Origin: Syntrophorhabdaceae bacterium | Lineage (GTDB): Bacteria; Desulfobacterota; Syntrophorhabdia; Syntrophorhabdales; Syntrophorhabdaceae | NCBI GenBank assembly: GCA_963665295.1 | Contig: OY762209.1 | Coordinates: forward strand, 160,001-224,000 | Direction: 5' to 3' | Length of the DNA: 64,000 nt | Part shown: positions 1 to 64,000 of the stretch, piece after piece | Layout of the letters: the number at the start of each line of letters is the position of its first letter | Numbering within the stretch: the stretch's first letter is position 1 | Notes under the pieces: generated by a model | The model's database searches: none | What the model was told of the DNA's origin: nothing | Seen by the model: only the letters and a program-made list of their open reading frames with translations | Made by a program: the position numbers and the translations under genes

Positions 1-435
1 CAGGGAGACGCACGGCTTGAGGCCCATGCGGGCAATGTCCTCTATGGCTTCGTAGATCTCGGACCACTCTTTCTCGTCCTCAACCCTCGTGCCGCTCGTA
101 ATGATGCCGAACATGTGGGCGCCCTCTTCTTTTGCCTGCCTCGCCCTGTCGAGAATAACGTCCCTGCCTACAAAGGGGTATTCAGGTGCATCGGTGCAGT
201 AGTGAGCCGACTGGGCGCAGAACCTGCAGTTCTCGCCACAGAGACCGGATTTGGCATTTACGATCCCGCAAAGGTTTATGTGTTTACCCTTGAAGTGTTC
301 CCTTATTTCGGAAGCCGCTGCAATAAGGAGGAACGGATGGACCCGCCCTGCCTCACGAAGCGCCCCGGCTTCATCAAAACCGATGTTCCGCGACTTGATC
401 GCCTGTTCCGTGAGTACCCTTATGGTTTTGTTCAT
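1..435 (-). CDS. bioB: Biotin synthase (radical SAM), runs off the left edge
   Basis: Not in the ORF track. Manual translation from ATG 435: MNKTIRVLTEQ...CGIVNAKSGLCGENCRFCAQSAHY, the BioB NAKSGxCxExCxFCxQS signature. Confidence 0.93.
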   Translation of the reverse strand, partial: MNKTIRVLTEQAIKSRNIGFDEAGALREAGRVHPFLLIAAASEIREHFKGKHINLCGIVNAKSGLCGENCRFCAQSAHYCTDAPEYPFVGRDVILDRARQAKEEGAHMFGIITSGTRVEDEKEWSEIYEAIEDIARMGLKPCVSL

Positions 436-452
436 GTGACGTCCTTTTCTCC

Positions 453-1445
453 TTAAATGCTGAGTGTGTCCCTGTCTACAGTCACTTTCCCTATGGAGTT
501 GAGCGTAGCGGCGTTGTCTCCCGATTCTATGGTAATGGGAAAAGCGTCGGTCTTCCCGTAGAGGGCCATGAGGTTCCCCGCGACCTCCAGGTCCTCCGCC
601 CGGGGCGCGCCTGCGAGAAGGCCCGTGGGGCCTTTGAACCCGACAGGGGTGAGGAGCACATGGGGCGGCATGTGGGCGGCGTTAAGCCTCCCGTTTTCTT
701 CCTCGTTCCTGCCCAGGATGAGCTTCATGTCCGGCCTCAGCCTGAAGTGCCTGCCGATCTTCAGGAGGGTCACATCCCTCATGGTGAACCCTTTTTCAAA
801 GGCGAAGAGGTCCTTCATTCTCCGGGCAAAAACAGGGTCCGTGAGGAGACAGCCTCCCCCGGGGCAACTGAACTCCTTGAGGCTCATGGCGTCCACAAGC
901 TCGTACTGGGTCTTTCTCCCCCGTCCGGCGATATCATAAAGTTTTTCTCTGTCCACGATGCCCTCGATCTCGGGCAGGGTGGGAGGAAAATGCTTTGCAG
1001 ACAGGGGCCTCAGCATCAAACCTTCAAGGCCGCTCTCCCTTTCTATGAGTCTGATGGTTTCTCTCCTCTGGGACATGGGCCTCTGGCCCAGCACCTCTCC
1101 GGTGATGACGAAACTCGCGCCCGTCTCCTCCATGAGCTTTCGCGCCTCTTTGAGCATGAATATGCGGCAATCGATGCAGGGGTTCATGGCCCTTCCATAC
1201 CCGTGTCCGGGTGAACGGACGATTTCCAGGTAATCCATGCCTTTGAGTCTCACCAGAACCTCCACGTCAAGCTCGCGGGCCGTCCTTACCGCCTGGAGCC
1301 CGCAGCCCTTGTCCCCCTTCGTGCAGGTGCAGAAGGGTGAGGTAAAATGGAGGGCAACGACCTCTATGCCCTGCTCTTTGATGATTCTGGTGGCGAGGAT
1401 ACTGTCGAGTCCGCCCGACAGGAGAGATATGGCTTTCCGTTCCAT
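453..1445 (-). CDS. PP-loop ATP pyrophosphatase, ThiI/MnmA-like tRNA sulfurtransferase family
   Basis: LLSGGLDS PP-loop, NPCIDC, TGEVLGQRPMSQ and GGCLLTD motifs. Confidence 0.8.
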   Translation of the reverse strand: MERKAISLLSGGLDSILATRIIKEQGIEVVALHFTSPFCTCTKGDKGCGLQAVRTARELDVEVLVRLKGMDYLEIVRSPGHGYGRAMNPCIDCRIFMLKEARKLMEETGASFVITGEVLGQRPMSQRRETIRLIERESGLEGLMLRPLSAKHFPPTLPEIEGIVDREKLYDIAGRGRKTQYELVDAMSLKEFSCPGGGCLLTDPVFARRMKDLFAFEKGFTMRDVTLLKIGRHFRLRPDMKLILGRNEEENGRLNAAHMPPHVLLTPVGFKGPTGLLAGAPRAEDLEVAGNLMALYGKTDAFPITIESGDNAATLNSIGKVTVDRDTLSI

Positions 1446-1533
1446 CGGGTTTCACTATACCAGTTCCACGAGCTATTGTCAACTGAGTCTATCGTTCTAC
1501 TATAGTTTGTAACAATGAGGCCGACCCGTTTCG

Positions 1534-1553
1534 GGTTCAAATCCTGTCGCCCC
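1534..1553 (+). other. tRNA-Pro-like 3' fragment (T-arm plus acceptor strand), possible att scar
   Basis: GGTTCAAATCCTGTCGCCCC resembles the 3' end of bacterial tRNA-Pro; no 5' half or CCA present. Confidence 0.5.
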
Positions 1554-1639
1554 CCGGGAGCGCCGTCTGGTCCCTCGTGACCTGATTCAGTATCTCATCG
1601 TGGAGCACTTCCACGAGATGTTCCCGCAATCCAATGAAG

Positions 1640-2064
1640 CCGGGGTCGCTACGAGGTCATGGATCTCCTTCCGGGAACGATCCACGCTGATCCGGACATG
1701 AATATTGTGAAGACCGGAGAGAAAAGTAGCCCACGGAGGGTACCGTTGGTAAGAAGGGTGAGGGACGGACGGGTACCCGCGGCATCGAACAGGTCTTTGA
1801 GGCGGGGGGGCAGAGAAGGACCTCGCCCCCGCTCAAGGTGATATTCATCGCTCCCATGTCCACGGCCTCATCGATCATTCCCCGGAGGATGTCCGGGGGG
1901 AAATCACCACTTCCCGTGTCCGTGTAGTAACAGTGACGGCAGCGGAGGTTACACCTGTCCGTCACGTAGACGAAGAGGCTCTTCAGCCGGGGGGCCGGGG
2001 AATCGTCTTCTTTGCCGGGAGGCTGGTACACGGTGAATGAAAAACAATTCCTTGCGGTTTCCAT
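1640..2064 (-). pseudogene. Frameshifted radical SAM protein remnant
   Basis: VTDRCNLRCRHCY and LSGGE in one frame; LTLLTNGTL follows in a second frame after the G7 run at ~1804-1810; VRISVD..KEIHD in a further frame. Confidence 0.75.
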
Positions 2065-2290
2065 GATTGTACCGGAGACACCCCGTCAGTTGACCGGGCT
2101 GCACGCCATAGCAGGGCCTATCTGTTCCGGAAGCTCCTCGCTCATAGGGATAATGGTTGCAGAGGGCACATAGCCCGGGCCCCGGAAGAGGGAACTGCAT
2201 TTTGAGTGTACCCGTTCTTTTCGCGCCTCATGGGACGTGAGGATGGCCGGCAGGAAACAGGTCCACCGGCATCCGGTCCCGTGAGGGAGG

Positions 2291-5200
2291 CTACTTTCTT
2301 ACGACGGCTACGGGGAAATCCTGGATGGTCTGGGGCTTCGTGGTGGTGGGCGTCTGCTGCCCCTCCGTCAACTCCTTGACCCGTTCGGAAAGATAGAGAT
2401 CGAGCATGTTGATGCTGATCTTCCCTTTCTTCGTGTAGTCCGCCCTGCCGTTCAGGGCCTCCACGAGGGCCTTGGTAAAGGCGCCGTTATTCCATTCAGG
2501 CCTTTCGAGGGAGAACTGTCTTCCCGTGGAGGAAGCGAAGACGACCGCTCCGTTCTCCGCGCTCGACAGCTCGTTGGCGATATTGGTCACATCCCCCAGC
2601 GCCTTGCGGGTCCCCATCACGTTCCCCGAATGGCAGGTGTCCACAAATACGAGGGTCTTGCCCGCAAGATTGGCGATGGTGTTCTTTATGTCCCCGTAAG
2701 GGACGCCCGTGCGCTTTATGGCGCTCTTGTCGAAATTGGTGGGAATGAAGTAATAGACACCCGTATTGTCGTTAATACCGTGGCCTGAGAGGAAGACCAT
2801 GGCCACGTCTTTGCTCGTGGTGGACTTCTGTATCCATTCAAGGCCGTCGAGGACAGCGTCTCTCGTTGCCGTGTCGTCGGTGAGGAGCCGCACATCCACA
2901 TCCCTGTAAAGTGCTCCCTTCTGGGCCTTCATGGCTTCCGCAAAATCCCGGGCATCCTTTGCCGCATAACGGAGCTGGTTTTCCGGGGGGAAGTTGACAT
3001 ATTTCCCCACCCCTATGGCGAGGATGTAGAGTTTGGGCAGGATGACGAATTCATCCCTCTGGGTCCTTCCGAGCCACCGCACCCGGATGGTTGCAGGCTC
3101 GCTGCTCGCGAACCTGTTCGACGCGATAATGGATATCTGCGAATCTTCAGGGGGTATGGCCACGGTCACAAGCCTCACGTTCGGTGCGCCTGAAGCCGCG
3201 GGAGTCCCCTCCTTCTTTGCGGAAGCCGCCGGACCTTCCCTGCCCGGTGCCTGGACCTGTCCCGCCGGCCCGCCCGTATTGTCTTCTTCCACGGCCAGGT
3301 CTCTCACCGAGGCCACGGGGCGCCCGTTTACGAGGGCCCTCACCTCCGTAACCGCTTCGCCCGAAGGGGACCGGACAGTGAATCGCACGGGAATCTGGGG
3401 CGTTGAGGCGACCACGTTATCCGAGGGTGATACAATGCTCACCACGGGCGGCAGTATCTTCTGCACTGATACCGCCTCGGCCTGGCCCTTCTTCCCTGAT
3501 TCCTGGTTGGCGATCTTGATCGCCTCCCTCTCATCGAGGGTCTCCACTACCTTTTCTATGATGTCGGGCCTGTAATAGGCTTCCCTGAACCGGGAAACGG
3601 GGAAAAAGTCGGATGCCATGTCGGGGCTGTTATTCACGTGCCAGCCGATAAGCTCCTCCGCTCCGGCGGAGGCCTCGTAGTAACCCAGGGGGGTCCACAA
3701 TATCCACCGTTTCATATCCCCGTGGGGAAAGAAGTTCAATATGTTTACCCCGTCCTTCATGCGGTACCACCTGATGATGCCATCCCCGAAAAATACCGCC
3801 GCAATCCGACCGTCCCCCGAAATGTTCATGGCCCATGGGGTCGAGGGGGCGACGACACGCCATAACTCCGCGCCCGACATGTCGAAGGCGCGCAGGTTCC
3901 AACTCGTCCCGAGAAGGAGGCGGCTCTTGTCGGGCGACACGGCGAAGCTCCTTGAAAGTTCATACTGGTCAAGCTTGAGGGCGACCCCTTTCAGCTTCGG
4001 TTGGTACGAGTCCTCCCAGTCAACAAGGCCGATGGACTCTCCCGGGGTGAGCGAAGAATGAAGGTCCCCCGAATCACGCTTCCCGTCGTCCGGTTTCAGT
4101 ATCTTGAGAAGGCGCTCCGTGACGGAGAACTGCCCCGAAGTCCTGTCGAGGACGTTATACTCGAAACGCACGACGAAGCCGTTCCGGGAAAGAAAAGAGC
4201 CGTCCCTGTTTCTGTAGTCCGCTATGGCGGGGTTTTTTCTCAAACCCGGCTCATCATGGGCATTGAAGGTGCCGAAGGCCGGGGCTGCGGAAACGTACGC
4301 AATACCGCCCCCTGTAAGAGGCACGATATCCATGATGCTGTGGAGTATGCCGGTAAGCCTGTAAGCCCCGCCCTTTCCTTCCCGCCCCCACCTGCAGATA
4401 GGGAACTGGCCTTCTGCCTGGAACTTCCCGCCCCCATAGAGCATCTGTCCATCCCGGGACCATGTGACGACTTCCAGGTTGCCGTTATCCGCGAATCCCG
4501 TGTCGGGCGCGTAGAGGTACGCGAGGTCCTTTCCCGAGAGCACGTCTATTTTCGTCGTGTCGTTGAAGCCCACCGCCACTTTCGACCCGTCAGGGGAAAA
4601 ACCGGCAAAAACAGGCTTCCTGCCCCCTGTTCCGTTCACCTTTGCCACAAGTTTGAAGGCGCTGTCATAGAGGCGGATGGACCCGTCATAGGACGTGGTG
4701 ACGAGGCGGTTTTGCCCGTCGAAATCCGCTCCGAAGCACTCGTCGCCGTAATTCCCGTCCTCCGCCACGAGGGCATTGTCGGAAGTCCTGTATACACGGA
4801 ATCCGTTCTTCCCCCCGAGCATGGCCACGAGATACTGGCCGTCCTTTGAATATCTGAGGTGGCGGATCACGTTGATGATGTCCGGTATCCTGCCCTTGAT
4901 CCTCCCTGTTTCGCGATCAATGACATAGATGTTATGGAATATGTCGCCGCCCATGGTCCAACCCCCGCACGCGATAGTGCTGCCGTCCGGAGAAAGGGCG
5001 ACGGAATAGATGTTTCCCTCGTATTGAGCACCTATGGGAGGTCTCACCACCCTGAGGAGATTCCCCGAAGCGAGTTCCCATACGCGCAGCGTCTTGTCAT
5101 CGGAACCCGTGACGATATACCTGCTCTGGGCGTCCACCGCCATCCGCCTCGCAAGGGAGGTGTGCACTCCTGTTTCGATGCGGAAGATCGGTTCTCTGGA

Positions 5201-5308
5201 GAGGTTGTTAGGGGGTTTTGCTGTGTAAACCGTTGTCCCCATGGAGTATGTCCCGAGGAGTGTCGCTACCGAAACGATGAAGCATATCAGACCGATCCGT
5301 TTCTTCAT
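2291..5308 (-). CDS. Secreted WD40-repeat protein with C-terminal caspase-like peptidase C14 domain
   Basis: Signal-like MKKRIGLICF at ATG 5308; WD repeats (VTGSDDKTLRVWE, TTSYDGSIRLYD); catalytic FLSGHG and VDTCHSG. Confidence 0.9.
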   Translation of the reverse strand: MKKRIGLICFIVSVATLLGTYSMGTTVYTAKPPNNLSREPIFRIETGVHTSLARRMAVDAQSRYIVTGSDDKTLRVWELASGNLLRVVRPPIGAQYEGNIYSVALSPDGSTIACGGWTMGGDIFHNIYVIDRETGRIKGRIPDIINVIRHLRYSKDGQYLVAMLGGKNGFRVYRTSDNALVAEDGNYGDECFGADFDGQNRLVTTSYDGSIRLYDSAFKLVAKVNGTGGRKPVFAGFSPDGSKVAVGFNDTTKIDVLSGKDLAYLYAPDTGFADNGNLEVVTWSRDGQMLYGGGKFQAEGQFPICRWGREGKGGAYRLTGILHSIMDIVPLTGGGIAYVSAAPAFGTFNAHDEPGLRKNPAIADYRNRDGSFLSRNGFVVRFEYNVLDRTSGQFSVTERLLKILKPDDGKRDSGDLHSSLTPGESIGLVDWEDSYQPKLKGVALKLDQYELSRSFAVSPDKSRLLLGTSWNLRAFDMSGAELWRVVAPSTPWAMNISGDGRIAAVFFGDGIIRWYRMKDGVNILNFFPHGDMKRWILWTPLGYYEASAGAEELIGWHVNNSPDMASDFFPVSRFREAYYRPDIIEKVVETLDEREAIKIANQESGKKGQAEAVSVQKILPPVVSIVSPSDNVVASTPQIPVRFTVRSPSGEAVTEVRALVNGRPVASVRDLAVEEDNTGGPAGQVQAPGREGPAASAKKEGTPAASGAPNVRLVTVAIPPEDSQISIIASNRFASSEPATIRVRWLGRTQRDEFVILPKLYILAIGVGKYVNFPPENQLRYAAKDARDFAEAMKAQKGALYRDVDVRLLTDDTATRDAVLDGLEWIQKSTTSKDVAMVFLSGHGINDNTGVYYFIPTNFDKSAIKRTGVPYGDIKNTIANLAGKTLVFVDTCHSGNVMGTRKALGDVTNIANELSSAENGAVVFASSTGRQFSLERPEWNNGAFTKALVEALNGRADYTKKGKISINMLDLYLSERVKELTEGQQTPTTTKPQTIQDFPVAVVRK

Positions 5309-5484
5309 AACCCGTCCTGTCCCCCTTAAAAATGGATACAACCAATGCCGAATTTTAACTTCCCCGCACGAATCATGCAAGCACTAAGTTCTAAACCTCA
5401 ATGATTTACATATGTCCGCCAAATATAAGATGAAAAAGGACCAAAAACGCCCGGCGGCCCCAGGTCGTGGGACGTCGCATTTTC

Positions 5485-5513
5485 TTGACAATCCTGCGGG
5501 TCTTGAATACAAT
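5485..5513 (+). promoter_or_regulatory. Sigma70 promoter of the DUF4384 gene
   Basis: TTGACA-N17-TACAAT upstream of RBS AGGAGG and ATG 5551. Confidence 0.7.
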
Positions 5514-5550
5514 TTCCCTGCTCAAGTCTTTCACAAAATGAGGAGGTAAC

Positions 5551-6519
5551 ATGACGAAGCAAGGGTTGGCAGTGCTGTGTATGGCTACGGCGTTGTTGGT
5601 CGGATTCGGATCGGGCGACGCGGGCGCGGGTGAACCCGCCGGGGCCAAGGCGCTCTTCTTCAGTGGAGAGGGAACGACCATGGCATCCTCGGCGACCGCC
5701 CCCCAGCGGCGGCAAACTGTGGCCCGCGCCACGACACCCTCGAACGTGAAGTATATGGGTATCTCCTATTGGATAGACCGCCTCGGCAAAGACGGAACAA
5801 TGCGGAGGGTCGGCTCCAAAACCGTGTTCAGACAGGGCGACCGGATCAAGGTCTCCCTCAAGAGCAACAGGGAAGGCTACCTGTACGTGATCAATCTCGG
5901 ATCCACCGGGTCCTCCACCGTACTCTTTCCCAATGCGCGAACTCCCCAGGGGGACAACCGCATCTACCCGGACCAGACCTACGAGATACCTCCCACGGGC
6001 TTCTTCCGGTTTGACGAAAATCCCGGAGAGGAGACGCTCCTCGTCATGCTGTCGCCTACCCCCATGGACGGAGGCGCGCCTCAGTTCAGCCCTCCGGACC
6101 GGATGACCGCGTCAGCGCCTCTTCCTCCGTCTCCGCCTGCCGAGGGGCTCATGACACAGCCCACCGCCCAAGCCCCCCAGGCTGCTCCATTCCCCGACAA
6201 CACGGCGTCCTTACAGGAGCCTCCGCCCGAGGGCATGCAGATGCAGGGCATGCAACAAGGCATGCAGCAGGATATGCAGGGTATGCAGATGATGGCAAAC
6301 GCCGGGGATATGGGCTCCAAGGGATTGCCGAGAGGGGCAAAAGACCTCATGATCGAGGAACTGACCACAACCGCAAGCACCAGGGCCGTAAGCCGCAAGG
6401 ACCTGTTCATTGAGGAAGACTCGGGCCCGAACCCCGCGTCCTATGCCGTGGCCCCTGTATCCACCCTCCAGCAGGGCGGGAGACTCATTTCCCTCAAGAT
6501 CAGTCTGAAACACAGATAA
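5551..6519 (+). CDS. Secreted DUF4384-domain protein with Pro- and Met/Gln-rich linker
   Basis: Signal peptide; GDRIKVSLKSNREGYLYVINLGSTG...LFPN...GEETLLVMLS resembles DUF4384. Confidence 0.8.
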   Translation: MTKQGLAVLCMATALLVGFGSGDAGAGEPAGAKALFFSGEGTTMASSATAPQRRQTVARATTPSNVKYMGISYWIDRLGKDGTMRRVGSKTVFRQGDRIKVSLKSNREGYLYVINLGSTGSSTVLFPNARTPQGDNRIYPDQTYEIPPTGFFRFDENPGEETLLVMLSPTPMDGGAPQFSPPDRMTASAPLPPSPPAEGLMTQPTAQAPQAAPFPDNTASLQEPPPEGMQMQGMQQGMQQDMQGMQMMANAGDMGSKGLPRGAKDLMIEELTTTASTRAVSRKDLFIEEDSGPNPASYAVAPVSTLQQGGRLISLKISLKHR

Positions 6520-6658
6520 GGAACAGCGCCGAAAAGAGTGCCGAGTCAAGAGGTCAAGGATGGGGGGGGGCGGTGCAAGCCCCCTCGTAAAAAGGCAACG
6601 GGCCTTGTGGTTGCGGGCCGGCTGCCGCAACGGAACTAATAATCTCAGGAGGATTTCC

Positions 6659-7279
6659 ATGAAGAGGGTGACAAACCTGTCAAACCTGTTGTTGGCCGTA
6701 CCGCTTCTTATGCTCTGCCTTGCCGGAGCGGCATGTGACAAACCGAAGAACGACGCCGCCGGTCCCAAACCGGAGGCAGCGCAGCAGGCCGTTCAAGGCG
6801 CACCCACCGCCTCGGGTGCACCGGCTCCCGCGAGCGCAGTACCCATGGAGGCAAAGCAGAACCTCCAGCAGGGTCTCTCCTATGTCTCAATCGCCAAGGG
6901 AAATCCGGGCGCAGCCGCTGAAAACTACGAAAACGCCCTCCGGGAATTCTCGAATGCCATAGAGAAGTATCCTGATTACACGGAGGCTTACGGCAATCGC
7001 GCCGTTATCTATATGCAGCAGAAGAAGTTCAACAAGGCCATGGACGACCTCAAGAAGGCGGAATCGATCAATCCCGACGACAAGAACGTTCAGTACAACT
7101 TCATCGCATGGTACTCGCTCCAGAATCAGGTTGACCGCGCCCTCGATTCCCTCGACAAGACCCTCTCCCTCGGCTTCTCGGATTATGACGCCCTGAGGGC
7201 CGATCCCGACCTGAGAAACGTGCGAAACAGTCCGGAATTCAAGAAGGTTTGCGAGAAATACAAAGTTTTCCTCAAGTGA
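6659..7279 (+). CDS. TPR lipoprotein
   Basis: RBS AGGAGG, ATG 6659, lipobox-like LAGAAC; TPR helices (AYGNRA, YNFIAWYS) and capping GFSDY..LRADPDL motif. Confidence 0.8.
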   Translation: MKRVTNLSNLLLAVPLLMLCLAGAACDKPKNDAAGPKPEAAQQAVQGAPTASGAPAPASAVPMEAKQNLQQGLSYVSIAKGNPGAAAENYENALREFSNAIEKYPDYTEAYGNRAVIYMQQKKFNKAMDDLKKAESINPDDKNVQYNFIAWYSLQNQVDRALDSLDKTLSLGFSDYDALRADPDLRNVRNSPEFKKVCEKYKVFLK

Positions 7280-7473
7280 GACGGAGGACATGCGGCACCC
7301 AGGCGCAAAGAGGCCGGATAAGGACAATGTTTTTTGCGGACAGAAACGTGTCCCGGGGATGTTCTTAAATTCACGAACCGCTTGGACCCCAAAATCTTCA
7401 TTTCACGAATACCGGGGGGACCATCCCAAACTTGCTTTCTTTAAAATCAAGACCTTATCAATGGCCGGGTTTT

Positions 7474-7489
7474 TGGCACCGTAAATGCA
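7474..7489 (+). promoter_or_regulatory. Sigma54-type promoter
   Basis: TGGCAC-N5-ATGCA (-24/-12) about 40 nt before ATG 7532. Confidence 0.55.
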
Positions 7490-7531
7490 GCTTTTTGGGC
7501 AGAAGTTAAATAAAAGAACAGGAGAAACGAT

Positions 7532-7777
7532 ATGAAGAAAGTTGTAATGTTTGTTTTGGCAGTACTTATCGGCATCGCATTTGTGTCCACAGGTTTTACG
7601 CAGGACAAACCCGCTGCAGCCCCGGCTGACAAAGCAGCAGTAGCAGCACCTGAGAAAGCAAAAGAAGAAGCTCCTGCAAAAGAAACCAAGAAAGCAAAAA
7701 AGGCAAAAAAAGCCAAAGCAAAAAAAGAAGCAAAACCGGCTGAAGAGAAAGCAGCAGAGCCCGCACCCGCGAAGTAA
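7532..7777 (+). CDS. Small secreted Lys/Ala/Glu-rich low-complexity protein
   Basis: RBS AGGAG, signal peptide, KKAKKAKKAK tract, own terminator. Confidence 0.8.
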   Translation: MKKVVMFVLAVLIGIAFVSTGFTQDKPAAAPADKAAVAAPEKAKEEAPAKETKKAKKAKKAKAKKEAKPAEEKAAEPAPAK

Positions 7778-7789
7778 GACCGTATGTCC

Positions 7790-7820
7790 AGGTGGGAGCT
7801 ACCCGCTCCCACCTTTTTTT
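7790..7820 (+). terminator. Rho-independent terminator
   Basis: AGGTGGGAGC/GCTCCCACCT stem followed by a T run. Confidence 0.9.
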
Positions 7821-8004
7821 GTCTTTTCCGCACTTTCTCCTCCTTCGACTGCCCGGCTTTGCGCATCGGGCGCCTGTCTTCCTCTCAGTTACGAGACAGC
7901 ATGATATCACGGCAAGCCGTAGGAAGTGCCGATATTCCGCGAATGTGACCCGCCATATCACGCCGGTTAGGACATCTTTGCCTCCCCATAGCGGACAATA
8001 ACGA

Positions 8005-8035
8005 TTGACATCGCTATGTTCTTTGGTATATAACG
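8005..8035 (+). promoter_or_regulatory. Sigma70 promoter with overlapping ModE-type box
   Basis: TTGACA then CGCTATGTT-N6-TATATAACG (8012-8035). Confidence 0.7.
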
Positions 8036-8169
8036 GGTACAGAGGCAACTCGGTCGGCGAATATTGTCGGGCCATGAGCCCCATGCATGGAGAAGGAAGG
8101 AAAAGGCGGGTCGATTACGGGCACGAAAGCCCGGCCCAAAAATAAGCCGTCGATTGAAAGGAGGATGTC

Positions 8170-8382
8170 GTGGCACCAACCATCACTTACAATGGCCATC
8201 CCGTACAGATTGTCCGGGTCTGGCCCGCACGCAACGTTATCGAGCAACCCCTGCTTACCGTCCGGTCATTGAAGACCGACCGGGAATGGGTGGTCTGGGG
8301 GTATGAACTTAAGGGGGATCACAACGTCATCAAACTGGGCGTCGAAAGGGCGGAGCGTCGGCGGGAGCAAACCCACAGTTAG
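8170..8382 (+). CDS. Small hypothetical protein (70 aa)
   Basis: Strong RBS GAAAGGAGG before GTG; own promoter at 8005. Confidence 0.6.
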   Translation: MAPTITYNGHPVQIVRVWPARNVIEQPLLTVRSLKTDREWVVWGYELKGDHNVIKLGVERAERRREQTHS

Positions 8383-8587
8383 CCCGGTCACGAGGAACAC
8401 GGTCGGCGACCGGCCGGTTCCTTGCCCCGTTACCATGATCAGGCATGCCTTCTCATGACCGGTCATCCATCCATGTCGCATTCTCCGGCGAAAGGGTGAA
8501 ACCCGTCCGGCGCTTTTCGCGGACAGAGAAGGGCGTCCTTACCCCAATTTGCACCTGCGGCGGGGAATCCGCGCCGTGCCTTGCACG

Positions 8588-9334
8588 TCAGATTGCCTCC
8601 CTTTTCAGGATCAGGTTCCGTTTTTCCAGCACGTGGCGCCTCGCGATCTTCTCCACCCTTTCCCTGTCGCCTCTCAGCATCGCTTCAGCCAGCGCCCTGT
8701 GAGCCTCCAGGAAGGGGCCGACCTCGTCCATGGAGTTTCTCTGCGGGGTCCGGCGCCGTGTGATATGGTCGAGAAAGGTGGTGATCAACTTGTAAAGCAC
8801 CTCGCTTCCGGCGGCCCGGTAAATCATTTCATCGAAATCGGCTTCGAGGTCCGTCACGCTCATGAGGTCTCCCTTTTCCAGGGCATGCATGGAGGCATTA
8901 ATGTTCCCGAGGAGGGCGGCGAGCAATTCCTCCGTGACGTGCTCGCATGCGAGGTAGGCGGCGTAGCTTTCGAGGGCGGCTCTTACACCGAAGGCCTCCC
9001 GGATGTCATCGTCGCCAACCTTTCTCACGACAGTGCCCCGGGTCGGGAGTCTCTCCACAAATCCCCGGTGTTCAAGCCTCTTAACCGCTTCGTGCACAGG
9101 CGCCCTGCCCACCTGCAGCTTCCGGGCCAGCCTCTGCTCCACGAGCCTCTGTCCCGGCATGAGATCCCCTTTCACAATGGCGTCTTTCAGGGTCTTGTAG
9201 ACAACCTCCGCAATCGACTTCTTCTTTTCCACAGGCCGGATGCACAAGAGTGCTTCTTCCTTCCCGGTTCGCGCCGGCGTCTCCGGCCCGTTTTTTTCCA
9301 CAATGTCCCCCATCCGTTCCTCTTTTCCATCCAT
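8588..9334 (-). CDS. GntR-family (FCD/FadR-type) transcriptional regulator
   Basis: VYKTLKDAIVKGDLMPGQRLVE..LA..LQVGRAPVHEAVKRLE wHTH plus FCD-like C-terminus; exact start uncertain. Confidence 0.9.
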   Translation of the reverse strand: MDGKEERMGDIVEKNGPETPARTGKEEALLCIRPVEKKKSIAEVVYKTLKDAIVKGDLMPGQRLVEQRLARKLQVGRAPVHEAVKRLEHRGFVERLPTRGTVVRKVGDDDIREAFGVRAALESYAAYLACEHVTEELLAALLGNINASMHALEKGDLMSVTDLEADFDEMIYRAAGSEVLYKLITTFLDHITRRRTPQRNSMDEVGPFLEAHRALAEAMLRGDRERVEKIARRHVLEKRNLILKREAI

Positions 9335-9547
9335 CTTCGCCTGTTTCCCACGCCGCCCTTCAAATGTGGGGCCGCCTCGAGACCCCGGTCGCTTCGGCGG
9401 CCCACATTATGAAAAGGAGGTACCAGGAACAATGCCCATTGCCGGTATGCGCAACGGGTACTCCTCCGGGCTCAGCCCGTTCCCGGAGGACCACGCACGC
9501 AGGACTATGAAGCGGGCCACAGCCCACGCTCACATATGCGTCCATAC

Positions 9548-9580
9548 CGTTATATACGTTAGGTAATAACACGTTGTCAA
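9548..9580 (-). promoter_or_regulatory. Sigma70 promoter of the gntR gene with ModE-type box
   Basis: Minus strand: TTGACA-acg-TGTTATTAC-N6-TATATAACG. Confidence 0.6.
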
Positions 9581-9663
9581 GCTTTTTTTGTACCCTGCCA
9601 AGGGATAACCCTTTACCGTTGTCTTTGTTTGATGACAACTTCCACCAAATATCCATAAATTAC

Positions 9664-9726
9664 TTGACAATTCGTTGTTGTGTATTATATATAACGATTC
9701 AGCGTTATGATGATGTAGTTATAACG
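9664..9726 (+). promoter_or_regulatory. Promoter of the TonB-receptor operon with two tandem ModE-type boxes
   Basis: TTGACA 9664; CGTTGTTGT-N6-TATATAACG (9673-9696) and CGTTATGAT-N6-GTTATAACG (9703-9726). Confidence 0.75.
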
Positions 9727-9854
9727 GATACTGAAAACAGACCCGGACCGGCAGCAGGGGTTCGAGGGAGGAGCATTAGAGGGACAGGCGTTGAAAGCCC
9801 GTAAACATCGATAAGAACAGTCGCGACTGGAATTATAATCCAACGGAGGTTGAT

Positions 9855-12068
9855 ATGGGGAATCATCTATTGAGGGGAAGTCTTATTCTTATGTTCGCGA
9901 TGTTCTTAATGAATGGAGCCGGTCCCGGCCTTTGCGCCGAAGGGGGCGGGGGAAATGATCCGGGAAAGCAGAGTCCGAAGGCGGCAGCGAAACTGAAGGC
10001 GGGAGAGACCGCAAAGGCCGGGACCGAAGCGCGGGATCCCAACGTCTTCACCCTCGGCGTGATCGAGGTCAAGGACAGCAGGGAAGTCAACAGGTTCGTG
10101 ACGAGCGACAAAGTGAGTGACGAGGAGATGAGGGAGTTCAGTACAAACAGGTTGCCCGACGCCTTGAACCTGCTCCCCGGAGTGACCATGAGCCAGATAG
10201 GACAGAGAAATGAAAGGACCATCTACGTGCGTGGCTTCAACACGGCGCGGGTGCCCGTGTTTATGGACGGCATTCCCGTATATATGCCTTACGACAGAAC
10301 CTTCGATTTCAACCGGTTCAGCACCTTCGACCTGTCGGAAATCATAGTAACCAAGGGGTTCACGTCGGTCCTTTATGGCCCCAATACCATGGGCGGCGCC
10401 ATAAACATGGTCTCCCGGAAGCCCGTGAAGGCCTTCGAAGGTAACGCGGGGGCGCAATACGGGTCGGGCAACAGCTATTTCGGGTACGCGAACCTGGGCA
10501 GCAAACACCGGAACTGGTACCTCCAGGGGGGCGTCTCCTACATGGCCCAGACCTATTTCCCCGTGTCCGGTGATTTTAACGCCACCAAAAATCAAACCGG
10601 CCTCGGCCGCACCCATTCCGATTCCCAGGATTCGAGGATAAGCCTAAAACTGGGCCTCACCCCCTGGGACGGCCACGAGTATGTCCTTGGATGGATAAAG
10701 CAGGAGGGCAGCAAAGGGGGACCGCCGGACGCGAGGGTGTCGTCCACCACCAACAACAACTACATCTCCACCCAGCGGTGGCTGTGGCCCAGATGGGACA
10801 AGGACAGCTATTTTCTGACGACCCACACGCCCATCGGTGAAAAAAACTACGCCAAGACAAGACTCTATTACGACAAGTTCACCAACTGGCTCGACTATTT
10901 CACTCCCAACAACAACGCCTATGCCCAGTACTACAACTCATTCGGCCAGAGAAGTTACTATGACGACTACACCATAGGCGGAGCCCTCGAGATGGGCACC
11001 AAACTCATTCCCTGGAATGATATCAAGGCGTCCTTCCACTACAAGCGGGACAGCCACAGTGAAAAGAACGCGATCAACAACATATATACGAACAAGAAGC
11101 CGGTCTACGTCGGGATGCCATGGGTGCCGGACGACGACGTCACCACGTCCGTGGGGCTCCAGGACACGATCGACTTCACAAAAAAGTTCTACGCCATCGC
11201 GGGAATCAGCTACGACCGACTGGATGCGCTGCGCGCCAAAAAGTGGGTCAACACCTATAACGCCACCGGCACCACGGGATACGTGGGGTGGCAATCTTTT
11301 AACACCGACGCCGTCAGCAAGGTAAGTCCTCAGTTGGGTCTCTTCTACCGGACTTCCGAAACGGGCATAATCCATGCCACGGCCGAGCAGAAGATGAGGT
11401 TCCCCACCATGAAGGAGCGGTACAGCTGGAGCTTTGGGAAGTCGATCGATAACCCGGCCCTCAAGCCGGAAACGTCGGTAAACTACGAACTGGGATACGA
11501 GGAACTTTTCCTCAAGAAAAAGATACGCTTCAAAACCGCGGTCTTCCGCAACGACATAGCCGACGCCATCCAGCAGGTTATCACCACCAACCCCTACTAT
11601 GGGCAGACCGGGTGGACCAACCCTACGGTCAACCAGAATCAGAACGTCGGGCGGGTGCAGCAGTATGGCCTTGAACTCCAGAGTGACGTAGCGATCACGG
11701 ATAACCTGGACGGCGGGCTTAATTACACCTATCTCAACAGGGAAAGTCTGAAGACTTCAGGGGCCTACGTGAGGCTCACCGATGTGCCGGCCCACAAGGT
11801 ATTCACCTACATGAAATACAAGACGCCCCTGCGCGGCATGAGCGTGCTCGGCAGCTTTGAATACGGTTCCAACCGAAGCAACGACACCTCCGGCATATAC
11901 AACACGGGTCCCGCGGCCATCGCCAACGCGAAGGTCATGTATGAGGTCATCAAGGACCTCATCGTGGAGGGCGGCGTGAACAATCTCCTCGACCGCAATT
12001 ATCAATACTCGACCGGGTTTCCGGAGCCGGGAAGGACCCTGTTCGCGGGTGTGCGGTGCAGGTTCTAG
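9855..12068 (+). CDS. TonB-dependent outer membrane receptor
   Basis: Signal peptide, plug (LPGV..IYVRGF..DGIP, SVLYGPNTMGGAINMV), NPALKPE, NLLDRNY..PGRT, terminal Phe. Confidence 0.95.
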   Translation: MGNHLLRGSLILMFAMFLMNGAGPGLCAEGGGGNDPGKQSPKAAAKLKAGETAKAGTEARDPNVFTLGVIEVKDSREVNRFVTSDKVSDEEMREFSTNRLPDALNLLPGVTMSQIGQRNERTIYVRGFNTARVPVFMDGIPVYMPYDRTFDFNRFSTFDLSEIIVTKGFTSVLYGPNTMGGAINMVSRKPVKAFEGNAGAQYGSGNSYFGYANLGSKHRNWYLQGGVSYMAQTYFPVSGDFNATKNQTGLGRTHSDSQDSRISLKLGLTPWDGHEYVLGWIKQEGSKGGPPDARVSSTTNNNYISTQRWLWPRWDKDSYFLTTHTPIGEKNYAKTRLYYDKFTNWLDYFTPNNNAYAQYYNSFGQRSYYDDYTIGGALEMGTKLIPWNDIKASFHYKRDSHSEKNAINNIYTNKKPVYVGMPWVPDDDVTTSVGLQDTIDFTKKFYAIAGISYDRLDALRAKKWVNTYNATGTTGYVGWQSFNTDAVSKVSPQLGLFYRTSETGIIHATAEQKMRFPTMKERYSWSFGKSIDNPALKPETSVNYELGYEELFLKKKIRFKTAVFRNDIADAIQQVITTNPYYGQTGWTNPTVNQNQNVGRVQQYGLELQSDVAITDNLDGGLNYTYLNRESLKTSGAYVRLTDVPAHKVFTYMKYKTPLRGMSVLGSFEYGSNRSNDTSGIYNTGPAAIANAKVMYEVIKDLIVEGGVNNLLDRNYQYSTGFPEPGRTLFAGVRCRF

Positions 12069-12078
12069 GCAGGACAGA

Positions 12079-12903
12079 GTGATACTCAACGAAACAACCG
12101 ACATAGTCAGGCGCATCTACCGCGGAGGACTCGCCAACATAACCGTCGAAAGACTGGTGGTGGGCGTTTTCTTCGCGGGCGTGAGACTGTCGAATGGATG
12201 TGGGGGCATATCCTACACCCCCACATCCGAGATACACCGGCGGCATCGCACCGCCTGTCCGCGTCAGGAAGCGACGCCTCCCCGTCTCAAAGGGACGCCC
12301 GTTTCCCACGTCCTCAACTCCGCAGATGACAGTCCCCTCTTCAGCACGGTGAAGATCGCCGTGCTGAACGCCCTGTCGGAACCCCTCATTTCCCGAGGCA
12401 GGTACAAGTGGATCGACGACCGCGACGCCCTTGACATGATAGAGCCCGAATCCATGGGTGCAGTCGGCATGGTCGGCGCTTTCGGCCCCTTCCTCGCGAG
12501 GTTCAGGGAGACGGACGTCCATGACATTCGCGTCATTGAAATGCGAAAAGACAACCTCAGTAATGAAGACAAGAAGTTGTATGTCCCTTCCCGTCACGCC
12601 GGAAGGGTGCTCCCCCATTGCGATACGGTGATAATCACCGGAGCTTCCATCGCCAACGGCACCATAGACCGCCTCCTGGACTTCGTGAGGCCCGGGGCTA
12701 CGGTTGTCGTAGTGGGGCCCACGGCAAGTTTCCTGCCCGACGCCCTCTTCGACAGGCATGTCAACGTGGTATGCGGCGTCAGGGTCACGAACCCGGACAA
12801 AGCGATCGACATGATTTCGGAAGGGCTTGCCGCGTACCACCTCTTTCACGACTGTATGAGGAAGGTCAGTCTTCTCAGACCGGACAAGGAGCAAATGCCA
12901 TGA
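12079..12903 (+). CDS. DUF364 (Rossmann-like, putative heavy-metal chelation) protein
   Basis: AVLNALS, VGMVGAF, ITGASIANGTI, VGPTAS; GTG 12079 just after the receptor stop. Confidence 0.85.
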   Translation: MILNETTDIVRRIYRGGLANITVERLVVGVFFAGVRLSNGCGGISYTPTSEIHRRHRTACPRQEATPPRLKGTPVSHVLNSADDSPLFSTVKIAVLNALSEPLISRGRYKWIDDRDALDMIEPESMGAVGMVGAFGPFLARFRETDVHDIRVIEMRKDNLSNEDKKLYVPSRHAGRVLPHCDTVIITGASIANGTIDRLLDFVRPGATVVVVGPTASFLPDALFDRHVNVVCGVRVTNPDKAIDMISEGLAAYHLFHDCMRKVSLLRPDKEQMP

Positions 12904-13769
12904 ACGCCATCCGTGGACCCGTTTTCACCTCTCGCATGAAAGAGGTCATGGTTTCCGTGTTGATCCACGGAGCCCTCATATCCCTCGTCCTCGCCCTCGC
13001 AGGCCACTACGCCCATCGCCCCTCCGACCTCACCACGATCCTCCTTAACATGGACAGCGTAAAACCCCGTCCCTCGGACAGGCCGGGAGGCGACGGGAGG
13101 AAAGCCGGCTCCGAAGGCACGGATAAAAAGGCCGCGAAGGGCGTACCCAAAACAGCGTTGAGCCGGACCCCGAGCCCGGTCAAAAACCAGACGCCTCCGG
13201 CCCAGGATTCAGGAAAAGGTGTCACCCCACGGGAGAACCACCTCCACGCAAGTAGTCCGGCGGACACCTCGACGGCAACGAACCTGCCGGGGGCTACCTC
13301 TCTTGCGGCCGACAGCGGCGAATACCACGGATTAGCGGGCAACGGAGAAGGTCTTGGCGGAGGAGGCGGCAAAGGACTCGGCGCTTACGGCGCGGGCTCA
13401 GGGTTCGGGGGGACCGGCCGGGGCGGCATGGGCGGAGGCCGCGGTGAGGGCAGGGGCAGCGGCAGTCCGAAGCAGGCGGACGTTGACCTCTATCTCAAAG
13501 AGCATTACGCCTACATCCGCGACCTGATCATGAGGCATCTCGTCTATCCGCCGAAGGCGAAGAAGATGGGATGGGAAGGCAAGGTGACGGTGGCCTTTAC
13601 CATTTCGGAAACGGGCATGGCAAGCGCACTTCGGGTGGTGGCGGGTTCCGGCCATCAGATCCTCGATGAGAACGTGATGGATACCATTAAGGAGGTGCAG
13701 CCTTTTCCCAGACCCCCTGCGCCTGCTCCCCTTAAAATCCCCATCACCTACCGGCTCGACAACACATGA
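12900..13769 (+). CDS. tonB: Energy transducer TonB
   Basis: SVLIHG TM anchor; C-terminal YPPKAKKMGWEGKVTVAFTI...SGHQILD; ATGA overlap with DUF364 gene. Confidence 0.9.
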   Translation: MNAIRGPVFTSRMKEVMVSVLIHGALISLVLALAGHYAHRPSDLTTILLNMDSVKPRPSDRPGGDGRKAGSEGTDKKAAKGVPKTALSRTPSPVKNQTPPAQDSGKGVTPRENHLHASSPADTSTATNLPGATSLAADSGEYHGLAGNGEGLGGGGGKGLGAYGAGSGFGGTGRGGMGGGRGEGRGSGSPKQADVDLYLKEHYAYIRDLIMRHLVYPPKAKKMGWEGKVTVAFTISETGMASALRVVAGSGHQILDENVMDTIKEVQPFPRPPAPAPLKIPITYRLDNT

Positions 13770-13808
13770 CACCATGGATTACCAAATCAGCGTACAGGGA
13801 GGCAACAC

Positions 13809-14405
13809 ATGAGCGAAGACCATTTTGATCTGCAAAGACTTTTGAACGAAGCAAAGGAGTTCCACGGAGATCTCTGCGCGGGGATTACCCTCGGGACGAG
13901 GATGTCCATACTCGGGCTCAAGGCGATCGGGATAGAGGACCCGAAAGGAAAGGACCGCAAGAACCTCGTTGTTTACGTGGAGACCGACAGGTGTGCGAGC
14001 GACGCAATCCTGGCGGTAACGGGCTGCCACCCCGGTAAGAGGAGCATGAAGATACTTGACTTCGGCAAAATGGCGGCCACCTTCATAAACCTTCAAACGG
14101 GCAAGGCGGTAAGGGTGGTGGTCAAAGACAAGGATGGAGGAAAAGAGTACACCCCGGAGATGGTGGAAAAGGAACCTCACACCGAGGCCTATGCCATGGC
14201 TCCCGCCGAGGACCTCTTCGAGGTGGCCGAAGTAGAGGTAGACCTGAAACCGGAGGATATGCCGGGAAAACCGCTCAGGATTGTCACCTGCGCGTCCTGC
14301 GGGGAGCGGGTCATGGATATGAGGGAAGTGAGAAAAGGCGGGGAATCCTTTTGCAGGCCCTGCGCGGAGAATAAATTCTACTATAGAGTCAAGAACAGGG
14401 CATGA
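13809..14405 (+). CDS. FmdE-family protein with C-terminal Zn finger
   Basis: FHGDLCAG, ETDRCASDA, GKMAATF, CASCGE...CRPC. Confidence 0.88.
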   Translation: MSEDHFDLQRLLNEAKEFHGDLCAGITLGTRMSILGLKAIGIEDPKGKDRKNLVVYVETDRCASDAILAVTGCHPGKRSMKILDFGKMAATFINLQTGKAVRVVVKDKDGGKEYTPEMVEKEPHTEAYAMAPAEDLFEVAEVEVDLKPEDMPGKPLRIVTCASCGERVMDMREVRKGGESFCRPCAENKFYYRVKNRA

Positions 14406-15271
14406 AGAGGGGGGCAAAGGCGATGCACGGATGCGAAGCGATGAACACGGATGTGGCAGGGATAGACTGGAGCGAAGCATGGAAGGAAGCAAAGGCGAAG
14501 AGAACCGTCGGCACCAGAGACAACAAGTTTTGGGACAGGAGGGCTCCGTCGTTTTCGAAACACGCGTCGCAGACGGTCTATCCGGAAGCCTTCCTCAATA
14601 TCATGAACCCCGAGCCTCACTGGACCATTCTTGATATGGCATGCGGAGGAGGCACCCTCGCCATACCCCTTGCGGCAAAGGTGGGTGAGGTGACGGCAGT
14701 TGACTTTTCAGAGAGGATGCTCGATATGGTCACGCAAAAATGCCGCGATGAAAACATTACGAACGTGAAAACCATCAACGGGAGTTGGGAAGATGATTGG
14801 CCCACCCGCGGCATCGGGACGTACGACGTGTCCATTGCCTCCCGGTCTCTTGTGGTGGATGATCTCCGGGCTGCCATCCTCAAGTTGGACGGGGCTGCCC
14901 GGGAGCGTGTCTATATTTCGACCATAGTGGGCGACGGCCCCTACGACCGGCGTATGTTCGACGCCCTGGGCAGGCCCCTCTACATGGGGCCTGACTACAT
15001 CTATAACTACAACCTCCTCTACCAGATGGGCATCCACGCCAGGTTGACCTTCATCGAAGAGACTGCTAACGGGACTTTCGAGAGCCTCGAGGACGCCCTC
15101 AACTCCGTCCATTGGATGCTGGACCACATGACCCCCGAGGAGGAGGAGACCCTCACCCATTATCTCGCAAAACATCTCACACCAACTAACGGCGCCTGGA
15201 AACTGGACTACGACAGGACCATCCGGTGGGCGGTTATGTGGTGGGACAAGAAGACAGGGGGCGCGCGGTGA
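14402..15271 (+). CDS. Class I SAM-dependent methyltransferase
   Basis: ILDMACGGGTL, AVDFSERML. Confidence 0.9.
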   Translation: MKRGAKAMHGCEAMNTDVAGIDWSEAWKEAKAKRTVGTRDNKFWDRRAPSFSKHASQTVYPEAFLNIMNPEPHWTILDMACGGGTLAIPLAAKVGEVTAVDFSERMLDMVTQKCRDENITNVKTINGSWEDDWPTRGIGTYDVSIASRSLVVDDLRAAILKLDGAARERVYISTIVGDGPYDRRMFDALGRPLYMGPDYIYNYNLLYQMGIHARLTFIEETANGTFESLEDALNSVHWMLDHMTPEEEETLTHYLAKHLTPTNGAWKLDYDRTIRWAVMWWDKKTGGAR

Positions 15272-16350
15272 GGCGGCGTATCGCCATGCCCCCAGGAAAA
15301 AGGCCGATTGTCGCCACGCGCGGCGCGGGCCTTACAGCCCTGGTCGCCCTTCTCTTCATCGTCCTCTTCATGACTACGGTTCACGCGAGAGAGATCGTGG
15401 ATATGAGGGGACGGAAGGTTACTATTCCCGATAAGATTACACGGGTATATTCGAGCTCCCCTCCCGTGACGTTCATGATCGCCGCAGTTGACCCCACGCT
15501 CCTCGTGGGGCTCAACTTCGCCCTTACGGAAGGATCGAAACCGTATATGCCCCAGTCAATGCGCACGTTGCCCGTGCTGGGCGGATTTTACGGAAGAGGA
15601 CAGACTGCCAATATCGAGATGATATTGAAAGCGAAGCCCGACGTGATCATCACGGGCGGATTCAAAAACACGCCCATGAATGACAAATATGAGGAGTCCA
15701 TCAAGGGCCTCGGTATTCCCGTCGTCTACACGACATTCGAAACACTTCCCGAGTATTCGGACGCCTTTCTGTTTCTCGGAAAGGTCCTGAAACGGGAGGA
15801 GCGGGCAAAGACGCTTGCCCGGTACGGAAGAGATACCCTTCGGGACATCAGGACCCGGGTGAACGCCATTCCCTCCAACAGGAGACCCACAGTCTACTAC
15901 GCGGAGGACATGGACGGCCTTGCTACGGAATGTACCGGCTCCCCCCACGCGGAGCTTATCGAACTGGCGGGAGCCAGGAATGTGGCCCGTTGCACGCCCA
16001 GGGACCAGATGGGCATGGAGACCATAAGTCTGGAAAAGGTCATATATTACGACCCGGAGGTCATCATAGTGAAGGAACGGACGTTCTATGACAAGATATT
16101 TACCGACCCCGGCTGGAAACGGATAAAGGCGGTGAAGACGAAACGGGTCTATCTCATACCCTCCCTACCCTTCAACTGGTTCGACCGTCCTCCTTCCTTC
16201 ATGCGCTATATGGGAATTCAGTGGCTTATGGGTTGTCTCTATCCCGGCGAATACCGCAAGGACACGGTGAAGGAGGCTCAAAGCTTCTACCGGCTCTTTC
16301 TGGGGGTCAATCCCACCGATGCCCGGATGCGCGCGGTGATTACCCCATGA
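15268..16350 (+). CDS. ABC substrate-binding protein, FecB/BtuF (metal-chelate) class
   Basis: DMRGRKVTIP, NIEMILKAKPDVI, AVKTKRVY, PFNWFDRPPS; start assumed at the GTGA overlap. Confidence 0.9.
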   Translation: MRRRIAMPPGKRPIVATRGAGLTALVALLFIVLFMTTVHAREIVDMRGRKVTIPDKITRVYSSSPPVTFMIAAVDPTLLVGLNFALTEGSKPYMPQSMRTLPVLGGFYGRGQTANIEMILKAKPDVIITGGFKNTPMNDKYEESIKGLGIPVVYTTFETLPEYSDAFLFLGKVLKREERAKTLARYGRDTLRDIRTRVNAIPSNRRPTVYYAEDMDGLATECTGSPHAELIELAGARNVARCTPRDQMGMETISLEKVIYYDPEVIIVKERTFYDKIFTDPGWKRIKAVKTKRVYLIPSLPFNWFDRPPSFMRYMGIQWLMGCLYPGEYRKDTVKEAQSFYRLFLGVNPTDARMRAVITP

Positions 16351-17360
16351 AGCGCTTCGGTCTTTTTCCTCTCCTCGCGGGACTCCTCGCGCTGACCGCC
16401 GTCTCGTCTCTCGCCCTCGGCAGATATCCCCTTCCCGTGGGCGATGTGGTGGGCCTGCTCCTTTCCAAGGGACTCCACTGGGGTCAGACGAACCCGGCAA
16501 TGAGCGGGATGTTCGAGAATCTTGTCATGGATATCCGCATGCCGAGGATTCTCGCCGCCCTCCTCATCGGGGCTTCGCTCTCGGTTTCGGGCGCATCCTT
16601 TCAGGCCATGTTTCTCAATCCCCTCGTCTCTCCCGGGCTCCTGGGCGTCCTGGCCGGGGCTGCTTTCGGCGCTGCCTTGGGCATGGTCCTTTCCAAGAGT
16701 TGGATCGTGGTTCAGGGCATGTCCCTCGCCTTCGGCTTTGTCGCAGTCATCCTGTCCCTCGGCATCGCGAAGGTGCACAAGGGCAATACCCTGCTCCTCC
16801 TCGTTCTCGGCGGGGTGATCAGCACCGCTCTCTTCACATCTCTCCTGTCCGTCATCAAGTATGTGGCCGACCCTTACAACCAGTTGCCGGAAATCGTGCG
16901 CTGGCTCATGGGCGGGCTCTCTTTCGTGGACAGGAAAGTACTCTATGCCACGGCCATACCGCAAGCCCTCGCCATATGTGCCATCGCCCTCCTCTCAGGG
17001 TATCTGAACGCCCTTTCCATGGGCGACGAGGAGGCAAGGTCCCTGGGCGTACCCGTGAAATGGATACGTATCCTCCTTATCTTCCTTGCCACCTTCATAA
17101 GCAGCATGACCGTGGTCCTTGCGGGCATGATCCTCTGGGTGGGCCTCATCATCCCCCATATCACGCGCATGCTCGTGGGACCCGACAACAGGGTGCTCAT
17201 ACCCGCGAGCGCCTTGATCGGCGCCATCTACCTTATCGTGGTCGACGACCTGTCGCGCATGGCCTTCAGCGTGGAAATACCCATCGGCATCAGCACGTCC
17301 CTTGTGGGCATAACCTTCTTTGCAGTGATATTGAGAAAAGCGAGGAGAGGATGGAATTGA
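16347..17360 (+). CDS. FecCD/BtuC-family ABC permease
   Basis: IRMPRI, NPLVSPGLLGV, GDEEARSLG, VGLIIPH. Confidence 0.92.
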   Translation: MKRFGLFPLLAGLLALTAVSSLALGRYPLPVGDVVGLLLSKGLHWGQTNPAMSGMFENLVMDIRMPRILAALLIGASLSVSGASFQAMFLNPLVSPGLLGVLAGAAFGAALGMVLSKSWIVVQGMSLAFGFVAVILSLGIAKVHKGNTLLLLVLGGVISTALFTSLLSVIKYVADPYNQLPEIVRWLMGGLSFVDRKVLYATAIPQALAICAIALLSGYLNALSMGDEEARSLGVPVKWIRILLIFLATFISSMTVVLAGMILWVGLIIPHITRMLVGPDNRVLIPASALIGAIYLIVVDDLSRMAFSVEIPIGISTSLVGITFFAVILRKARRGWN

Positions 17361-18196
17361 TACCCCGCATCAGAGTGGAAAACGTGCTTTTCGGGTATAC
17401 GGAGAAACCTGTACTGAAAGAGGTAAGCCTCGACATTTTTCCGGGAGAAATCGTCATCCTCCTTGGCCCGAACGGCAGCGGCAAGAGTACGCTCCTGAAG
17501 AGCATGGTGGGCCTTCTCCGTCCGAAGGAGGGAACTGTTTCCCTGAACGGGAAGAACGTCGCCCACATAGGCTCCAAGGCCCTCGCCCGTGAAATCGCCT
17601 ATGTGCCCCAGATCCACAAAAATTCCTTCCCTTACCAGGTGATCGACGTGGTGCTCATGGGCAGAATCCCCCATAAACCCTTCTTCTTCAGGTACACCAG
17701 GGAAGATATCCGCATCGCGGAAAAGGTACTTCAAAGACTCTCCATCGAGCATCTCGCCGCCAGATCATACACGGACATCAGCGGTGGAGAGCGGCAGCTC
17801 ACCCTTATTGCGCGGGCCCTTACTCAGGAGGCAAGGACGTTCATTATGGATGAACCGGCAACGGGTCTCGATTACGGAAATCAGCTAAGGCTTCTCGAAC
17901 AGATAGTCGCCCTCTCCAAAGAGGGGTACACCTTCGTCACGTCAACCCATGCCCCGGAGCACGCGCTCTGGATCGCAGACCGGGTGATCATGATAAAGGG
18001 GGGCTCAATTCTCGCGGACGGAGACGCCGATGAGGTGGTGAACAGCCGGAATCTCGATCGCCTCTACAAGACAAAGGTGGACGTAGTAAACGTGAACGAC
18101 TCCTTCAGGGTGTGCATCCCCGGGGCTCTTCAAGGCGGTCCTTTGAAGAATGAGCCGGGCGTGGACGGTAGAGAGGCGGTGGGGAGTAATCAATGA
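17351..18196 (+). CDS. ABC ATP-binding protein, FecE/BtuD class
   Basis: GPNGSGKST, ISGGERQ, MDEP. Confidence 0.93.
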   Translation: MELIPRIRVENVLFGYTEKPVLKEVSLDIFPGEIVILLGPNGSGKSTLLKSMVGLLRPKEGTVSLNGKNVAHIGSKALAREIAYVPQIHKNSFPYQVIDVVLMGRIPHKPFFFRYTREDIRIAEKVLQRLSIEHLAARSYTDISGGERQLTLIARALTQEARTFIMDEPATGLDYGNQLRLLEQIVALSKEGYTFVTSTHAPEHALWIADRVIMIKGGSILADGDADEVVNSRNLDRLYKTKVDVVNVNDSFRVCIPGALQGGPLKNEPGVDGREAVGSNQ

Positions 18197-18243
18197 AGCG
18201 TGAAGAGCAATGCCGCTATGTCGGCGATAGACGATAGAAGGAG

Positions 18244-20004
18244 ATGGAGATTATGAAGAAAGGGCTTTTATTATTCTGCGCGGGACTCACCCTCTCGTGG
18301 ATACTCGGGGTTGCCCCCTCGATGGCTCTCACCATAGGCGGCCTCGTGAAGCAGCCCCTCAACCTGAGCGCGACAGACCTCGCAAAGCTGGAAAGCGCTG
18401 TCGTGAGGCTGAACGAGGTCACCCGCGATAACCGGTTCCTGGGCGCCTTCACATACCGCGGGGTCCCGCTCAGGACGCTGCTCGGGCTCGCCTTCGTACA
18501 GAAGGAGGAGTCCTCTTTTCCCAAACCCCTTGACCTTGCGGTAATCGTCCGCAACAAGGAAGGGAAGACCGCGGTACTCTCGTGGGGTGAGATATTCCAT
18601 CGCAATGCCGCCGACATACTGATCGCCTTTTCGTCCGAGCCGGTGATGCCCGGACACATGAAGAGTTGCGGCGCCTGCCATGGGGCAAAGACATATCAGC
18701 CCGCCATCGACCAATTGACCCGGAAGGTCGGATTGCCCAAACTCGTGGTGGCCACTGATTTCTTTGCCGACCGCAGCATCGAGGACGTGGTCCATATCGA
18801 GGTTGTTGAACCAAAACCGGCGGCGGACAAGAAACAGACGAAGCCGCCCCTGTTCTCACCGGCTATCATTGTTTCCGGTCCATCGGGCAAATCCGTGGAA
18901 GTGAAGGATCTCGCCGGTTATCCCAGGACGGAGACCGCGGTCAAAGAGGTGAGTGACGGGATGGGTTACCATGGCGTAAAACCCATGAGCGGCGCGCCCC
19001 TCAAAGACATCCTCACCAAAACGGGTATGGGGCTGGATGCCGACACGGCAGTCCTCGCGTCCTCCGCGGACAACTACAGGGTGCTCATATCCTACGGTGA
19101 ACTTTTCCTGAACCCCGGTGGAGACAGAATAATGGTAGCCGACAGCGCCGGAGGAGCGCCTCTCAAGGAGGGGAAATTCGCCCTCGTCTTTCCCGACGAC
19201 CTCGCGTACGACCGCACCGCAAGGGCGCTCCACAAGATCGAGGTGGTCTCTCTGAAGGACAAGGCGAGACTATTCGTGATCGGTGTAGGCTCGGGCGATA
19301 CGAACCTTCTCACCCTGGAGGCGATTTCCTTTATGGGCAAGGCGGACGTGTTCGTCGCCTCGGAAGATATAAGAAAGCGTTATTCCAAATACATGGGCGA
19401 CAAACCGGTGCTCTTCGATCCTTTCGCAAGCATGAAACACCCGGACAAGGAGAAACCCGGCTCTCCCACCGGGGCGGCAAAGGAGGCCCTTGCCATGGAA
19501 CGGGCGCAAAACAATCGCCTCATCGAGGACGCCCTGAAGCAGGGCAGGAACGTTGCCGTCCTCGAATACGGCGACCCCACGATCTACCCGCCGTGGCATC
19601 GCTGGATGGAGGATGCCCTCAAAGCACGGGTAGAGACAATAGTGCCGGGTCTGAGCGCCTTCAACGCGTCCAATGCCATGATCGCGAAGAACCTCGCGTG
19701 TAAAGGCGGCTCCCTGGTGCTCAGTTCGCCCTGGGCCCTCGCACAAAATGAAGAGATGGTGAAGGCCGCCCACTCCCGGGGAGATACGGTTGCCGTGTTC
19801 ATGGGAGTAAGGGAACTTGCATCTCTTGCGCCGGTCCTGCTCCGGCACTATCCCCCGTCAACACCCCTCACCATTGTATACCGGGCCGGTTACTCCGCGG
19901 GCGGGCACGTAGTGAAGACCACCCTGGGGGATGCCATCGCAACAGCCTCCAGGGACATGGAAAAGCACCTCGCCATGGTCTACATAGGCCCGTGCCTCCG
20001 GTAA
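18244..20004 (+). CDS. Secreted fusion: molybdopterin-oxidoreductase-like repeats with CxxCH plus C-terminal tetrapyrrole methylase domain
   Basis: Signal peptide; two similar units (YRGVPLRTLL..LSWGEI and SGAPLKDIL..ISYGEL); CGACH; IGVGSGDTNLLTLEA, GDPTIY, VPGLSAF. Confidence 0.75.
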   Translation: MEIMKKGLLLFCAGLTLSWILGVAPSMALTIGGLVKQPLNLSATDLAKLESAVVRLNEVTRDNRFLGAFTYRGVPLRTLLGLAFVQKEESSFPKPLDLAVIVRNKEGKTAVLSWGEIFHRNAADILIAFSSEPVMPGHMKSCGACHGAKTYQPAIDQLTRKVGLPKLVVATDFFADRSIEDVVHIEVVEPKPAADKKQTKPPLFSPAIIVSGPSGKSVEVKDLAGYPRTETAVKEVSDGMGYHGVKPMSGAPLKDILTKTGMGLDADTAVLASSADNYRVLISYGELFLNPGGDRIMVADSAGGAPLKEGKFALVFPDDLAYDRTARALHKIEVVSLKDKARLFVIGVGSGDTNLLTLEAISFMGKADVFVASEDIRKRYSKYMGDKPVLFDPFASMKHPDKEKPGSPTGAAKEALAMERAQNNRLIEDALKQGRNVAVLEYGDPTIYPPWHRWMEDALKARVETIVPGLSAFNASNAMIAKNLACKGGSLVLSSPWALAQNEEMVKAAHSRGDTVAVFMGVRELASLAPVLLRHYPPSTPLTIVYRAGYSAGGHVVKTTLGDAIATASRDMEKHLAMVYIGPCLR

Positions 20005-20019
20005 TGGAGGCCGGGTACC

Positions 20020-21417
20020 GTGTCCCTCCAAAGGCGCCTTAACCTCTTTGACGCCACGTTGCTCGTAGTGGGCAACGTGGCGGGGGCAGGCATCTTTACC
20101 ACCTCCGGTTTCCTCGCCCGGGAACTCCCCCACCCGTGGCTTTTTGTCGGCATATGGGTTATCGGCGGGGTTCTCACCCTTTGCGGGGCCCTTACTTATG
20201 CGGAGATGTCGGGCATGTTCCCCCGTTCCGGAGGCGACTACCTCTTCCTGAAAGAGTCCTACGGGTCGTGGGCAGGCTTTCTCCTGGGCTGGGTCTCATT
20301 CTGGATAATCAATCCCGGCTCCATCGCCGTCCTCTCCATTTCCATCGTGAAGTACCTGACCGGATTTTTCCCCTTCACGGGGGGGTCCGTGGAAAAGCTT
20401 CTCGCCGTGGGCATAATCGGGCTCTTCTCCCTTCTTCATTGCCAGGGGGTCAGACCGACGGGGACGGCCCAGAACTTCTGGACCCTGGCCGGTCTCACCC
20501 TCCTCCTGGTCTTTATCGTGGGCGGGTTCACATCCCCGAAAGGCAACTGGGGACACTTTGCCGCTGACGGCCCTATCCCTCTGTCTCCGGCAAAGGACTT
20601 CGGGCCTGCCATGATAGCCGTGATCTTCGCCTACAGCGGCTGGTTCGTAAGCGCCTACGTGGGAGACGAGATAAAGCGGCCCGAACGAAACCTTCCCCTG
20701 TCTTTTCTCCTGGGGACCCTCATCGTCATGGTTCTTTACGTACTCGTCAACGTGGTCTATGTCTACGCCATGCCGGTCCGGGAACTGGAAGGCGTTATCG
20801 ACGCGGGACAGGCGGCGGCAAAGCGCCTTCTCAGCCCCGCGGCCGCCCATGTAGTGAGCGGCGCCGTAGTCCTCGTCATAGCGGCGAGCATCAACGCAAC
20901 CATGCTCGCCGGCGCCCGCCTCTCCTATGCCATGGCTCGGGACGAACTCCTCTGGTCGCCCCTGAGGATTCTCCATCCGGTAAAGGGGACTCCCCACGTG
21001 GCCATTGTGGCCCAGGCGGGAATCGCATCGCTCTTTGTCATAGCCGGGACCTTTGAAGGCCTGCTGAGTTCCGTGGTCTTCGTCATGCTCCTCTCCTCCA
21101 TCGGATCCGGAGCGGCTCACATGCTCCTCCGGCGGCGCTCACCCCTTGCGCCAAGGCCCTATCGAACCTGGGGGTATCCCTGGGTCCCCCTCGTTTTCAC
21201 CCTTTCCTACATGTGGATCGCGGGGAGCATCGTCATTTCCAACCCGGCAAGATCGCTTCTCGGTCTTCTCGTTACCGCGTCGGGCATTCCCTTCTACCTC
21301 TATGCGGTCCGCCGGAGAGGGTACAAGGGGGAAACCCTTTCCTGCATAAAGACGAAGGCGAACAGGCCTGTCCGCGAAGGACTCCGGGAGGTCGATCACA
21401 TCGAGAGAATCTCCTGA
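20020..21417 (+). CDS. APC-family amino acid permease
   Basis: GAGIF, YAEMSGMFPRSGGDY, FAYSGW, RPYRTWGYP; polytopic. Confidence 0.92.
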   Translation: MSLQRRLNLFDATLLVVGNVAGAGIFTTSGFLARELPHPWLFVGIWVIGGVLTLCGALTYAEMSGMFPRSGGDYLFLKESYGSWAGFLLGWVSFWIINPGSIAVLSISIVKYLTGFFPFTGGSVEKLLAVGIIGLFSLLHCQGVRPTGTAQNFWTLAGLTLLLVFIVGGFTSPKGNWGHFAADGPIPLSPAKDFGPAMIAVIFAYSGWFVSAYVGDEIKRPERNLPLSFLLGTLIVMVLYVLVNVVYVYAMPVRELEGVIDAGQAAAKRLLSPAAAHVVSGAVVLVIAASINATMLAGARLSYAMARDELLWSPLRILHPVKGTPHVAIVAQAGIASLFVIAGTFEGLLSSVVFVMLLSSIGSGAAHMLLRRRSPLAPRPYRTWGYPWVPLVFTLSYMWIAGSIVISNPARSLLGLLVTASGIPFYLYAVRRRGYKGETLSCIKTKANRPVREGLREVDHIERIS

Positions 21418-21512
21418 TCCGTGGGGACCCACGGACCGGGGGGACGACAGACATAGACACGGCGAAATCGCCTGTCGGCTGCAAACCAAAATCCAACGAG
21501 GAGGAGTACCGC

Positions 21513-21722
21513 ATGAAGATCAGTGCACGTAACATGTTAAAGGGAAAAGTCAAAAGCATCAACCCCGGAGCGGTCAACACGGAGGTGGTCATAGAGTTGG
21601 CAGGCGGCGCTGAAGTCGTCTCCATCATCACCAAGGCCTCGGCGGAGGCCCTCGGGCTCGCGGACGGCAAGGAAGTGTACGCAGTCGTCAAAGCCTCGAA
21701 CGTAATGGTTGCGGTGGATTAG
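21513..21722 (+). CDS. mop: Molybdate-binding TOBE protein (Mop/molbindin)
   Basis: MKISARNMLKGKV...SIIT...L...VKASNV; RBS GAGGAG. Confidence 0.92.
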   Translation: MKISARNMLKGKVKSINPGAVNTEVVIELAGGAEVVSIITKASAEALGLADGKEVYAVVKASNVMVAVD

Positions 21723-21728
21723 GTTTTC

Positions 21729-21765
21729 CCCTACGTGGCCGTCGGCTTCCGGCGGCCGCGTAGGG
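21729..21765 (+). other. Strong intercistronic stem-loop between mop and modA
   Basis: CCCTACGTGGCCGTCGG-ctt-CCGGCGGCCGCGTAGGG with G:U pairs and no T tail. Confidence 0.55.
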
Positions 21766-21811
21766 CGGGCCTGATAAAAATGTGGTTATCAACGATACTA
21801 GGGAGGGAAAG

Positions 21812-22564
21812 ATGAGTAAATTTTTGTGTCGCCTGTTTTGCTCTTTGCTTATGGTCATATTGTTCGCGTGCGGCGCCATGGCTGCCGAGGTACGCCTCGC
21901 GGTGGCCGCGAGTCTCAGAGAGGTAGTGGTCCAGCTTTCGGACGCCTTTGCGAAGAAGAATCCCGGCGTAACCTTTCAGAGCAGCTTCGGCGCCTCGGGC
22001 GCACTGGCCCGGCAGATCGAGAACGGTGCCCCGTGCGATGTCTTCTTCTCCGCCAACGTAGAGTGGGTGGATTACCTGAAGGGGAAGAAACTGGTCGATC
22101 CGCGCCATGTCTCCATCTTCGCCTACAATGAGCTTGTCTTCGTGGGCAGGCCGGACCTCAAGGCGACGGGCCTCAAAGACCTGCCGGGCCTCGACAAGAT
22201 CGCCATGGGCAGTCCGAAGAGTGTCCCCGCCGGACAGTACGCCGAGGAGGCCGTGAGGAAAGCCGGTCTCACGAAGCAACTGGAAAAGAAGCTCGTCATG
22301 GCGCGGGATGTGCGGGAATGCCTCATGTACGCGGAAAGAGGTGAAGTGGACGGCTCCTTTGTGTACAAGACCGATGCGGAGCAGATGGCAAAGAACGTCA
22401 AAATCCTTTTTGTCGTGCCGCAGGACCTCTATCCCAGGGTAACCTATCCCATGGCCCTCACCGTAACGGGAAGCAGGAAGCCTGAAGCCGAGGCGTTTTA
22501 TCGGTTCCTCCAGTCGGCTGAAGCGAAGACGACCCTCGCCGGGCGTGGCTTCATCATAAAATAG
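21812..22564 (+). CDS. modA: Molybdate ABC substrate-binding protein
   Basis: AASL, GASGALARQIENGAP, SAN, VPAGQYA, VYKTDA. Confidence 0.95.
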   Translation: MSKFLCRLFCSLLMVILFACGAMAAEVRLAVAASLREVVVQLSDAFAKKNPGVTFQSSFGASGALARQIENGAPCDVFFSANVEWVDYLKGKKLVDPRHVSIFAYNELVFVGRPDLKATGLKDLPGLDKIAMGSPKSVPAGQYAEEAVRKAGLTKQLEKKLVMARDVRECLMYAERGEVDGSFVYKTDAEQMAKNVKILFVVPQDLYPRVTYPMALTVTGSRKPEAEAFYRFLQSAEAKTTLAGRGFIIK

Positions 22565-22577
22565 GCTGAATTCGGGT

Positions 22578-23264
22578 ATGCTCGCCTTTACCCCGGCCGA
22601 TTATTCGGCGGTCCTCCTGTCCCTCAAGATCGCGGTGACCGCCACCCTGATCTCACTGCCTTTCGGCTTTGCCGTGGCCTATCTCATGACATACGGCCGG
22701 TTCAGGGGAAAAGTGGCACTCGACGTATTCGTCAATCTTCCCCTCACCTTGCCGCCCGTGGTAATCGGCTACCTCCTGCTCCTCCTTCTCGGTAAGAGGG
22801 GATGGCTCGGCAGAACGCTCCTTCAGCCCCTGGGCGTCAACCTTATCTTCACGTGGAAGGCAGCGGTCATGGCCACGGCGGTCGTGGGCTTCCCCCTCAT
22901 GGTGAGGTCCATCCGTACCGGCATGGAAACCATAGACGAGCGCCTTATCCAGGCGTCCCGCACCCTTGGCGCCGGGTGGTTCGATACCATCCTCACGGTG
23001 ATCGTGCCCCTTTCGGTGCGCGGGCTCATCGCGGGCTCGGTCCTCATGTTCGCCCGGGGCCTCGGGGAATTCGGGGCCACTATCATCGTGGCGGGCAACA
23101 TTCCCGGCGTGACCCAGACGATCCCCCTGGCCATCTATGAATATGTAAGCTCGCCCCGGGGAGACGTGATGGCCCTCGCCCTCTGTCTCGTATCCATCTC
23201 CATCTCCGTAGCGGTCCTCGTGTTCCACGAGTGGCTCGGCAGGCGCATAGTAAGGACGGACTGA
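22578..23264 (+). CDS. modB: Molybdate ABC permease
   Basis: LPLTLPPVVIG, FARGLGEFGAT, NIPGVTQTIP. Confidence 0.95.
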   Translation: MLAFTPADYSAVLLSLKIAVTATLISLPFGFAVAYLMTYGRFRGKVALDVFVNLPLTLPPVVIGYLLLLLLGKRGWLGRTLLQPLGVNLIFTWKAAVMATAVVGFPLMVRSIRTGMETIDERLIQASRTLGAGWFDTILTVIVPLSVRGLIAGSVLMFARGLGEFGATIIVAGNIPGVTQTIPLAIYEYVSSPRGDVMALALCLVSISISVAVLVFHEWLGRRIVRTD

Positions 23265-23265
23265 C

Positions 23266-24321
23266 ATGGAATTGACCGTAACCCTGCAAAAGGTCTTCGG
23301 CACCTTTTCCCTTGACGTCGATTTCGTTGTCCGGGGCGAACGTATCGGTATTTTCGGTCCTTCGGGAAGCGGCAAATCGACGCTGGTGAGCCTCATTGCG
23401 GGGCTCAATCATCCGGACCGCGGCCGTATCCTCCTTGACGGAGAGCCTGTCTTCGACAAAGCGGCACGGATCGATATCCCCACGGACCTGAGGCGGATCG
23501 GCATGGTCTTCCAACGTCCTCACCTTTTCCCCCACCTGAGTGTCAGGGGAAATCTCCTTTATGGCTTCAAGCGCTCGAATCGTGCCCATCGCAAGATTAC
23601 ACTGAATGACCTCGTGGAGGTCCTCCAGATAGGCCATCTCCTGGACCGGGGGGTGAAGAACCTTTCCGGCGGCGAGAAACAACGGGTGGCAATCGGTAGG
23701 GCCGTCCTTTCGAACCCGCGCCTCCTTCTCATGGACGAGCCCCTGTCGGCCCTGGACGACACGCTCAAGTTCCAGATTATCCCCTTCCTCACCCACACCT
23801 GCGAGGCCTTCCATATCCCTTATCTCTTCATCTCTCACTCCTTGACCGAAATGAGGATCATGGCGGACCGGGTGCTTCTCATGGACGGGGGCCGCATGGC
23901 AGGACAGATGGGCGCTGAAGAGCTGGCCCGCGCTTCGGCGGGGGAACGCACCCGGCCTTACACGAACCTTCTCCGCCTGAGAGCGCCGCGCCGTGTCGAT
24001 GGCCTCCATGCATATAAGTGGGGGGACCGGGAACTTCTCATTTCAGGAGGCGACGACAATCCCGAAGCTCTCTTCGAGCTTCCCTCCACGGATATCATTA
24101 TCTTCAAACGTCACCCGGAGGCCATCAGCGCGCGAAACCTCCTCAAATGCCGCGTCGCCGGCACCTTCGAAACAAACGGCAGAATTGCCCTGGAACTGGA
24201 ATGCGGGACAGAGCACCTCGTAGCCCTCGTGGTAAAGGAGGCAGTCCGGGAACTTGCCATCACAAAAGGCATCAAGGTCTATGCCGCCATAAAGGCCACG
24301 GCCTTTCGACAACTGGGCTGA
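23266..24321 (+). CDS. modC: Molybdate ABC ATPase with C-terminal TOBE
   Basis: GPSGSGKST, LFPHLSV, LSGGEKQR, ISARN...IKA. Confidence 0.95.
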   Translation: MELTVTLQKVFGTFSLDVDFVVRGERIGIFGPSGSGKSTLVSLIAGLNHPDRGRILLDGEPVFDKAARIDIPTDLRRIGMVFQRPHLFPHLSVRGNLLYGFKRSNRAHRKITLNDLVEVLQIGHLLDRGVKNLSGGEKQRVAIGRAVLSNPRLLLMDEPLSALDDTLKFQIIPFLTHTCEAFHIPYLFISHSLTEMRIMADRVLLMDGGRMAGQMGAEELARASAGERTRPYTNLLRLRAPRRVDGLHAYKWGDRELLISGGDDNPEALFELPSTDIIIFKRHPEAISARNLLKCRVAGTFETNGRIALELECGTEHLVALVVKEAVRELAITKGIKVYAAIKATAFRQLG

Positions 24322-24349
24322 GTCCGGCCGGCCGTCCCGGGCCGGACTC
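24320..24349 (+). terminator. Stem-loop after modC (possible terminator)
   Basis: GAGTCCGGCC...GGCCGGACTC inverted repeat; no clear U tract. Confidence 0.45.
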
Positions 24350-24359
24350 CAGAAAATGC

Positions 24360-24425
24360 TTGACGTTTCGTTATGGCTGATGTTATATAACGAATGCAGA
24401 TCGCTATATACCGGATAATATAACC
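24360..24425 (+). promoter_or_regulatory. Promoter of exbBD-radical SAM unit with two tandem ModE-type boxes
   Basis: TTGACG 24360; CGTTATGGC-N6-TATATAACG (24369-24392) and CGCTATATA-N6-AATATAACC (24402-24425). Confidence 0.75.
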
Positions 24426-24460
24426 ATGCACGTCTTTTATACGGGTCCGGTTGAGGGAGG

Positions 24461-24901
24461 TTGGTTATGGAATGGCTTCATAGCGCCATCGATTACGGCG
24501 TCATCGGGGTGCTCATCATAATGAGCATATTGGCAGTTTCCGTTGCAATAGAAAGGAAGCTTTTCTACCGGAAGATTCGGATTTCCGCGTTTCACGACAA
24601 GAAGGAACTCGAACTGGAGCTCATGCGGAGGTTGCACGTCATCTCCACCGTGGGGAGTAATGCGCCTTATATCGGGCTTCTCGGGACGGTCCTCGGCATC
24701 ATGCTTACCTTCTCGACCATCGGGACCAGGGGGCTTGTGGACACGGGCCATATCATGTCGGGCCTCGCCCTGGCTCTCAAAGCAACGGCCGTGGGTCTCC
24801 TGGTGGCCATACCATCGATTGTATTGTACAACTTCCTCCTCAAGTCGGCGAGGGAGTTGATCCTGCAGTGGGAGATAGAGCATGGAAGAAAAGGGCTTTG
24901 A
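24461..24901 (+). CDS. exbB: ExbB (short form)
   Basis: SNAPYIGLLGTVLGIM, LALKATAVGLLVAIP. Confidence 0.92.
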   Translation: MVMEWLHSAIDYGVIGVLIIMSILAVSVAIERKLFYRKIRISAFHDKKELELELMRRLHVISTVGSNAPYIGLLGTVLGIMLTFSTIGTRGLVDTGHIMSGLALALKATAVGLLVAIPSIVLYNFLLKSARELILQWEIEHGRKGL

Positions 24902-25262
24902 CTACATGAACGTCGTTCCCCTTGTCGATGTCATGATGGTCCTTCTCGCCATCGTGCTCATGACGTCCACCTTTGTGGCAAGCGGTGCCATCCCCGTGCA
25001 ATTACCTAAGGCGGCGGATAAGCAAAACGCGGCCCTCAAGGCCGCCACAATAACGATCGACAAGAAGGGGGCGGTCTACTTCGAAGCCGCTCCCGTTACC
25101 CTCCGGGGCCTTCAGGAGAGACTCGCCGTATTGGGGCCGGACACCCCTGTCCAGGTAAGGGCGGACCGTTCCATCGCTCTTCAGGAATGCGTGGATGTCC
25201 TCGACCTCCTTTCCGCCAACGGCTTCAAAAAGGTCAGCCTCCAGACGGAACGGAGCTCCTGA
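24882..25262 (+). CDS. exbD: ExbD
   Basis: MNVVPLVDVMMVLL, VQLPKA, RAD. Confidence 0.92.
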   Translation: MEEKGFDYMNVVPLVDVMMVLLAIVLMTSTFVASGAIPVQLPKAADKQNAALKAATITIDKKGAVYFEAAPVTLRGLQERLAVLGPDTPVQVRADRSIALQECVDVLDLLSANGFKKVSLQTERSS

Positions 25263-25396
25263 TATGGGCAAGGCTCGCCACCTTCGCCGGAAGGAATTAC
25301 CTTATTATTGTTATCCCTGTGGGCGAACAGGTGTGGAGGGCGCCGATTCAGCCGGCCGGCCCCTATGACGACGACTGAGAAGGAGGAAACATATTC

Positions 25397-26404
25397 ATGC
25401 GTTGTAATTATTGTGAATGGCGGTGTGAGTTGGGCGGAGGGAAGCTCGGCGTGTGCCGCATGTACCACGAACAGGACGGGGCGGTAACGGAGCGTTTCCC
25501 CTCCCAGTGGTGTTCCTACGGCACGTCGAGAATAGAGTCCGTCCCTTTCTACCACGTATATCCCGGAAGCAGGACCATGATCCTCGGCACCAGCAGTTGT
25601 AACTTCAAATGCAAGTACTGCTCCAATGCCTTCATCGCCAAAGCGGACCCCGCTTCGGTCCAGGACAGGATGTTCGACCTCACGCCCCGCGAGATCGTCG
25701 CCATGGCGCGAAAACTCCGGTGCCACAACATAGTCTTCAACATCAACGAACCCACGGTCTCCCTGCCTACCCTCCTTGAGGTGGCGCGGGAGGCGCGGGA
25801 GGCGGGAATCCCCATGGGCTGTTTGACCAACGCATACACCACGGAAGAATCGACGGACATCCTCGAATCCATCTTCTCCTTCTTCAATATCGGACTCAAG
25901 GGCCTTTCCACGGATTTCAACCGTGACTATATCGGCATCCCCTCTTCCGCCCCCATATTGCGCAACATCGCGAGGCTCGCCCGGACGCGCCATGTCGAGG
26001 TGACCACGCCTGTAATCCAGTCCGTGAACGATCACGAGTTGGACGAAATCGCCGACTTCCTCTCGGGCATAGACCGGCAGATCCCCTGGCACGTTTTTCG
26101 CCTCCTTCCCGAAGACGAGATGAAGGACGCGGGATACCCGAACATCGAGGTGATAAACCAAGCCCTTACTCTGGCGAGAACGAAACTCCCCTCTCTCTAT
26201 TTCCATAATTTCGTGGGCTCCGACTGGGTAAACACCCTGTGTCAGGGATGCGGGGCAGTCGTCATCGAGCGTTTCAGCCTCGGATGCGGGGGCGACAAAC
26301 TCCACCGGTTCCTGTGCGAAGGGAATCGTTGCCCCCAATGCGGCCGGGAAGTGAAGCTCCTCGGCACCAGGACGGAATGGACAAGAGAGGAGGCGGCCAT
26401 ATGA
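25397..26404 (+). CDS. Radical SAM protein (AmmeMemoRadiSam/PFL-activase-like)
   Basis: N-terminal CNYCEWRC..GVC, CNFKCKYCSN, NEPT, C-terminal CQGCG and CPQCG. Confidence 0.88.
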   Translation: MRCNYCEWRCELGGGKLGVCRMYHEQDGAVTERFPSQWCSYGTSRIESVPFYHVYPGSRTMILGTSSCNFKCKYCSNAFIAKADPASVQDRMFDLTPREIVAMARKLRCHNIVFNINEPTVSLPTLLEVAREAREAGIPMGCLTNAYTTEESTDILESIFSFFNIGLKGLSTDFNRDYIGIPSSAPILRNIARLARTRHVEVTTPVIQSVNDHELDEIADFLSGIDRQIPWHVFRLLPEDEMKDAGYPNIEVINQALTLARTKLPSLYFHNFVGSDWVNTLCQGCGAVVIERFSLGCGGDKLHRFLCEGNRCPQCGREVKLLGTRTEWTREEAAI

Positions 26405-27540
26405 GTCTCGCCATTATTGACGCAAGGGAATGGCAGAAAACATTCGATCTCAGGACCGGTGAAAAGAGGGAGGCCCAAGGCCCCGTGGTCGACATGGTGC
26501 GGGACGTGTTACGGAGGCACCCCTACCCGGGCGACATGGAGGCAGGGGCAAACCGATGGGTCACCGACACCGCCCTGGATCTGATCGGGAAATACCGTCC
26601 CCAATTCGCCTTCCTCATCTATGCCTGGCAGTATTTCGTCAGCCGCTACTCACCCATGAGCGTTGAGGAACGGGCCGATATGGTTTCCATTGTATTTCAG
26701 GAGGTGAACCGTTTCCTCAGCCTCTCCGGGTTTGACTACGTGCTCGTGGGCACCGGGGACATGACGCCTCTCAACGGCTTTATCGACTTGAGCAGGCTCG
26801 ACGGCCTCGCGGTCTCCTCCCACTGGTCCGCCCGGTACGCCGGTCTCTTCAGCCCGAGCGCCTCCGACCTCGCCCATCTCGAAGCCCATCCCCACGTGGA
26901 ACGGGTCGTTGAAAGGGACGAGTTCATGGACCTGTTCAACGGCTCCTCTCAAGACGCGGCGCGGACGCCGGAATATCTCATACTGGCGAAGGAGGGTTAC
27001 ACCTTCAAAAGCGCGGGAGTAACCATGCGAAGGGCTGTCATGATCCCCGCGGCGAGCTTCCTCATCCCCGTATCGACCACCCTGGCGACCGTCCACTCCG
27101 TCACCGGCATAAGGCCGCTTATCGAGGGGCGGCTCAAGGAGCGTAAGATCGCTCTCATCATGGTGGAAGGTATCGGCACCGAGGGATTTCTCCTGCCCTC
27201 AACCCCCTGCGAAAACGGAAAGGGATGGTTCTATTACGAACCGGGAGACGGCCAGTGCCTCACCGCCGCCGCCGGAGAACACCGGGTCTTCGACTACCCC
27301 ACGGGTTACAAATACTTCGACGAGGACGGGCCTGAAAAGGAGTACCCCTTTTCAGGATATTTCAGTTCCATCCCGGAAGGCACGGTGGGCAGGGCTTTTC
27401 CGGAGCGGAGCATCGCGGTAGGCAACAAGAGCATGTTCATGCACATGGTGGCAGGGGCGGACCTCTCCGTCGAGTGCTTCGCAAGGAACCTCTACAACCA
27501 GGGCACCATGGCGGTCATCCACCGTGAGGACAAGCCTTAA
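26401..27540 (+). CDS. Hypothetical protein, possibly alkaline-phosphatase/phosphodiesterase-like fold
   Basis: ATGA-coupled to the radical SAM gene; weak resemblance (DTALDLIGKYRPQFAFL, VLVGTGDM, ILAKEGY) only. Confidence 0.6.
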   Translation: MSLAIIDAREWQKTFDLRTGEKREAQGPVVDMVRDVLRRHPYPGDMEAGANRWVTDTALDLIGKYRPQFAFLIYAWQYFVSRYSPMSVEERADMVSIVFQEVNRFLSLSGFDYVLVGTGDMTPLNGFIDLSRLDGLAVSSHWSARYAGLFSPSASDLAHLEAHPHVERVVERDEFMDLFNGSSQDAARTPEYLILAKEGYTFKSAGVTMRRAVMIPAASFLIPVSTTLATVHSVTGIRPLIEGRLKERKIALIMVEGIGTEGFLLPSTPCENGKGWFYYEPGDGQCLTAAAGEHRVFDYPTGYKYFDEDGPEKEYPFSGYFSSIPEGTVGRAFPERSIAVGNKSMFMHMVAGADLSVECFARNLYNQGTMAVIHREDKP

Positions 27541-27615
27541 GTCCGGGGGCTGAACCCGGGTAAGCAATTCCCGCCAAAGGTCAAAGGACAAGAACGCCTC
27601 GGGAGGGTGTTTCTT

Positions 27616-27698
27616 CAGATGCCCGCCGACCGCTCGCGATTATGGGCTCTTTTACAGCCCATATGTCCTGTGTCAAGGGTTGACCCCTATGTTCTTTC
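27616..27698 (+). repeat. Left copy of ~83-bp direct repeat
   Basis: CAGATGCCCG...GACCGCTCGCGAT...GGGCTCTTT.ACAGCCC.TATGTCCT..GTCAAGGG.TGACCCCTATGTTCTTTC, matching 32927-33010. Confidence 0.9.
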
Positions 27699-27756
27699 TT
27701 GGGCTCTTTTACAGCCCATATGTCCTGTGTCAAGGGTTGACCCCTATGTTCTTTCT
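27643..27756 (+). repeat. Perfect 57-bp tandem duplication
   Basis: TGGGCTCTTTTACAGCCC...CCCCTATGTTCTTTCT at 27643 and 27700. Confidence 0.93.
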
Positions 27757-27929
27757 TGGAAAAACTCTATACTATCAAGGGAGTAGCTGAAATGTTGAGG
27801 GTATCAAAGGTGACGCTATACCGTATGATGAAAGACGGAAAAATAAAGACGGTGAAATTGGGGAGAAAGACTCTTTTTGCAGAGGAGGAGCTTAACCGCT
27901 TCATTGAATCCCTGAAAAAGGGAGAATAG
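27756..27929 (+). CDS. Excisionase-like HTH_17 protein (57 aa), start abutting the repeat
   Basis: Below the ORF-track cutoff; manual translation (L)EKLYTIKGVAEMLRVSKVTLYRMMKDGKIKTVKLGRKTLF... Confidence 0.8.
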   Translation: MEKLYTIKGVAEMLRVSKVTLYRMMKDGKIKTVKLGRKTLFAEEELNRFIESLKKGE

Positions 27930-28103
27930 ATAGGGGGCGTTACAGGCGAACCCCGAAAGTCACCGCCAAAGACTGTGAGCATTCTAAGCCGTTACCCTCC
28001 CCGTGAAGATGTTGTGGAGGATATATGACGTTATATGATAGGATAATATTCATTTTGCTCCGACTTATAGTTCAATTGAATTTTTGTCTGTGAGGGGCTT
28101 ACT

Positions 28104-28688
28104 ATGGTTTCGGCCAAAGAGGTTTTGGAATTATACCTGCATGTCGATAGCCAGGTTAAGGCACTACTTAAGATAGAACAAACTTGGAGGAAATGTCATC
28201 CTTGTAAGAACGGGGGAAACTGTTGCATAGATTCTGAGTCATTTGCCTTGCCTTCTGAATGGGCAATTATCCAAAATATGCTGGCAAAATTACATTCCGA
28301 AGAATTACATCTTCTTCAAGCCAGAACCCGACAAAAAGACAATTGTGTTTTCAGGGCTGACGATCGATGCATCATACATGATGTCCGTCCATTGGTCTGC
28401 CGAGTTACTCCTTATTTTGTTTTCGAACAAAACGGTAAGTTGTGCTTTCAATATCCAAATGGATCTTGCCGCCGACAGGAGGGATATGTCGCCTATTTGC
28501 CAACACACAATACCGACTTAAGGAAGAGATTCTTTAGTGTCGGATTAATCAATTTGAAAAATAAGATATATTACCTGAACGGGCTCAAATTACATGACCA
28601 TCCCGTTTTTGCGTTACTTCAACAGGAGCCCCTCCGATCGCTGTTAGAATGGTCGACTGAATATTTTGACGGTGTTAATCCACTATAG
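28104..28688 (+). CDS. YkgJ-family cysteine-cluster protein
   Basis: CHPCKNGGNCC, CVF, CIIHDVRPLVCRVTP; AT-rich. Confidence 0.85.
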   Translation: MVSAKEVLELYLHVDSQVKALLKIEQTWRKCHPCKNGGNCCIDSESFALPSEWAIIQNMLAKLHSEELHLLQARTRQKDNCVFRADDRCIIHDVRPLVCRVTPYFVFEQNGKLCFQYPNGSCRRQEGYVAYLPTHNTDLRKRFFSVGLINLKNKIYYLNGLKLHDHPVFALLQQEPLRSLLEWSTEYFDGVNPL

Positions 28689-28927
28689 GGACGTCCTTCG
28701 GTATTTTAGCTTTAAAGACTAACAATTTCCCTACTGCCTCCCAAAACAGGACCGGCCCTGCCTTTCCGTTGCCACCCGTATTCTTGTCAAAGCTAAAGGA
28801 ACTATAAGATAATCTAGAACCCCTCAGAGAATCTTATTGACAATCACAGGACATGACGGCAAAATAGAAAACAACTCACGCGAGAAAGAGTTTTATTCAT
28901 TATGGTATAAAAGTTGTCGGAGATAAT

Positions 28928-29926
28928 ATGGCACGAGCAGATTTACTTTTGAGCCTTGTGCGAGCAGGAACGAAAGGTGATCAAGCATCATTTCGCAAGG
29001 TCGTCGAAGCTCTCGTCGCTGAGGAAAGATCCAAACAACATCAGGTTTTGGCAGATCGCCTCGCGTCCTATCTTGTGCAAAATGGTGGACCAAGCCCGAC
29101 ACTGGCCGGAGGTTTGAAAAATGGTCAAGCGATGGAGCTGTTTTATGAGATCGAGCCTCGACGCTACCTCCGGGATCTTATTTTAACCACTTCCGTGGAG
29201 TCGGCTTGCAACGAACTTGTCGAAGAACAGGCGCGCTCTGATCTTCTGCGTGCCCACAATCTGGAACCACGTCACCGAGTGCTTCTTACGGGCCCCCCGG
29301 GAAACGGAAAGACATCCTTGGCAGAAGCGTTGGCAGCCGAGTTAGCCATCTCGCTCCTTGTTGTGAGATACGAGGGGGTGATTGCGAGCTATCTTGGAGA
29401 AACCGCGGTCAGGCTCTCTAAACTTTTTGAGCAAGTTAGGTCGCGGCGATGCGTCTTATTTCTTGACGAGTTCGATGTCGTCGGAAAAGAGCGCGGAGAT
29501 ATACATGAAACGGGCGAGATCAAAAGGGTGGTGAGTTCTCTTCTCCTTCAGGTGGACGCACTGCCTTCGTATGTTGTCGTTGTGACAGCCACGAACCACC
29601 CAGAATTGCTGGACCGCGCCGTTTGGCGGAGGTTTCAGTTACGTCTGCAACTTTCTCTCCCCTCGCAGACTCAGGTTGAAGAGTGGTTTAGACGGTTTGG
29701 AGAACGCCTTGGCGTCGATATTGGATATCCCCCAGGTGTCTTGGCCAAACGATTGAAGGGGCTAAGTTTTTCGGAGATAGAACAGTTTGGCCTTGACGTG
29801 CAGCGACAGTATGTTCTTTCCCTTCCAGAAGGCAATATCCGGCGGATAATTGGCGAACGTCTGGCGCAGTGGGGTGAACGCTACACACTGCCCCGAGTGA
29901 AGAAACGAGAGGATATTAATGCCTGA
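28928..29926 (+). CDS. ietA: AAA+ ATPase, IetA-like
   Basis: GPPGNGKT, LFLDEFD, GEIKRVVSSLL, ATNHPELLDRAVWRRF; overlaps an S8 peptidase gene. Confidence 0.85.
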   Translation: MARADLLLSLVRAGTKGDQASFRKVVEALVAEERSKQHQVLADRLASYLVQNGGPSPTLAGGLKNGQAMELFYEIEPRRYLRDLILTTSVESACNELVEEQARSDLLRAHNLEPRHRVLLTGPPGNGKTSLAEALAAELAISLLVVRYEGVIASYLGETAVRLSKLFEQVRSRRCVLFLDEFDVVGKERGDIHETGEIKRVVSSLLLQVDALPSYVVVVTATNHPELLDRAVWRRFQLRLQLSLPSQTQVEEWFRRFGERLGVDIGYPPGVLAKRLKGLSFSEIEQFGLDVQRQYVLSLPEGNIRRIIGERLAQWGERYTLPRVKKREDINA

Positions 29927-32507
29927 AAGACCGCTCCTAATCCTTCCCGCTCCAGGGCCCTCCCTTCGTCCCAAAAAGCCTGCCTACAGCCCCCCTCCCC
30001 ATCTGCCATCGCGACTTAGACAGACAGAACGGCTCCACCCGCAATTTACATCGCTCCAAAGAACCTTCGATGCCCGTAGGTTGCGTATTCGTACTGAGGC
30101 AGCAGGACTGTCGCCTGAAGAGGTTGTTGTGCTTGAAACTATTGGTCCTGTTCCGGACTTTGTTGTTGCTGTTAGAAACACCCCCGGTCTTGAATGGTTG
30201 GGCGAAATTGAAGAAGAGGATATACCGCCCGATGACGATTTCTTCATCGTGCATGACGGGATCCCACAGCGCGATAAACTACTTCGCGGACGTTTATTCT
30301 TAGTTTTTTCGAATCATCAGGCCCTTCAGCAGATGCTCTCGTTGTGGGATTCATGGCGACACGAACGCACTCTCCCGCACGGTCGTGGCAAATGGGCGCA
30401 ATTGTTTTCCCAACTGCGAGACGTCCGGCCTTGGGGAGCCCACGATCGTTTGGAAGAGACAGGTGTCCTTGTGGACTGGCAAGAACGTGTGTTGCACAAT
30501 GAGGAGACCATCCCGTGTGAAATTGAACTCTGGTTCCATGGGGGTGCCCAGCGTCGCCTGGCTGCTCAAGCCCGCGTTGCTTCTCTGGTGTCTGTTCTCC
30601 AAGGACAAGTTCTACATGATGCAGTTGTAGACGAGATCTCTTATCACGCGCTGTTGGTGCGTCTTCCGGTGGCTGCAGTACGGGAAATCCTTGACCGAGC
30701 AAATCGAGATACCGCATTGGTTCAGTGCGAGCAGATTCAATTTTTCCGGGCAACCGGTCAGATGGCCATTGCCATCCCAGATGATACGCGCGCGCCAGAT
30801 ACGGGGACGTTTCCGACTGCTCCCGAAGACCTCGGTGCTCCAGTCATCGCGCTTTTTGATGGGCTTCCGCTACAGAACCACCGTCGTCTTGCAGGCAGAT
30901 TAATAGTGGACGATCCTGACGCCTTCGAGCAGGAGTACCCAGCATCGGAGCGTCGACATGGGACCGCAATGGCTTCGCTTATCCTTCACGGAGATATTAA
31001 TGCAAACGAAAGCGCGTTGGGTCGCCAACTATATGTACGTCCGATTCTGAAGCCAGATCCAAAAGACTGGCGACTGCCCCGACAGGAGACTGTCCCTGAG
31101 GACAAGTTGACAGTAGATCTGTTGCATCGTGCAGTTAGGCGGCTGTTCGAAAGCGAAGGCTCTGAACCGCCTGCGGCCCCGCAGGTATGCGTCGTTAATT
31201 TGTCTATTGGTATAATGGACCGGCTGTTTGATGGCACTTTGAGCCCACTTGCGCGTCTACTGGACTGGCTGTCGTGGAAGTACAGTGTTCTTTTTATAGT
31301 CAGTGCGGGGAACCACGCTCGTGAGATCACTCTGAGTCTCTCAAGGGGACAGTTTGCGACATTACAACCTCAAGACATTCAGGCCCATGTTATCCGTGCC
31401 ATAGCAGCGGATGCTCGCCACCGTCGACTCCTCTCACCTGCCGAGGCGGTGAATGTGATCACGGTGGCCGCAACGCATCATGACGCTTCAACTGGTTCTC
31501 CCGTGCCGCGCTCCATCGAACCATTTATAGTTCAAGGCCTGCCGAGCATCATCAATGCGCAGGGAATGGGCTATAGGCGCGCAATTAAGCCGGACATTTT
31601 ACTGTCAGGCGGTCGTGTTGTACTTCTTGATAGCCTTCGGACGGTTAGCGATGCTGCGTTTTCCATTTACCCCGGAGGGTTGGGTCCGGGACAACGCGTA
31701 GCTTGCCCGGGTGCAACCCCTGGTGACTTAGGCTCGTTATTCTATACACGCGGCACAAGCAACGCCACAGCACTGGCAAGCCGAGCTTCTTCTCAACTTT
31801 ACGACCTTCTTGAGGACTTAGGAGGACAACCAGGGGGCGCCCTAATTGATGAAGTACCTCGTGCCGTGTGGCTTAAGGCATTGCTTGTGCACGCGGCAAG
31901 CTGGGGTAACGCCGGTTCCGTCTTGAGGCAAATTCTTCACACGCGGCAAAACAGCCGGAAGTTCAAAGAGTATGTGACCCGTCTTCTTGGTTATGGGATC
32001 GTCAACCCGATGCGGGTTAACGAGTGCACACCGTTCCGAGTAACCGCACTCGGGGGCGGCAAACTTCGGGTTGATCAGGCACATGTGCATCGAATGCCAC
32101 TCCCACCTTCATTGAGCGCAAGGCGATGTTGGCGACGGTTAGTCATAACTCTAGCATGGCTATCACCCGTCAACCCCGCTCATCAGGCATGGCGACGGGC
32201 CGCACTTTCGCTCAGTCCGCCAAAACAGCCACTTGCCGTGGACCGAAAGGAAGCGGACGGGCGAGCTGTGCAACGAGGCACCGTGCAGCATGAAGTCCTG
32301 GAAGGGGATCGGGCTTCAGCCTTTGTTGACGGTGATGCTCTTGAGGTACTTGTCAGTTGCCGTTCAGATGCGGGGACCCTTGAGGAGGCTGTGCCTTATT
32401 CGCTTGCTCTAACGCTTGAGATCGCGGAGGAAGTAGGGGTTGACATTTACAACGAGGTGCGCATACGGGTTCAACCAACCCGAATTGAGATTGCAGCATC
32501 TGAGTGA
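29919..32507 (+). CDS. ietS: S8 subtilisin-like peptidase, IetS-like
   Basis: Triad motifs IALFDG, RHGTAMAS, GTSNAT; VSAGN, IKPD; no signal peptide. Confidence 0.85.
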   Translation: MPERPLLILPAPGPSLRPKKPAYSPPPHLPSRLRQTERLHPQFTSLQRTFDARRLRIRTEAAGLSPEEVVVLETIGPVPDFVVAVRNTPGLEWLGEIEEEDIPPDDDFFIVHDGIPQRDKLLRGRLFLVFSNHQALQQMLSLWDSWRHERTLPHGRGKWAQLFSQLRDVRPWGAHDRLEETGVLVDWQERVLHNEETIPCEIELWFHGGAQRRLAAQARVASLVSVLQGQVLHDAVVDEISYHALLVRLPVAAVREILDRANRDTALVQCEQIQFFRATGQMAIAIPDDTRAPDTGTFPTAPEDLGAPVIALFDGLPLQNHRRLAGRLIVDDPDAFEQEYPASERRHGTAMASLILHGDINANESALGRQLYVRPILKPDPKDWRLPRQETVPEDKLTVDLLHRAVRRLFESEGSEPPAAPQVCVVNLSIGIMDRLFDGTLSPLARLLDWLSWKYSVLFIVSAGNHAREITLSLSRGQFATLQPQDIQAHVIRAIAADARHRRLLSPAEAVNVITVAATHHDASTGSPVPRSIEPFIVQGLPSIINAQGMGYRRAIKPDILLSGGRVVLLDSLRTVSDAAFSIYPGGLGPGQRVACPGATPGDLGSLFYTRGTSNATALASRASSQLYDLLEDLGGQPGGALIDEVPRAVWLKALLVHAASWGNAGSVLRQILHTRQNSRKFKEYVTRLLGYGIVNPMRVNECTPFRVTALGGGKLRVDQAHVHRMPLPPSLSARRCWRRLVITLAWLSPVNPAHQAWRRAALSLSPPKQPLAVDRKEADGRAVQRGTVQHEVLEGDRASAFVDGDALEVLVSCRSDAGTLEEAVPYSLALTLEIAEEVGVDIYNEVRIRVQPTRIEIAASE

Positions 32508-32543
32508 TTGCTCTCTTCCTCACTCACAGCAACGTGCGATCAA

Positions 32544-32699
32544 TGAGGTAAACTGACTCCCCTGGTCGGTGTTGAAGATGTCTGGCGTTCCATAGTTCCG
32601 TAATGCTTCCTCAAGGGCCTCGATGCAGAATGAGGCATCCAGGGTATTCGACAATCTGAAGGAGAGTACCTTTCTGCTTACCCAGTCCATAATAGCCAG
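32544..32699 (-). mobile_element. IS3-family transposase fragment (rve core)
   Basis: LAIMDWVSRKVLSFRLSNTLDASFCIEALEEAL...IFNTDQGSQFTS; truncated on both sides. Confidence 0.88.
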
Positions 32700-32973
32700 G
32701 GCACCAGGGGACGTTCGTGACAAATGGACATTTCATCTTTCTTCCTGAACTTCCCCTTGAAGCCTGGTTATCACCCTTTGACGCGAGACAGATGCCCGAC
32801 GACCGCTCGCGATGGTTGGGCTCTTTCACAGCCCGGGGGCACTAGGGGACGTTCGTGACAAATGGACATTTCATCTTTTTTCCTGAACTTCCCCTTGAAG
32901 TCTGGTTATCACCCTTTGACGCGAGACAGATGCCCGACGACCGCTCGCGATGGTTGGGCTCTTTCACAGCCCG
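32699..32973 (+). repeat. Near-perfect tandem duplication, period 138 bp
   Basis: GGGCAC.AGGGGACGTTCGTGACAAATGGACA...CTTTCACAGCCCG at 32699 and 32837. Confidence 0.93.
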
Positions 32974-33010
32974 TATGTCCTACGTCAAGGGCTGACCCCT
33001 ATGTTCTTTC
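32843..33010. mobile_element. MITE/REPIN-like unit bounded by TAGGGG...CCCCTA; includes the right copy of the 83-bp repeat
   Basis: Imperfect inverted ends AGGGGACGTTCGTGACAAATGGACA and (reverse complement) AGGGGTCAGCCCTTGACGTAGGACA. Confidence 0.5.
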
Positions 33011-35253
33011 CTTATGGATTTGAGTATTTCCTGAGTACGCCTCACGCCGTCCTGGTAGTCCGGGGTGCCCGGCAGCACGAGGTCAAGGCGTTGCCAGATG
33101 AGCAAAGCTTCATCATACGCCTCTTCAGCCTCTGTGAGGCTGCCCTGGATGCGGGCTATGTCGCCTACTTTATTGAGGGATATGCTCATGTCGCGGAGGG
33201 CTTCGGGGGTGTCGCCTGTCTTGTCCCTGATGTCGCGAGCAATCTTCAAACTGTCCCGGTAGGCCTCTTCAGCCGCTGTGAGGTTGCCTTGGGCGCGGGC
33301 TATGTCGCCTACGTTGTCGAGAAATACGCTAATGTCGCGGAGGGCTTGGGGGGTGTCGCCTGTCTTGTCCCTGATGTCGCGAGCAATCTTCAAACTCTCC
33401 CGGTAGGCCTCTTCAGCCGCTGTGAGGTTGCCTTGGGCTTGGGCTATGTCGCCTACTTTATTGAGGGATATGCTCATGTCGCGGAGAGCTTCGGGGGTGT
33501 CGCCTGTCTTGTCCCTGATGTCGCGAGCAATCTTCAAACTCTCCCGGTAGGCCTCTTCAGCCGCTGTGAGGTTGCCTTGGGCTTCGGCTATATCGCCTAC
33601 TTTATTGAGGGATACGCTCATGTCGCGGAGGGCTTGGGGGGTGTCGCCTGTCTTGTCCCTGATGTCGCGAGCAATCTTCAAACTCTCCCGGTAGGCCTCT
33701 TCAGCCGCTGTGAGGTTGCCTTGGGCTTCGGCTATATCGCCTACTTTATTGAGGGATACGCTCATGTCGCGGAGGGCTTCAGGGGTATCGCCTGTCTTGT
33801 CTCTGATGTCGCGACGTATGTTCAGACTCTCCCGGTAGGCCTCTTCAGCCGCTGTGAGGTTGCCTTGGGCTTCGGCTATATCGCCTACTTTATTGAGGGA
33901 TACGCTCATGTCGCGGAGGGCTTCGGGGGTGTCGCCTGTCTTATCCCTGATGTCGCGAGCAATCTTCAAACTCTCCCGGTAGGCCTCTTCAGCCTCTGTG
34001 AGGTTGCCCTGGGCACGGGCTATGTCACCTACTCTGTTGAGCGATATGCTCATGTAGCGGAGGGCTTCAGGGGTGTCGCCTGTCTTGTCCCTGATGTCGC
34101 GAGCAATCTTCAAACTCTCCCGGTAGGCCTCTTCAGCCGCTGTGAGGTTGCCTTGGGCTTGGGCTATGTCGCCTACTTTATTGAGGTATACGCTCATGTC
34201 GCGGAGGGCTTGGGGGGTGTCGCCTGTCTTGTCCCTGATGTCGCGAGCAATCTTCAAACTCTCCCGGTAGGCCTCTTCAGCCGCTGTGAGGTTGCCTTGG
34301 GCTTCGGCTATATCGCCTACTTTATTGAGGGATACGCTCATGTCGCGGAGGGCTTCAGGGGTATCGCCTGTCTTGTCTCTGATGTCGCGACGTATGTTCA
34401 GACTCTCCCGGTAGGCATCTTCAGCGGCTGTGAGGTTGCCCTGGGCTTGGGCTATGTAGCCTACTCTGTCGAGGGATATGCTCATGTCGCGGAGTGAACC
34501 ATTGTCTCCTGTTTCCGCAAGAGCTTTTGAGAGGACACGGAGATCTTTTGCGATCTCCTCCGCCAAGGAGAGTCTCCTGAGGCTGAGCGCCGCGTCAAAG
34601 GCCTGAACCCCTGCAATCAGCGCCTCGCGGCCCTTCTGCTTCCTCTTTCTCAGTCGTTCCCATTCTTTGATCCGGCCATCGTAGAATTTCAGGAAAGATG
34701 GGTCCGTTGTATTTATTGGAACGGGAGGGCGTTCATCGGTGCCCGTCGCGGCGTGTTCGTCCTCAATCCCGCCCATGTCGATGCTCAGGTTGCGTATGGA
34801 CCACATATCGGGGGCAAGGTCCCGGACCCGCGCCTGTGAACCTGAGGGAAGGACGAGAATCAACGGCCTTTTTGCGTGGCTCCGCACCAGTTCCCGGTGT
34901 TCATTGAGGCGCATGAGGATGTTGTCCCGCGCCTCCTGCCAGCGGCCTTCCCTGTCATTACTATAGAGTTCGATCCACAGGGGCGCCTGCATATGGTCCA
35001 ATACCCTGTCGGGGTTCCGAAAAAGATCCATTATTACTTCGACAGCGGATTCGGGGGATGAAGGCGTCATGGTCTGCAAGTGGGACATCTTTGCTCTTGC
35101 GAGGTTGGCAAGCCGTTCTCTGAAAACGTCCACAACGCGGTTTGCCGACGAAAAAAGAAAGATAAGGCCAAAGCCCTCCACCCAGTCCACGTGGTAGCGG
35201 AGCTCAAGCCAGGCCTTTTCCCCGTCTGCGGTGAGTCTAGGAGGCGGTGTCAT
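32980..35253 (-). CDS. TPR-repeat protein: N-terminal alpha/beta domain plus ~10 near-identical 48-aa repeats
   Basis: LNEHRELV..RPLILVLP..APDMWSIR domain, then repeats of ALRDMSVSLNKVGDIAEAQGNLTAAEEAYRESLKIARDIRDKTGDTP. Confidence 0.88.
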   Translation of the reverse strand: MTPPPRLTADGEKAWLELRYHVDWVEGFGLIFLFSSANRVVDVFRERLANLARAKMSHLQTMTPSSPESAVEVIMDLFRNPDRVLDHMQAPLWIELYSNDREGRWQEARDNILMRLNEHRELVRSHAKRPLILVLPSGSQARVRDLAPDMWSIRNLSIDMGGIEDEHAATGTDERPPVPINTTDPSFLKFYDGRIKEWERLRKRKQKGREALIAGVQAFDAALSLRRLSLAEEIAKDLRVLSKALAETGDNGSLRDMSISLDRVGYIAQAQGNLTAAEDAYRESLNIRRDIRDKTGDTPEALRDMSVSLNKVGDIAEAQGNLTAAEEAYRESLKIARDIRDKTGDTPQALRDMSVYLNKVGDIAQAQGNLTAAEEAYRESLKIARDIRDKTGDTPEALRYMSISLNRVGDIARAQGNLTEAEEAYRESLKIARDIRDKTGDTPEALRDMSVSLNKVGDIAEAQGNLTAAEEAYRESLNIRRDIRDKTGDTPEALRDMSVSLNKVGDIAEAQGNLTAAEEAYRESLKIARDIRDKTGDTPQALRDMSVSLNKVGDIAEAQGNLTAAEEAYRESLKIARDIRDKTGDTPEALRDMSISLNKVGDIAQAQGNLTAAEEAYRESLKIARDIRDKTGDTPQALRDISVFLDNVGDIARAQGNLTAAEEAYRDSLKIARDIRDKTGDTPEALRDMSISLNKVGDIARIQGSLTEAEEAYDEALLIWQRLDLVLPGTPDYQDGVRRTQEILKSIRKEHRGQPLT
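33111..34494. repeat. 144-bp intragenic tandem repeat array (9 full copies plus 1 partial)
   Basis: Variants of TATGCTCATGTCGCGGAG recur every 144 bp from 33181 to 34477. Confidence 0.95.
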
Positions 35254-36562
35254 CCATGGTTTCCAGTTCGGATTGTATGAGAGGGTGAACGTCGTACCAG
35301 TCGTCGTCGTTTCTATAGTTCAGGACAAGGTGGGTGTCGAAAAACCGGGCAAGACGCGGCAATTCCCTTATTGCTTCCAGGTTCGGGCGTTTGCTGCACG
35401 CGATACCCCGAAGCCACTTCATGTCCTCCCTCGCAATGGGAAGCATATCGCGCCGCATCTGGTTTTCCGCGTCCCTCACGATCTTTTCCGTTACCCGTAG
35501 CTGGTCATCGATAGTGGCCTTTATGAGGCATTCCTTCACCATACGGAAAAAGTCTCTCAGGTCTCCCCCTGTCTTGGCTGCTATATCGTTTATCTGCGCC
35601 TCTGAAAAGAAATCATCCCATTTTTCAAAGCGCTTGCCGATAATGTCGCGCATGATCTCCAGACCCGCCGGATCATCCACGCATTGATTGGTATCAGGAT
35701 CCCTTCTCCTTATATGCACGCTCGGCAGATTGCATACGGTGCCGCCGCCGAGGCGCCGCCCCAGCCCGGGAGTTATAGGGGTAAGGTACGGAGGGATGGT
35801 ATAAACCACGTGAAGCAAGGGGAGATGCAGCTTGTCCGAATGACCGGAAAAAAGGTTCTCCACGCTCTTGTACACGTTCTCCGCATCGGCTCCGACGCCC
35901 TGGATCTGTTCCACGGAATCGACCAGAAGGACCACTTTCTTATCCTCGTCATTCTCCCGCCCCCTTATCGCCTCAACCACGGATGCGGCAAATTTGTGAG
36001 CCTCCTCCGTAAGGCGCGCCACATGCCCCTTGGACTTTTCCTGGAGGAGTCTCCTGAAACTGGGATCATCCTTGAGCGATGCCTTTATGTCGGCCTTGAA
36101 GACGCCAGGGGCGGTTTCAAGTTTGATCTGGTCGATGGAAACCTCCGTCTTCAGAAAATTCCTGAGCCTGTCCCAGTAGCTCTCGTGGGCAGGATCATAG
36201 CCGAACCGGGCGCTGAATTCGTCGCTCAAGGCCCCCATGACGGACACGAAAAAGTCCGATATATCGACGGAGGTGTTCAGGTTCATATAGTCGCGCATAT
36301 CGCACAAGAAAACGATGCAGCCGTTGCCTTCGAGCATCTTTTTCAGTCGCCTGAGCTCGGTGCTCTTGCCGCTGCCGCGCTGACCGGTGAGGAGGTTCAC
36401 GCTTGCCGCGTCACTCCAGTCTATCTTTTGGAAGAGGTTCTTAATCGGGTCGCCCGGGGCCTGTTCGAGGAAGGGCACATAATATTTGTCGCCCGGTTCC
36501 AGGGGCCGGTCGTTCAGGTTATTGTAAAACTGTTTCATGCGGTTCCGGATGTCATTGTCCAT
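35237..36562 (-). CDS. P-loop NTPase (STAND/AAA-like)
   Basis: GQRGSGKSTEL Walker A, VLLVDSVE Walker B, TGGDLRD, WYDVHPL; overlaps the TPR gene start. Confidence 0.85.
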   Translation of the reverse strand: MDNDIRNRMKQFYNNLNDRPLEPGDKYYVPFLEQAPGDPIKNLFQKIDWSDAASVNLLTGQRGSGKSTELRRLKKMLEGNGCIVFLCDMRDYMNLNTSVDISDFFVSVMGALSDEFSARFGYDPAHESYWDRLRNFLKTEVSIDQIKLETAPGVFKADIKASLKDDPSFRRLLQEKSKGHVARLTEEAHKFAASVVEAIRGRENDEDKKVVLLVDSVEQIQGVGADAENVYKSVENLFSGHSDKLHLPLLHVVYTIPPYLTPITPGLGRRLGGGTVCNLPSVHIRRRDPDTNQCVDDPAGLEIMRDIIGKRFEKWDDFFSEAQINDIAAKTGGDLRDFFRMVKECLIKATIDDQLRVTEKIVRDAENQMRRDMLPIAREDMKWLRGIACSKRPNLEAIRELPRLARFFDTHLVLNYRNDDDWYDVHPLIQSELETMDDTAS

Positions 36563-36677
36563 TATTTCTTCCCCTTTCCGGCAATGCGACACCTGTTCAT
36601 TAATGAAGAATAAAGAATGATCCCACGATTTTCAAGAAGATTATATTCAGAGTGACGGTCGTTGCGTAGTGCCGGGG

Positions 36678-36745
36678 CGGGGAGCGACCGGAAGGAACCC
36701 TCCCCGAAGCCCTCTCCCTCCCACCGGCAGGACATGTGCCGGAAA
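36678..36745 (+). repeat. Degenerate ~68-bp direct repeat, copy 1
   Basis: CGGGGAGCGACCGGAA..CCCTCCCCGA...CAGGAC...CGGAAA, matching 37532-37600; internal hairpin CGGGGAG/CTCCCCG. Confidence 0.8.
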
Positions 36746-36785
36746 GGGTTCTTTGTTCCATGGAGCCGACACATCTCTTATATAC

Positions 36786-37181
36786 TCACCAGAACCGGAG
36801 CGGGATGACCTTTGAAATTGCATTAAAGTCGTTATCATTGTGAAGGAGCATAAGATCGTGCTCCAGGGCGGTCTGCGCGATGAGACAATCGATTGTGCTC
36901 CTCACAGTGATTCCCTTCCTACGGCATTCCATGTAAAGTCTTGCTGCCTCCGCGAAGGAATCAACAGGGTCCTTCAGGTGATAGAAGTGCTGTGAGGACA
37001 AATAGCGTCTGAGAAGGGAGAATTCTCTCTCCGAAGCGGCCCCTTGAAGCACCTCTTGCAGGATAAAGGAGGTTATTCCGAAGGGTATCTTTCGTTCCAG
37101 GATGTCCTGGAGTTTCAGGCCGCCTTCGCTTTTTGAACCCTTCAAGAAGTCAATGAGAACCGAGGTATCGACAAGAATCAT
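36786..37181 (-). CDS. vapC: VapC PIN-domain toxin
   Basis: MILVDTSVLID, QEVLQG, STIDCLIA, HNDNDF. Confidence 0.93.
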   Translation of the reverse strand: MILVDTSVLIDFLKGSKSEGGLKLQDILERKIPFGITSFILQEVLQGAASEREFSLLRRYLSSQHFYHLKDPVDSFAEAARLYMECRRKGITVRSTIDCLIAQTALEHDLMLLHNDNDFNAISKVIPLRFW

Positions 37182-37378
37182 CTTCCTTCACGTAGAGCCT
37201 TATAATCGTAGTTCGCGGCAAACTCAACCTTACCTGCAAGGTCAAGCAGGTTGAGACGCTTACGGTTTTCAACGAATTCCTTCAGCGCTTCATGGACAAG
37301 CTCTTTCTTTGTCGTTGCGTTGCTGAGTTTTAAGGCCTCAGCCACCAGGGCATCATCAAGGACTATGTTTGTTCTCAT
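37178..37378 (-). CDS. vapB: VapB antitoxin
   Basis: MRTNIVLDDAL..TKKELVHEAL; RBS GGAGG; ATGA overlap with vapC. Confidence 0.92.
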   Translation of the reverse strand: MRTNIVLDDALVAEALKLSNATTKKELVHEALKEFVENRKRLNLLDLAGKVEFAANYDYKALREGR

Positions 37379-37394
37379 TATACACCTCCATGTA

Positions 37395-37429
37395 TGTATA
37401 GCTATACACCCGGAAGGGGAGTCTGTCAA
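37395..37429 (-). promoter_or_regulatory. vapBC promoter with palindromic operator
   Basis: TTGACA-N17-TATAGC; perfect palindrome TGTATAGCTATACA (37395-37408) over the -10. Confidence 0.65.
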
Positions 37430-37531
37430 GATCGCATGACGCTGCGCCTCTCAGGTCTCCTTCGTCGAGCCTCACTGCACGCTCAAGCATCGAGAGAGGC
37501 GGAATTGAGCAAAGGGTCACATTTAAGCGCA

Positions 37532-37600
37532 CGGGGAGCGACCGGAACCCTCCCCGACCGGCCTTTCCCTCTCCCCCGCCGACAGGACGTACATCGGAAA
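37532..37600 (+). repeat. Degenerate ~68-bp direct repeat, copy 2
   Basis: Matches 36678-36745. Confidence 0.8.
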
Positions 37601-37681
37601 AGCTGAATGATACCGGGGCGCGCCGCGTGCCCTCGCGTCAAAATCCTTGACAGATGCTTCGAGGCGGTGTAAAAGAGACCA

Positions 37682-38020
37682 ATGGAAAATATGAAACTTG
37701 CATACAAGGTATGGCTTGATAGGGGCGGCAAGGCATTCGGGGAAGGGCCCTTCCGGCTGCTCAAACTTGTTGAAAAAACGGGTTCCCTCCACCAGGCCGC
37801 CATGGAGATGAAGATGTCGTACCGCAAGGCCTGGCTCACCATTCGCGCCATTGAAGAGAGGCTCGGATTCTCCCTTCTCGAACGGCATACCGGAGGCCAC
37901 TCAGGGGGAGGCTCCACCATCACCCCTGAAGGAGCGGACTTCATGAACCATTACGAGGCGTTTCGGACAGACGTGAAGGAAGCCCTCGACGCCGTTTACA
38001 AGAAGCATTTCGGCTCATAG
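37682..38020 (+). CDS. modE: Short ModE-type regulator (winged HTH only, no TOBE)
   Basis: FGEGPFRLLKLVEKTGSLHQAAMEMKMSYRKAW...GGHSGGGSTIT. Confidence 0.88.
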   Translation: MENMKLAYKVWLDRGGKAFGEGPFRLLKLVEKTGSLHQAAMEMKMSYRKAWLTIRAIEERLGFSLLERHTGGHSGGGSTITPEGADFMNHYEAFRTDVKEALDAVYKKHFGS

Positions 38021-38035
38021 CATGGCGCAGCCGTT

Positions 38036-39664
38036 TCAGGCCGGGTTCAGCCTGGCCTCGATCGCCTGAACAAGCCCTTCCACGCCTTCCTTCTTGAGAC
38101 ATGATACGGAAACGGATTCGTGCCGGTCTTCCATAAGCCTCACCACGCTCCTGTCCACCTTGTCTATCTTGTTGAACACGATAAGACGCGGCTTCCCGCT
38201 TAAGCCCAGGGTGGAGAGTAACCTATCCACCACGTTCATCCGCTCTTCGAAGTCGGGTGCGCTCACGTCCACAAGGTGAAGGAGCAGGTGCGCGTCCTCC
38301 AGTTCCTCCAGGGTAGCCATGAATGCCCGCACAAGCACCTGGGGCAGCCCTTTTATGAATCCCACCGTATCGGTGACGATAATGTTTTTCCGCTCGGGAT
38401 ACTTGATGAGCCGCGTAGTCGGGTTCAGGGTGCTGAACGGCTTGTCTTCCGCTTCCACCTTGCTCTTGGTAAGGAGGTTGAGGAGAGTCGATTTCCCTGA
38501 ATTCGTATATCCCACGATGGAGACTATGGGAATGCCGGAAAGTCGCCTTTTCTCCCTTTTTTTATCCCGCACCTTCTCGATTTCACCAAGGCGCTTCTCC
38601 AGAAAGCCTATCTTCTCCCTTACCCTTCTTTTGTCGATTTCGAGCTTTGTCTCTCCGGGGCCCCTTCCCCCGATCCCGCCGGTCAACCGTGAAAGCGCCG
38701 TATTCCGGCCTGCAAGCCTGGGCAGGATGTACCTCAACTGGGCCAATTCCACCTGGATCTTCGCCTCCGTGGTCTGGGCCCTGCCCGCGAATATGTCCAA
38801 GATAAGCTGGTTCCTGTCGATGACCCTGAGGTCGGTCAAGGCCGATATATTTTTTATCTGGCCGGGAGACAATTCTTCGTCGAACACGAGGAGGTCCACA
38901 CCGAGCTGCTGGCACCTCATGAGGATTTCCTCCACCTTGCCCTTGCCGATAAGGTACTTGGGGTGCAAATCCTTCGGCCTCTGCACTACGGCGTCGAGGA
39001 CGGTGATACCTGCGGAATAACAGAGGTCCTTCATCTCCGCAATATGTTCCTCCACGTCCTTATCCGTTCTCGGCGGGACGACGGACACGACGATGCACCT
39101 TTCCCGGTCGCCTTCGACCAGGTAATACCTTCCCCTCGCCTTGACGAACTCGTTTTCAAGCTCCGTGATGAACTCGATGAAATCCATGTCCAGTTCCTGG
39201 AACGAGAGGGGGCCTATGAAATCCCACACTTGGCCCGATTTGCCTTCAGGCACGAGATGTCCGATGTGGATGAACTCTCCCGCCTCTCCTCTTCTCTCCA
39301 AGATGGAGGCTACGAGGTCGAGCTGAAGGATGGCGAGGTCGCTCAAGTCTTCCTTCGAGAGAAGCTCGCCGTTCAAGTGAGTATGGACAAACCTGAGACC
39401 CCTGAAGCGCGCCCTTCCCACCCGTTCCGTGGTAAGAGGTGGTATTTCTATCTTTGCCCGGTCGCCCACGATCACGCGCTCGACCACGCCCCTCCTGTTG
39501 ATAAGGAGGCCCACCTGGCGTCCCGTGTCCTTCGACACTTCCATAATGTTCCGCGCAACGTCAAAAGGTATGACGTCCGCCGGCTCTATCCTTTTTTTGT
39601 AGAGTTTCTCGAGTCTTCGTTTTGTGAGGTGATCAAGTCCCTGGGTATTTCCGTATATGTCTAT
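38036..39664 (-). CDS. hflX: GTPase HflX, long form, probable ATA start
   Basis: VHTHL, LILDIFAGRA, GGRGPGETKLE, GYTNSGKST, DTVGFI, NKID; frame open upstream of ATG 39544 to IDIYGNTQGL. Confidence 0.92.
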   Translation of the reverse strand: MDIYGNTQGLDHLTKRRLEKLYKKRIEPADVIPFDVARNIMEVSKDTGRQVGLLINRRGVVERVIVGDRAKIEIPPLTTERVGRARFRGLRFVHTHLNGELLSKEDLSDLAILQLDLVASILERRGEAGEFIHIGHLVPEGKSGQVWDFIGPLSFQELDMDFIEFITELENEFVKARGRYYLVEGDRERCIVVSVVPPRTDKDVEEHIAEMKDLCYSAGITVLDAVVQRPKDLHPKYLIGKGKVEEILMRCQQLGVDLLVFDEELSPGQIKNISALTDLRVIDRNQLILDIFAGRAQTTEAKIQVELAQLRYILPRLAGRNTALSRLTGGIGGRGPGETKLEIDKRRVREKIGFLEKRLGEIEKVRDKKREKRRLSGIPIVSIVGYTNSGKSTLLNLLTKSKVEAEDKPFSTLNPTTRLIKYPERKNIIVTDTVGFIKGLPQVLVRAFMATLEELEDAHLLLHLVDVSAPDFEERMNVVDRLLSTLGLSGKPRLIVFNKIDKVDRSVVRLMEDRHESVSVSCLKKEGVEGLVQAIEARLNPA

Positions 39665-39745
39665 AATGTGCCCCTGTGTTTGTCAGGAAGGCAACGCCGT
39701 ATCGGGCGCAGACCGCCTTGTTTTCGCTCCGTCTTCGACCTCGTG

Positions 39746-40258
39746 TCAGGCGCTCGCAATAAGGTCGCGGTCTATTTCCATGCGGGCACAGTACTGTATA
39801 CCATCCAGGAGTATGGCAACCCGCTCTTTCCCGTCAAGCTCTTTTTCAAAAACGCCGCTCAGGTTTTTGAAGGGCCCTTCCTTTATGACAACCCTTTCGC
39901 CTTCCTGAAACCTTCTCTGTTCTATGGTCGCCATCCCGTCTTCAAGCCTGGACTTGATAAAGTCGATCAGATCGTCGCGAACCGGGACGATCCGGCCGCC
40001 GAAATTGACAATGGCCTTAATCCCTCTCGTGTACTTCACAAGACGGAACTCATCGACAGGGTGGAACCTTACAAATATATAGCCGGGAAACATGGGTTCT
40101 ATCACATATACAAAATGACCCTCTTTGAACTTCCTCAGCCTGAGTCTGGGGGCGAGCACCTCTATGCCTCCCTGCTGGAGGTTGTTGGCGGCCCTCTCCT
40201 CATTTCTCGGTTTTGTGGTAACTACGTACCATCTTCTCATGCCTTTATTATCGGCCAA
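39746..40258 (-). CDS. NusG paralog / RfaH-like antiterminator
   Basis: WYVVTTKPRNE, PMFPGYIFV, TRGI..IVNFG, KOW GERVVIKEGPF. Confidence 0.88.
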   Translation of the reverse strand: MADNKGMRRWYVVTTKPRNEERAANNLQQGGIEVLAPRLRLRKFKEGHFVYVIEPMFPGYIFVRFHPVDEFRLVKYTRGIKAIVNFGGRIVPVRDDLIDFIKSRLEDGMATIEQRRFQEGERVVIKEGPFKNLSGVFEKELDGKERVAILLDGIQYCARMEIDRDLIASA

Positions 40259-40533
40259 ATTTAATATATTATCAAGTCCTACCGCAGTTTTCCGGCGATA
40301 TTCCCCGGCTCTTTTCCCTCCCGTCCGACCCTCGGTGTACCCTTTCCGCCCTCATCGGTGGGCACGGAAGTCTTCCTGAAGCCTCGGGGAAAATCACCTT
40401 ACCGCCGTGGCGCCGGTGGGATTCCGGCGATCGGCGGGAGTCGTTTCTGCGGGTTCCACCGCCCTTTCCAAGGCGGCTGTTTTCCCAATAACCGCAAGGA
40501 GATTCCGGGTGGGAGAATATCACCAAAAAAGGC

Positions 40534-40594
40534 TTGACAAAACCTGATAGGGTAAGTATATATGTCCTAAGTGGTAAAGTGTGTTATAAGGTGG
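40534..40594 (+). promoter_or_regulatory. dcw promoter with MraZ-binding repeats
   Basis: TTGACA-N17-TATATA; GTGG/GTGT/GTGG at 10-bp period (40571, 40581, 40591). Confidence 0.75.
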
Positions 40595-40601
40595 GATAAT
40601 A

Positions 40602-41042
40602 ATGTTCGCCGGACGGTATGAATACGGGATAGATGACAAAAACAGGGTGAGTATACCGTCCAAATTCAGGGAGACCCTCTCGACGAATTATGACATGAGG
40701 CTCATCCTCACCAACCTCGATGGTTGTATTGTAGCATTTCCGTATCAGGAGTGGGTAGAACTGCAGGAAAGGATGTCGAAGCGTGAGTCTTCCGGGAAAG
40801 AGGCACGGGCCTTCCTGAGGTTTTTCTATTCGGGGGTTTCCGAGTGTCCCATAGATAAGCTCGGAAGGATTCTTTTACCCCAGTCGTTAAGGACGTACGC
40901 GGGCATCAGGAAGGACGTGGTGATAATCGGGATGTTCCGCAAGATAGAAATATGGGCCCGGGAAGCTTGGGATGATGTAGTGCGAGAGGCCACCGCTGAC
41001 CGTGAAAAGATGAAAGATGTTCTTTCGGACCTCGGTCTTTGA
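40602..41042 (+). CDS. mraZ: MraZ transcriptional regulator
   Basis: IDDKNRVSIPSKFR and DKLGRILLP repeats, KIEIW. Confidence 0.95.
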   Translation: MFAGRYEYGIDDKNRVSIPSKFRETLSTNYDMRLILTNLDGCIVAFPYQEWVELQERMSKRESSGKEARAFLRFFYSGVSECPIDKLGRILLPQSLRTYAGIRKDVVIIGMFRKIEIWAREAWDDVVREATADREKMKDVLSDLGL

Positions 41043-41908
41043 TGATCGTTGCTCATATACCTGTTCTTCTTGAAGCTGTAACAGACAATCTGGTAAGTAA
41101 CGAAACCGGTCTTTTTGTTGATGCGACACTCGGCGGGGCCGGCCACGCACATGCGCTCCTGGAGAAGTACAGGGACCTCAGGCTCATAGGGATCGACGTG
41201 GACGAGGACAACCTGAGGACCGCGGAAGAAAAGTTGAGCGTGTTTAAGGACAGGGTGAGGTTGGTGAGAGGAAACTTCAGAGACCTCGTGCAAATGCTCC
41301 ACTCTCTCGAGGTTCGGTCTATCGACGGCATCCTCTTTGACCTTGGTCTTTCCATGTACCAGATGATGGGAGGGCGCGGGTTCAGTTTCAACGATGACTC
41401 CTTTCTCGATATGAGGATGGACAACAGGGATCCCGTTACTGCCTATGACGTGGTAAACGGATACAGCGCCGACTCGCTGAAAAAGGTATTGGAAGAGTAC
41501 GGGGAAGAATACCTGGCTCAGAGAATAGTGAAGGCGATAGTGGAAGAACGAAGAAGGAAACCGATCACCACCGCGCGGGAGCTCGCGAACGTGGTGCTTA
41601 AAGCCAAGAGAAGGCAGGGGAAGATACACCCTGCGACAAAAACCTTTCAGGCCCTGAGGATAGAGGTGAACCGGGAGCTGGACAGCATCAGAACAGGGGT
41701 GGCGGATGCCATAGATGTGCTCGCCCCCGGAGGGAGGATAGGCGTCATCGCTTTTCATTCCCTCGAAGACCGGATCATAAAGGAGATGTTCAAGACCTCG
41801 CCCTCGCTCAGGCGCCTTACGAAGAAGGTGATCAAACCCGAGAGGCCGGAGATGCTCAGGAATCCCAGCTCCAGAAGTGCGAAGCTCAGAATTGCAGAAA
41901 AACTGTAA
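41039..41908 (+). CDS. rsmH: 16S rRNA m4C1402 methyltransferase
   Basis: HIPVLL, DATLGGAGH, LDMRMD, HPATKTFQALRI, FHSLEDR, SRSAKLR. Confidence 0.97.
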   Translation: MMIVAHIPVLLEAVTDNLVSNETGLFVDATLGGAGHAHALLEKYRDLRLIGIDVDEDNLRTAEEKLSVFKDRVRLVRGNFRDLVQMLHSLEVRSIDGILFDLGLSMYQMMGGRGFSFNDDSFLDMRMDNRDPVTAYDVVNGYSADSLKKVLEEYGEEYLAQRIVKAIVEERRRKPITTARELANVVLKAKRRQGKIHPATKTFQALRIEVNRELDSIRTGVADAIDVLAPGGRIGVIAFHSLEDRIIKEMFKTSPSLRRLTKKVIKPERPEMLRNPSSRSAKLRIAEKL

Positions 41909-41920
41909 CCGGGGGGTAAC

Positions 41921-42232
41921 ATGCAGAAAGTATATGTTTCGCTGAAGAAAGACGTCCATTATCACAGGAGTATTCAATCCACGTTGATAGTCGTGTTCTG
42001 CGTGCTGATCTTCATCGTCGCCTCCTTCTACATGAGAAGCTCTTTCAATGACCAGCGAGAGGAACTGATCGACACCCTCCGGAAGGAAAGGGAGGTCTCA
42101 CAACTCAACGGGAAACTGAAAGTCGAACTTTCCGGCATCACCCGGGGAAGGTATATCGAGCTGAAGGCAAAGGAACGGCTTGGACTCAAGAAGCCGAAAG
42201 AGGAAGAGGTCCTCGTACTGACAAATGAATAA
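41921..42232 (+). CDS. ftsL: Cell division protein FtsL-like
   Basis: Position after rsmH, single TM, coiled coil, IE.KAKERLGL..P. Confidence 0.75.
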   Translation: MQKVYVSLKKDVHYHRSIQSTLIVVFCVLIFIVASFYMRSSFNDQREELIDTLRKEREVSQLNGKLKVELSGITRGRYIELKAKERLGLKKPKEEEVLVLTNE

Positions 42233-43268
42233 AAGGGCTAAACAAAGAGCCTTTTTCATCTGCGCGGCAATATGCGTAATGTACATTGCGGTCGGCCTGG
42301 GATTTGCGGATAAACTGAGCATGAAAAGGGTGGCGAGCACGGAAGAAGTGAGCCCGAAAGCCATGAGTCTCGCCATTCCGAAAACGGGTCTGCGCAATGA
42401 CGCCCAGGCGGCGGTAACCGCGGCCCCGGAGCCCGTTGCGCCTCCCGTGGTCGTGACGCCCGCCAACGTTCCCAAGCCCCTTACCCCGCCGCCCGTGGTT
42501 GTGGCGGAGCCCCCTCAACGTCCGGTCCCGCAGCCTGCCCAGGAGGTCAAAAGCCCCGTCCAGGCCAAGGTGGAGCCGGTTCGCGTGAAACCTGAACCGG
42601 TGCGGCTCCCCGTGTCCGCTTTCGTGCGCGAAGGCTCGACTGCGGAGCCTTCCCTTTTCATCTCCTTCCCCATCGTCTGCTACGCGATCAAGGAGGGTTT
42701 GATAGAAAAGGAAGGTTTGATTTTCATAAAGAAAGGGGGCTATAATACTCTCAGTTGGAAGAAGCCCCTCGATATACTGAAGGATAGAGACGAAGAAGGT
42801 CTAAAGAGCATCTCAAAAGCCATCGGAAAAAAACAGATACTCGGTTTTCTCAAAAAAGAGGGGATATCATGTGCGGATGACAGCGGGGCCGAAGATGTCA
42901 TCCTCGGGAAGGGTTACACAGTGGAAAAGAAGAGGCTTCTCGCTCTTTATGATAAGCATGTATCGGCGGATTATCAGAGACATTTCCCCTACTGCCTGGA
43001 GGGGATAAGTGTTTCGAAAGGCAAGACGGGGTTCGAGTTTGCACGGGCCAGGGACACGGGCAGAGAAACAACCGTGAACGACCAGGAATGGATGATGCCC
43101 AACCTTACCAACCTTACCATAAGGGACGCCATTCAAAAACTTTCCGCCAGGACCGCCAAAATAAAGGTCCATGGGAACGGGACCGTAACCGACCAGGAGC
43201 CCAAACCCTTCCAGAAGACCAGCGGAGAAACGGAATGCGTCATTTACGGGAGGGCCAACAAGCAATGA
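42225..43268 (+). CDS. Degenerate FtsI-like membrane-anchored protein with PASTA domain, no SxxK
   Basis: ftsI slot; TM anchor, Pro-rich linker, transpeptidase-like remnants (AEPSLF...AIKEGLI, GKTG), PASTA MPNLTNLTIRDA...GNGTVTDQEP. Confidence 0.7.
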   Translation: MNKRAKQRAFFICAAICVMYIAVGLGFADKLSMKRVASTEEVSPKAMSLAIPKTGLRNDAQAAVTAAPEPVAPPVVVTPANVPKPLTPPPVVVAEPPQRPVPQPAQEVKSPVQAKVEPVRVKPEPVRLPVSAFVREGSTAEPSLFISFPIVCYAIKEGLIEKEGLIFIKKGGYNTLSWKKPLDILKDRDEEGLKSISKAIGKKQILGFLKKEGISCADDSGAEDVILGKGYTVEKKRLLALYDKHVSADYQRHFPYCLEGISVSKGKTGFEFARARDTGRETTVNDQEWMMPNLTNLTIRDAIQKLSARTAKIKVHGNGTVTDQEPKPFQKTSGETECVIYGRANKQ

Positions 43269-44716
43269 GACTCTCGTCCCTCATAGCCGGTCTGCCCGTC
43301 ATTTCTGCGGACAACGGCTTAGACCTGGAGATCACGGGCATCACCAAGGATTCCAGGGAGGTCCGCGAAGGATACCTGTTCTTCTCCACAAGCCGGAGTA
43401 CCCCTTACATTGCCCAGGCCCTGAAGAACGGGGCGAAGGTCGTGGTATCGGAGAGCGAACCGGAAATACCGGTGCCTTGCTCGATCATCACGGCTGACGT
43501 GAACGGCCTCCTGGGGGACATTTCCTCAAGGTTTTACGGCATGCCTTCGCGAAGTCTTTTTGTGGCCGGCATTACAGGGACCAACGGCAAGACGACCACC
43601 ACCTACCTCATCGAGTCCATGGTGGAAAAAGCAGGAAGAAAGGCGGGAGTTATCGGCACCATCTCATACAGGTATGGAGGCCGTACCCTGAACGCGCCCA
43701 ACACGACTCCCGGCGCCGCGGAACTGCACGGCCTGCTCAGGGACATGGGCGAAGCGGGAACCGAGTTCGTGGCAATGGAAGTCTCTTCCCATGCCCTGGA
43801 CCAGAAACGGGTGGAAGGCATTGATTTCGACATGGGGATATTCACGAACCTTACCCATGATCACCTTGATTATCACGGCACACTGGACAATTACCGGGAA
43901 GCGAAGAGACTCCTTTTCACCCGGTACCTCGAAAAGAGCGTGAAGAGTGCGAAATGGGCGATACTGAACGGGGACGATCCCGCCGTGTCCGCCTTCGCGC
44001 CGGGACCTTCGGTCAAGACCCTTTACTATTCCATCACAGGTGCGGCCGATGCCTGTCTCACCGACTTCCGTGAGGATATCGACGGACTCCGGCTCGAGGC
44101 CTCTCTCATGGGCCGCAAGGTTTCTCTCACGTCTCCCCTGGTGGGTATCTTCAACGCGTCGAACATACTCGCGGCCTGCCTCTTCGGTTATGGCGCGGGC
44201 TTCACCCACGAGACCATAAAGGCAGGGGTGGAATCCCTGGCCGGCGTGCCGGGAAGACTCGAAAGGGTAAGAAATGACAAAGGCATATCCGTCTTTGTGG
44301 ATTATGCCCATACGCCCGATGCGTTGAAAAAGGTCCTCGAACTCCTCGACCGCCTGAAGAGGGGGCGGCTCATCGTCATCTTCGGCTGCGGGGGCGACAG
44401 GGATACAACCAAAAGACCCGTCATGGGCGGCGTGGCATCCCGTCTCGCCGATTTTTCGATCGTCACCTCCGACAACCCGAGAAGCGAAGTACCGGGGAGC
44501 ATCATTGACGATATTACCCGAGGATTTAACGGCGGACCTTTCAGGGTAGTCGAGGACAGAAGAGAGGCGATCGCCGAAGGTGTAAGGATGGCAAGGGAAA
44601 ATGATGTCCTGCTTATTGCAGGCAAAGGCCACGAGGATTACCAGATCATCGGGGACCGGACCATCCATTTCAGTGACAGAGAAGTTGTGGAGGAGTGTTT
44701 GCATGTGGCGCGTTGA
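43265..44716 (+). CDS. murE: MurE ligase (meso-DAP type)
   Basis: GITGTNGKTT, MEVSSH, DHLDYH, DYAHTPDA, DNPR, GKGHE. Confidence 0.97.
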   Translation: MRLSSLIAGLPVISADNGLDLEITGITKDSREVREGYLFFSTSRSTPYIAQALKNGAKVVVSESEPEIPVPCSIITADVNGLLGDISSRFYGMPSRSLFVAGITGTNGKTTTTYLIESMVEKAGRKAGVIGTISYRYGGRTLNAPNTTPGAAELHGLLRDMGEAGTEFVAMEVSSHALDQKRVEGIDFDMGIFTNLTHDHLDYHGTLDNYREAKRLLFTRYLEKSVKSAKWAILNGDDPAVSAFAPGPSVKTLYYSITGAADACLTDFREDIDGLRLEASLMGRKVSLTSPLVGIFNASNILAACLFGYGAGFTHETIKAGVESLAGVPGRLERVRNDKGISVFVDYAHTPDALKKVLELLDRLKRGRLIVIFGCGGDRDTTKRPVMGGVASRLADFSIVTSDNPRSEVPGSIIDDITRGFNGGPFRVVEDRREAIAEGVRMARENDVLLIAGKGHEDYQIIGDRTIHFSDREVVEECLHVAR

Positions 44717-46061
44717 CGACGTAATAAAGGCAGTGAACGGGGTGGCCTTCAGGGTGGAGAAGGATGGGTTTCCTTCAATTTCCACTGATTCGAGGACCAT
44801 AGGCAAAGGGGACCTCTTTGTGCCCGTTTCCGGCGTCAATTTCGACGGCCATCTCTTTGCGCAAAAAGCTTACGAGGCGTCACAGGGAGGTTCTCTCTGC
44901 GACAAGACCCGTGAAGACATATATAAGAATGTGAAAGGCACCGTCATCCTCGTGGATGATACGCTCCAGGCCCTCCTCGACCTCGCCCGGTGGAAACGCC
45001 GGCATATGAGCGGGACGTGCATCGCCATTACGGGAAGCAACGGCAAGACGACCACCAAAGAGATACTCGTGGATATGATGAAGAGGACCTCCTCCGTGGC
45101 GTACAACGAAAAAAACTACAATAACCTCATAGGGGTTTCGCAAAGCATCCTCGCCATCGACGGCGAGCCTGATTTCTTCGTCTTTGAACTGGGAACGAAT
45201 ATGAGGGGCGAGATAAGACGCCTCGCCCTGACAACGGAGCCCGACGCGTCCCTCATCACCAATATCAACCCCTCCCACCTTGAAGGGCTTTCCGACCTCG
45301 AAGGGGTTCTCGAAGAAAAGCTCGACCTCTTCACCCTTACAAAGAAGGGGGGCAAGGTCTTCGTGAACGGGGACGACCCCTATATCCTGCCCCGGTACAG
45401 GGATGCATCCCATACCGCCTGTGTCTACGGCATGGCCGGAAAGACGCCGTTCCACCTTGAGATCGACGAGGACCTGGGTTGGGAAGGATCGCGCATCACC
45501 CTCGCCTTCCCCGGCGAAACGGCGAAGACCCGGACGGCGCTCCTCGGAAAACACAATCTATGCAATATCCTCGCGGCCTCCGCCCTCGCCTATGGCGTGG
45601 GATTCGGCATGAAGGAAATCAAGGAGACCATCGAGACCTTCACCCCTTTTGCCATGCGCTTCACGCCGAAAAAGTCCCGGAAGGGTTTTCTCGTGGTGGA
45701 TGACACGTACAACGCGAACCCCGCTTCCATGGAATGGGCGATCCGCACCCTCGAAGAACTTCCCTGCCGCGGCAGGCGGATTGCGGTCATGGGCGACATG
45801 CGGGAACTCGGAGAAAAGACATCATACTACCACCGGGAGCTTGGGCGGTTTCTGAAGAAGACGTCCATCCCCCTCATCGCACTGGTGGGTGAGCATGTAA
45901 AAGAGACATTCGAAGAACTCGGACCCGAAAGGGCAAGACTTTTCGAGGACAAGGCCGGGCTTATTGAATACGTGCACCATGAGGTCCGGGAAGGAGACAC
46001 CGTCCTGGTCAAGGGATCGCGGCGGGCAAAGATGGAAGAAATAGTGGAGGCCCTGATCTAA
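44703..46061 (+). CDS. murF: MurF ligase
   Basis: TDSR, ITGSNGKTTTKE, DDTYNANPASM, GDMRELG, VKGSR. Confidence 0.96.
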   Translation: MWRVDDVIKAVNGVAFRVEKDGFPSISTDSRTIGKGDLFVPVSGVNFDGHLFAQKAYEASQGGSLCDKTREDIYKNVKGTVILVDDTLQALLDLARWKRRHMSGTCIAITGSNGKTTTKEILVDMMKRTSSVAYNEKNYNNLIGVSQSILAIDGEPDFFVFELGTNMRGEIRRLALTTEPDASLITNINPSHLEGLSDLEGVLEEKLDLFTLTKKGGKVFVNGDDPYILPRYRDASHTACVYGMAGKTPFHLEIDEDLGWEGSRITLAFPGETAKTRTALLGKHNLCNILAASALAYGVGFGMKEIKETIETFTPFAMRFTPKKSRKGFLVVDDTYNANPASMEWAIRTLEELPCRGRRIAVMGDMRELGEKTSYYHRELGRFLKKTSIPLIALVGEHVKETFEELGPERARLFEDKAGLIEYVHHEVREGDTVLVKGSRRAKMEEIVEALI

Positions 46062-47137
46062 TGCTCTATCACCTCCTCTACCCCCTCCACACAGCGTCCA
46101 CGGTCTTCAACGTCTTCAGGTATATTACCTTCAGGACTGTCCTCGCCATACTCTCCGGCCTCATTATCAGCTTCATTCTCACCCCTTACATGATAAAGAA
46201 GTTCCACGAATGGGAAGTAAGGGCCGACAAGAGAGAGGACGTGCCCGACAGCCACGCGGCAAAATCGGGGACACCCACCATGGGCGGCTTCGTGATCCTC
46301 GTCTCCACCCTGATCCCCACCCTCTGCTGGGCGGACCTGACAAATGAATATATCTGGCTCGTTGCCCTCACCATGATCTGTTTCGGGGCCATAGGCTTCA
46401 TGGACGATTTGAGCAAGCTGAAGAAGGGAAGCGGCAAGGGCATATCGGGAAGGACAAAACTCATTCTCCAGATACTCTTCTCCGTCGCTATCGGCGTCTT
46501 CCTCTATGCCAAGGGAGACTTCATCACCAAGCTGACCATACCCTTCTTCAAGAACGCCACGCCCGACCTCGGCATATTCTACATCGCCCTCTGCGTATTT
46601 ATCGTGGTGGCCTCGTCCAACGGCGTCAATCTCACGGACGGACTCGACGGTCTCGCCATAGGTCCCGTGCTTACCGTATGCTCCACGTTCCTCCTCTTCG
46701 CCTACCTCGTGGGGAATGTGAAATTCGCCCAGTACCTCCAGATATTTTACGTACGGGGCGCCGGAGAACTGACCATCCTCTGCGGAGCCATGCTGGGGGC
46801 GGGTATCGGATTTTTGTGGTACAACACCTTTCCCGCCGAACTCTTCATGGGCGACACGGGTTCCCTTTCCCTGGGAGCGTCTCTCGCGGTGATCGCGATC
46901 ATAATAAAGCAGGAGGCCCTCCTGGCCATCGCAGGCGGCATTTTCGTAATCGAAACCTTTTCCGTTATCATACAGGTCCTTTCCTTCAAGTGGCGGGGAA
47001 AGAGGGTCTTCAGAATGGCGCCCATACATCATCATTTCGAGCTTAAGGGCTGGAACGAGGGGAAGATCGTGGTCCGGTTCTGGATCATATCCGTAATCCT
47101 GGCCCTTATTGCGCTCAGTACATTGAAGTTGAGGTGA
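46061..47137 (+). CDS. mraY: Phospho-N-acetylmuramoyl-pentapeptide transferase
   Basis: GTPTMGG, NLTDGLDGLA, FMGDTGS, MAPIHHHFEL. Confidence 0.98.
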   Translation: MLYHLLYPLHTASTVFNVFRYITFRTVLAILSGLIISFILTPYMIKKFHEWEVRADKREDVPDSHAAKSGTPTMGGFVILVSTLIPTLCWADLTNEYIWLVALTMICFGAIGFMDDLSKLKKGSGKGISGRTKLILQILFSVAIGVFLYAKGDFITKLTIPFFKNATPDLGIFYIALCVFIVVASSNGVNLTDGLDGLAIGPVLTVCSTFLLFAYLVGNVKFAQYLQIFYVRGAGELTILCGAMLGAGIGFLWYNTFPAELFMGDTGSLSLGASLAVIAIIIKQEALLAIAGGIFVIETFSVIIQVLSFKWRGKRVFRMAPIHHHFELKGWNEGKIVVRFWIISVILALIALSTLKLR

Positions 47138-47138
47138 T

Positions 47139-48464
47139 ATGGCTTTACCTGACGATATACTGATAGTCGGCCTCGGAAAGACAGGCATTGCCACGGCGAA
47201 ATTCCTCCATGCCATGGGCAGGAGGATTGCGGTCACCGACGCCAAAAACGAAGAGGCCCTCGCGCCCGCGCTGAAGGAGCTTGAAGGCATCCCCTTCAAA
47301 GGCTATTTCGGCGGCCATGGCAGGGACTCCCTCCTATCCTACCCCATGATCGTCATAAGCCCCGGCGTGGACAGCCGTCTGCCCTACCTGAAAGAAGCCC
47401 GGGAAAAGGGTGCCACCGTGATCGGGGAGATGGAACTTGCCGCCCGGTTCGTGGATGAGCCCATAATCGCGGTGACAGGCACAAACGGGAAGACCACCAC
47501 CACAACCCTCCTGGGCGAGATATTCGAAAAGGCATACCCCGGCGTGTTCGTGGGAGGCAACATCGGCAACCCCTTTATCAATTATGCGCGCGAAGGAAGG
47601 AAGGCGCCCTTCGTCATACTCGAAGTAAGCAGTTTCCAGCTCGAGACCATCGACACCTTCCGTCCCCGTACTGCGGTCCTCCTCAACATCACCGAGGACC
47701 ACCTCGACCGTTACGGGAGTTATCAGGAATATATAGACGCAAAATACAGGGTCTTCGAAAACCAGGGTCCCACGGATTACGCGGTACTCAGGAAGGGCCT
47801 CGAGGCTCCGGACAGTGTCCGGGCTGAGCGCCTCTACTTCTCCGTTGACGAGATCCTCGAGGAAGGGGCGTTCCTGAAGGACGGCGTCATGCACGTGAGG
47901 GTAAAAGGGCAGGAGTTCTCCTATGAGAGGTCCCTTTCCCGTCTCGTGGGCGTCCATAATACGGAAAACCTCCTTGTTGCCCTCCTCGTCGCCCATATCC
48001 ACGATATCGGCCGGGACGTCGTAGAGGAGGCAATAGCGGGCTTCAGAGGCCTGGCGCACAGGGTCGAGCCCGTGGGAGAGTTCCGGGGCATGATCTTCTA
48101 CAATGACTCGAAGGCCACGAACGTGGACGCCACGAAAAGGGCCCTCGAAAGCATGGACTCCAAGGTAGTCCTCATCGCAGGAGGAAAAGACAAGGGCGGC
48201 AGTTACAAGGTTATTGCGGACCTCCTGGGAAAGGTCAGGGCCATAGTCCTCTTCGGCGAGGCAAAAGAGAAGATTGCGGGAGAGCTTGCGGGGCTTTCCA
48301 CAATATATATGGAAAAGGACCTGCCCGGGGCTGTTGACAGGGCGATAGGGATCGCGCAAAAGGGCGATGCCGTCCTCTTTTCACCCATGTGCAGCAGTTT
48401 CGACATGTTCCGGGATTACAAGGAACGAGGCAACGCCTTCAGGAGGATAGTGGAATCGTTATGA
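47139..48464 (+). CDS. murD: MurD ligase
   Basis: GLGKTG, GTNGKTT, EVSSFQL, DHLDRY, NDSKATN, CSSFD. Confidence 0.97.
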   Translation: MALPDDILIVGLGKTGIATAKFLHAMGRRIAVTDAKNEEALAPALKELEGIPFKGYFGGHGRDSLLSYPMIVISPGVDSRLPYLKEAREKGATVIGEMELAARFVDEPIIAVTGTNGKTTTTTLLGEIFEKAYPGVFVGGNIGNPFINYAREGRKAPFVILEVSSFQLETIDTFRPRTAVLLNITEDHLDRYGSYQEYIDAKYRVFENQGPTDYAVLRKGLEAPDSVRAERLYFSVDEILEEGAFLKDGVMHVRVKGQEFSYERSLSRLVGVHNTENLLVALLVAHIHDIGRDVVEEAIAGFRGLAHRVEPVGEFRGMIFYNDSKATNVDATKRALESMDSKVVLIAGGKDKGGSYKVIADLLGKVRAIVLFGEAKEKIAGELAGLSTIYMEKDLPGAVDRAIGIAQKGDAVLFSPMCSSFDMFRDYKERGNAFRRIVESL

Positions 48465-49246
48465 AAAAGGCCGCTCTCTACGTACTTGCCGCCCTTCTTC
48501 TTTACGGTCTCTTCCGAGAATTCACCCTCGTGAAGGTCCTTCTCATGGCAGGGGGACTCGCCTCGGCATACCTCATCTGCCGCCTGCCGGGACGCTACAT
48601 CCTCGCCGCGAAGTACCCCCTCATACTTCTCTCCCTTCTTGCCACTGCGGCGTTCTTCTTTTATCCGCCGATCCATACGAAACTCCCCATGGAGCCTATC
48701 GTCATATTCCTTTCTTTCTACGGCACCGCCTTCTACCTGATCTCTCTCGGAGAAAACGGCAAGGGTCTCTACAAGGAAGCCATCGCCCTTTCGACCCTCT
48801 TCCTTTCCTCCTGCTTCAACCTCTTTCTCATGGGGAAACCCCTTGTATTCCTCGCCATGGCCATGGCCATAATGCTCTTTCTCTTCATAGTGGGCAGGGT
48901 GCGCCTCATGGCCGTCATCGGGGTCTACACACTGGGCCTCATCGTCTACCTTGTCATGAAGAAGACCGGCCTTTCCGGCGCAGGACTCGCCATAGGCAAT
49001 ACAGACAAATGTCTCCTCCTTGCGGTGACTTTTGTCCTCCTCATGTTCAGCTTCACCGGATTCCTGAGGAAACCCGACTTCATGAAGATACTCGCCTTTT
49101 TCGGCTTCATCTACATTGCCGTCGATCTCCTTCTCGTCCTTGGATTCAAGCTTTCCGGAGGACTTCTCTACCAGCCCGTGATCCTGCTCCTCATCGTCGC
49201 TCCCCTCATGGGGATGATGCTTAAAGAGGAGGGCCGGAGGATATGA
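48461..49246 (+). CDS. Polytopic membrane protein in the ftsW slot, degenerate SEDS-like
   Basis: 261 aa, nearly all hydrophobic, overlapping murD and murG; lacks recognisable RW, QPSE and PYQ/GYQ SEDS motifs. Confidence 0.7.
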   Translation: MKKAALYVLAALLLYGLFREFTLVKVLLMAGGLASAYLICRLPGRYILAAKYPLILLSLLATAAFFFYPPIHTKLPMEPIVIFLSFYGTAFYLISLGENGKGLYKEAIALSTLFLSSCFNLFLMGKPLVFLAMAMAIMLFLFIVGRVRLMAVIGVYTLGLIVYLVMKKTGLSGAGLAIGNTDKCLLLAVTFVLLMFSFTGFLRKPDFMKILAFFGFIYIAVDLLLVLGFKLSGGLLYQPVILLLIVAPLMGMMLKEEGRRI

Positions 49247-50310
49247 AACTCTTCATCTCTGCGGGAGGAACGGGGGGCCATATATTTCCCGGCATCGCGG
49301 TGGCAGAGGCATTCACCGCCCGTGAGAAGGGAAATGAGGCGGTCTTTATCGGCACGCCCTATGGCCTCGAAAGCAAGATTGTGCCCCAGTACGGATACAG
49401 GGTCCTCTACATCAAGGCAAAACAGTTCCTCGGCCAGTCGGCGGTGAGAAAGGTCCTCACCCTCATGAGCGTGCTCACCGGCATAGGCGTTGCCGTCAGG
49501 TTCATCAGAAAGGAAAAACCCGATGCAGTCCTCGGCATGGGCGGCTTCACGTCGGTGCCCGTTGTCCTCGCTGCCCGCCTCCTCGGCGTGCCGGCCTTCG
49601 TTCACGAGCAAAACGTCCAGCCCGGCCTTGCGAACAAGCTCCTTTCCCGTTTCACCACGAGGACATTTATCAGCTTCGATGAAACAAAGGGCTATTTCCC
49701 GGGCAAGAGGGTCTCCCACACGGGGAATCCTTTAAGGAAGAGGCTCCGGGCTTCGCACTTCGAAAGAGACAAGGGAACCTTCGGGCTCTTCATCTTCGGG
49801 GGAAGCAGAGGGGCGCACAGCGTCAACGAATCCATGGTCGCCCTCCTTCCGCGCATGGAAAAGTACGGGAACATGATGGTCTACCATCAGACCGGGCCCC
49901 AGGATTTCGAGCGCGTCAAAGAAGCCTATGGAAAGAGCACGGTGAAACACGAGGTCTTCCCTTTTACTGATGAGATGGAGAAGTACTACGGCCTTTCCGA
50001 TGTGGTGATCTCAAGGGCAGGGGCAAGCACCATATTCGAGCTCGCCTTCTTCAAGAAGGCCGCAATCCTCATTCCCTACCCCTTTTCAGCAGGAGGCCAC
50101 CAGTGGAAGAACGCGACCTATGTGGAAAACATAGGGGGCGGATACGTTATAGGCGACGACGAAGCCACCGGCGACAGGCTTCATGACGTATTGAGCCATC
50201 TCATGCACGAACCGGAGTTGATCAGGGAGATGGGGGAAAACATAGGGAAGATTTACATGGAAGATTCAGCAGAACTGATTATCAGGGGGATATTAGATGG
50301 TATTTCATAA
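49243..50310 (+). CDS. murG: MurG glycosyltransferase
   Basis: GGTGGHIFP, HEQN, GNP, GGSRGA, RAGAST. Confidence 0.97.
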   Translation: MKLFISAGGTGGHIFPGIAVAEAFTAREKGNEAVFIGTPYGLESKIVPQYGYRVLYIKAKQFLGQSAVRKVLTLMSVLTGIGVAVRFIRKEKPDAVLGMGGFTSVPVVLAARLLGVPAFVHEQNVQPGLANKLLSRFTTRTFISFDETKGYFPGKRVSHTGNPLRKRLRASHFERDKGTFGLFIFGGSRGAHSVNESMVALLPRMEKYGNMMVYHQTGPQDFERVKEAYGKSTVKHEVFPFTDEMEKYYGLSDVVISRAGASTIFELAFFKKAAILIPYPFSAGGHQWKNATYVENIGGGYVIGDDEATGDRLHDVLSHLMHEPELIREMGENIGKIYMEDSAELIIRGILDGIS

Positions 50311-51673
50311 GATAGAAGCGATACATTTCGTGGGGATCGGCGGCATAGGCATGAGCGGCATCGCGGAGGTGCTCCTCAACCTCGGCTTCAAGGTCTCCGG
50401 TTCCGACCTCAGGAGGACGGACACTACGGAAAGACTGGAACAATTGGGAGCCCGCATATTCCTGGGCCATAAGGCGGAAAACGTACAGGATGTCGATGTG
50501 GTGGTCGTATCCTCGGCGGTAAGGCCCGACAATCCTGAGATAGTCAAGGCGAGGGAACTCTTCGTCCCCGTAATCCAGCGGGCGGAGATGCTTGCCGAAC
50601 TGATGAGAATGAAGTACAGCATCGCGGTGGCAGGGGCACACGGCAAAACCACTACCACGTCTCTTGTCTCGGCGGTCCTGGGCCACGCGGGCATAGACCC
50701 CACCTCGGTGATCGGCGGGAAGTTGAAAAGCCTGGGGAGCAACGCGAAACTCGGCGACAGCAAATACCTCGTGGCAGAGGCGGATGAGAGCGACGGGACA
50801 TTCCTCCTCCTCTTCCCCACCATTGCCGTGGTGACCAACATAGACATGGAGCACCTCGATTTCTACAAGGACATGAACGAGATCAAGGCGGCATTCCTCA
50901 CGTTCCTCAACAAGGTGCCTTTCTACGGACTCGATATTATCTGCATCGACAACGCAAATCTCCAGAGCCTCATCCCCTCCCTCAAAAGACGGTACATGAC
51001 CTACGGGCTCTCGAAGCAGGCGGACCTCCGGGCGGAAAACATCGTCTACAACGGCTTCGTAACCACCTTCAAGGTCATTTATAAGGAATACGGCCTCGGG
51101 GAGATCAGCATCTCCCTGCCGGGCGTCCACAACGTGAGAAACGTCCTCGCCGCATGCGGCGTCGCCATAGAACTCGATATCCCCTTCGACACGATCAGGG
51201 AGGCTCTCAAGAGTTTTTCGGGCATACAGAGGAGAATGGAAGTAAAGTGGGATGGCGATATCAAGTTGATAGACGATTACGGTCATCACCCCACGGAGAT
51301 AAAGGCTACCTTGAGCGCCGCGAGAAATATGTGGAAAAGCCGCGTGGTGGTAGTCTTCCAGCCCCACCGGTATACGAGGACAAAGGCCCTCATGGACGAG
51401 TTCGTCACTTCCTTTAACGAAGCGGACCTCCTTATTGTCACGGAGATCTACGCCGCTTCCGAAGAGAAGATAGAAGGCGTGTCCGGCCTCGTCCTTGCGG
51501 AAAGAATAAAGGCGAGCGGTCACAAGAACGTGATCTTCGCACCCACCAAGGAGGATGCGGCAGACCTCGTGCTGAAGCACGCGAAGGCGGGCGATGTGGT
51601 GATTACCCTCGGTGCGGGGGATGTAAACAAAATAGATGAGAGGCTCAAATCCGCGTGGACTGGAAAGGAATAA
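50297..51673 (+). CDS. murC: MurC ligase
   Basis: GIGGIGMSG, GAHGKTTTT, EADESDG, DDYGHHPTE, FQPHRYTRT. Confidence 0.98.
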   Translation: MVFHKIEAIHFVGIGGIGMSGIAEVLLNLGFKVSGSDLRRTDTTERLEQLGARIFLGHKAENVQDVDVVVVSSAVRPDNPEIVKARELFVPVIQRAEMLAELMRMKYSIAVAGAHGKTTTTSLVSAVLGHAGIDPTSVIGGKLKSLGSNAKLGDSKYLVAEADESDGTFLLLFPTIAVVTNIDMEHLDFYKDMNEIKAAFLTFLNKVPFYGLDIICIDNANLQSLIPSLKRRYMTYGLSKQADLRAENIVYNGFVTTFKVIYKEYGLGEISISLPGVHNVRNVLAACGVAIELDIPFDTIREALKSFSGIQRRMEVKWDGDIKLIDDYGHHPTEIKATLSAARNMWKSRVVVVFQPHRYTRTKALMDEFVTSFNEADLLIVTEIYAASEEKIEGVSGLVLAERIKASGHKNVIFAPTKEDAADLVLKHAKAGDVVITLGAGDVNKIDERLKSAWTGKE

Positions 51674-52551
51674 AAGGGGTGGTAATGACGGACATCCCCA
51701 TGAAGAGATATACCTCCATGAAGGTGGGGGGACCCGTGAAATTTCTCGTCTATCCTTCCGATGAGGGAGACCTGGTGAATATACTCCGAAGGCTCGACGA
51801 CCAGGGGACAAAGCGCCGGTTCATAGGGAACGGCACCAATGTGATCGTCCATGACAGGGGACTCGACGAGGCCCTTATACGGATCACGAAGATGAAACAT
51901 GCCCGGTGGCGGAAGGTCGATAAAGGCATGGTGGCGGAAGTCTCGGGCGGACTCTCTCTTGCGGGTTTTATCCGGGAGAACGCGAAGCGCGGGCTCTCGG
52001 GCCTCGAGAAACTTTTCGGCATACCCGGCACGGTGGGAGGCGCCATAAAGATGAATGCGGGAAGCTTCGGATGGACGATTTCCGGCCCCCTCGAAGAGGT
52101 CCGCATGGTTGACGGGCAGGGCAAAAGGTCAACCATCACGAAGAAGGACGGCGACTTCCAGTACAGAAAATCGCCTGTAAAGCCCTCGGACTGCGTGGTA
52201 AGCGCAACTTTTCGTCTCACCGGGAAAGACGGGGAAGACATCCTGCGGGATATGGACTATGTTTATGAGGAAAGAAAAAAGAGGCATCCCATGGAGTATC
52301 CTTCGTCGGGCTCCATTTTCAAGGGCGTGGACGGCGAGCCCGCCTGGAAGTTCATAGAAAAGGCCGGCTTGAAAGGGCTCAAGGTCGGCGACGCCTCGGT
52401 CTCGGAAAAACATGCGAATTTCATCATCAACCTCGGGTCGGCAACGGCCCGGGATATAAAGACACTGATAGAGAGGATCAAAAAAGAGGTGTACGACAAA
52501 TTAGGTGTTTCCCTCGAAGAAGAGGTGGAACTCTGGGGGTTCGATGCGTAG
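51655..52551 (+). CDS. murB: MurB reductase
   Basis: KVGGP, GIPGTVGGA..MNAG, SGSIFK, SEKHANF. Confidence 0.96.
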   Translation: MDWKGIKGVVMTDIPMKRYTSMKVGGPVKFLVYPSDEGDLVNILRRLDDQGTKRRFIGNGTNVIVHDRGLDEALIRITKMKHARWRKVDKGMVAEVSGGLSLAGFIRENAKRGLSGLEKLFGIPGTVGGAIKMNAGSFGWTISGPLEEVRMVDGQGKRSTITKKDGDFQYRKSPVKPSDCVVSATFRLTGKDGEDILRDMDYVYEERKKRHPMEYPSSGSIFKGVDGEPAWKFIEKAGLKGLKVGDASVSEKHANFIINLGSATARDIKTLIERIKKEVYDKLGVSLEEEVELWGFDA

Positions 52552-53455
52552 TGATGAGATGAAACAGAAAAACATAGCGGTCCTCCTGGGAGGCAGGTCC
52601 TCAGAGAGGGAAGTGTCGCTCCGAAGCGGCGAAGCGGTGCGTGGCGCCCTCATACGGAAGGGTTACCGCGCGGTGGCCATCGACCCCAAGGAAGACCTGA
52701 TCGACAAGTTGAAGGAAGAACGGATCGACGTGGCCGTTATCGTGCTTCACGGCAAATGGGGCGAAGACGGAACCGTGCAGGGCCTTTTGGAGATCATGGG
52801 CATCCCCTACACGGGCTCGGGCGTACTCGGGTCGTCCGCGGCCATGGACAAGGTAACCATGAAGCTTATCCTCACGGGTATGGGGCTCCCCACACCGGAC
52901 TATGCAGTGGCCATGTCCGGAGAAGAGACCGTGGCCTTTCCCGTACCCTTTGTGGTGAAGCCTGCGAACGAAGGCTCGACCATAGGGATCTCCGTCGTAA
53001 GGGCGGAGCAGGAAAAGAAGGATGCCCTGGAAACGGCGTTCCGGTACGACAGGAAGGTGCTTCTCGAAAAATTCGTGGAAGGGGCGGAAATAACGGTGGC
53101 CGTAGTGAACGGGGTGACGCTGCCTGTCATAGAGGTCCGGCCCGTGAACGGCTTTTACGATTTCAAGGCAAAATATACCAAGGGCATGACCCAGTACATT
53201 GTGCCCGCGCCCCTCGACGAGGCCACGGAAAAAGAGGCCCGCGACACGGCCCTCAAGGTTTACAGGGCCTTCGATCTCGCGGGATGCGCGAGGATCGACA
53301 TGCTCATCGAAAAGGGAGTGCCCATGGTGATAGACATAAACACATCGCCCGGCATGACGGAAACGTCCCTTGTGCCCAAGGCATGGGCACATCTCGGCAG
53401 GACATTTGACGACCTCGTGGAACAGATACTTCTGGGGGCTGCTCTGAAAATATGA
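52544..53455 (+). CDS. ddl: D-Ala-D-Ala ligase
   Basis: GGRSSEREVSL, LHGKWGEDG, KPANEGS, NTSPGMT. Confidence 0.96.
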   Translation: MRSDEMKQKNIAVLLGGRSSEREVSLRSGEAVRGALIRKGYRAVAIDPKEDLIDKLKEERIDVAVIVLHGKWGEDGTVQGLLEIMGIPYTGSGVLGSSAAMDKVTMKLILTGMGLPTPDYAVAMSGEETVAFPVPFVVKPANEGSTIGISVVRAEQEKKDALETAFRYDRKVLLEKFVEGAEITVAVVNGVTLPVIEVRPVNGFYDFKAKYTKGMTQYIVPAPLDEATEKEARDTALKVYRAFDLAGCARIDMLIEKGVPMVIDINTSPGMTETSLVPKAWAHLGRTFDDLVEQILLGAALKI

Positions 53456-54153
53456 AAAAGACCCTTTATTTCTTTTTCCTCATACCTGTGTGCGTCCTTT
53501 CGACCCTTACCCTCATCTATCTCTTCTCGAAGGACGAGCCCCTCTTTTTTTTGAAGAACATTCGAATAAACGGGGTGCAACAGTTGGCGGAAAAGGATAT
53601 AATGAACAAAGTATCTCCCTTCCTGAGGGAGAGCCTCCTCAAGATAGATGCGGTGAAGATGAAGGAAGCCCTTGTATCGCACCCCTTCGTGAAAGAGGTG
53701 AACATCAAGCGCGTGTTTCCTTTCTCCATCGTCATCGACGTGAAGGAGAAGAAACCCTCCGCCCTATGGGTAAATACAGAGGGGACCGTTACCGTCCTCG
53801 ATGAGACCGGCACGCCTTACCGCGGGCTCGCAAAGGGAGACGAAAAAGACATGTTCGTAATCAGCGCCCGCGACAAGGGCGATGCGAAGAGTGTCTACAA
53901 AGAAATAAACGGCTGGATTACGCAGGGAATAATCAAGAAAGATGTCCTTTCCGAGATATCCTACGACGAGGGGAGCATCACTATTTTCGGCTTCGACAAC
54001 GGGGTGGAGATCATCCTCGGGAAAGAAGACCAGGACAAGAGACTGAAAAGGGCGGTTGCGGTCTTCCAGGACGCAAAGAAAAGAGGACTCCTGATAAAGT
54101 GCATAGACGCACGGTTCGAGAAGGGCGCCATAATCCAGGAAAGGAAGGGTTGA
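53452..54153 (+). CDS. ftsQ: Cell division protein FtsQ/DivIB
   Basis: TM, POTRA (HPFVKEVNIKRVFP..VKE), C-terminal IDARF; position. Confidence 0.88.
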   Translation: MKKTLYFFFLIPVCVLSTLTLIYLFSKDEPLFFLKNIRINGVQQLAEKDIMNKVSPFLRESLLKIDAVKMKEALVSHPFVKEVNIKRVFPFSIVIDVKEKKPSALWVNTEGTVTVLDETGTPYRGLAKGDEKDMFVISARDKGDAKSVYKEINGWITQGIIKKDVLSEISYDEGSITIFGFDNGVEIILGKEDQDKRLKRAVAVFQDAKKRGLLIKCIDARFEKGAIIQERKG

Positions 54154-54154
54154 T

Positions 54155-55405
54155 ATGATGCGAGAGGACGGACTCCTTGTCGGCCTTGATGTAGGGACCA
54201 CAAAGATATGCGTCGTTGTGGCGAGGCTGGTGGAGGACAAGATCAACATCATAGGCATCGGGTCCTATCCTTCCACGGGATTGAGAAAAGGCGTGGTGGT
54301 CAATATGGACAGCACGGTGAACTCCATTAAGAAAGCCATCGAAGAGGCCGAACTCATGGCGGGCGTCAAGATAGATTCCTGCCTCGCAGGCATCGCGGGC
54401 CCCCACATAAAGAGCTTCAACAGCAACGGCGTGGTGGCGATCAAGGACAGGGAAGTGAGGACCGACGATATCACGAGGGCCATTGACGCGGCCAAGGCCG
54501 TTGCCATACCCGCGGACCGGGAACTGATCCACGTAATCCCCCAGGAATTTATCGTAGACGACCAGGACGGAATATGGGAACCCACCGGCATATCCGGGGT
54601 AAGGCTCGAAGTAAAGGTACATATCGTTACGGGAAGCGTCTCGTCGGCCCAGAATATCATGAAATGCTGCAAACTCGCGGGATTGGGCGTAAACGAGATC
54701 GTCCTCGCCCAGATCGCGTCCGCTGAAGCGACGCTCACGCCGGAAGAGAAGGAGATCGGCGTGGCCCTCGTGGATATCGGCGGCGGCACGAGCGACATTG
54801 CGGTCTTCTCCAACGGGAGCATCAAATACACGTCCGTTTTGCCCTTCGGAGGCAACAACATCACCAACGACATCGCCATCGGGCTCCGCACTCCCCTGGA
54901 GGAAGCGGAAAAGATAAAGAAGAAATACGGATGCGCCTATGCGAGCATGATCGGCGCAAACGAAACGATCGACGTACCGAGCGTGGGGGGCAGGAAACCG
55001 AGGACCCTCATGCGCAAAACCCTCGCGGACATTATAGAGCCGAGGGTGGAAGAAATCGCCTCCCTCATATATGAGGAAATACGAAAATCGGGCTCCGAGA
55101 AACTCCTCGCATCAGGCGTCGTCCTGACCGGGGGATGTGCGAACCTCGAAGGGATGCCCGAGTTTGTGGAAGGCATTTTTAACCTTCCCGCACGAAGGGG
55201 CTACCCTATAGGCGTGGGAGGTCTCGTGGACGTGGTGAACAACCCCATATATGCGACAGGGGTCGGCCTTCTCCTCCACGGTTACAAAAGCGGCAAAGGC
55301 AAAGCAAGGAAGCAGGGCTTCGACCAGGCCAGAGGCATTGCAAAGATGATTTCAGGCGGAAAATTACTCGACAGGATGAGAGATTGGTTTAAAGAAATTT
55401 TCTAG
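54155..55405 (+). CDS. ftsA: Cell division protein FtsA
   Basis: [32 protein letters not shown]-terminal amphipathic helix. Confidence 0.97.
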
Positions 55406-55415
55406 GAGGTGCACG

Positions 55416-56579
55416 GTGAACAAAGTGTTTTACATGGATGAGGCTAACGGCTTTTCAGCAAAACTGAAAGTAATCGGCGTTGGCGGAGGGGGATGCAACG
55501 CGCTCAACAACATGGTGGAAGCGGGCGTGCAGGGCGTTGAATTCATCGCGGTCAACACGGATGTCAAATCACTCGCCATGTGCAAGGCTCCTGTCAAAAT
55601 TCAGATAGGACAGAAACTTACACGGGGACTTGGGGCGGGAGCTGATCCAGAGATCGGAAAGAAAGCGGCCCTTGAAGACGTCGATAAAATAAAGGATCAT
55701 CTCCAGGGCGCGGATATGGTCTTCATCACCTGCGGCCTGGGCGGCGGTACCGGCACCGGGGCGTCATCCGTTATTGCGGAAATATCCAAAGAACTCGGCG
55801 CACTCACCGTGGCCATCGCAACAAAGCCCTTTGCCTTCGAGGCAAGGGACAGAATGAAACAGGCCGAGCATGGCGTAACCCAGCTCAAGACCCGGGTTGA
55901 CTCCCTCATCACCATCCCGAACCAGAGGCTCCTCTCCATCGGCGGCAAACACATGACCATCATGGAGGCCTTCCTGAGGGCCGACGAGGTGCTCCTCAAC
56001 GCAGTGAGAAGTATATCGGACCTCATTGTCGGGTCAGGCCACGTGGTCGTCGATTTCGCGGATGTGAAGACCATCATGAGCGAAAGGGGCATGGCCATCA
56101 TGGGCGTCGGCATGGCCGCAGGGGAGAACCGGGCCAAGGAAGCGGCACAGAAAGCCATTTCGAGTCCCCTCCTCGAAGATATATCGATCCATGGCGCACG
56201 GGGCGTGCTCATAAACATCACCGGCAACTCCGATATGAAACTCCATGAGGTCCATGAAGCGTCAACCCTCATCCAGGAGCAGGCCCATGAAGACGCGAAG
56301 GTCATATGGGGCCTCGTATTCGACGACACCATGGACGACAACATAAGGATCACCGTCATTGCCACGGGTTTCGAGGAAACCGTCGAGAAGGGCGTGGAAG
56401 AAACGAGGATCGAGCCCTTAAAACGAGGCAGCAGGCTCTTCGATGAGGAAACGGTGCCCACCTTCATGAAGAAGAAAGTGGCCGTTGACTACAAGGAGAT
56501 AAAGGCGAAGAGTGAAAATATCGATATCGATGACGACAGGTACGATGTGCCGACCTTCCTCAGAAAGCAGGCGGACTGA
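55416..56579 (+). CDS. ftsZ: Cell division protein FtsZ
   Basis: [21 protein letters not shown]-terminal [11 protein letters not shown]. Confidence 0.98.
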
Positions 56580-56605
56580 GAAAAGGACGTTCAAGGGCGG
56601 CATAG

Positions 56606-58243
56606 GTGAATGAACGCCGTCCCGTGCAGGGAAAGGAATCGATCAAGAGGAAAGACGCGCCCCGTGAGCGGGGCGCTGTAGTAAAAAAATGGCGCGGCAA
56701 GATCCCGGTGTGTATTCTTTTCCCCAATTCCTATTACATCGGGATGTCCAACCTTGCCACCCACATCCTTTACAGTACACTGAACGACATGCCCGACGTG
56801 GTGTGCGAGCGGTGTTTTTCCGGCGAGGACGGTCACATTCTTTCTCAGGAGAGCGGGAGACCCTTGTCCTCCTTCGAGATCGTCTTCGCAACCCTCTCCT
56901 TCGAACTCGACTACATCAACATACCGCGCATACTTGCCGCGTCCTCGATTCGCGTATCGAGGGAAGGGAGAAACAGCGGACCCCTTATCGTGGCAGGCGG
57001 TATCGCGGTCACTTCCAACCCCGAACCTGTGCAGGCCTTCATCGACCTCTTCCTTATGGGCGATGCGGAGGTCATCATCCCCCGCTTCATGGACACATAC
57101 AGGGAACTCCGGGACGCGCCCCGCCCCGACCTCCTGGAAGGACTCGGGTCCTTCGATTTCGCATATGATCCCGGTAAACTTCAGGTAGCCTATCGCGAAG
57201 ACGGCTCCGTCGCTTCCTTCTCCCCCCCTGATTTCCACGTAAATATAGAAAGGTACAAAGGAAAGACCCTCGGTTCCTCCACAATCATCACAGACGGAGC
57301 GGAGTTCGCCGACATGTTCCTTGTGGAAGGCACGAGGGGGTGCCCTTCCCGCTGCCCCTTCTGCCTCCTCGGCAATTCCTACGGGTTCATCCATGACGAC
57401 CTTTCGGGTCTCGCCACCCAGGAGAAGGATATCGGGCTTATAGGCGGAGGGGTCTCTTTTCACCCGCGCCTCGAGGAGATCATACGGGATTTGAAGGAAA
57501 GGGGCAAGGTCCCCCATCTCCCATCCCTCAGGATGGATGAGGTCCCCCTTTCCGTGATAGAGCTTATCAAAGACGACGTGAAGACCCTCACCTTCGGCAT
57601 CGAGGCGGCCACGGAGAGACTGCGCAGGTTCATCGGCAAGCCCCTGACGGACGACGAGATCCTGGATAAGGTGGAAGGCATACTTTCCATGAAATCCTTC
57701 AATCTGAAGCTCTATTTCATGATAGGCCTTTACGGGGAAACCCGGGAAGACGTGGATGCCATCGCCGACTTCGCGAAGCGTGTAAAACACATCATGCTCA
57801 AAAGGGGGGCAAAAAGGGGTGTCCTGGGCGCCATAACCGTCCACGCAAGCCCCTTCGTCCCGAAACCCTCCACCCCTTTCCAATGGCTCCCCATGGATGA
57901 CCCCGCATCCCTGAAAGACAAGGCCGGCAGGCTCGCCAGGGCCTTCGGCAAGATCGACAACGCCTATTTTACCCATGAATCGGTGAAGCACAGCCTCCTC
58001 CAGGGGATACTCGCAAGGGGAGACAGGCGCGTGAAGGAGATGGTCGAAAGGCTCGCGAGGGGAGACAGCCTTGCAAGGGTGATCAGAGAAAGTCCGGTGA
58101 ATCCGAATTTCTATGTCCTGAGGGAAAGGGCCGAAGATGAACTCTTCCCCTGGGATTTCATCAAGGGTAACGTGAGCAGGAAGACGCTTCGAAAACGCTT
58201 CGAGGCATGTGTGAGCGCGCTCGGACCAACGGCAAAAACATAG
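56606..58243 (+). CDS. Radical SAM protein, B12-binding-like class
   Basis: FPNSYYIGMSNL, RGCPSRCPFC, PSLR, LKLYFMIG, FVPKPSTPFQW, FPWD. Confidence 0.88.
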   Translation: MNERRPVQGKESIKRKDAPRERGAVVKKWRGKIPVCILFPNSYYIGMSNLATHILYSTLNDMPDVVCERCFSGEDGHILSQESGRPLSSFEIVFATLSFELDYINIPRILAASSIRVSREGRNSGPLIVAGGIAVTSNPEPVQAFIDLFLMGDAEVIIPRFMDTYRELRDAPRPDLLEGLGSFDFAYDPGKLQVAYREDGSVASFSPPDFHVNIERYKGKTLGSSTIITDGAEFADMFLVEGTRGCPSRCPFCLLGNSYGFIHDDLSGLATQEKDIGLIGGGVSFHPRLEEIIRDLKERGKVPHLPSLRMDEVPLSVIELIKDDVKTLTFGIEAATERLRRFIGKPLTDDEILDKVEGILSMKSFNLKLYFMIGLYGETREDVDAIADFAKRVKHIMLKRGAKRGVLGAITVHASPFVPKPSTPFQWLPMDDPASLKDKAGRLARAFGKIDNAYFTHESVKHSLLQGILARGDRRVKEMVERLARGDSLARVIRESPVNPNFYVLRERAEDELFPWDFIKGNVSRKTLRKRFEACVSALGPTAKT

Positions 58244-58369
58244 GCTCCCGGCGGGTTGCCTACTTACTTACCACTTATTCTTGAGCCCCTTTCCCGCCCG
58301 GTCTCATATATATGGCGGAGCGGGAAAGGCCGATATTACACGCGGATGGCAAGCTTGCGGCGCACCCGC

Positions 58370-59143
58370 CTACCTTGCCGGAGCGGCGCCCGGTTGTGCC
58401 TGGGGCGTTGCCTGCTGTACGGGCTGTGGCGCTCCGGGGGGCGTTACGCCGGGGAAGGCCTGGCGGTTCCTGAGCGACCGGTTCGGTGTGGGCGCAGGAC
58501 CGGTCTGGGGGGCGCCGGGCGTAGCGCTCCAGGCAGGGCCGGGCGGCGTGGTCCGACCGGGGGTCGCTGCGGGGCCACGGGCGGCAGCGACGGGGTGAGC
58601 CGCGCCTTTGGCGGTTTCGGCCCCTCTCCTCTTCCCTTCGTCGGAAAGATGGACGGTCATGACCTCTTCGCCCCTTGTGAGGACTATCTTGTCATTCTCT
58701 ATCTCTTTCAGGACGAAACCGCTCAACACGTCCCCCTTCTTTATTACCTGCTGCCGGTTCCCTCTGCCGGGGGTTGTCTTCGGGGCCTTCTTGTCCTCTA
58801 TGTAGGCAAGGCCGGCTCCGTCGTTGATTATGGTCCCATAGAGCACCAACTCCGGTTTGGGGAGGGCTTTTTCCGCCTTCTTTTCCGGCGGTATCCTCCT
58901 CTCCGGGTGGAAGAGGTTGTTGTCCCCGATCGCGACATAGTCGAGGGGGGACGGCGGGGTCCGTGGAGTCGCCGGGGTGGCCTCGGCGGCGGTCACCGCC
59001 TTCGTCTTTGCGAGGGGCACGGTGAATTTCATCTTCATGCGCACCAGGGGAGCTACGGCAAAGACGAGGGTAGCCGCGATCAGGGCGAGAAGGGTCACGT
59101 TCAGGATGTTCACACTCCCGTAAAGATATCGGATCACGCGCAT
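58370..59143 (-). CDS. Type II secretion GspC-like protein
   Basis: TM, NNLFHPER, LYGTI..AYI, GDVLSGF..KEI; Pro-rich tail; operon context. Confidence 0.65.
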   Translation of the reverse strand: MRVIRYLYGSVNILNVTLLALIAATLVFAVAPLVRMKMKFTVPLAKTKAVTAAEATPATPRTPPSPLDYVAIGDNNLFHPERRIPPEKKAEKALPKPELVLYGTIINDGAGLAYIEDKKAPKTTPGRGNRQQVIKKGDVLSGFVLKEIENDKIVLTRGEEVMTVHLSDEGKRRGAETAKGAAHPVAAARGPAATPGRTTPPGPAWSATPGAPQTGPAPTPNRSLRNRQAFPGVTPPGAPQPVQQATPQAQPGAAPAR

Positions 59144-59144
59144 A

Positions 59145-59699
59145 TTACTTACCGCCCGTAAGGGCCGAAACCCTGAGTTTTACCATGAGGTCCCTCGGTT
59201 CTCTGAAATTTCTCACCCTTGTGTCGAGTTCTTTTATCACAATATAAGGCGTCCTTGTTTCGATGTTGTATAAGATATCGGTCAAGGCCTTCGTGTCGGG
59301 AAGGACCAGATCCATGGTGACGTTCACGATCTTGAACTTTCCCAAGTCCTCCGCCTTCTCGACCCTCTCGCTCGATATGGTCCCTCCCCTGCCCATGATT
59401 ATGGCCTTTACCGTATCGTCCAGGGAGTTCGCCGCGAGAGCGGGCGTGTCTGCGGCAATGATCTTCGACTCCCCTTCCTTTCTCTTTTCCTTCAGCGCCG
59501 CCAGCTTGCTCTCCAGGCCGGGCTTTTCCGCGATGATGGTTACGTATTTCTGGAGGGTTTTCACTTTCGAGGCCTGCATTTCCCTGAGGGCGGCCATTTC
59601 CGTATGAACCCTTTCGTAGCCGTAGTCGTACCCCACGAGGCCGAGAAGCACAATGACCAAGGGCGCTGCGAACCGGATAATCCTACTTCTTTTTGTCAT
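59145..59699 (-). CDS. gspM: Type II secretion protein M (GspM/PilO-like)
   Basis: TM, coiled coil, LYNIE..TPYIVI; position. Confidence 0.75.
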   Translation of the reverse strand: MTKRSRIIRFAAPLVIVLLGLVGYDYGYERVHTEMAALREMQASKVKTLQKYVTIIAEKPGLESKLAALKEKRKEGESKIIAADTPALAANSLDDTVKAIIMGRGGTISSERVEKAEDLGKFKIVNVTMDLVLPDTKALTDILYNIETRTPYIVIKELDTRVRNFREPRDLMVKLRVSALTGGK

Positions 59700-61251
59700 C
59701 TTTAGCCTTTACCTCCGCTTCCTTGACCGCTTCCTTCACCGGCTCCTTGACCTGGCCCTTTATCTCCATCTTGACTACGAACCTGTCGGCGTTCATCCTC
59801 GTGTCCCTGATGGTGGGAGACATAAACTCCACCTTCCTGAAGTATTTCGTCTGCTCGAGCTTCGGTAAGATCTCCGAAGCGGAGTTTGCATACCCCTCGA
59901 TATCCACCTGCGTCTCCGCGATCCGCGTCCTTGTAAGCCACACGGTCTTCGGCAGGGTTGCGGTAAGCTCCTTGAGCAGGGCGAGCGCCATGTGACGTCC
60001 CTCCTTGAAATCCTCGATAGAGGCGACCTCGGCGCTTAAGGCATCCACCTCTTTTTTCAGAGCCTCCACCTTTCTTACCTCTTCTTTCCGGAGCGATATC
60101 TGCCGGTTGATCTCATTGAGCCTCGCCTCCTCCCTCCGCACAGGAAGGACGGCATAGGGCACCCAGGCCGCAAGGAGGAGAAGGATGAGAACAAAAGTCC
60201 CTGCCCTGGGGACGGTCGCCACGGATCCGTTCCCCTTTCCGAGCAGGTTCAAACCCTTCGCCCTGGACCAGAGCGACTCGAAGGCAGCGCCGATGGCGAC
60301 ATAGGAGATATCCTCCGCGCCGACCGACGGGCCGAGCTTCACATCACCGGGACGGAGCGCCCTCATGGGGCAGTCCATACACCAATCCGCCGGGAGTTCG
60401 CCCTTGTCCTTCATATACACGTAGACTGCCGGCGTAAGACCAAGGCTCCTCGCCAGGTCAAAGACGGGCTCGATCCCGTTCCTGATCACCTCTGTCCTTT
60501 CCGCCGGTCCGATGCCGGAAAAGCTGCCCCCGAAGGCCGAGACCATGGTGTGGCCGTGGATAAACCCTCCTTCATACCCGAAGGAGTCCACTTCCATACA
60601 GATCGAATCCGCAGTGGGGTCTATATAGCTGCAAAACGTCCCAAGACCCGACAGGTTGATGGTCACTCTCTCGATGCCGATACCTTCCTTCTTCAGGGCC
60701 GTGAGGTACTGGTCGATCAGGTCGGCCCGCGCCGCGACAACCACGATGCTCAGTCGTCCGTCCCGTTCGTTCAGCACCTTGAAATCATAGTATGCGCTGT
60801 CCGAACTAAGGGGGGTAAGCCTGTCCAGTTCATAGGCCATCACAGTGCCGAGATCGGCCTTTACCGTGGAAGGCAGCTCCACGGTCCTCACGATAACCCA
60901 GTCTTTGGGAATACTCAGGGTTATCCCCGTCTTCGGCACCTTGAGCTCCTTGATCGCCACGGACAGCGTGCCGGCAAGACTTTCAGGGCTCAAATGCCTG
61001 CCCTCCTCGAAGGCGTATTTCCTGAACTTCACGATCCTCATCCTGGAGAGGAACCTCGTACCCAGGACAACCCATAGAAGGCCCCGCTCGATTGAGACAG
61101 CCACCGATTTCTTCGGCACTATAATGCCGTCCATGAGACTGAAGGACATGAAGCCCGCAAAGGGCCTCCACCATCCCTCCACCTTCCCCGCGAAGCGGCG
61201 CCAGGGAACGGAAAGTCCCGTCAGTTTTTGCAGCACCGCTGTTCCTATCAT
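59683..61251 (-). CDS. gspL: Type II secretion protein L (PilM-like plus PilN domains)
   Basis: ELDRLTPL..AYYD actin-like part, TM, LTATLPKTVWL..EGYA..LE PilN part. Confidence 0.75.
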   Translation of the reverse strand: MIGTAVLQKLTGLSVPWRRFAGKVEGWWRPFAGFMSFSLMDGIIVPKKSVAVSIERGLLWVVLGTRFLSRMRIVKFRKYAFEEGRHLSPESLAGTLSVAIKELKVPKTGITLSIPKDWVIVRTVELPSTVKADLGTVMAYELDRLTPLSSDSAYYDFKVLNERDGRLSIVVVAARADLIDQYLTALKKEGIGIERVTINLSGLGTFCSYIDPTADSICMEVDSFGYEGGFIHGHTMVSAFGGSFSGIGPAERTEVIRNGIEPVFDLARSLGLTPAVYVYMKDKGELPADWCMDCPMRALRPGDVKLGPSVGAEDISYVAIGAAFESLWSRAKGLNLLGKGNGSVATVPRAGTFVLILLLLAAWVPYAVLPVRREEARLNEINRQISLRKEEVRKVEALKKEVDALSAEVASIEDFKEGRHMALALLKELTATLPKTVWLTRTRIAETQVDIEGYANSASEILPKLEQTKYFRKVEFMSPTIRDTRMNADRFVVKMEIKGQVKEPVKEAVKEAEVKAKDDKKK

Positions 61252-61347
61252 GCTTTCATCCCCGTGTGCCTGCCCTTCGAGGCTTCTTTACCACGGGGGC
61301 CTCTCCTTTTTCCACCTGTCCCATCGTATTCCATATCCTTGTGTCCC

Positions 61348-62340
61348 TCACTGCCACGGTCTCATTCCCGCCGGGCTCTTATAGTATACATAACGGTATT
61401 TTCCATTGCCCTGTATTTCCACCACGGCCTTTACCCGAAGCCCCTGGGCCTGCCCCCCCTTGTATCCCACCGCCTCGATGGCATACATGTTCGATTCGGT
61501 GAGGCCGATATAGGACGACATCTGCTTGAACGCATCCCCCACGGTCTGGTTCACCTTTTCGAGGTCCTTTATCTCCTCCGACCGCCTGAGCGTGATAATC
61601 TGGTCCGCCATCTCAGGCGTCATGCCGGGAAGGGCGGCAAGGACGGCCCTGGGCGCGCTGTTCACATTGATCGCCCCCGTCTTCGAATAGACGGTGAGGA
61701 GCTCGGAGAGACCCGGTGTCTTGCCGTTCCCATACAGTATCTGCGGCGTAATCCCCTTTACGAGCAACAGTTCCTCGATGGTCTCGAATTTGTCGTTCCT
61801 CGCCTTGTAAGGGTTGGGCAAGGACATGTAATAATCACTCTCCGCCCCGTGGGCCTTGTGCAGGTCATCGCCGTCCATCCAGTCAAGGACGGAATCGACG
61901 ATGATGTCCGCCTGTTCCCTGGGCACCCCGAGGTTCACCAGCATATTATTCAATATTATGCCGGAGGTATCGGTCAAGAGGTTCACATTGAGCTTCCCTG
62001 ACTCATCAATTATATCATATATATAATAATCATTCCCCAACCGGCCCCGGTTAGCGGTTCCGTCGACTCTCACGATCTCCGTTCCCTCCAGCGTGCCTGG
62101 CTGGTTCTTGTAGAAACCCCTGTTGAACATCTCCGCAATGCCCCTCGCCACTCCCGCCTCCGCGAGAAACCTCCTTTCGGCGCCTTCCGAGTAGAAGAGG
62201 GCGCTACGGGTTTCCGTTCTCGTCATAAAGGTGAAGGAGAGGACAATGACCATGAGGATCACCACGATCCAGAGCACCATGAGGAGGGCAATGCCCTTAT
62301 CCGATCCGGCAAGAGGGCAGAGCGTGGAGCCCCTTCTCAT
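61348..62340 (-). CDS. gspK: Type II secretion minor pseudopilin K
   Basis: GIALLMVLW, DESGKLNVN, DWMDGD, EELLLVKG, INVNSAP. Confidence 0.92.
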   Translation of the reverse strand: MRRGSTLCPLAGSDKGIALLMVLWIVVILMVIVLSFTFMTRTETRSALFYSEGAERRFLAEAGVARGIAEMFNRGFYKNQPGTLEGTEIVRVDGTANRGRLGNDYYIYDIIDESGKLNVNLLTDTSGIILNNMLVNLGVPREQADIIVDSVLDWMDGDDLHKAHGAESDYYMSLPNPYKARNDKFETIEELLLVKGITPQILYGNGKTPGLSELLTVYSKTGAINVNSAPRAVLAALPGMTPEMADQIITLRRSEEIKDLEKVNQTVGDAFKQMSSYIGLTESNMYAIEAVGYKGGQAQGLRVKAVVEIQGNGKYRYVYYKSPAGMRPWQ

Positions 62341-63053
62341 GCCACGCCTCCATGCGGGCGGCCTGCCGGGGTCCCGACTCCGGGCCCCATGGCCGGACGG
62401 AAGGACGGCATTTCCGTGGCTGAGGGGTAGTAACGCGCTTCGGTAAGCGACCCCCGCGCCCGCATGGGTATAATCATGGAGATTTCCTTTCTTCCGCTCA
62501 AGAGCCTGAGCCTTATCTTCTGCGGAACCTTGGCGTCATCGGCCCACTGGTCGACCCATTGACCCTGCTCCTGGGTAGGCTCCTTAAGGAAATACTCGAA
62601 GTATATCTGGTCGAGACCCTTGAGCAGCGTGGTCTTCCGCGCATTCGTGGTCCCCACCATGCCCTCCGAGGCATAAAGGACCATCTTCCCGGACTCATCG
62701 GTCTGAACAGTGTACTCCACTACCACGTACCCCCTTCTTCCTCCCCAGATGGAATAATTGGTGGCCATCTTCATATAATCCCGCCGTCCCTCGAAATAGA
62801 CCCGTTTCGCCGCATCCCGCTCATAGGTGAGGGGTACCGCGGACTGGACCTGGGCGTCAATAATGGAGAGGGACGCCCTGAACCTTTCGAGGCCCTCGAT
62901 CTTCTTCTCCCCGCTCTCCACGGATCTGTACCCGAGCCTCAGGGCGCCCGTGGCCACGAGAATGATGACGGCCACGAGGGTAACGGAAATGAGGAGTTCC
63001 AGGAGCGTGAACCCCTCGCAAGACCCTGCTTTCTGAAATCTCTCACCCTTCAT
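62337..63053 (-). CDS. gspJ: Type II secretion pseudopilin J
   Basis: GFTLLE prepilin motif; order H-I-J-K. Confidence 0.82.
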   Translation of the reverse strand: MKGERFQKAGSCEGFTLLELLISVTLVAVIILVATGALRLGYRSVESGEKKIEGLERFRASLSIIDAQVQSAVPLTYERDAAKRVYFEGRRDYMKMATNYSIWGGRRGYVVVEYTVQTDESGKMVLYASEGMVGTTNARKTTLLKGLDQIYFEYFLKEPTQEQGQWVDQWADDAKVPQKIRLRLLSGRKEISMIIPMRARGSLTEARYYPSATEMPSFRPAMGPGVGTPAGRPHGGVA

Positions 63054-63074
63054 GATCAGGTCCGACGCCTCCCG

Positions 63075-63503
63075 CTACACCCTTCTCTCTATCATCTTCA
63101 TGGTCCTTACCGTCAGCCTTCTCGGTTTGGAGTTCTTCATCCAGTGGACTGTCAGGGCGACCTCGAGGAGTTGTACCGGCAGGTCCTTGGTCCTCTCCTG
63201 CAACACCTCGGACACGGCAACGTCCACGCTGTAGCCGTCCGCCGTGGTCTCGGTCCATGTGTTTATGGGCAACGCGTCGTCATCGACGAGTTCCCTCATT
63301 CTCGTTTCGGCCCTCACCGTGGCTGCCACGTAATCCTCCGAAGCCCGCAGCGCCCGGAGGTCCGCGGAGAAGAGCTGAAAGACGATGGTGGCCGCCATAC
63401 CGAGTATGGAAAGGGCCACAAGAACTTCAAGGAGCGTGAATCCCCGATCCCCTCCGTCGATTCTCTTCCCTGTCCTCCACCTGCGCATAATGATGATGCT
63501 CAT
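63075..63503 (-). CDS. gspI: Type II secretion pseudopilin I
   Basis: GFTLLEVLVAL; order. Confidence 0.82.
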   Translation of the reverse strand: MSIIIMRRWRTGKRIDGGDRGFTLLEVLVALSILGMAATIVFQLFSADLRALRASEDYVAATVRAETRMRELVDDDALPINTWTETTADGYSVDVAVSEVLQERTKDLPVQLLEVALTVHWMKNSKPRRLTVRTMKMIERRV

Positions 63504-63985
63504 TGCCGTATCTTCACCGACCCCATCACCGGGTCCATCTCTATATAGACCGCCTTCTTTTTGTAGGAAAGGACTACCGTCCCCCCTTCCACGCCGCCCG
63601 TGGAATGAAAGAAGATAGGATACTTGCCGTTAAATACCTCACCGTACGCAGGGTCCAGCACCTTGAGGCCTATGTTCGCCGGTATGGGCTTCATGCGGAG
63701 CCCTTCCACCCCGTACTGCCTTGCATCGAGGTCCAGAGTCAGGATCAAGTCTTCTCCGCGGTTCTGAGCGAGAAATCTCATCTGCCTGATGGTGGCGGAT
63801 ATATCGCGCCCCGTGGCGGAGAGCCTCGCGGATGGAAGGCTGGTGGCAAACTGGATTGTGGCCAGCCCGAGAATGAGTCCCGCAAGGAGCATGACGATCA
63901 CCAATTCGAGGAGGGTGAAACCATCCCGTGCCCCGGGAGGGTGTAACCGGCCTTTATGTGCGTCAACCATGGCCGCCTGCCTCAA
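63500..63985 (-). CDS. gspH: Type II secretion pseudopilin H
   Basis: GFTLLELVIV, FHSTGG.GGTV, DPVMG; start uncertain. Confidence 0.82.
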   Translation of the reverse strand: MRQAAMVDAHKGRLHPPGARDGFTLLELVIVMLLAGLILGLATIQFATSLPSARLSATGRDISATIRQMRFLAQNRGEDLILTLDLDARQYGVEGLRMKPIPANIGLKVLDPAYGEVFNGKYPIFFHSTGGVEGGTVVLSYKKKAVYIEMDPVMGSVKIRQ

Positions 63986-64000
63986 AACGGCATATCCGTG

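Follow-up and report, generated by a model that had tools for sequence, protein, structure and literature searches.

We analysed a window of 64,000 nucleotides, meaning the whole stretch from position 160,001 to 224,000 of contig OY762209.1 from a Syntrophorhabdaceae bacterium. The 18 genes named in an initial annotation were all found at 9855-27540 on the forward strand by Pfam and NCBIfam matches, with starts adjusted using translations. The region is a genuine 18-kb island under molybdenum-sensor operators, and links an energised outer-membrane receptor with a pair of inner-membrane importers and with several enzymes whose roles are unexplained. The features are as follows:

8012..8035, exact ModE-type palindrome, without a clear downstream gene (pattern scan)
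9548..9571, distal ModE-type box with one mismatch, upstream of the receptor operon (pattern scan)
9664..9726, + strand, promoter-operator P1 (pattern scan and sequence read)
9855..12068, + strand, TonB-dependent outer-membrane receptor (Pfam, Plug 74.6 bits, barrel 122 bits)
12049..12903, + strand, DUF364 and DUF4213 protein (Pfam, 138 and 46 bits)
about 12897..13769, + strand, TonB (TonB_C 61.6 bits; start from translation)
13809..14405, + strand, FmdE-like protein with C-terminal zinc finger (FmdE 108.6 bits, zf-dskA_traR 29.5 bits)
14402..15271, + strand, class I SAM methyltransferase (Methyltransf_25 52 bits)
about 15286..16350, + strand, MolA-like periplasmic binding protein with signal peptide (Pfam, Peripla_BP_2)
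about 16347..17360, + strand, FecCD-family permease (FecCD 251 bits)
about 17351..18196, + strand, ABC ATPase (ABC_tran 105 bits)
18244..20004, + strand, secreted 586-aa fusion (sequence and predicted structure)
20020..21417, + strand, LAT-type APC amino-acid exchanger (AA_permease_2 172 bits)
21513..21722, + strand, 69-aa Mop (molbindin; TIGR00638 84.5 bits, above the cut-off of 55)
21812..24321, + strand, modA, modB and modC (each above its NCBIfam equivalog cut-off)
24360..24425, + strand, promoter-operator P2 (pattern scan and sequence read)
24467..24901, + strand, exbB (TIGR02805 153 bits, above the cut-off of 135)
24882..25262, + strand, exbD (Pfam, ExbD 95.5 bits)
25397..26404, + strand, radical SAM enzyme, AmmeMemoRadiSam or activase-like (Radical_SAM 70.6 bits; TIGR04337 126 bits, below the cut-off of 220)
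26401..27540, + strand, 379-aa partner of the radical SAM enzyme, overlapping gene, without family match
37682..38020, + strand, 112-aa regulator consisting of a ModE DNA-binding domain only (TIGR00637 73.9 bits, below the cut-off of 98.5)

A scan with the pattern CGNTAT-N12-ATANCG, allowing at most one mismatch, found seven ModE-type boxes in the window, compared with a mean of 0.72 and a maximum of 3 in 100 dinucleotide-preserving shuffles (seven or more in 0/100), so the ModE-type boxes of the initial annotation are real, as is its list of genes on one strand. Six of the seven lie in three intergenic spots (8012; 9548/9673/9703; 24369/24402), and the remaining box, at 14722 inside the methyltransferase gene, is probably a chance match. 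The ORFs near the 8012 box had no Pfam match. Across the genome there were 13 exact boxes versus approximately 4 expected from composition; exact boxes also precede a receptor paralog (65% identical), a paralogous methyltransferase and binding protein (45%) with its permease (73%), and a second mod-like ABC set. P1, before the receptor gene, and P2, before exbB, share a layout of TTGAC(A/G), 3 nt, a 24-nt box, 6 or 9 nt and a second box. In P1, TTGACA (9664-9669) is followed after 3 nt by a box (9673-9696) with TATATA within its 3′ half, and after a further 6 nt by an exact box (9703-9726); P2 consists of TTGACG (24360-24365), 3 nt, an exact box containing TATATA (24369-24392), 9 nt and a box at 24402-24425. 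The promoter hexamers of P1 were read by eye, and a consensus promoter scan performed no better than chance. The island boxes match the ModE consensus of E. coli type that PMC545781 lists for Geobacter; the same paper states that no E. coli-type sites were found in the delta-proteobacteria with domain-only ModE examined there. The 112-aa regulator, which lacks Mop domains, is the single such gene of the genome, and a genome search found the 69-aa Mop to be the only stand-alone Mop. Searches of the window recovered no Rfam riboswitch of any kind and neither a Fur nor a NikR box, and B12 and Moco riboswitches were missing from both the window and 16 homologous loci.

The island modABC genes scored 184 bits against a cut-off of 62.5 (TIGR01256), 264 against 262 (NF006939) and 385 against 285 (TIGR02142). 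The receptor aligns in its plug region with CntO and FoxA and fell below every NCBIfam substrate-specific cut-off. The permease and ATPase at 16347..18196 together make up the membrane portion of a type II importer. The initial annotation took it as established that ABC systems of the FecB/BtuF class import metal-ligand complexes, but this generalisation has a known exception in MolBC-A, a type II importer that carries free molybdate or tungstate and whose MolA binds these oxyanions (PMC4031551, in the part concerned), and the island binding protein is a full-length relative of MolA (3psa/3psh, E 3.4e-20), with a further PDB match to 4pag (E 1.4e-77). Of the MolA ligand residues K221, R264 and Y114 (bioRxiv 10.64898/2026.10.15.759412), only the arginine is kept in the alignment; the other two read S and F, so the pocket may take something other than bare oxyanion.

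Among 400 other genomes of the phylum, 15 carried orthologs of the binding protein (E<=1e-40). A TonB-dependent receptor adjoined in at least 11 of the 15, and the binding-protein gene was immediately preceded by the same methyltransferase in 8; the neighbourhoods included FmdE in 7, DUF364 in 6 and modABC in 2, counts that overstate independence because the compared genomes are kin. At locus L073, modABC was 57-77% identical to that of the island. ModE-type boxes were present in 6 of the 15 loci, which held 5 exact boxes in 252 kb versus approximately 0.6 expected at the source genome's rate. Around homologs of the secreted protein a receptor adjoined in 21 of 30 loci. One such locus (L058) has the order modABC, fold protein, receptor, exbBD and tonB, and another (L084) has two ModE boxes, a receptor, a TupA-like::fold fusion, ModE-N and TupABC-like genes, the latter being the one genome in which the sulfite-oxidase fold was fused to a TupA-like tungstate binder. 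As ModABC or a TupABC-like system is the sole inner-membrane carrier of these receptor/fold operons, the periplasmic product is arguably an oxyanion. E. coli-type boxes were missing from most secreted-protein loci (14 with at most one mismatch in 378 kb versus approximately 9 expected), with clear clusters only in L041 and L084 and one exact box in L085.

These results bear on whether the island is instead a common uptake cluster for iron siderophores, haem, nickel/cobalt or corrinoids that merely lies beside modABC, its boxes being due to chance or to another regulator. The best NCBIfam models of the receptor (haem and siderophore receptors, below cut-off) and of the permease (BtuC) point in that direction, as do the TP_methylase domain, which recalls corrin chemistry, and the TP_methylase-DUF4198 fusion of locus L089. 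Nevertheless, all NCBIfam substrate-specific models scored far below cut-off, neither a cobalamin riboswitch nor a Fur or NikR box turned up in the window, and the box statistics, the identical operator layout at P1 and P2, the boxes at paralogs and at orthologs in other families, the mod/tup adjacency and the TupA fusion make such a cluster highly improbable. The neighbourhood survey suggested in the initial annotation thus linked homologous clusters to ModE boxes or mod/tup genes, and since paralogous and orthologous clusters carry the same boxes or adjoining mod/tup genes, the Mo/W link is well supported, as is the earlier proposal of a TonB-dependent route beside ModABC within a Mo/W-responsive regulon.

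The secreted fusion has a Sec-type signal and combines two degenerate sulfite-oxidase-fold repeats, in which a CxxCH (residues 142-146) is conserved, with a SAM methyltransferase domain of class III (TP_methylase). In its predicted structure (pLDDT 84) the N-terminal part matched SorA (Z 16.2) and, over 119 aligned residues at rmsd 2.0, PruR (Z 14.6), repeat 2 matched the pterin-bound PruR structures 7rkb (Z 14.6) and 7kp2 (Z 14.4), and the C-terminal part matched CbiF (Z 20), with a Foldseek E of ~1e-14 to class III methyltransferases. The GxGxGD, GDP and PGxS motifs are kept in all 15 full-length homologs aligned, and the methylase domain appears intact from its sequence, although it fell below every precorrin-methylase equivalog cut-off of NCBIfam. 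The protein is mislabelled 'precorrin-4 methylase' in databases, and in L089 another TP_methylase domain is fused to DUF4198. Because it follows a signal peptide the domain was placed in the periplasm, where no supply of SAM is known. The LAT-type exchanger, whose nearest solved chains are 6f2g, an amino acid/polyamine transporter from bacteria (E 1.7e-50), and light chains of the SLC7 family, accompanies only the methylase-bearing form of the fold protein among the homologous loci.

Salvage of a pterin or of the Mo/W cofactor would employ this fold: the receptor would import molybdopterin, Moco/Wco or a breakdown product, the repeats would bind it as PruR binds pterins, and the type II importer or the APC permease would carry it across the inner membrane. 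The usual cargo of type II ABC importers is of cofactor size and the system is under Mo control, but free Moco is very labile, and the TupA fusion and modABC-only operons indicate an oxyanion. The secreted protein, like PruR as described in the pertinent part of PMC11194511, is of Sec type and without a Mo-binding cysteine. The PruR pocket is given there as too short for Moco. The match of repeat 2 to pterin-bound PruR is a likeness of fold, which alone does not establish function; the pterin-stacking residues of PruR could not be mapped onto the island protein, a sequence profile of repeat 2 retrieved no PruR chain, and we regard salvage as improbable.

Among the cytoplasmic proteins, the DUF364 protein has PDB relatives 3npg and 3l5o. 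The only characterised DUF364 enzyme, as described in the relevant section of PMC12930334, converts methyl-SAM to methylazetidine carboxylate and tends to be found together with radical SAM methylases. According to the corresponding passages of bioRxiv 10.1101/2024.03.05.583561, the modABC operon of M. maripaludis includes DUF364 and is cofit with nifH, with polar effects not excluded by its authors for the DUF364 phenotype. The radical SAM enzyme is 30% identical over its full length to the N-terminal half of 616-aa radical SAM proteins encoded in ModE-boxed operons of other genomes. Its 379-aa partner had no Pfam, NCBIfam or PDB sequence match, and orthologs 60-63% identical adjoin the radical SAM gene in three genomes; a language-model look-up gave the alkaline-phosphatase/phosphodiesterase superfamily, as a lead only.

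The conserved SAM-using enzymes, namely DUF364, two kinds of class I methyltransferase and radical SAM, are hard to account for if uptake is of plain oxyanion. They could build a small, amino-acid-like, SAM-derived chelator that the LAT-type permease exports, that the receptor and type II importer retrieve as a Mo/W complex, and that FmdE unloads. Azetidine/aminocarboxypropyl chemistry builds nicotianamine-type chelators, the enzymes are conserved alongside the importer, and two of the three MolA oxyanion ligands are replaced. The methylazetidine product (PMC12930334) and the place of DUF364 in the M. maripaludis operon also favour a self-made 'molybdophore'. Against this, the DUF364 phenotype of M. 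maripaludis is open to the polar effects noted above, no NRPS, NIS, nicotianamine-synthase or opine-dehydrogenase family was found by Pfam and NCBIfam among the 18 proteins, the APC permease goes with the methylase domain of the secreted protein and not with the biosynthetic genes, and the L058 and L084 operons pair the receptor only with oxyanion ABC importers; we think a chelator of this kind unlikely.

We consider it probable that the region is a Mo/W-starvation island whose two operons share one promoter-operator layout and feed Mo/W uptake, in a genome whose Mo/W demand includes four AOR-type genes and nifH (genome search) and 11 molybdopterin-oxidoreductase family matches, each exceeding the family cut-off. 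From the gene content, operators, folds and conserved linkage observed here we infer each transport and chemical step as follows. When Mo/W is plentiful, a ModE-type repressor on the paired boxes covering the -10 region would keep both operons off, and the stand-alone 69-aa Mop probably acts as sensor for this domain-only repressor; a shortage of Mo/W would lead to expression of both operons. Judging by family membership, the dedicated TonB and ExbB/ExbD would power the receptor and concentrate a Mo/W species in the periplasm, where the sulfite-oxidase-fold/CxxCH protein would receive or convert it. The metal would end up as an oxyanion on ModA and the MolA-like protein, and ModBC and the MolBC-type type II importer would then take over. 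The cytoplasmic FmdE, DUF364, methyltransferase and radical SAM pair may act on the cargo, or on a small companion molecule derived from SAM, and Mop would buffer free molybdate. The least certain step is the identity of the cargo, which in our view is a Mo/W species, either inorganic or in a weak complex, and not a classical siderophore-type chelate; given the PruR-like fold and the SAM-using DUF364 chemistry (PMC12930334, as described there), a chelate or pterin may yet be the extracellular cargo. A literature search found no Mo/W outer-membrane receptor for anaerobes, and the island points to a still uncharacterised route of Mo or W scavenging in these organisms.

Several known systems resemble parts of the island. 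CbiF, CysG and CobA share the class III SAM methyltransferase fold of the secreted fusion, whose domain differs in lying behind a signal peptide and below precorrin-methylase cut-offs. PruR is likewise Sec-secreted, with a degenerate sulfite-oxidase fold without the Mo-binding cysteine, but the island protein has two repeats in tandem, conserves a CxxCH and is fused to a SAM methylase domain, and is partnered with receptors and transporters, whereas PruR accompanies a DcpA-type cyclic-di-GMP enzyme. CntO/pseudopaline and OprC (ionic copper) resemble the island in that a scarce metal is taken up by an energised outer-membrane receptor that has a TonB/ExbBD of its own, although the island is without Cnt-type biosynthesis genes. 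The MolBC-A system of H. influenzae (HI1470/71/72) has a related Peripla_BP_2 protein with adjoining FecCD permease and ATPase, coexists with ModABC and is molybdate-repressed in that organism (relevant part of PMC4031551). In contrast, the island binding protein is identical to MolA at only about a quarter of residues and keeps one of the three named ligands, its importer lies among genes for DUF364, FmdE, a methyltransferase, TonB and a TonB-dependent receptor, and the island looks like a starvation system whereas MolBC-A is described as low-affinity. Compared with the ModABC/ModE/Mop system of E. coli type, the island has modABC genes above equivalog cut-offs, a Mop-domain protein and operators that fit the E. 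coli-type consensus as quoted in PMC545781, but its regulator consists of the DNA-binding domain only, its Mop is a separate 69-aa protein, and its regulon extends to outer-membrane receptors and a type II importer.

All 18 genes named in the initial annotation were found by Pfam and NCBIfam scans as open reading frames on the plus strand (9855–27540), with gene starts adjusted using translations. The locus is a real, coherent system, a variant of known metal-uptake kinds with one uncharacterised component, and we consider it probable that it is an island for acquiring molybdenum or tungsten (Mo/W) under starvation, in which a secreted protein handles receptor-delivered cargo. The features used in the argument are as follows.

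Main features of the island and its regulation
9664–9726, promoter-operator site P1, before the receptor gene
9855–24321, plus strand, read as the first operon
15286–16350, plus strand, MolA-like binding protein (Peripla_BP_2)
18244–20004, plus strand, secreted protein of 586 aa
24360–24425, promoter-operator site P2, before exbB
24461–27540, plus strand, read as the second operon
37682–38020, ModE-like gene

NCBIfam equivalog cut-offs were passed by ModA (184 versus 62.5 bits), ModB (264 versus 262 bits) and ModC (385 versus 285 bits), and no substrate-specific NCBIfam cut-off was reached by the receptor, the binding protein or the permease. All the features of a TonB-dependent transporter are there according to Pfam and NCBIfam, namely the Plug and 22-strand barrel domains, TonB, ExbB and ExbD. 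Neighbouring genes overlap or lie within about 135 nt of each other, save for a gap of 140 nt 3′ of modC, the site of a GC-rich hairpin and of the second operator region, and the island was read as two operons. A consensus scan gave no support to the operon borders because its counts were no better than chance (8 promoter-like sites versus 7.7 expected; 27 terminator-like sites versus 19.2); promoter hexamers were identified by eye. Directly 3′ of the last island gene we noted two tandem copies of a unit of about 58 bp (27643–27760) and a small excisionase-like open reading frame (approximately 27792–27930), then a low-GC stretch (47%, 28–30 kb) encoding an AAA ATPase and a subtilase; together these resemble the boundary of a mobile or defence element that has inserted here. 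Unrelated to the island are a 1029-aa WD40-repeat protein that also has a caspase (Peptidase_C14) domain (2291–5380, minus strand) and STAND-NTPase and TPR proteins further along the window.

The ModE-type boxes proposed in the initial annotation were upheld, being more frequent than chance and placed at promoter-like sites. Allowing at most one mismatch, CGNTAT-N12-ATANCG matched seven times in the window, compared with a mean of 0.72 and a maximum of three in 100 shuffles, none of which reached seven, and six of the seven matches fall in three intergenic spots. P1 and P2 have a common layout of TTGAC(A/G), 3 nt, a 24-nt box with TATATA in its 3′ half, 6 or 9 nt and a second box, an arrangement that a repressor would be expected to show. 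The sequence motif agrees with the E. coli-type consensus for ModE, as quoted for Geobacter in sections of PMC545781, including its Table 6. Genome-wide there are 13 exact boxes versus about 4 expected, and those outside the window precede a second mod-like ABC set, a receptor paralog (65% identical), and a paralogous methyltransferase with binding protein (45%) and permease (73%). The sole ModE-like gene of the genome encodes 112 aa with the DNA-binding domain alone (73.9 bits versus a cut-off of 98.5), a full-length ModE with a DNA-binding domain and two Mop domains is absent from the genome, and the genome-wide Mop matches are confined to the 69-aa island protein and the ModC tail. With the DNA-binding domain on its own in one gene and a single stand-alone Mop encoded within the island, we infer a putative split ModE, with the DNA-binding protein apart from Mop. 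An exact box at 8012–8035 has no recognisable gene downstream; around it lie a small secreted Lys/Ala-rich open reading frame (7532–7777) and a GntR/FCD regulator (8588–9334, minus strand) divergent from the receptor operon. Elsewhere in the source genome (L002, G000:C1:1121790) an exact box precedes the gene for a 522-aa protein that combines RNA-polymerase-alpha-CTD with sigma-70 region 4 domains; next comes a 296-aa paralog of the island methyltransferase (42% identical).

Of 400 further genomes sampled from the phylum, 15 carry an ortholog of the binding protein (E≤1e-40), and the neighbourhoods of these orthologs total 252 kb.

Neighbourhoods of the 15 binding-protein orthologs (related genomes; counts not independent)
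TonB-dependent receptor adjacent: at least 11 of 15 loci
Same class I methyltransferase in the neighbourhood: 8 of 15 loci
FmdE in the neighbourhood: 7 of 15 loci
DUF364 in the neighbourhood: 6 of 15 loci
ModE-type boxes in the neighbourhood: 6 of 15 loci
modABC adjacent: 2 of 15 loci (L065, L073)

A different class I methyltransferase takes the same place in two more loci. Across the 15 loci we found five exact boxes versus about 0.6 expected at the source genome's rate, and 15 boxes with at most one mismatch versus about 6. The Mo/W linkage drawn in the initial annotation survived this comparison, since homologous clusters are tied to ModE boxes or mod genes. Rfam scans of the window and of 16 homologous loci came back empty, and the window lacked Fur and NikR consensus sites (one weak Fur-like match each in the homologous loci L070 and L010). 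In the operon order of family f19 (L069) a box is followed by the methyltransferase, a 616-aa radical SAM protein, receptor, binding protein, permease and ATPase, and the island radical SAM enzyme is, over its full length, 30% identical to the N-terminal half of the 616-aa protein. Its 379-aa partner had no homology to the C-terminal half of the long radical SAM proteins and no match among PDB sequences even at E 10, and its structure model, built from four sequences, was unusable (pLDDT 37.8). One ortholog locus (L068, G255:C12) has a receptor/FmdE/DUF364/importer operon next to genes for a sigma-54 activator, a phosphate-type porin and the nitrogenase ADP-ribosyltransferase DRAT, which may reflect co-ordination with nitrogen fixation. 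The source genome also carries a second DUF364 and FmdE pair (L078, G000:C1:16884–18289), 33% and 36% identical to those of the island and without a ModE box.

The most unusual part of the island is the secreted 'methylase fusion', modelled from 20 sequences (pLDDT 84.2, pTM 0.77). In the model, residues 338–586 adopt a class III SAM methyltransferase fold (CbiF, Z 20; Foldseek E of about 1e-14), and the motifs GxGxGD, GDP and PGxS are present in all 15 full-length homologs aligned. None of the precorrin or uroporphyrinogen methyltransferase equivalog cut-offs was reached, the best score being 70 bits for cobM_cbiF versus a cut-off of 260. Residues 28–337 comprise two sulfite-oxidase-fold repeats (BLAST of repeat against repeat, E 8e-05); homologs pass the Oxidored_molyb cut-off, and the modelled N-terminal part matches SorA (Z 16.2), SoxC (Z 16.1) and YedY (Z 12.2). 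Among PDB chains, a profile of the N-terminal part reached YedY only at E 0.019. At least 479 protein clusters match the secreted protein at E≤1e-20; the best 120 of these are all near full length (549–607 aa), 119 of the 120 carry both domains by precomputed Pfam, and their labels, where named, are 'precorrin-4/-2 methylase', 'SAM-dependent methyltransferase', 'molybdopterin-dependent oxidoreductase' or YedYZ subunit. The TP_methylase domain may be a recurring module joined to various N-terminal domains. We also noted a 520-aa protein with the same kind of domain fused to DUF4198 (L089:2413–3975), and a 596-aa protein in which it follows a 350-aa N-terminal part without a Pfam family, adjoined by methyltransferase and DUF364 genes (L088:8648–10438).

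Signal-like N-termini were seen by eye in most of 31 homologs, with a single weak twin-arginine pattern match (L044), and the N-terminus of the secreted protein looks Sec-type rather than twin-arginine, which argues against export with a preloaded cofactor. Since CxxCH occurs at about residue 140, in the same place in 27 of 31 homologs of an exported protein, covalent haem c is likely. The position of the YedY Mo-binding cysteine is a non-cysteine in the alignment, and in this the secreted protein is like the periplasmic pterin binder PruR, a secreted sulfite-oxidase fold that, according to part of PMC11194511, itself lacks the Mo-binding cysteine. The modelled repeat 2 superposes on PruR (7rkb) with Z 14.6 and rmsd 2.0 over 119 aligned residues, and its invariant D-x-Y may match the pterin-stacking Asn/Tyr/Trp triad of PruR; at sequence level the repeat gave no alignment with PruR, and a repeat-2 profile recovered no PruR chain from the PDB and SorA only at E 2.3. 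Unlike PruR, no DcpA-type GGDEF/EAL partner was found by Pfam among the 18 cluster proteins; the homolog-locus BLAST maps, queried with window proteins only and so blind to GGDEF/EAL genes, show transport genes as neighbours.

The source genome has a high demand for Mo/W: it carries four AOR-type genes and nifH, and the molybdopterin-oxidoreductase family gave 11 matches, of which two have an in-frame TGA. When the possible extracellular cargoes were weighed, inorganic or weakly complexed species came first. Second was a self-made, SAM-derived chelator, which draws on DUF364 chemistry in portions of PMC12930334 and on M. maripaludis fitness data in an excerpt of bioRxiv 10.1101/2024.03.05.583561; nicotianamine-synthase-like and opine-dehydrogenase families of Cnt-type metallophore synthesis were absent among the 18 cluster proteins in Pfam scans. 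Salvage of a pterin or cofactor came third. For FmdE, an extract of PMC2954224 describes fusions to a molybdopterin-binding domain and metal transporters as neighbours.

The genomic company of the secreted protein was surveyed at 30 homolog loci, two matches on contigs of about 2 kb being left out.

LAT-type APC permease within 5 kb of homologs of the secreted protein
With methylase domain (15 fused, 1 split), 16 loci: 12
Without methylase domain, 14 loci: 0

The APC permease of the island is nearest to 6f2g, a bacterial transporter of the amino acid/polyamine type, and to exchangers of the SLC7 family, and its pairing with the methylase suggests that the periplasm might need SAM or an amino-acid-like co-substrate; yeast Sam3 is an APC-family permease carrying SAM. 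Of the 30 loci, 21 have a TonB-dependent receptor nearby, and E. coli-type boxes showed no overall enrichment in loci anchored on the secreted protein. One homolog locus (L058) has the order modABC, fold protein, receptor, exbB, exbD and tonB. Another (L084) begins with a pair of ModE boxes and continues with the receptor, a 597-aa protein in which a TupA-like binding domain is fused to the fold repeats, a ModE-N regulator, and TupA-, TupB- and TupC-like genes, with TupA scores of 137 and 251 bits versus a cut-off of 400. This fusion ties the sulfite-oxidase fold to oxyanion binding proteins, and because of it we suggest that receptor-delivered cargo ends in the periplasm as an oxyanion, tungstate or molybdate. 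A more specific reading, which we regard as improbable, is that the secreted protein is a periplasmic haem-c, SAM-dependent enzyme acting on receptor cargo (Mo/W-pterin, or reduced or thio Mo/W), and that the APC permease, partner only of the methylase-bearing form, feeds SAM to the periplasm as an exchanger of SAM/S-adenosylhomocysteine or of amino acids. If true, this would place SAM-dependent chemistry in the bacterial periplasm for the first time and add to Mo/W acquisition a step that converts the cofactor or the metal species.

Molybdate and tungstate are usually held to cross the outer membrane passively, with selectivity credited to ModABC, TupABC or WtpABC, and a Mo-regulated, TonB-energised route in anaerobes with many W/Mo enzymes and nitrogenase would revise this picture for sulfidic, Mo-poor habitats. 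The island would also supply a physiological setting for MolBC-type importers, FmdE and DUF364, and would put right the common annotations 'iron/B12 transporter' and 'precorrin-4 methylase'; the secreted protein and its exchanger partner are a concrete, cloneable test case for uncharacterised periplasmic chemistry. In open-access papers and preprints, the scope of our search, we found no description of a secreted protein combining this fold, CxxCH and a methylase, nor, including in PMC4674564, of a ModE-controlled TonB-dependent receptor or a TonB-dependent Mo/W receptor.

The nearest solved chains to the binding protein are 4pag (E 1.4e-77), whose ligand is unnamed by the depositors, and 4ovk, then MolA itself (3psa/3psh, E 3.4e-20), aligned at full length (query residues 35–338 versus chain residues 2–318). 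K221, R264 and Y114 of MolA, named as contacting the oxyanion in a passage of bioRxiv 10.64898/2026.10.15.759412, align with S, R and F, and this retention of one in three would count against simple orthology with MolA. The initial annotation had taken a FecB-class ABC importer to imply a chelate. That premise fails, since the binding protein is kin of MolA and since MolBC-A, an importer of type II (FecCD class), carries free molybdate and tungstate according to passages of PMC4031551 and the same preprint, so that a FecB-class system alone is no proof of a chelate. In its composition the island importer is like MolBC-A, with a Peripla_BP_2 binding protein homologous to MolA and a FecCD permease and ATPase adjoining.
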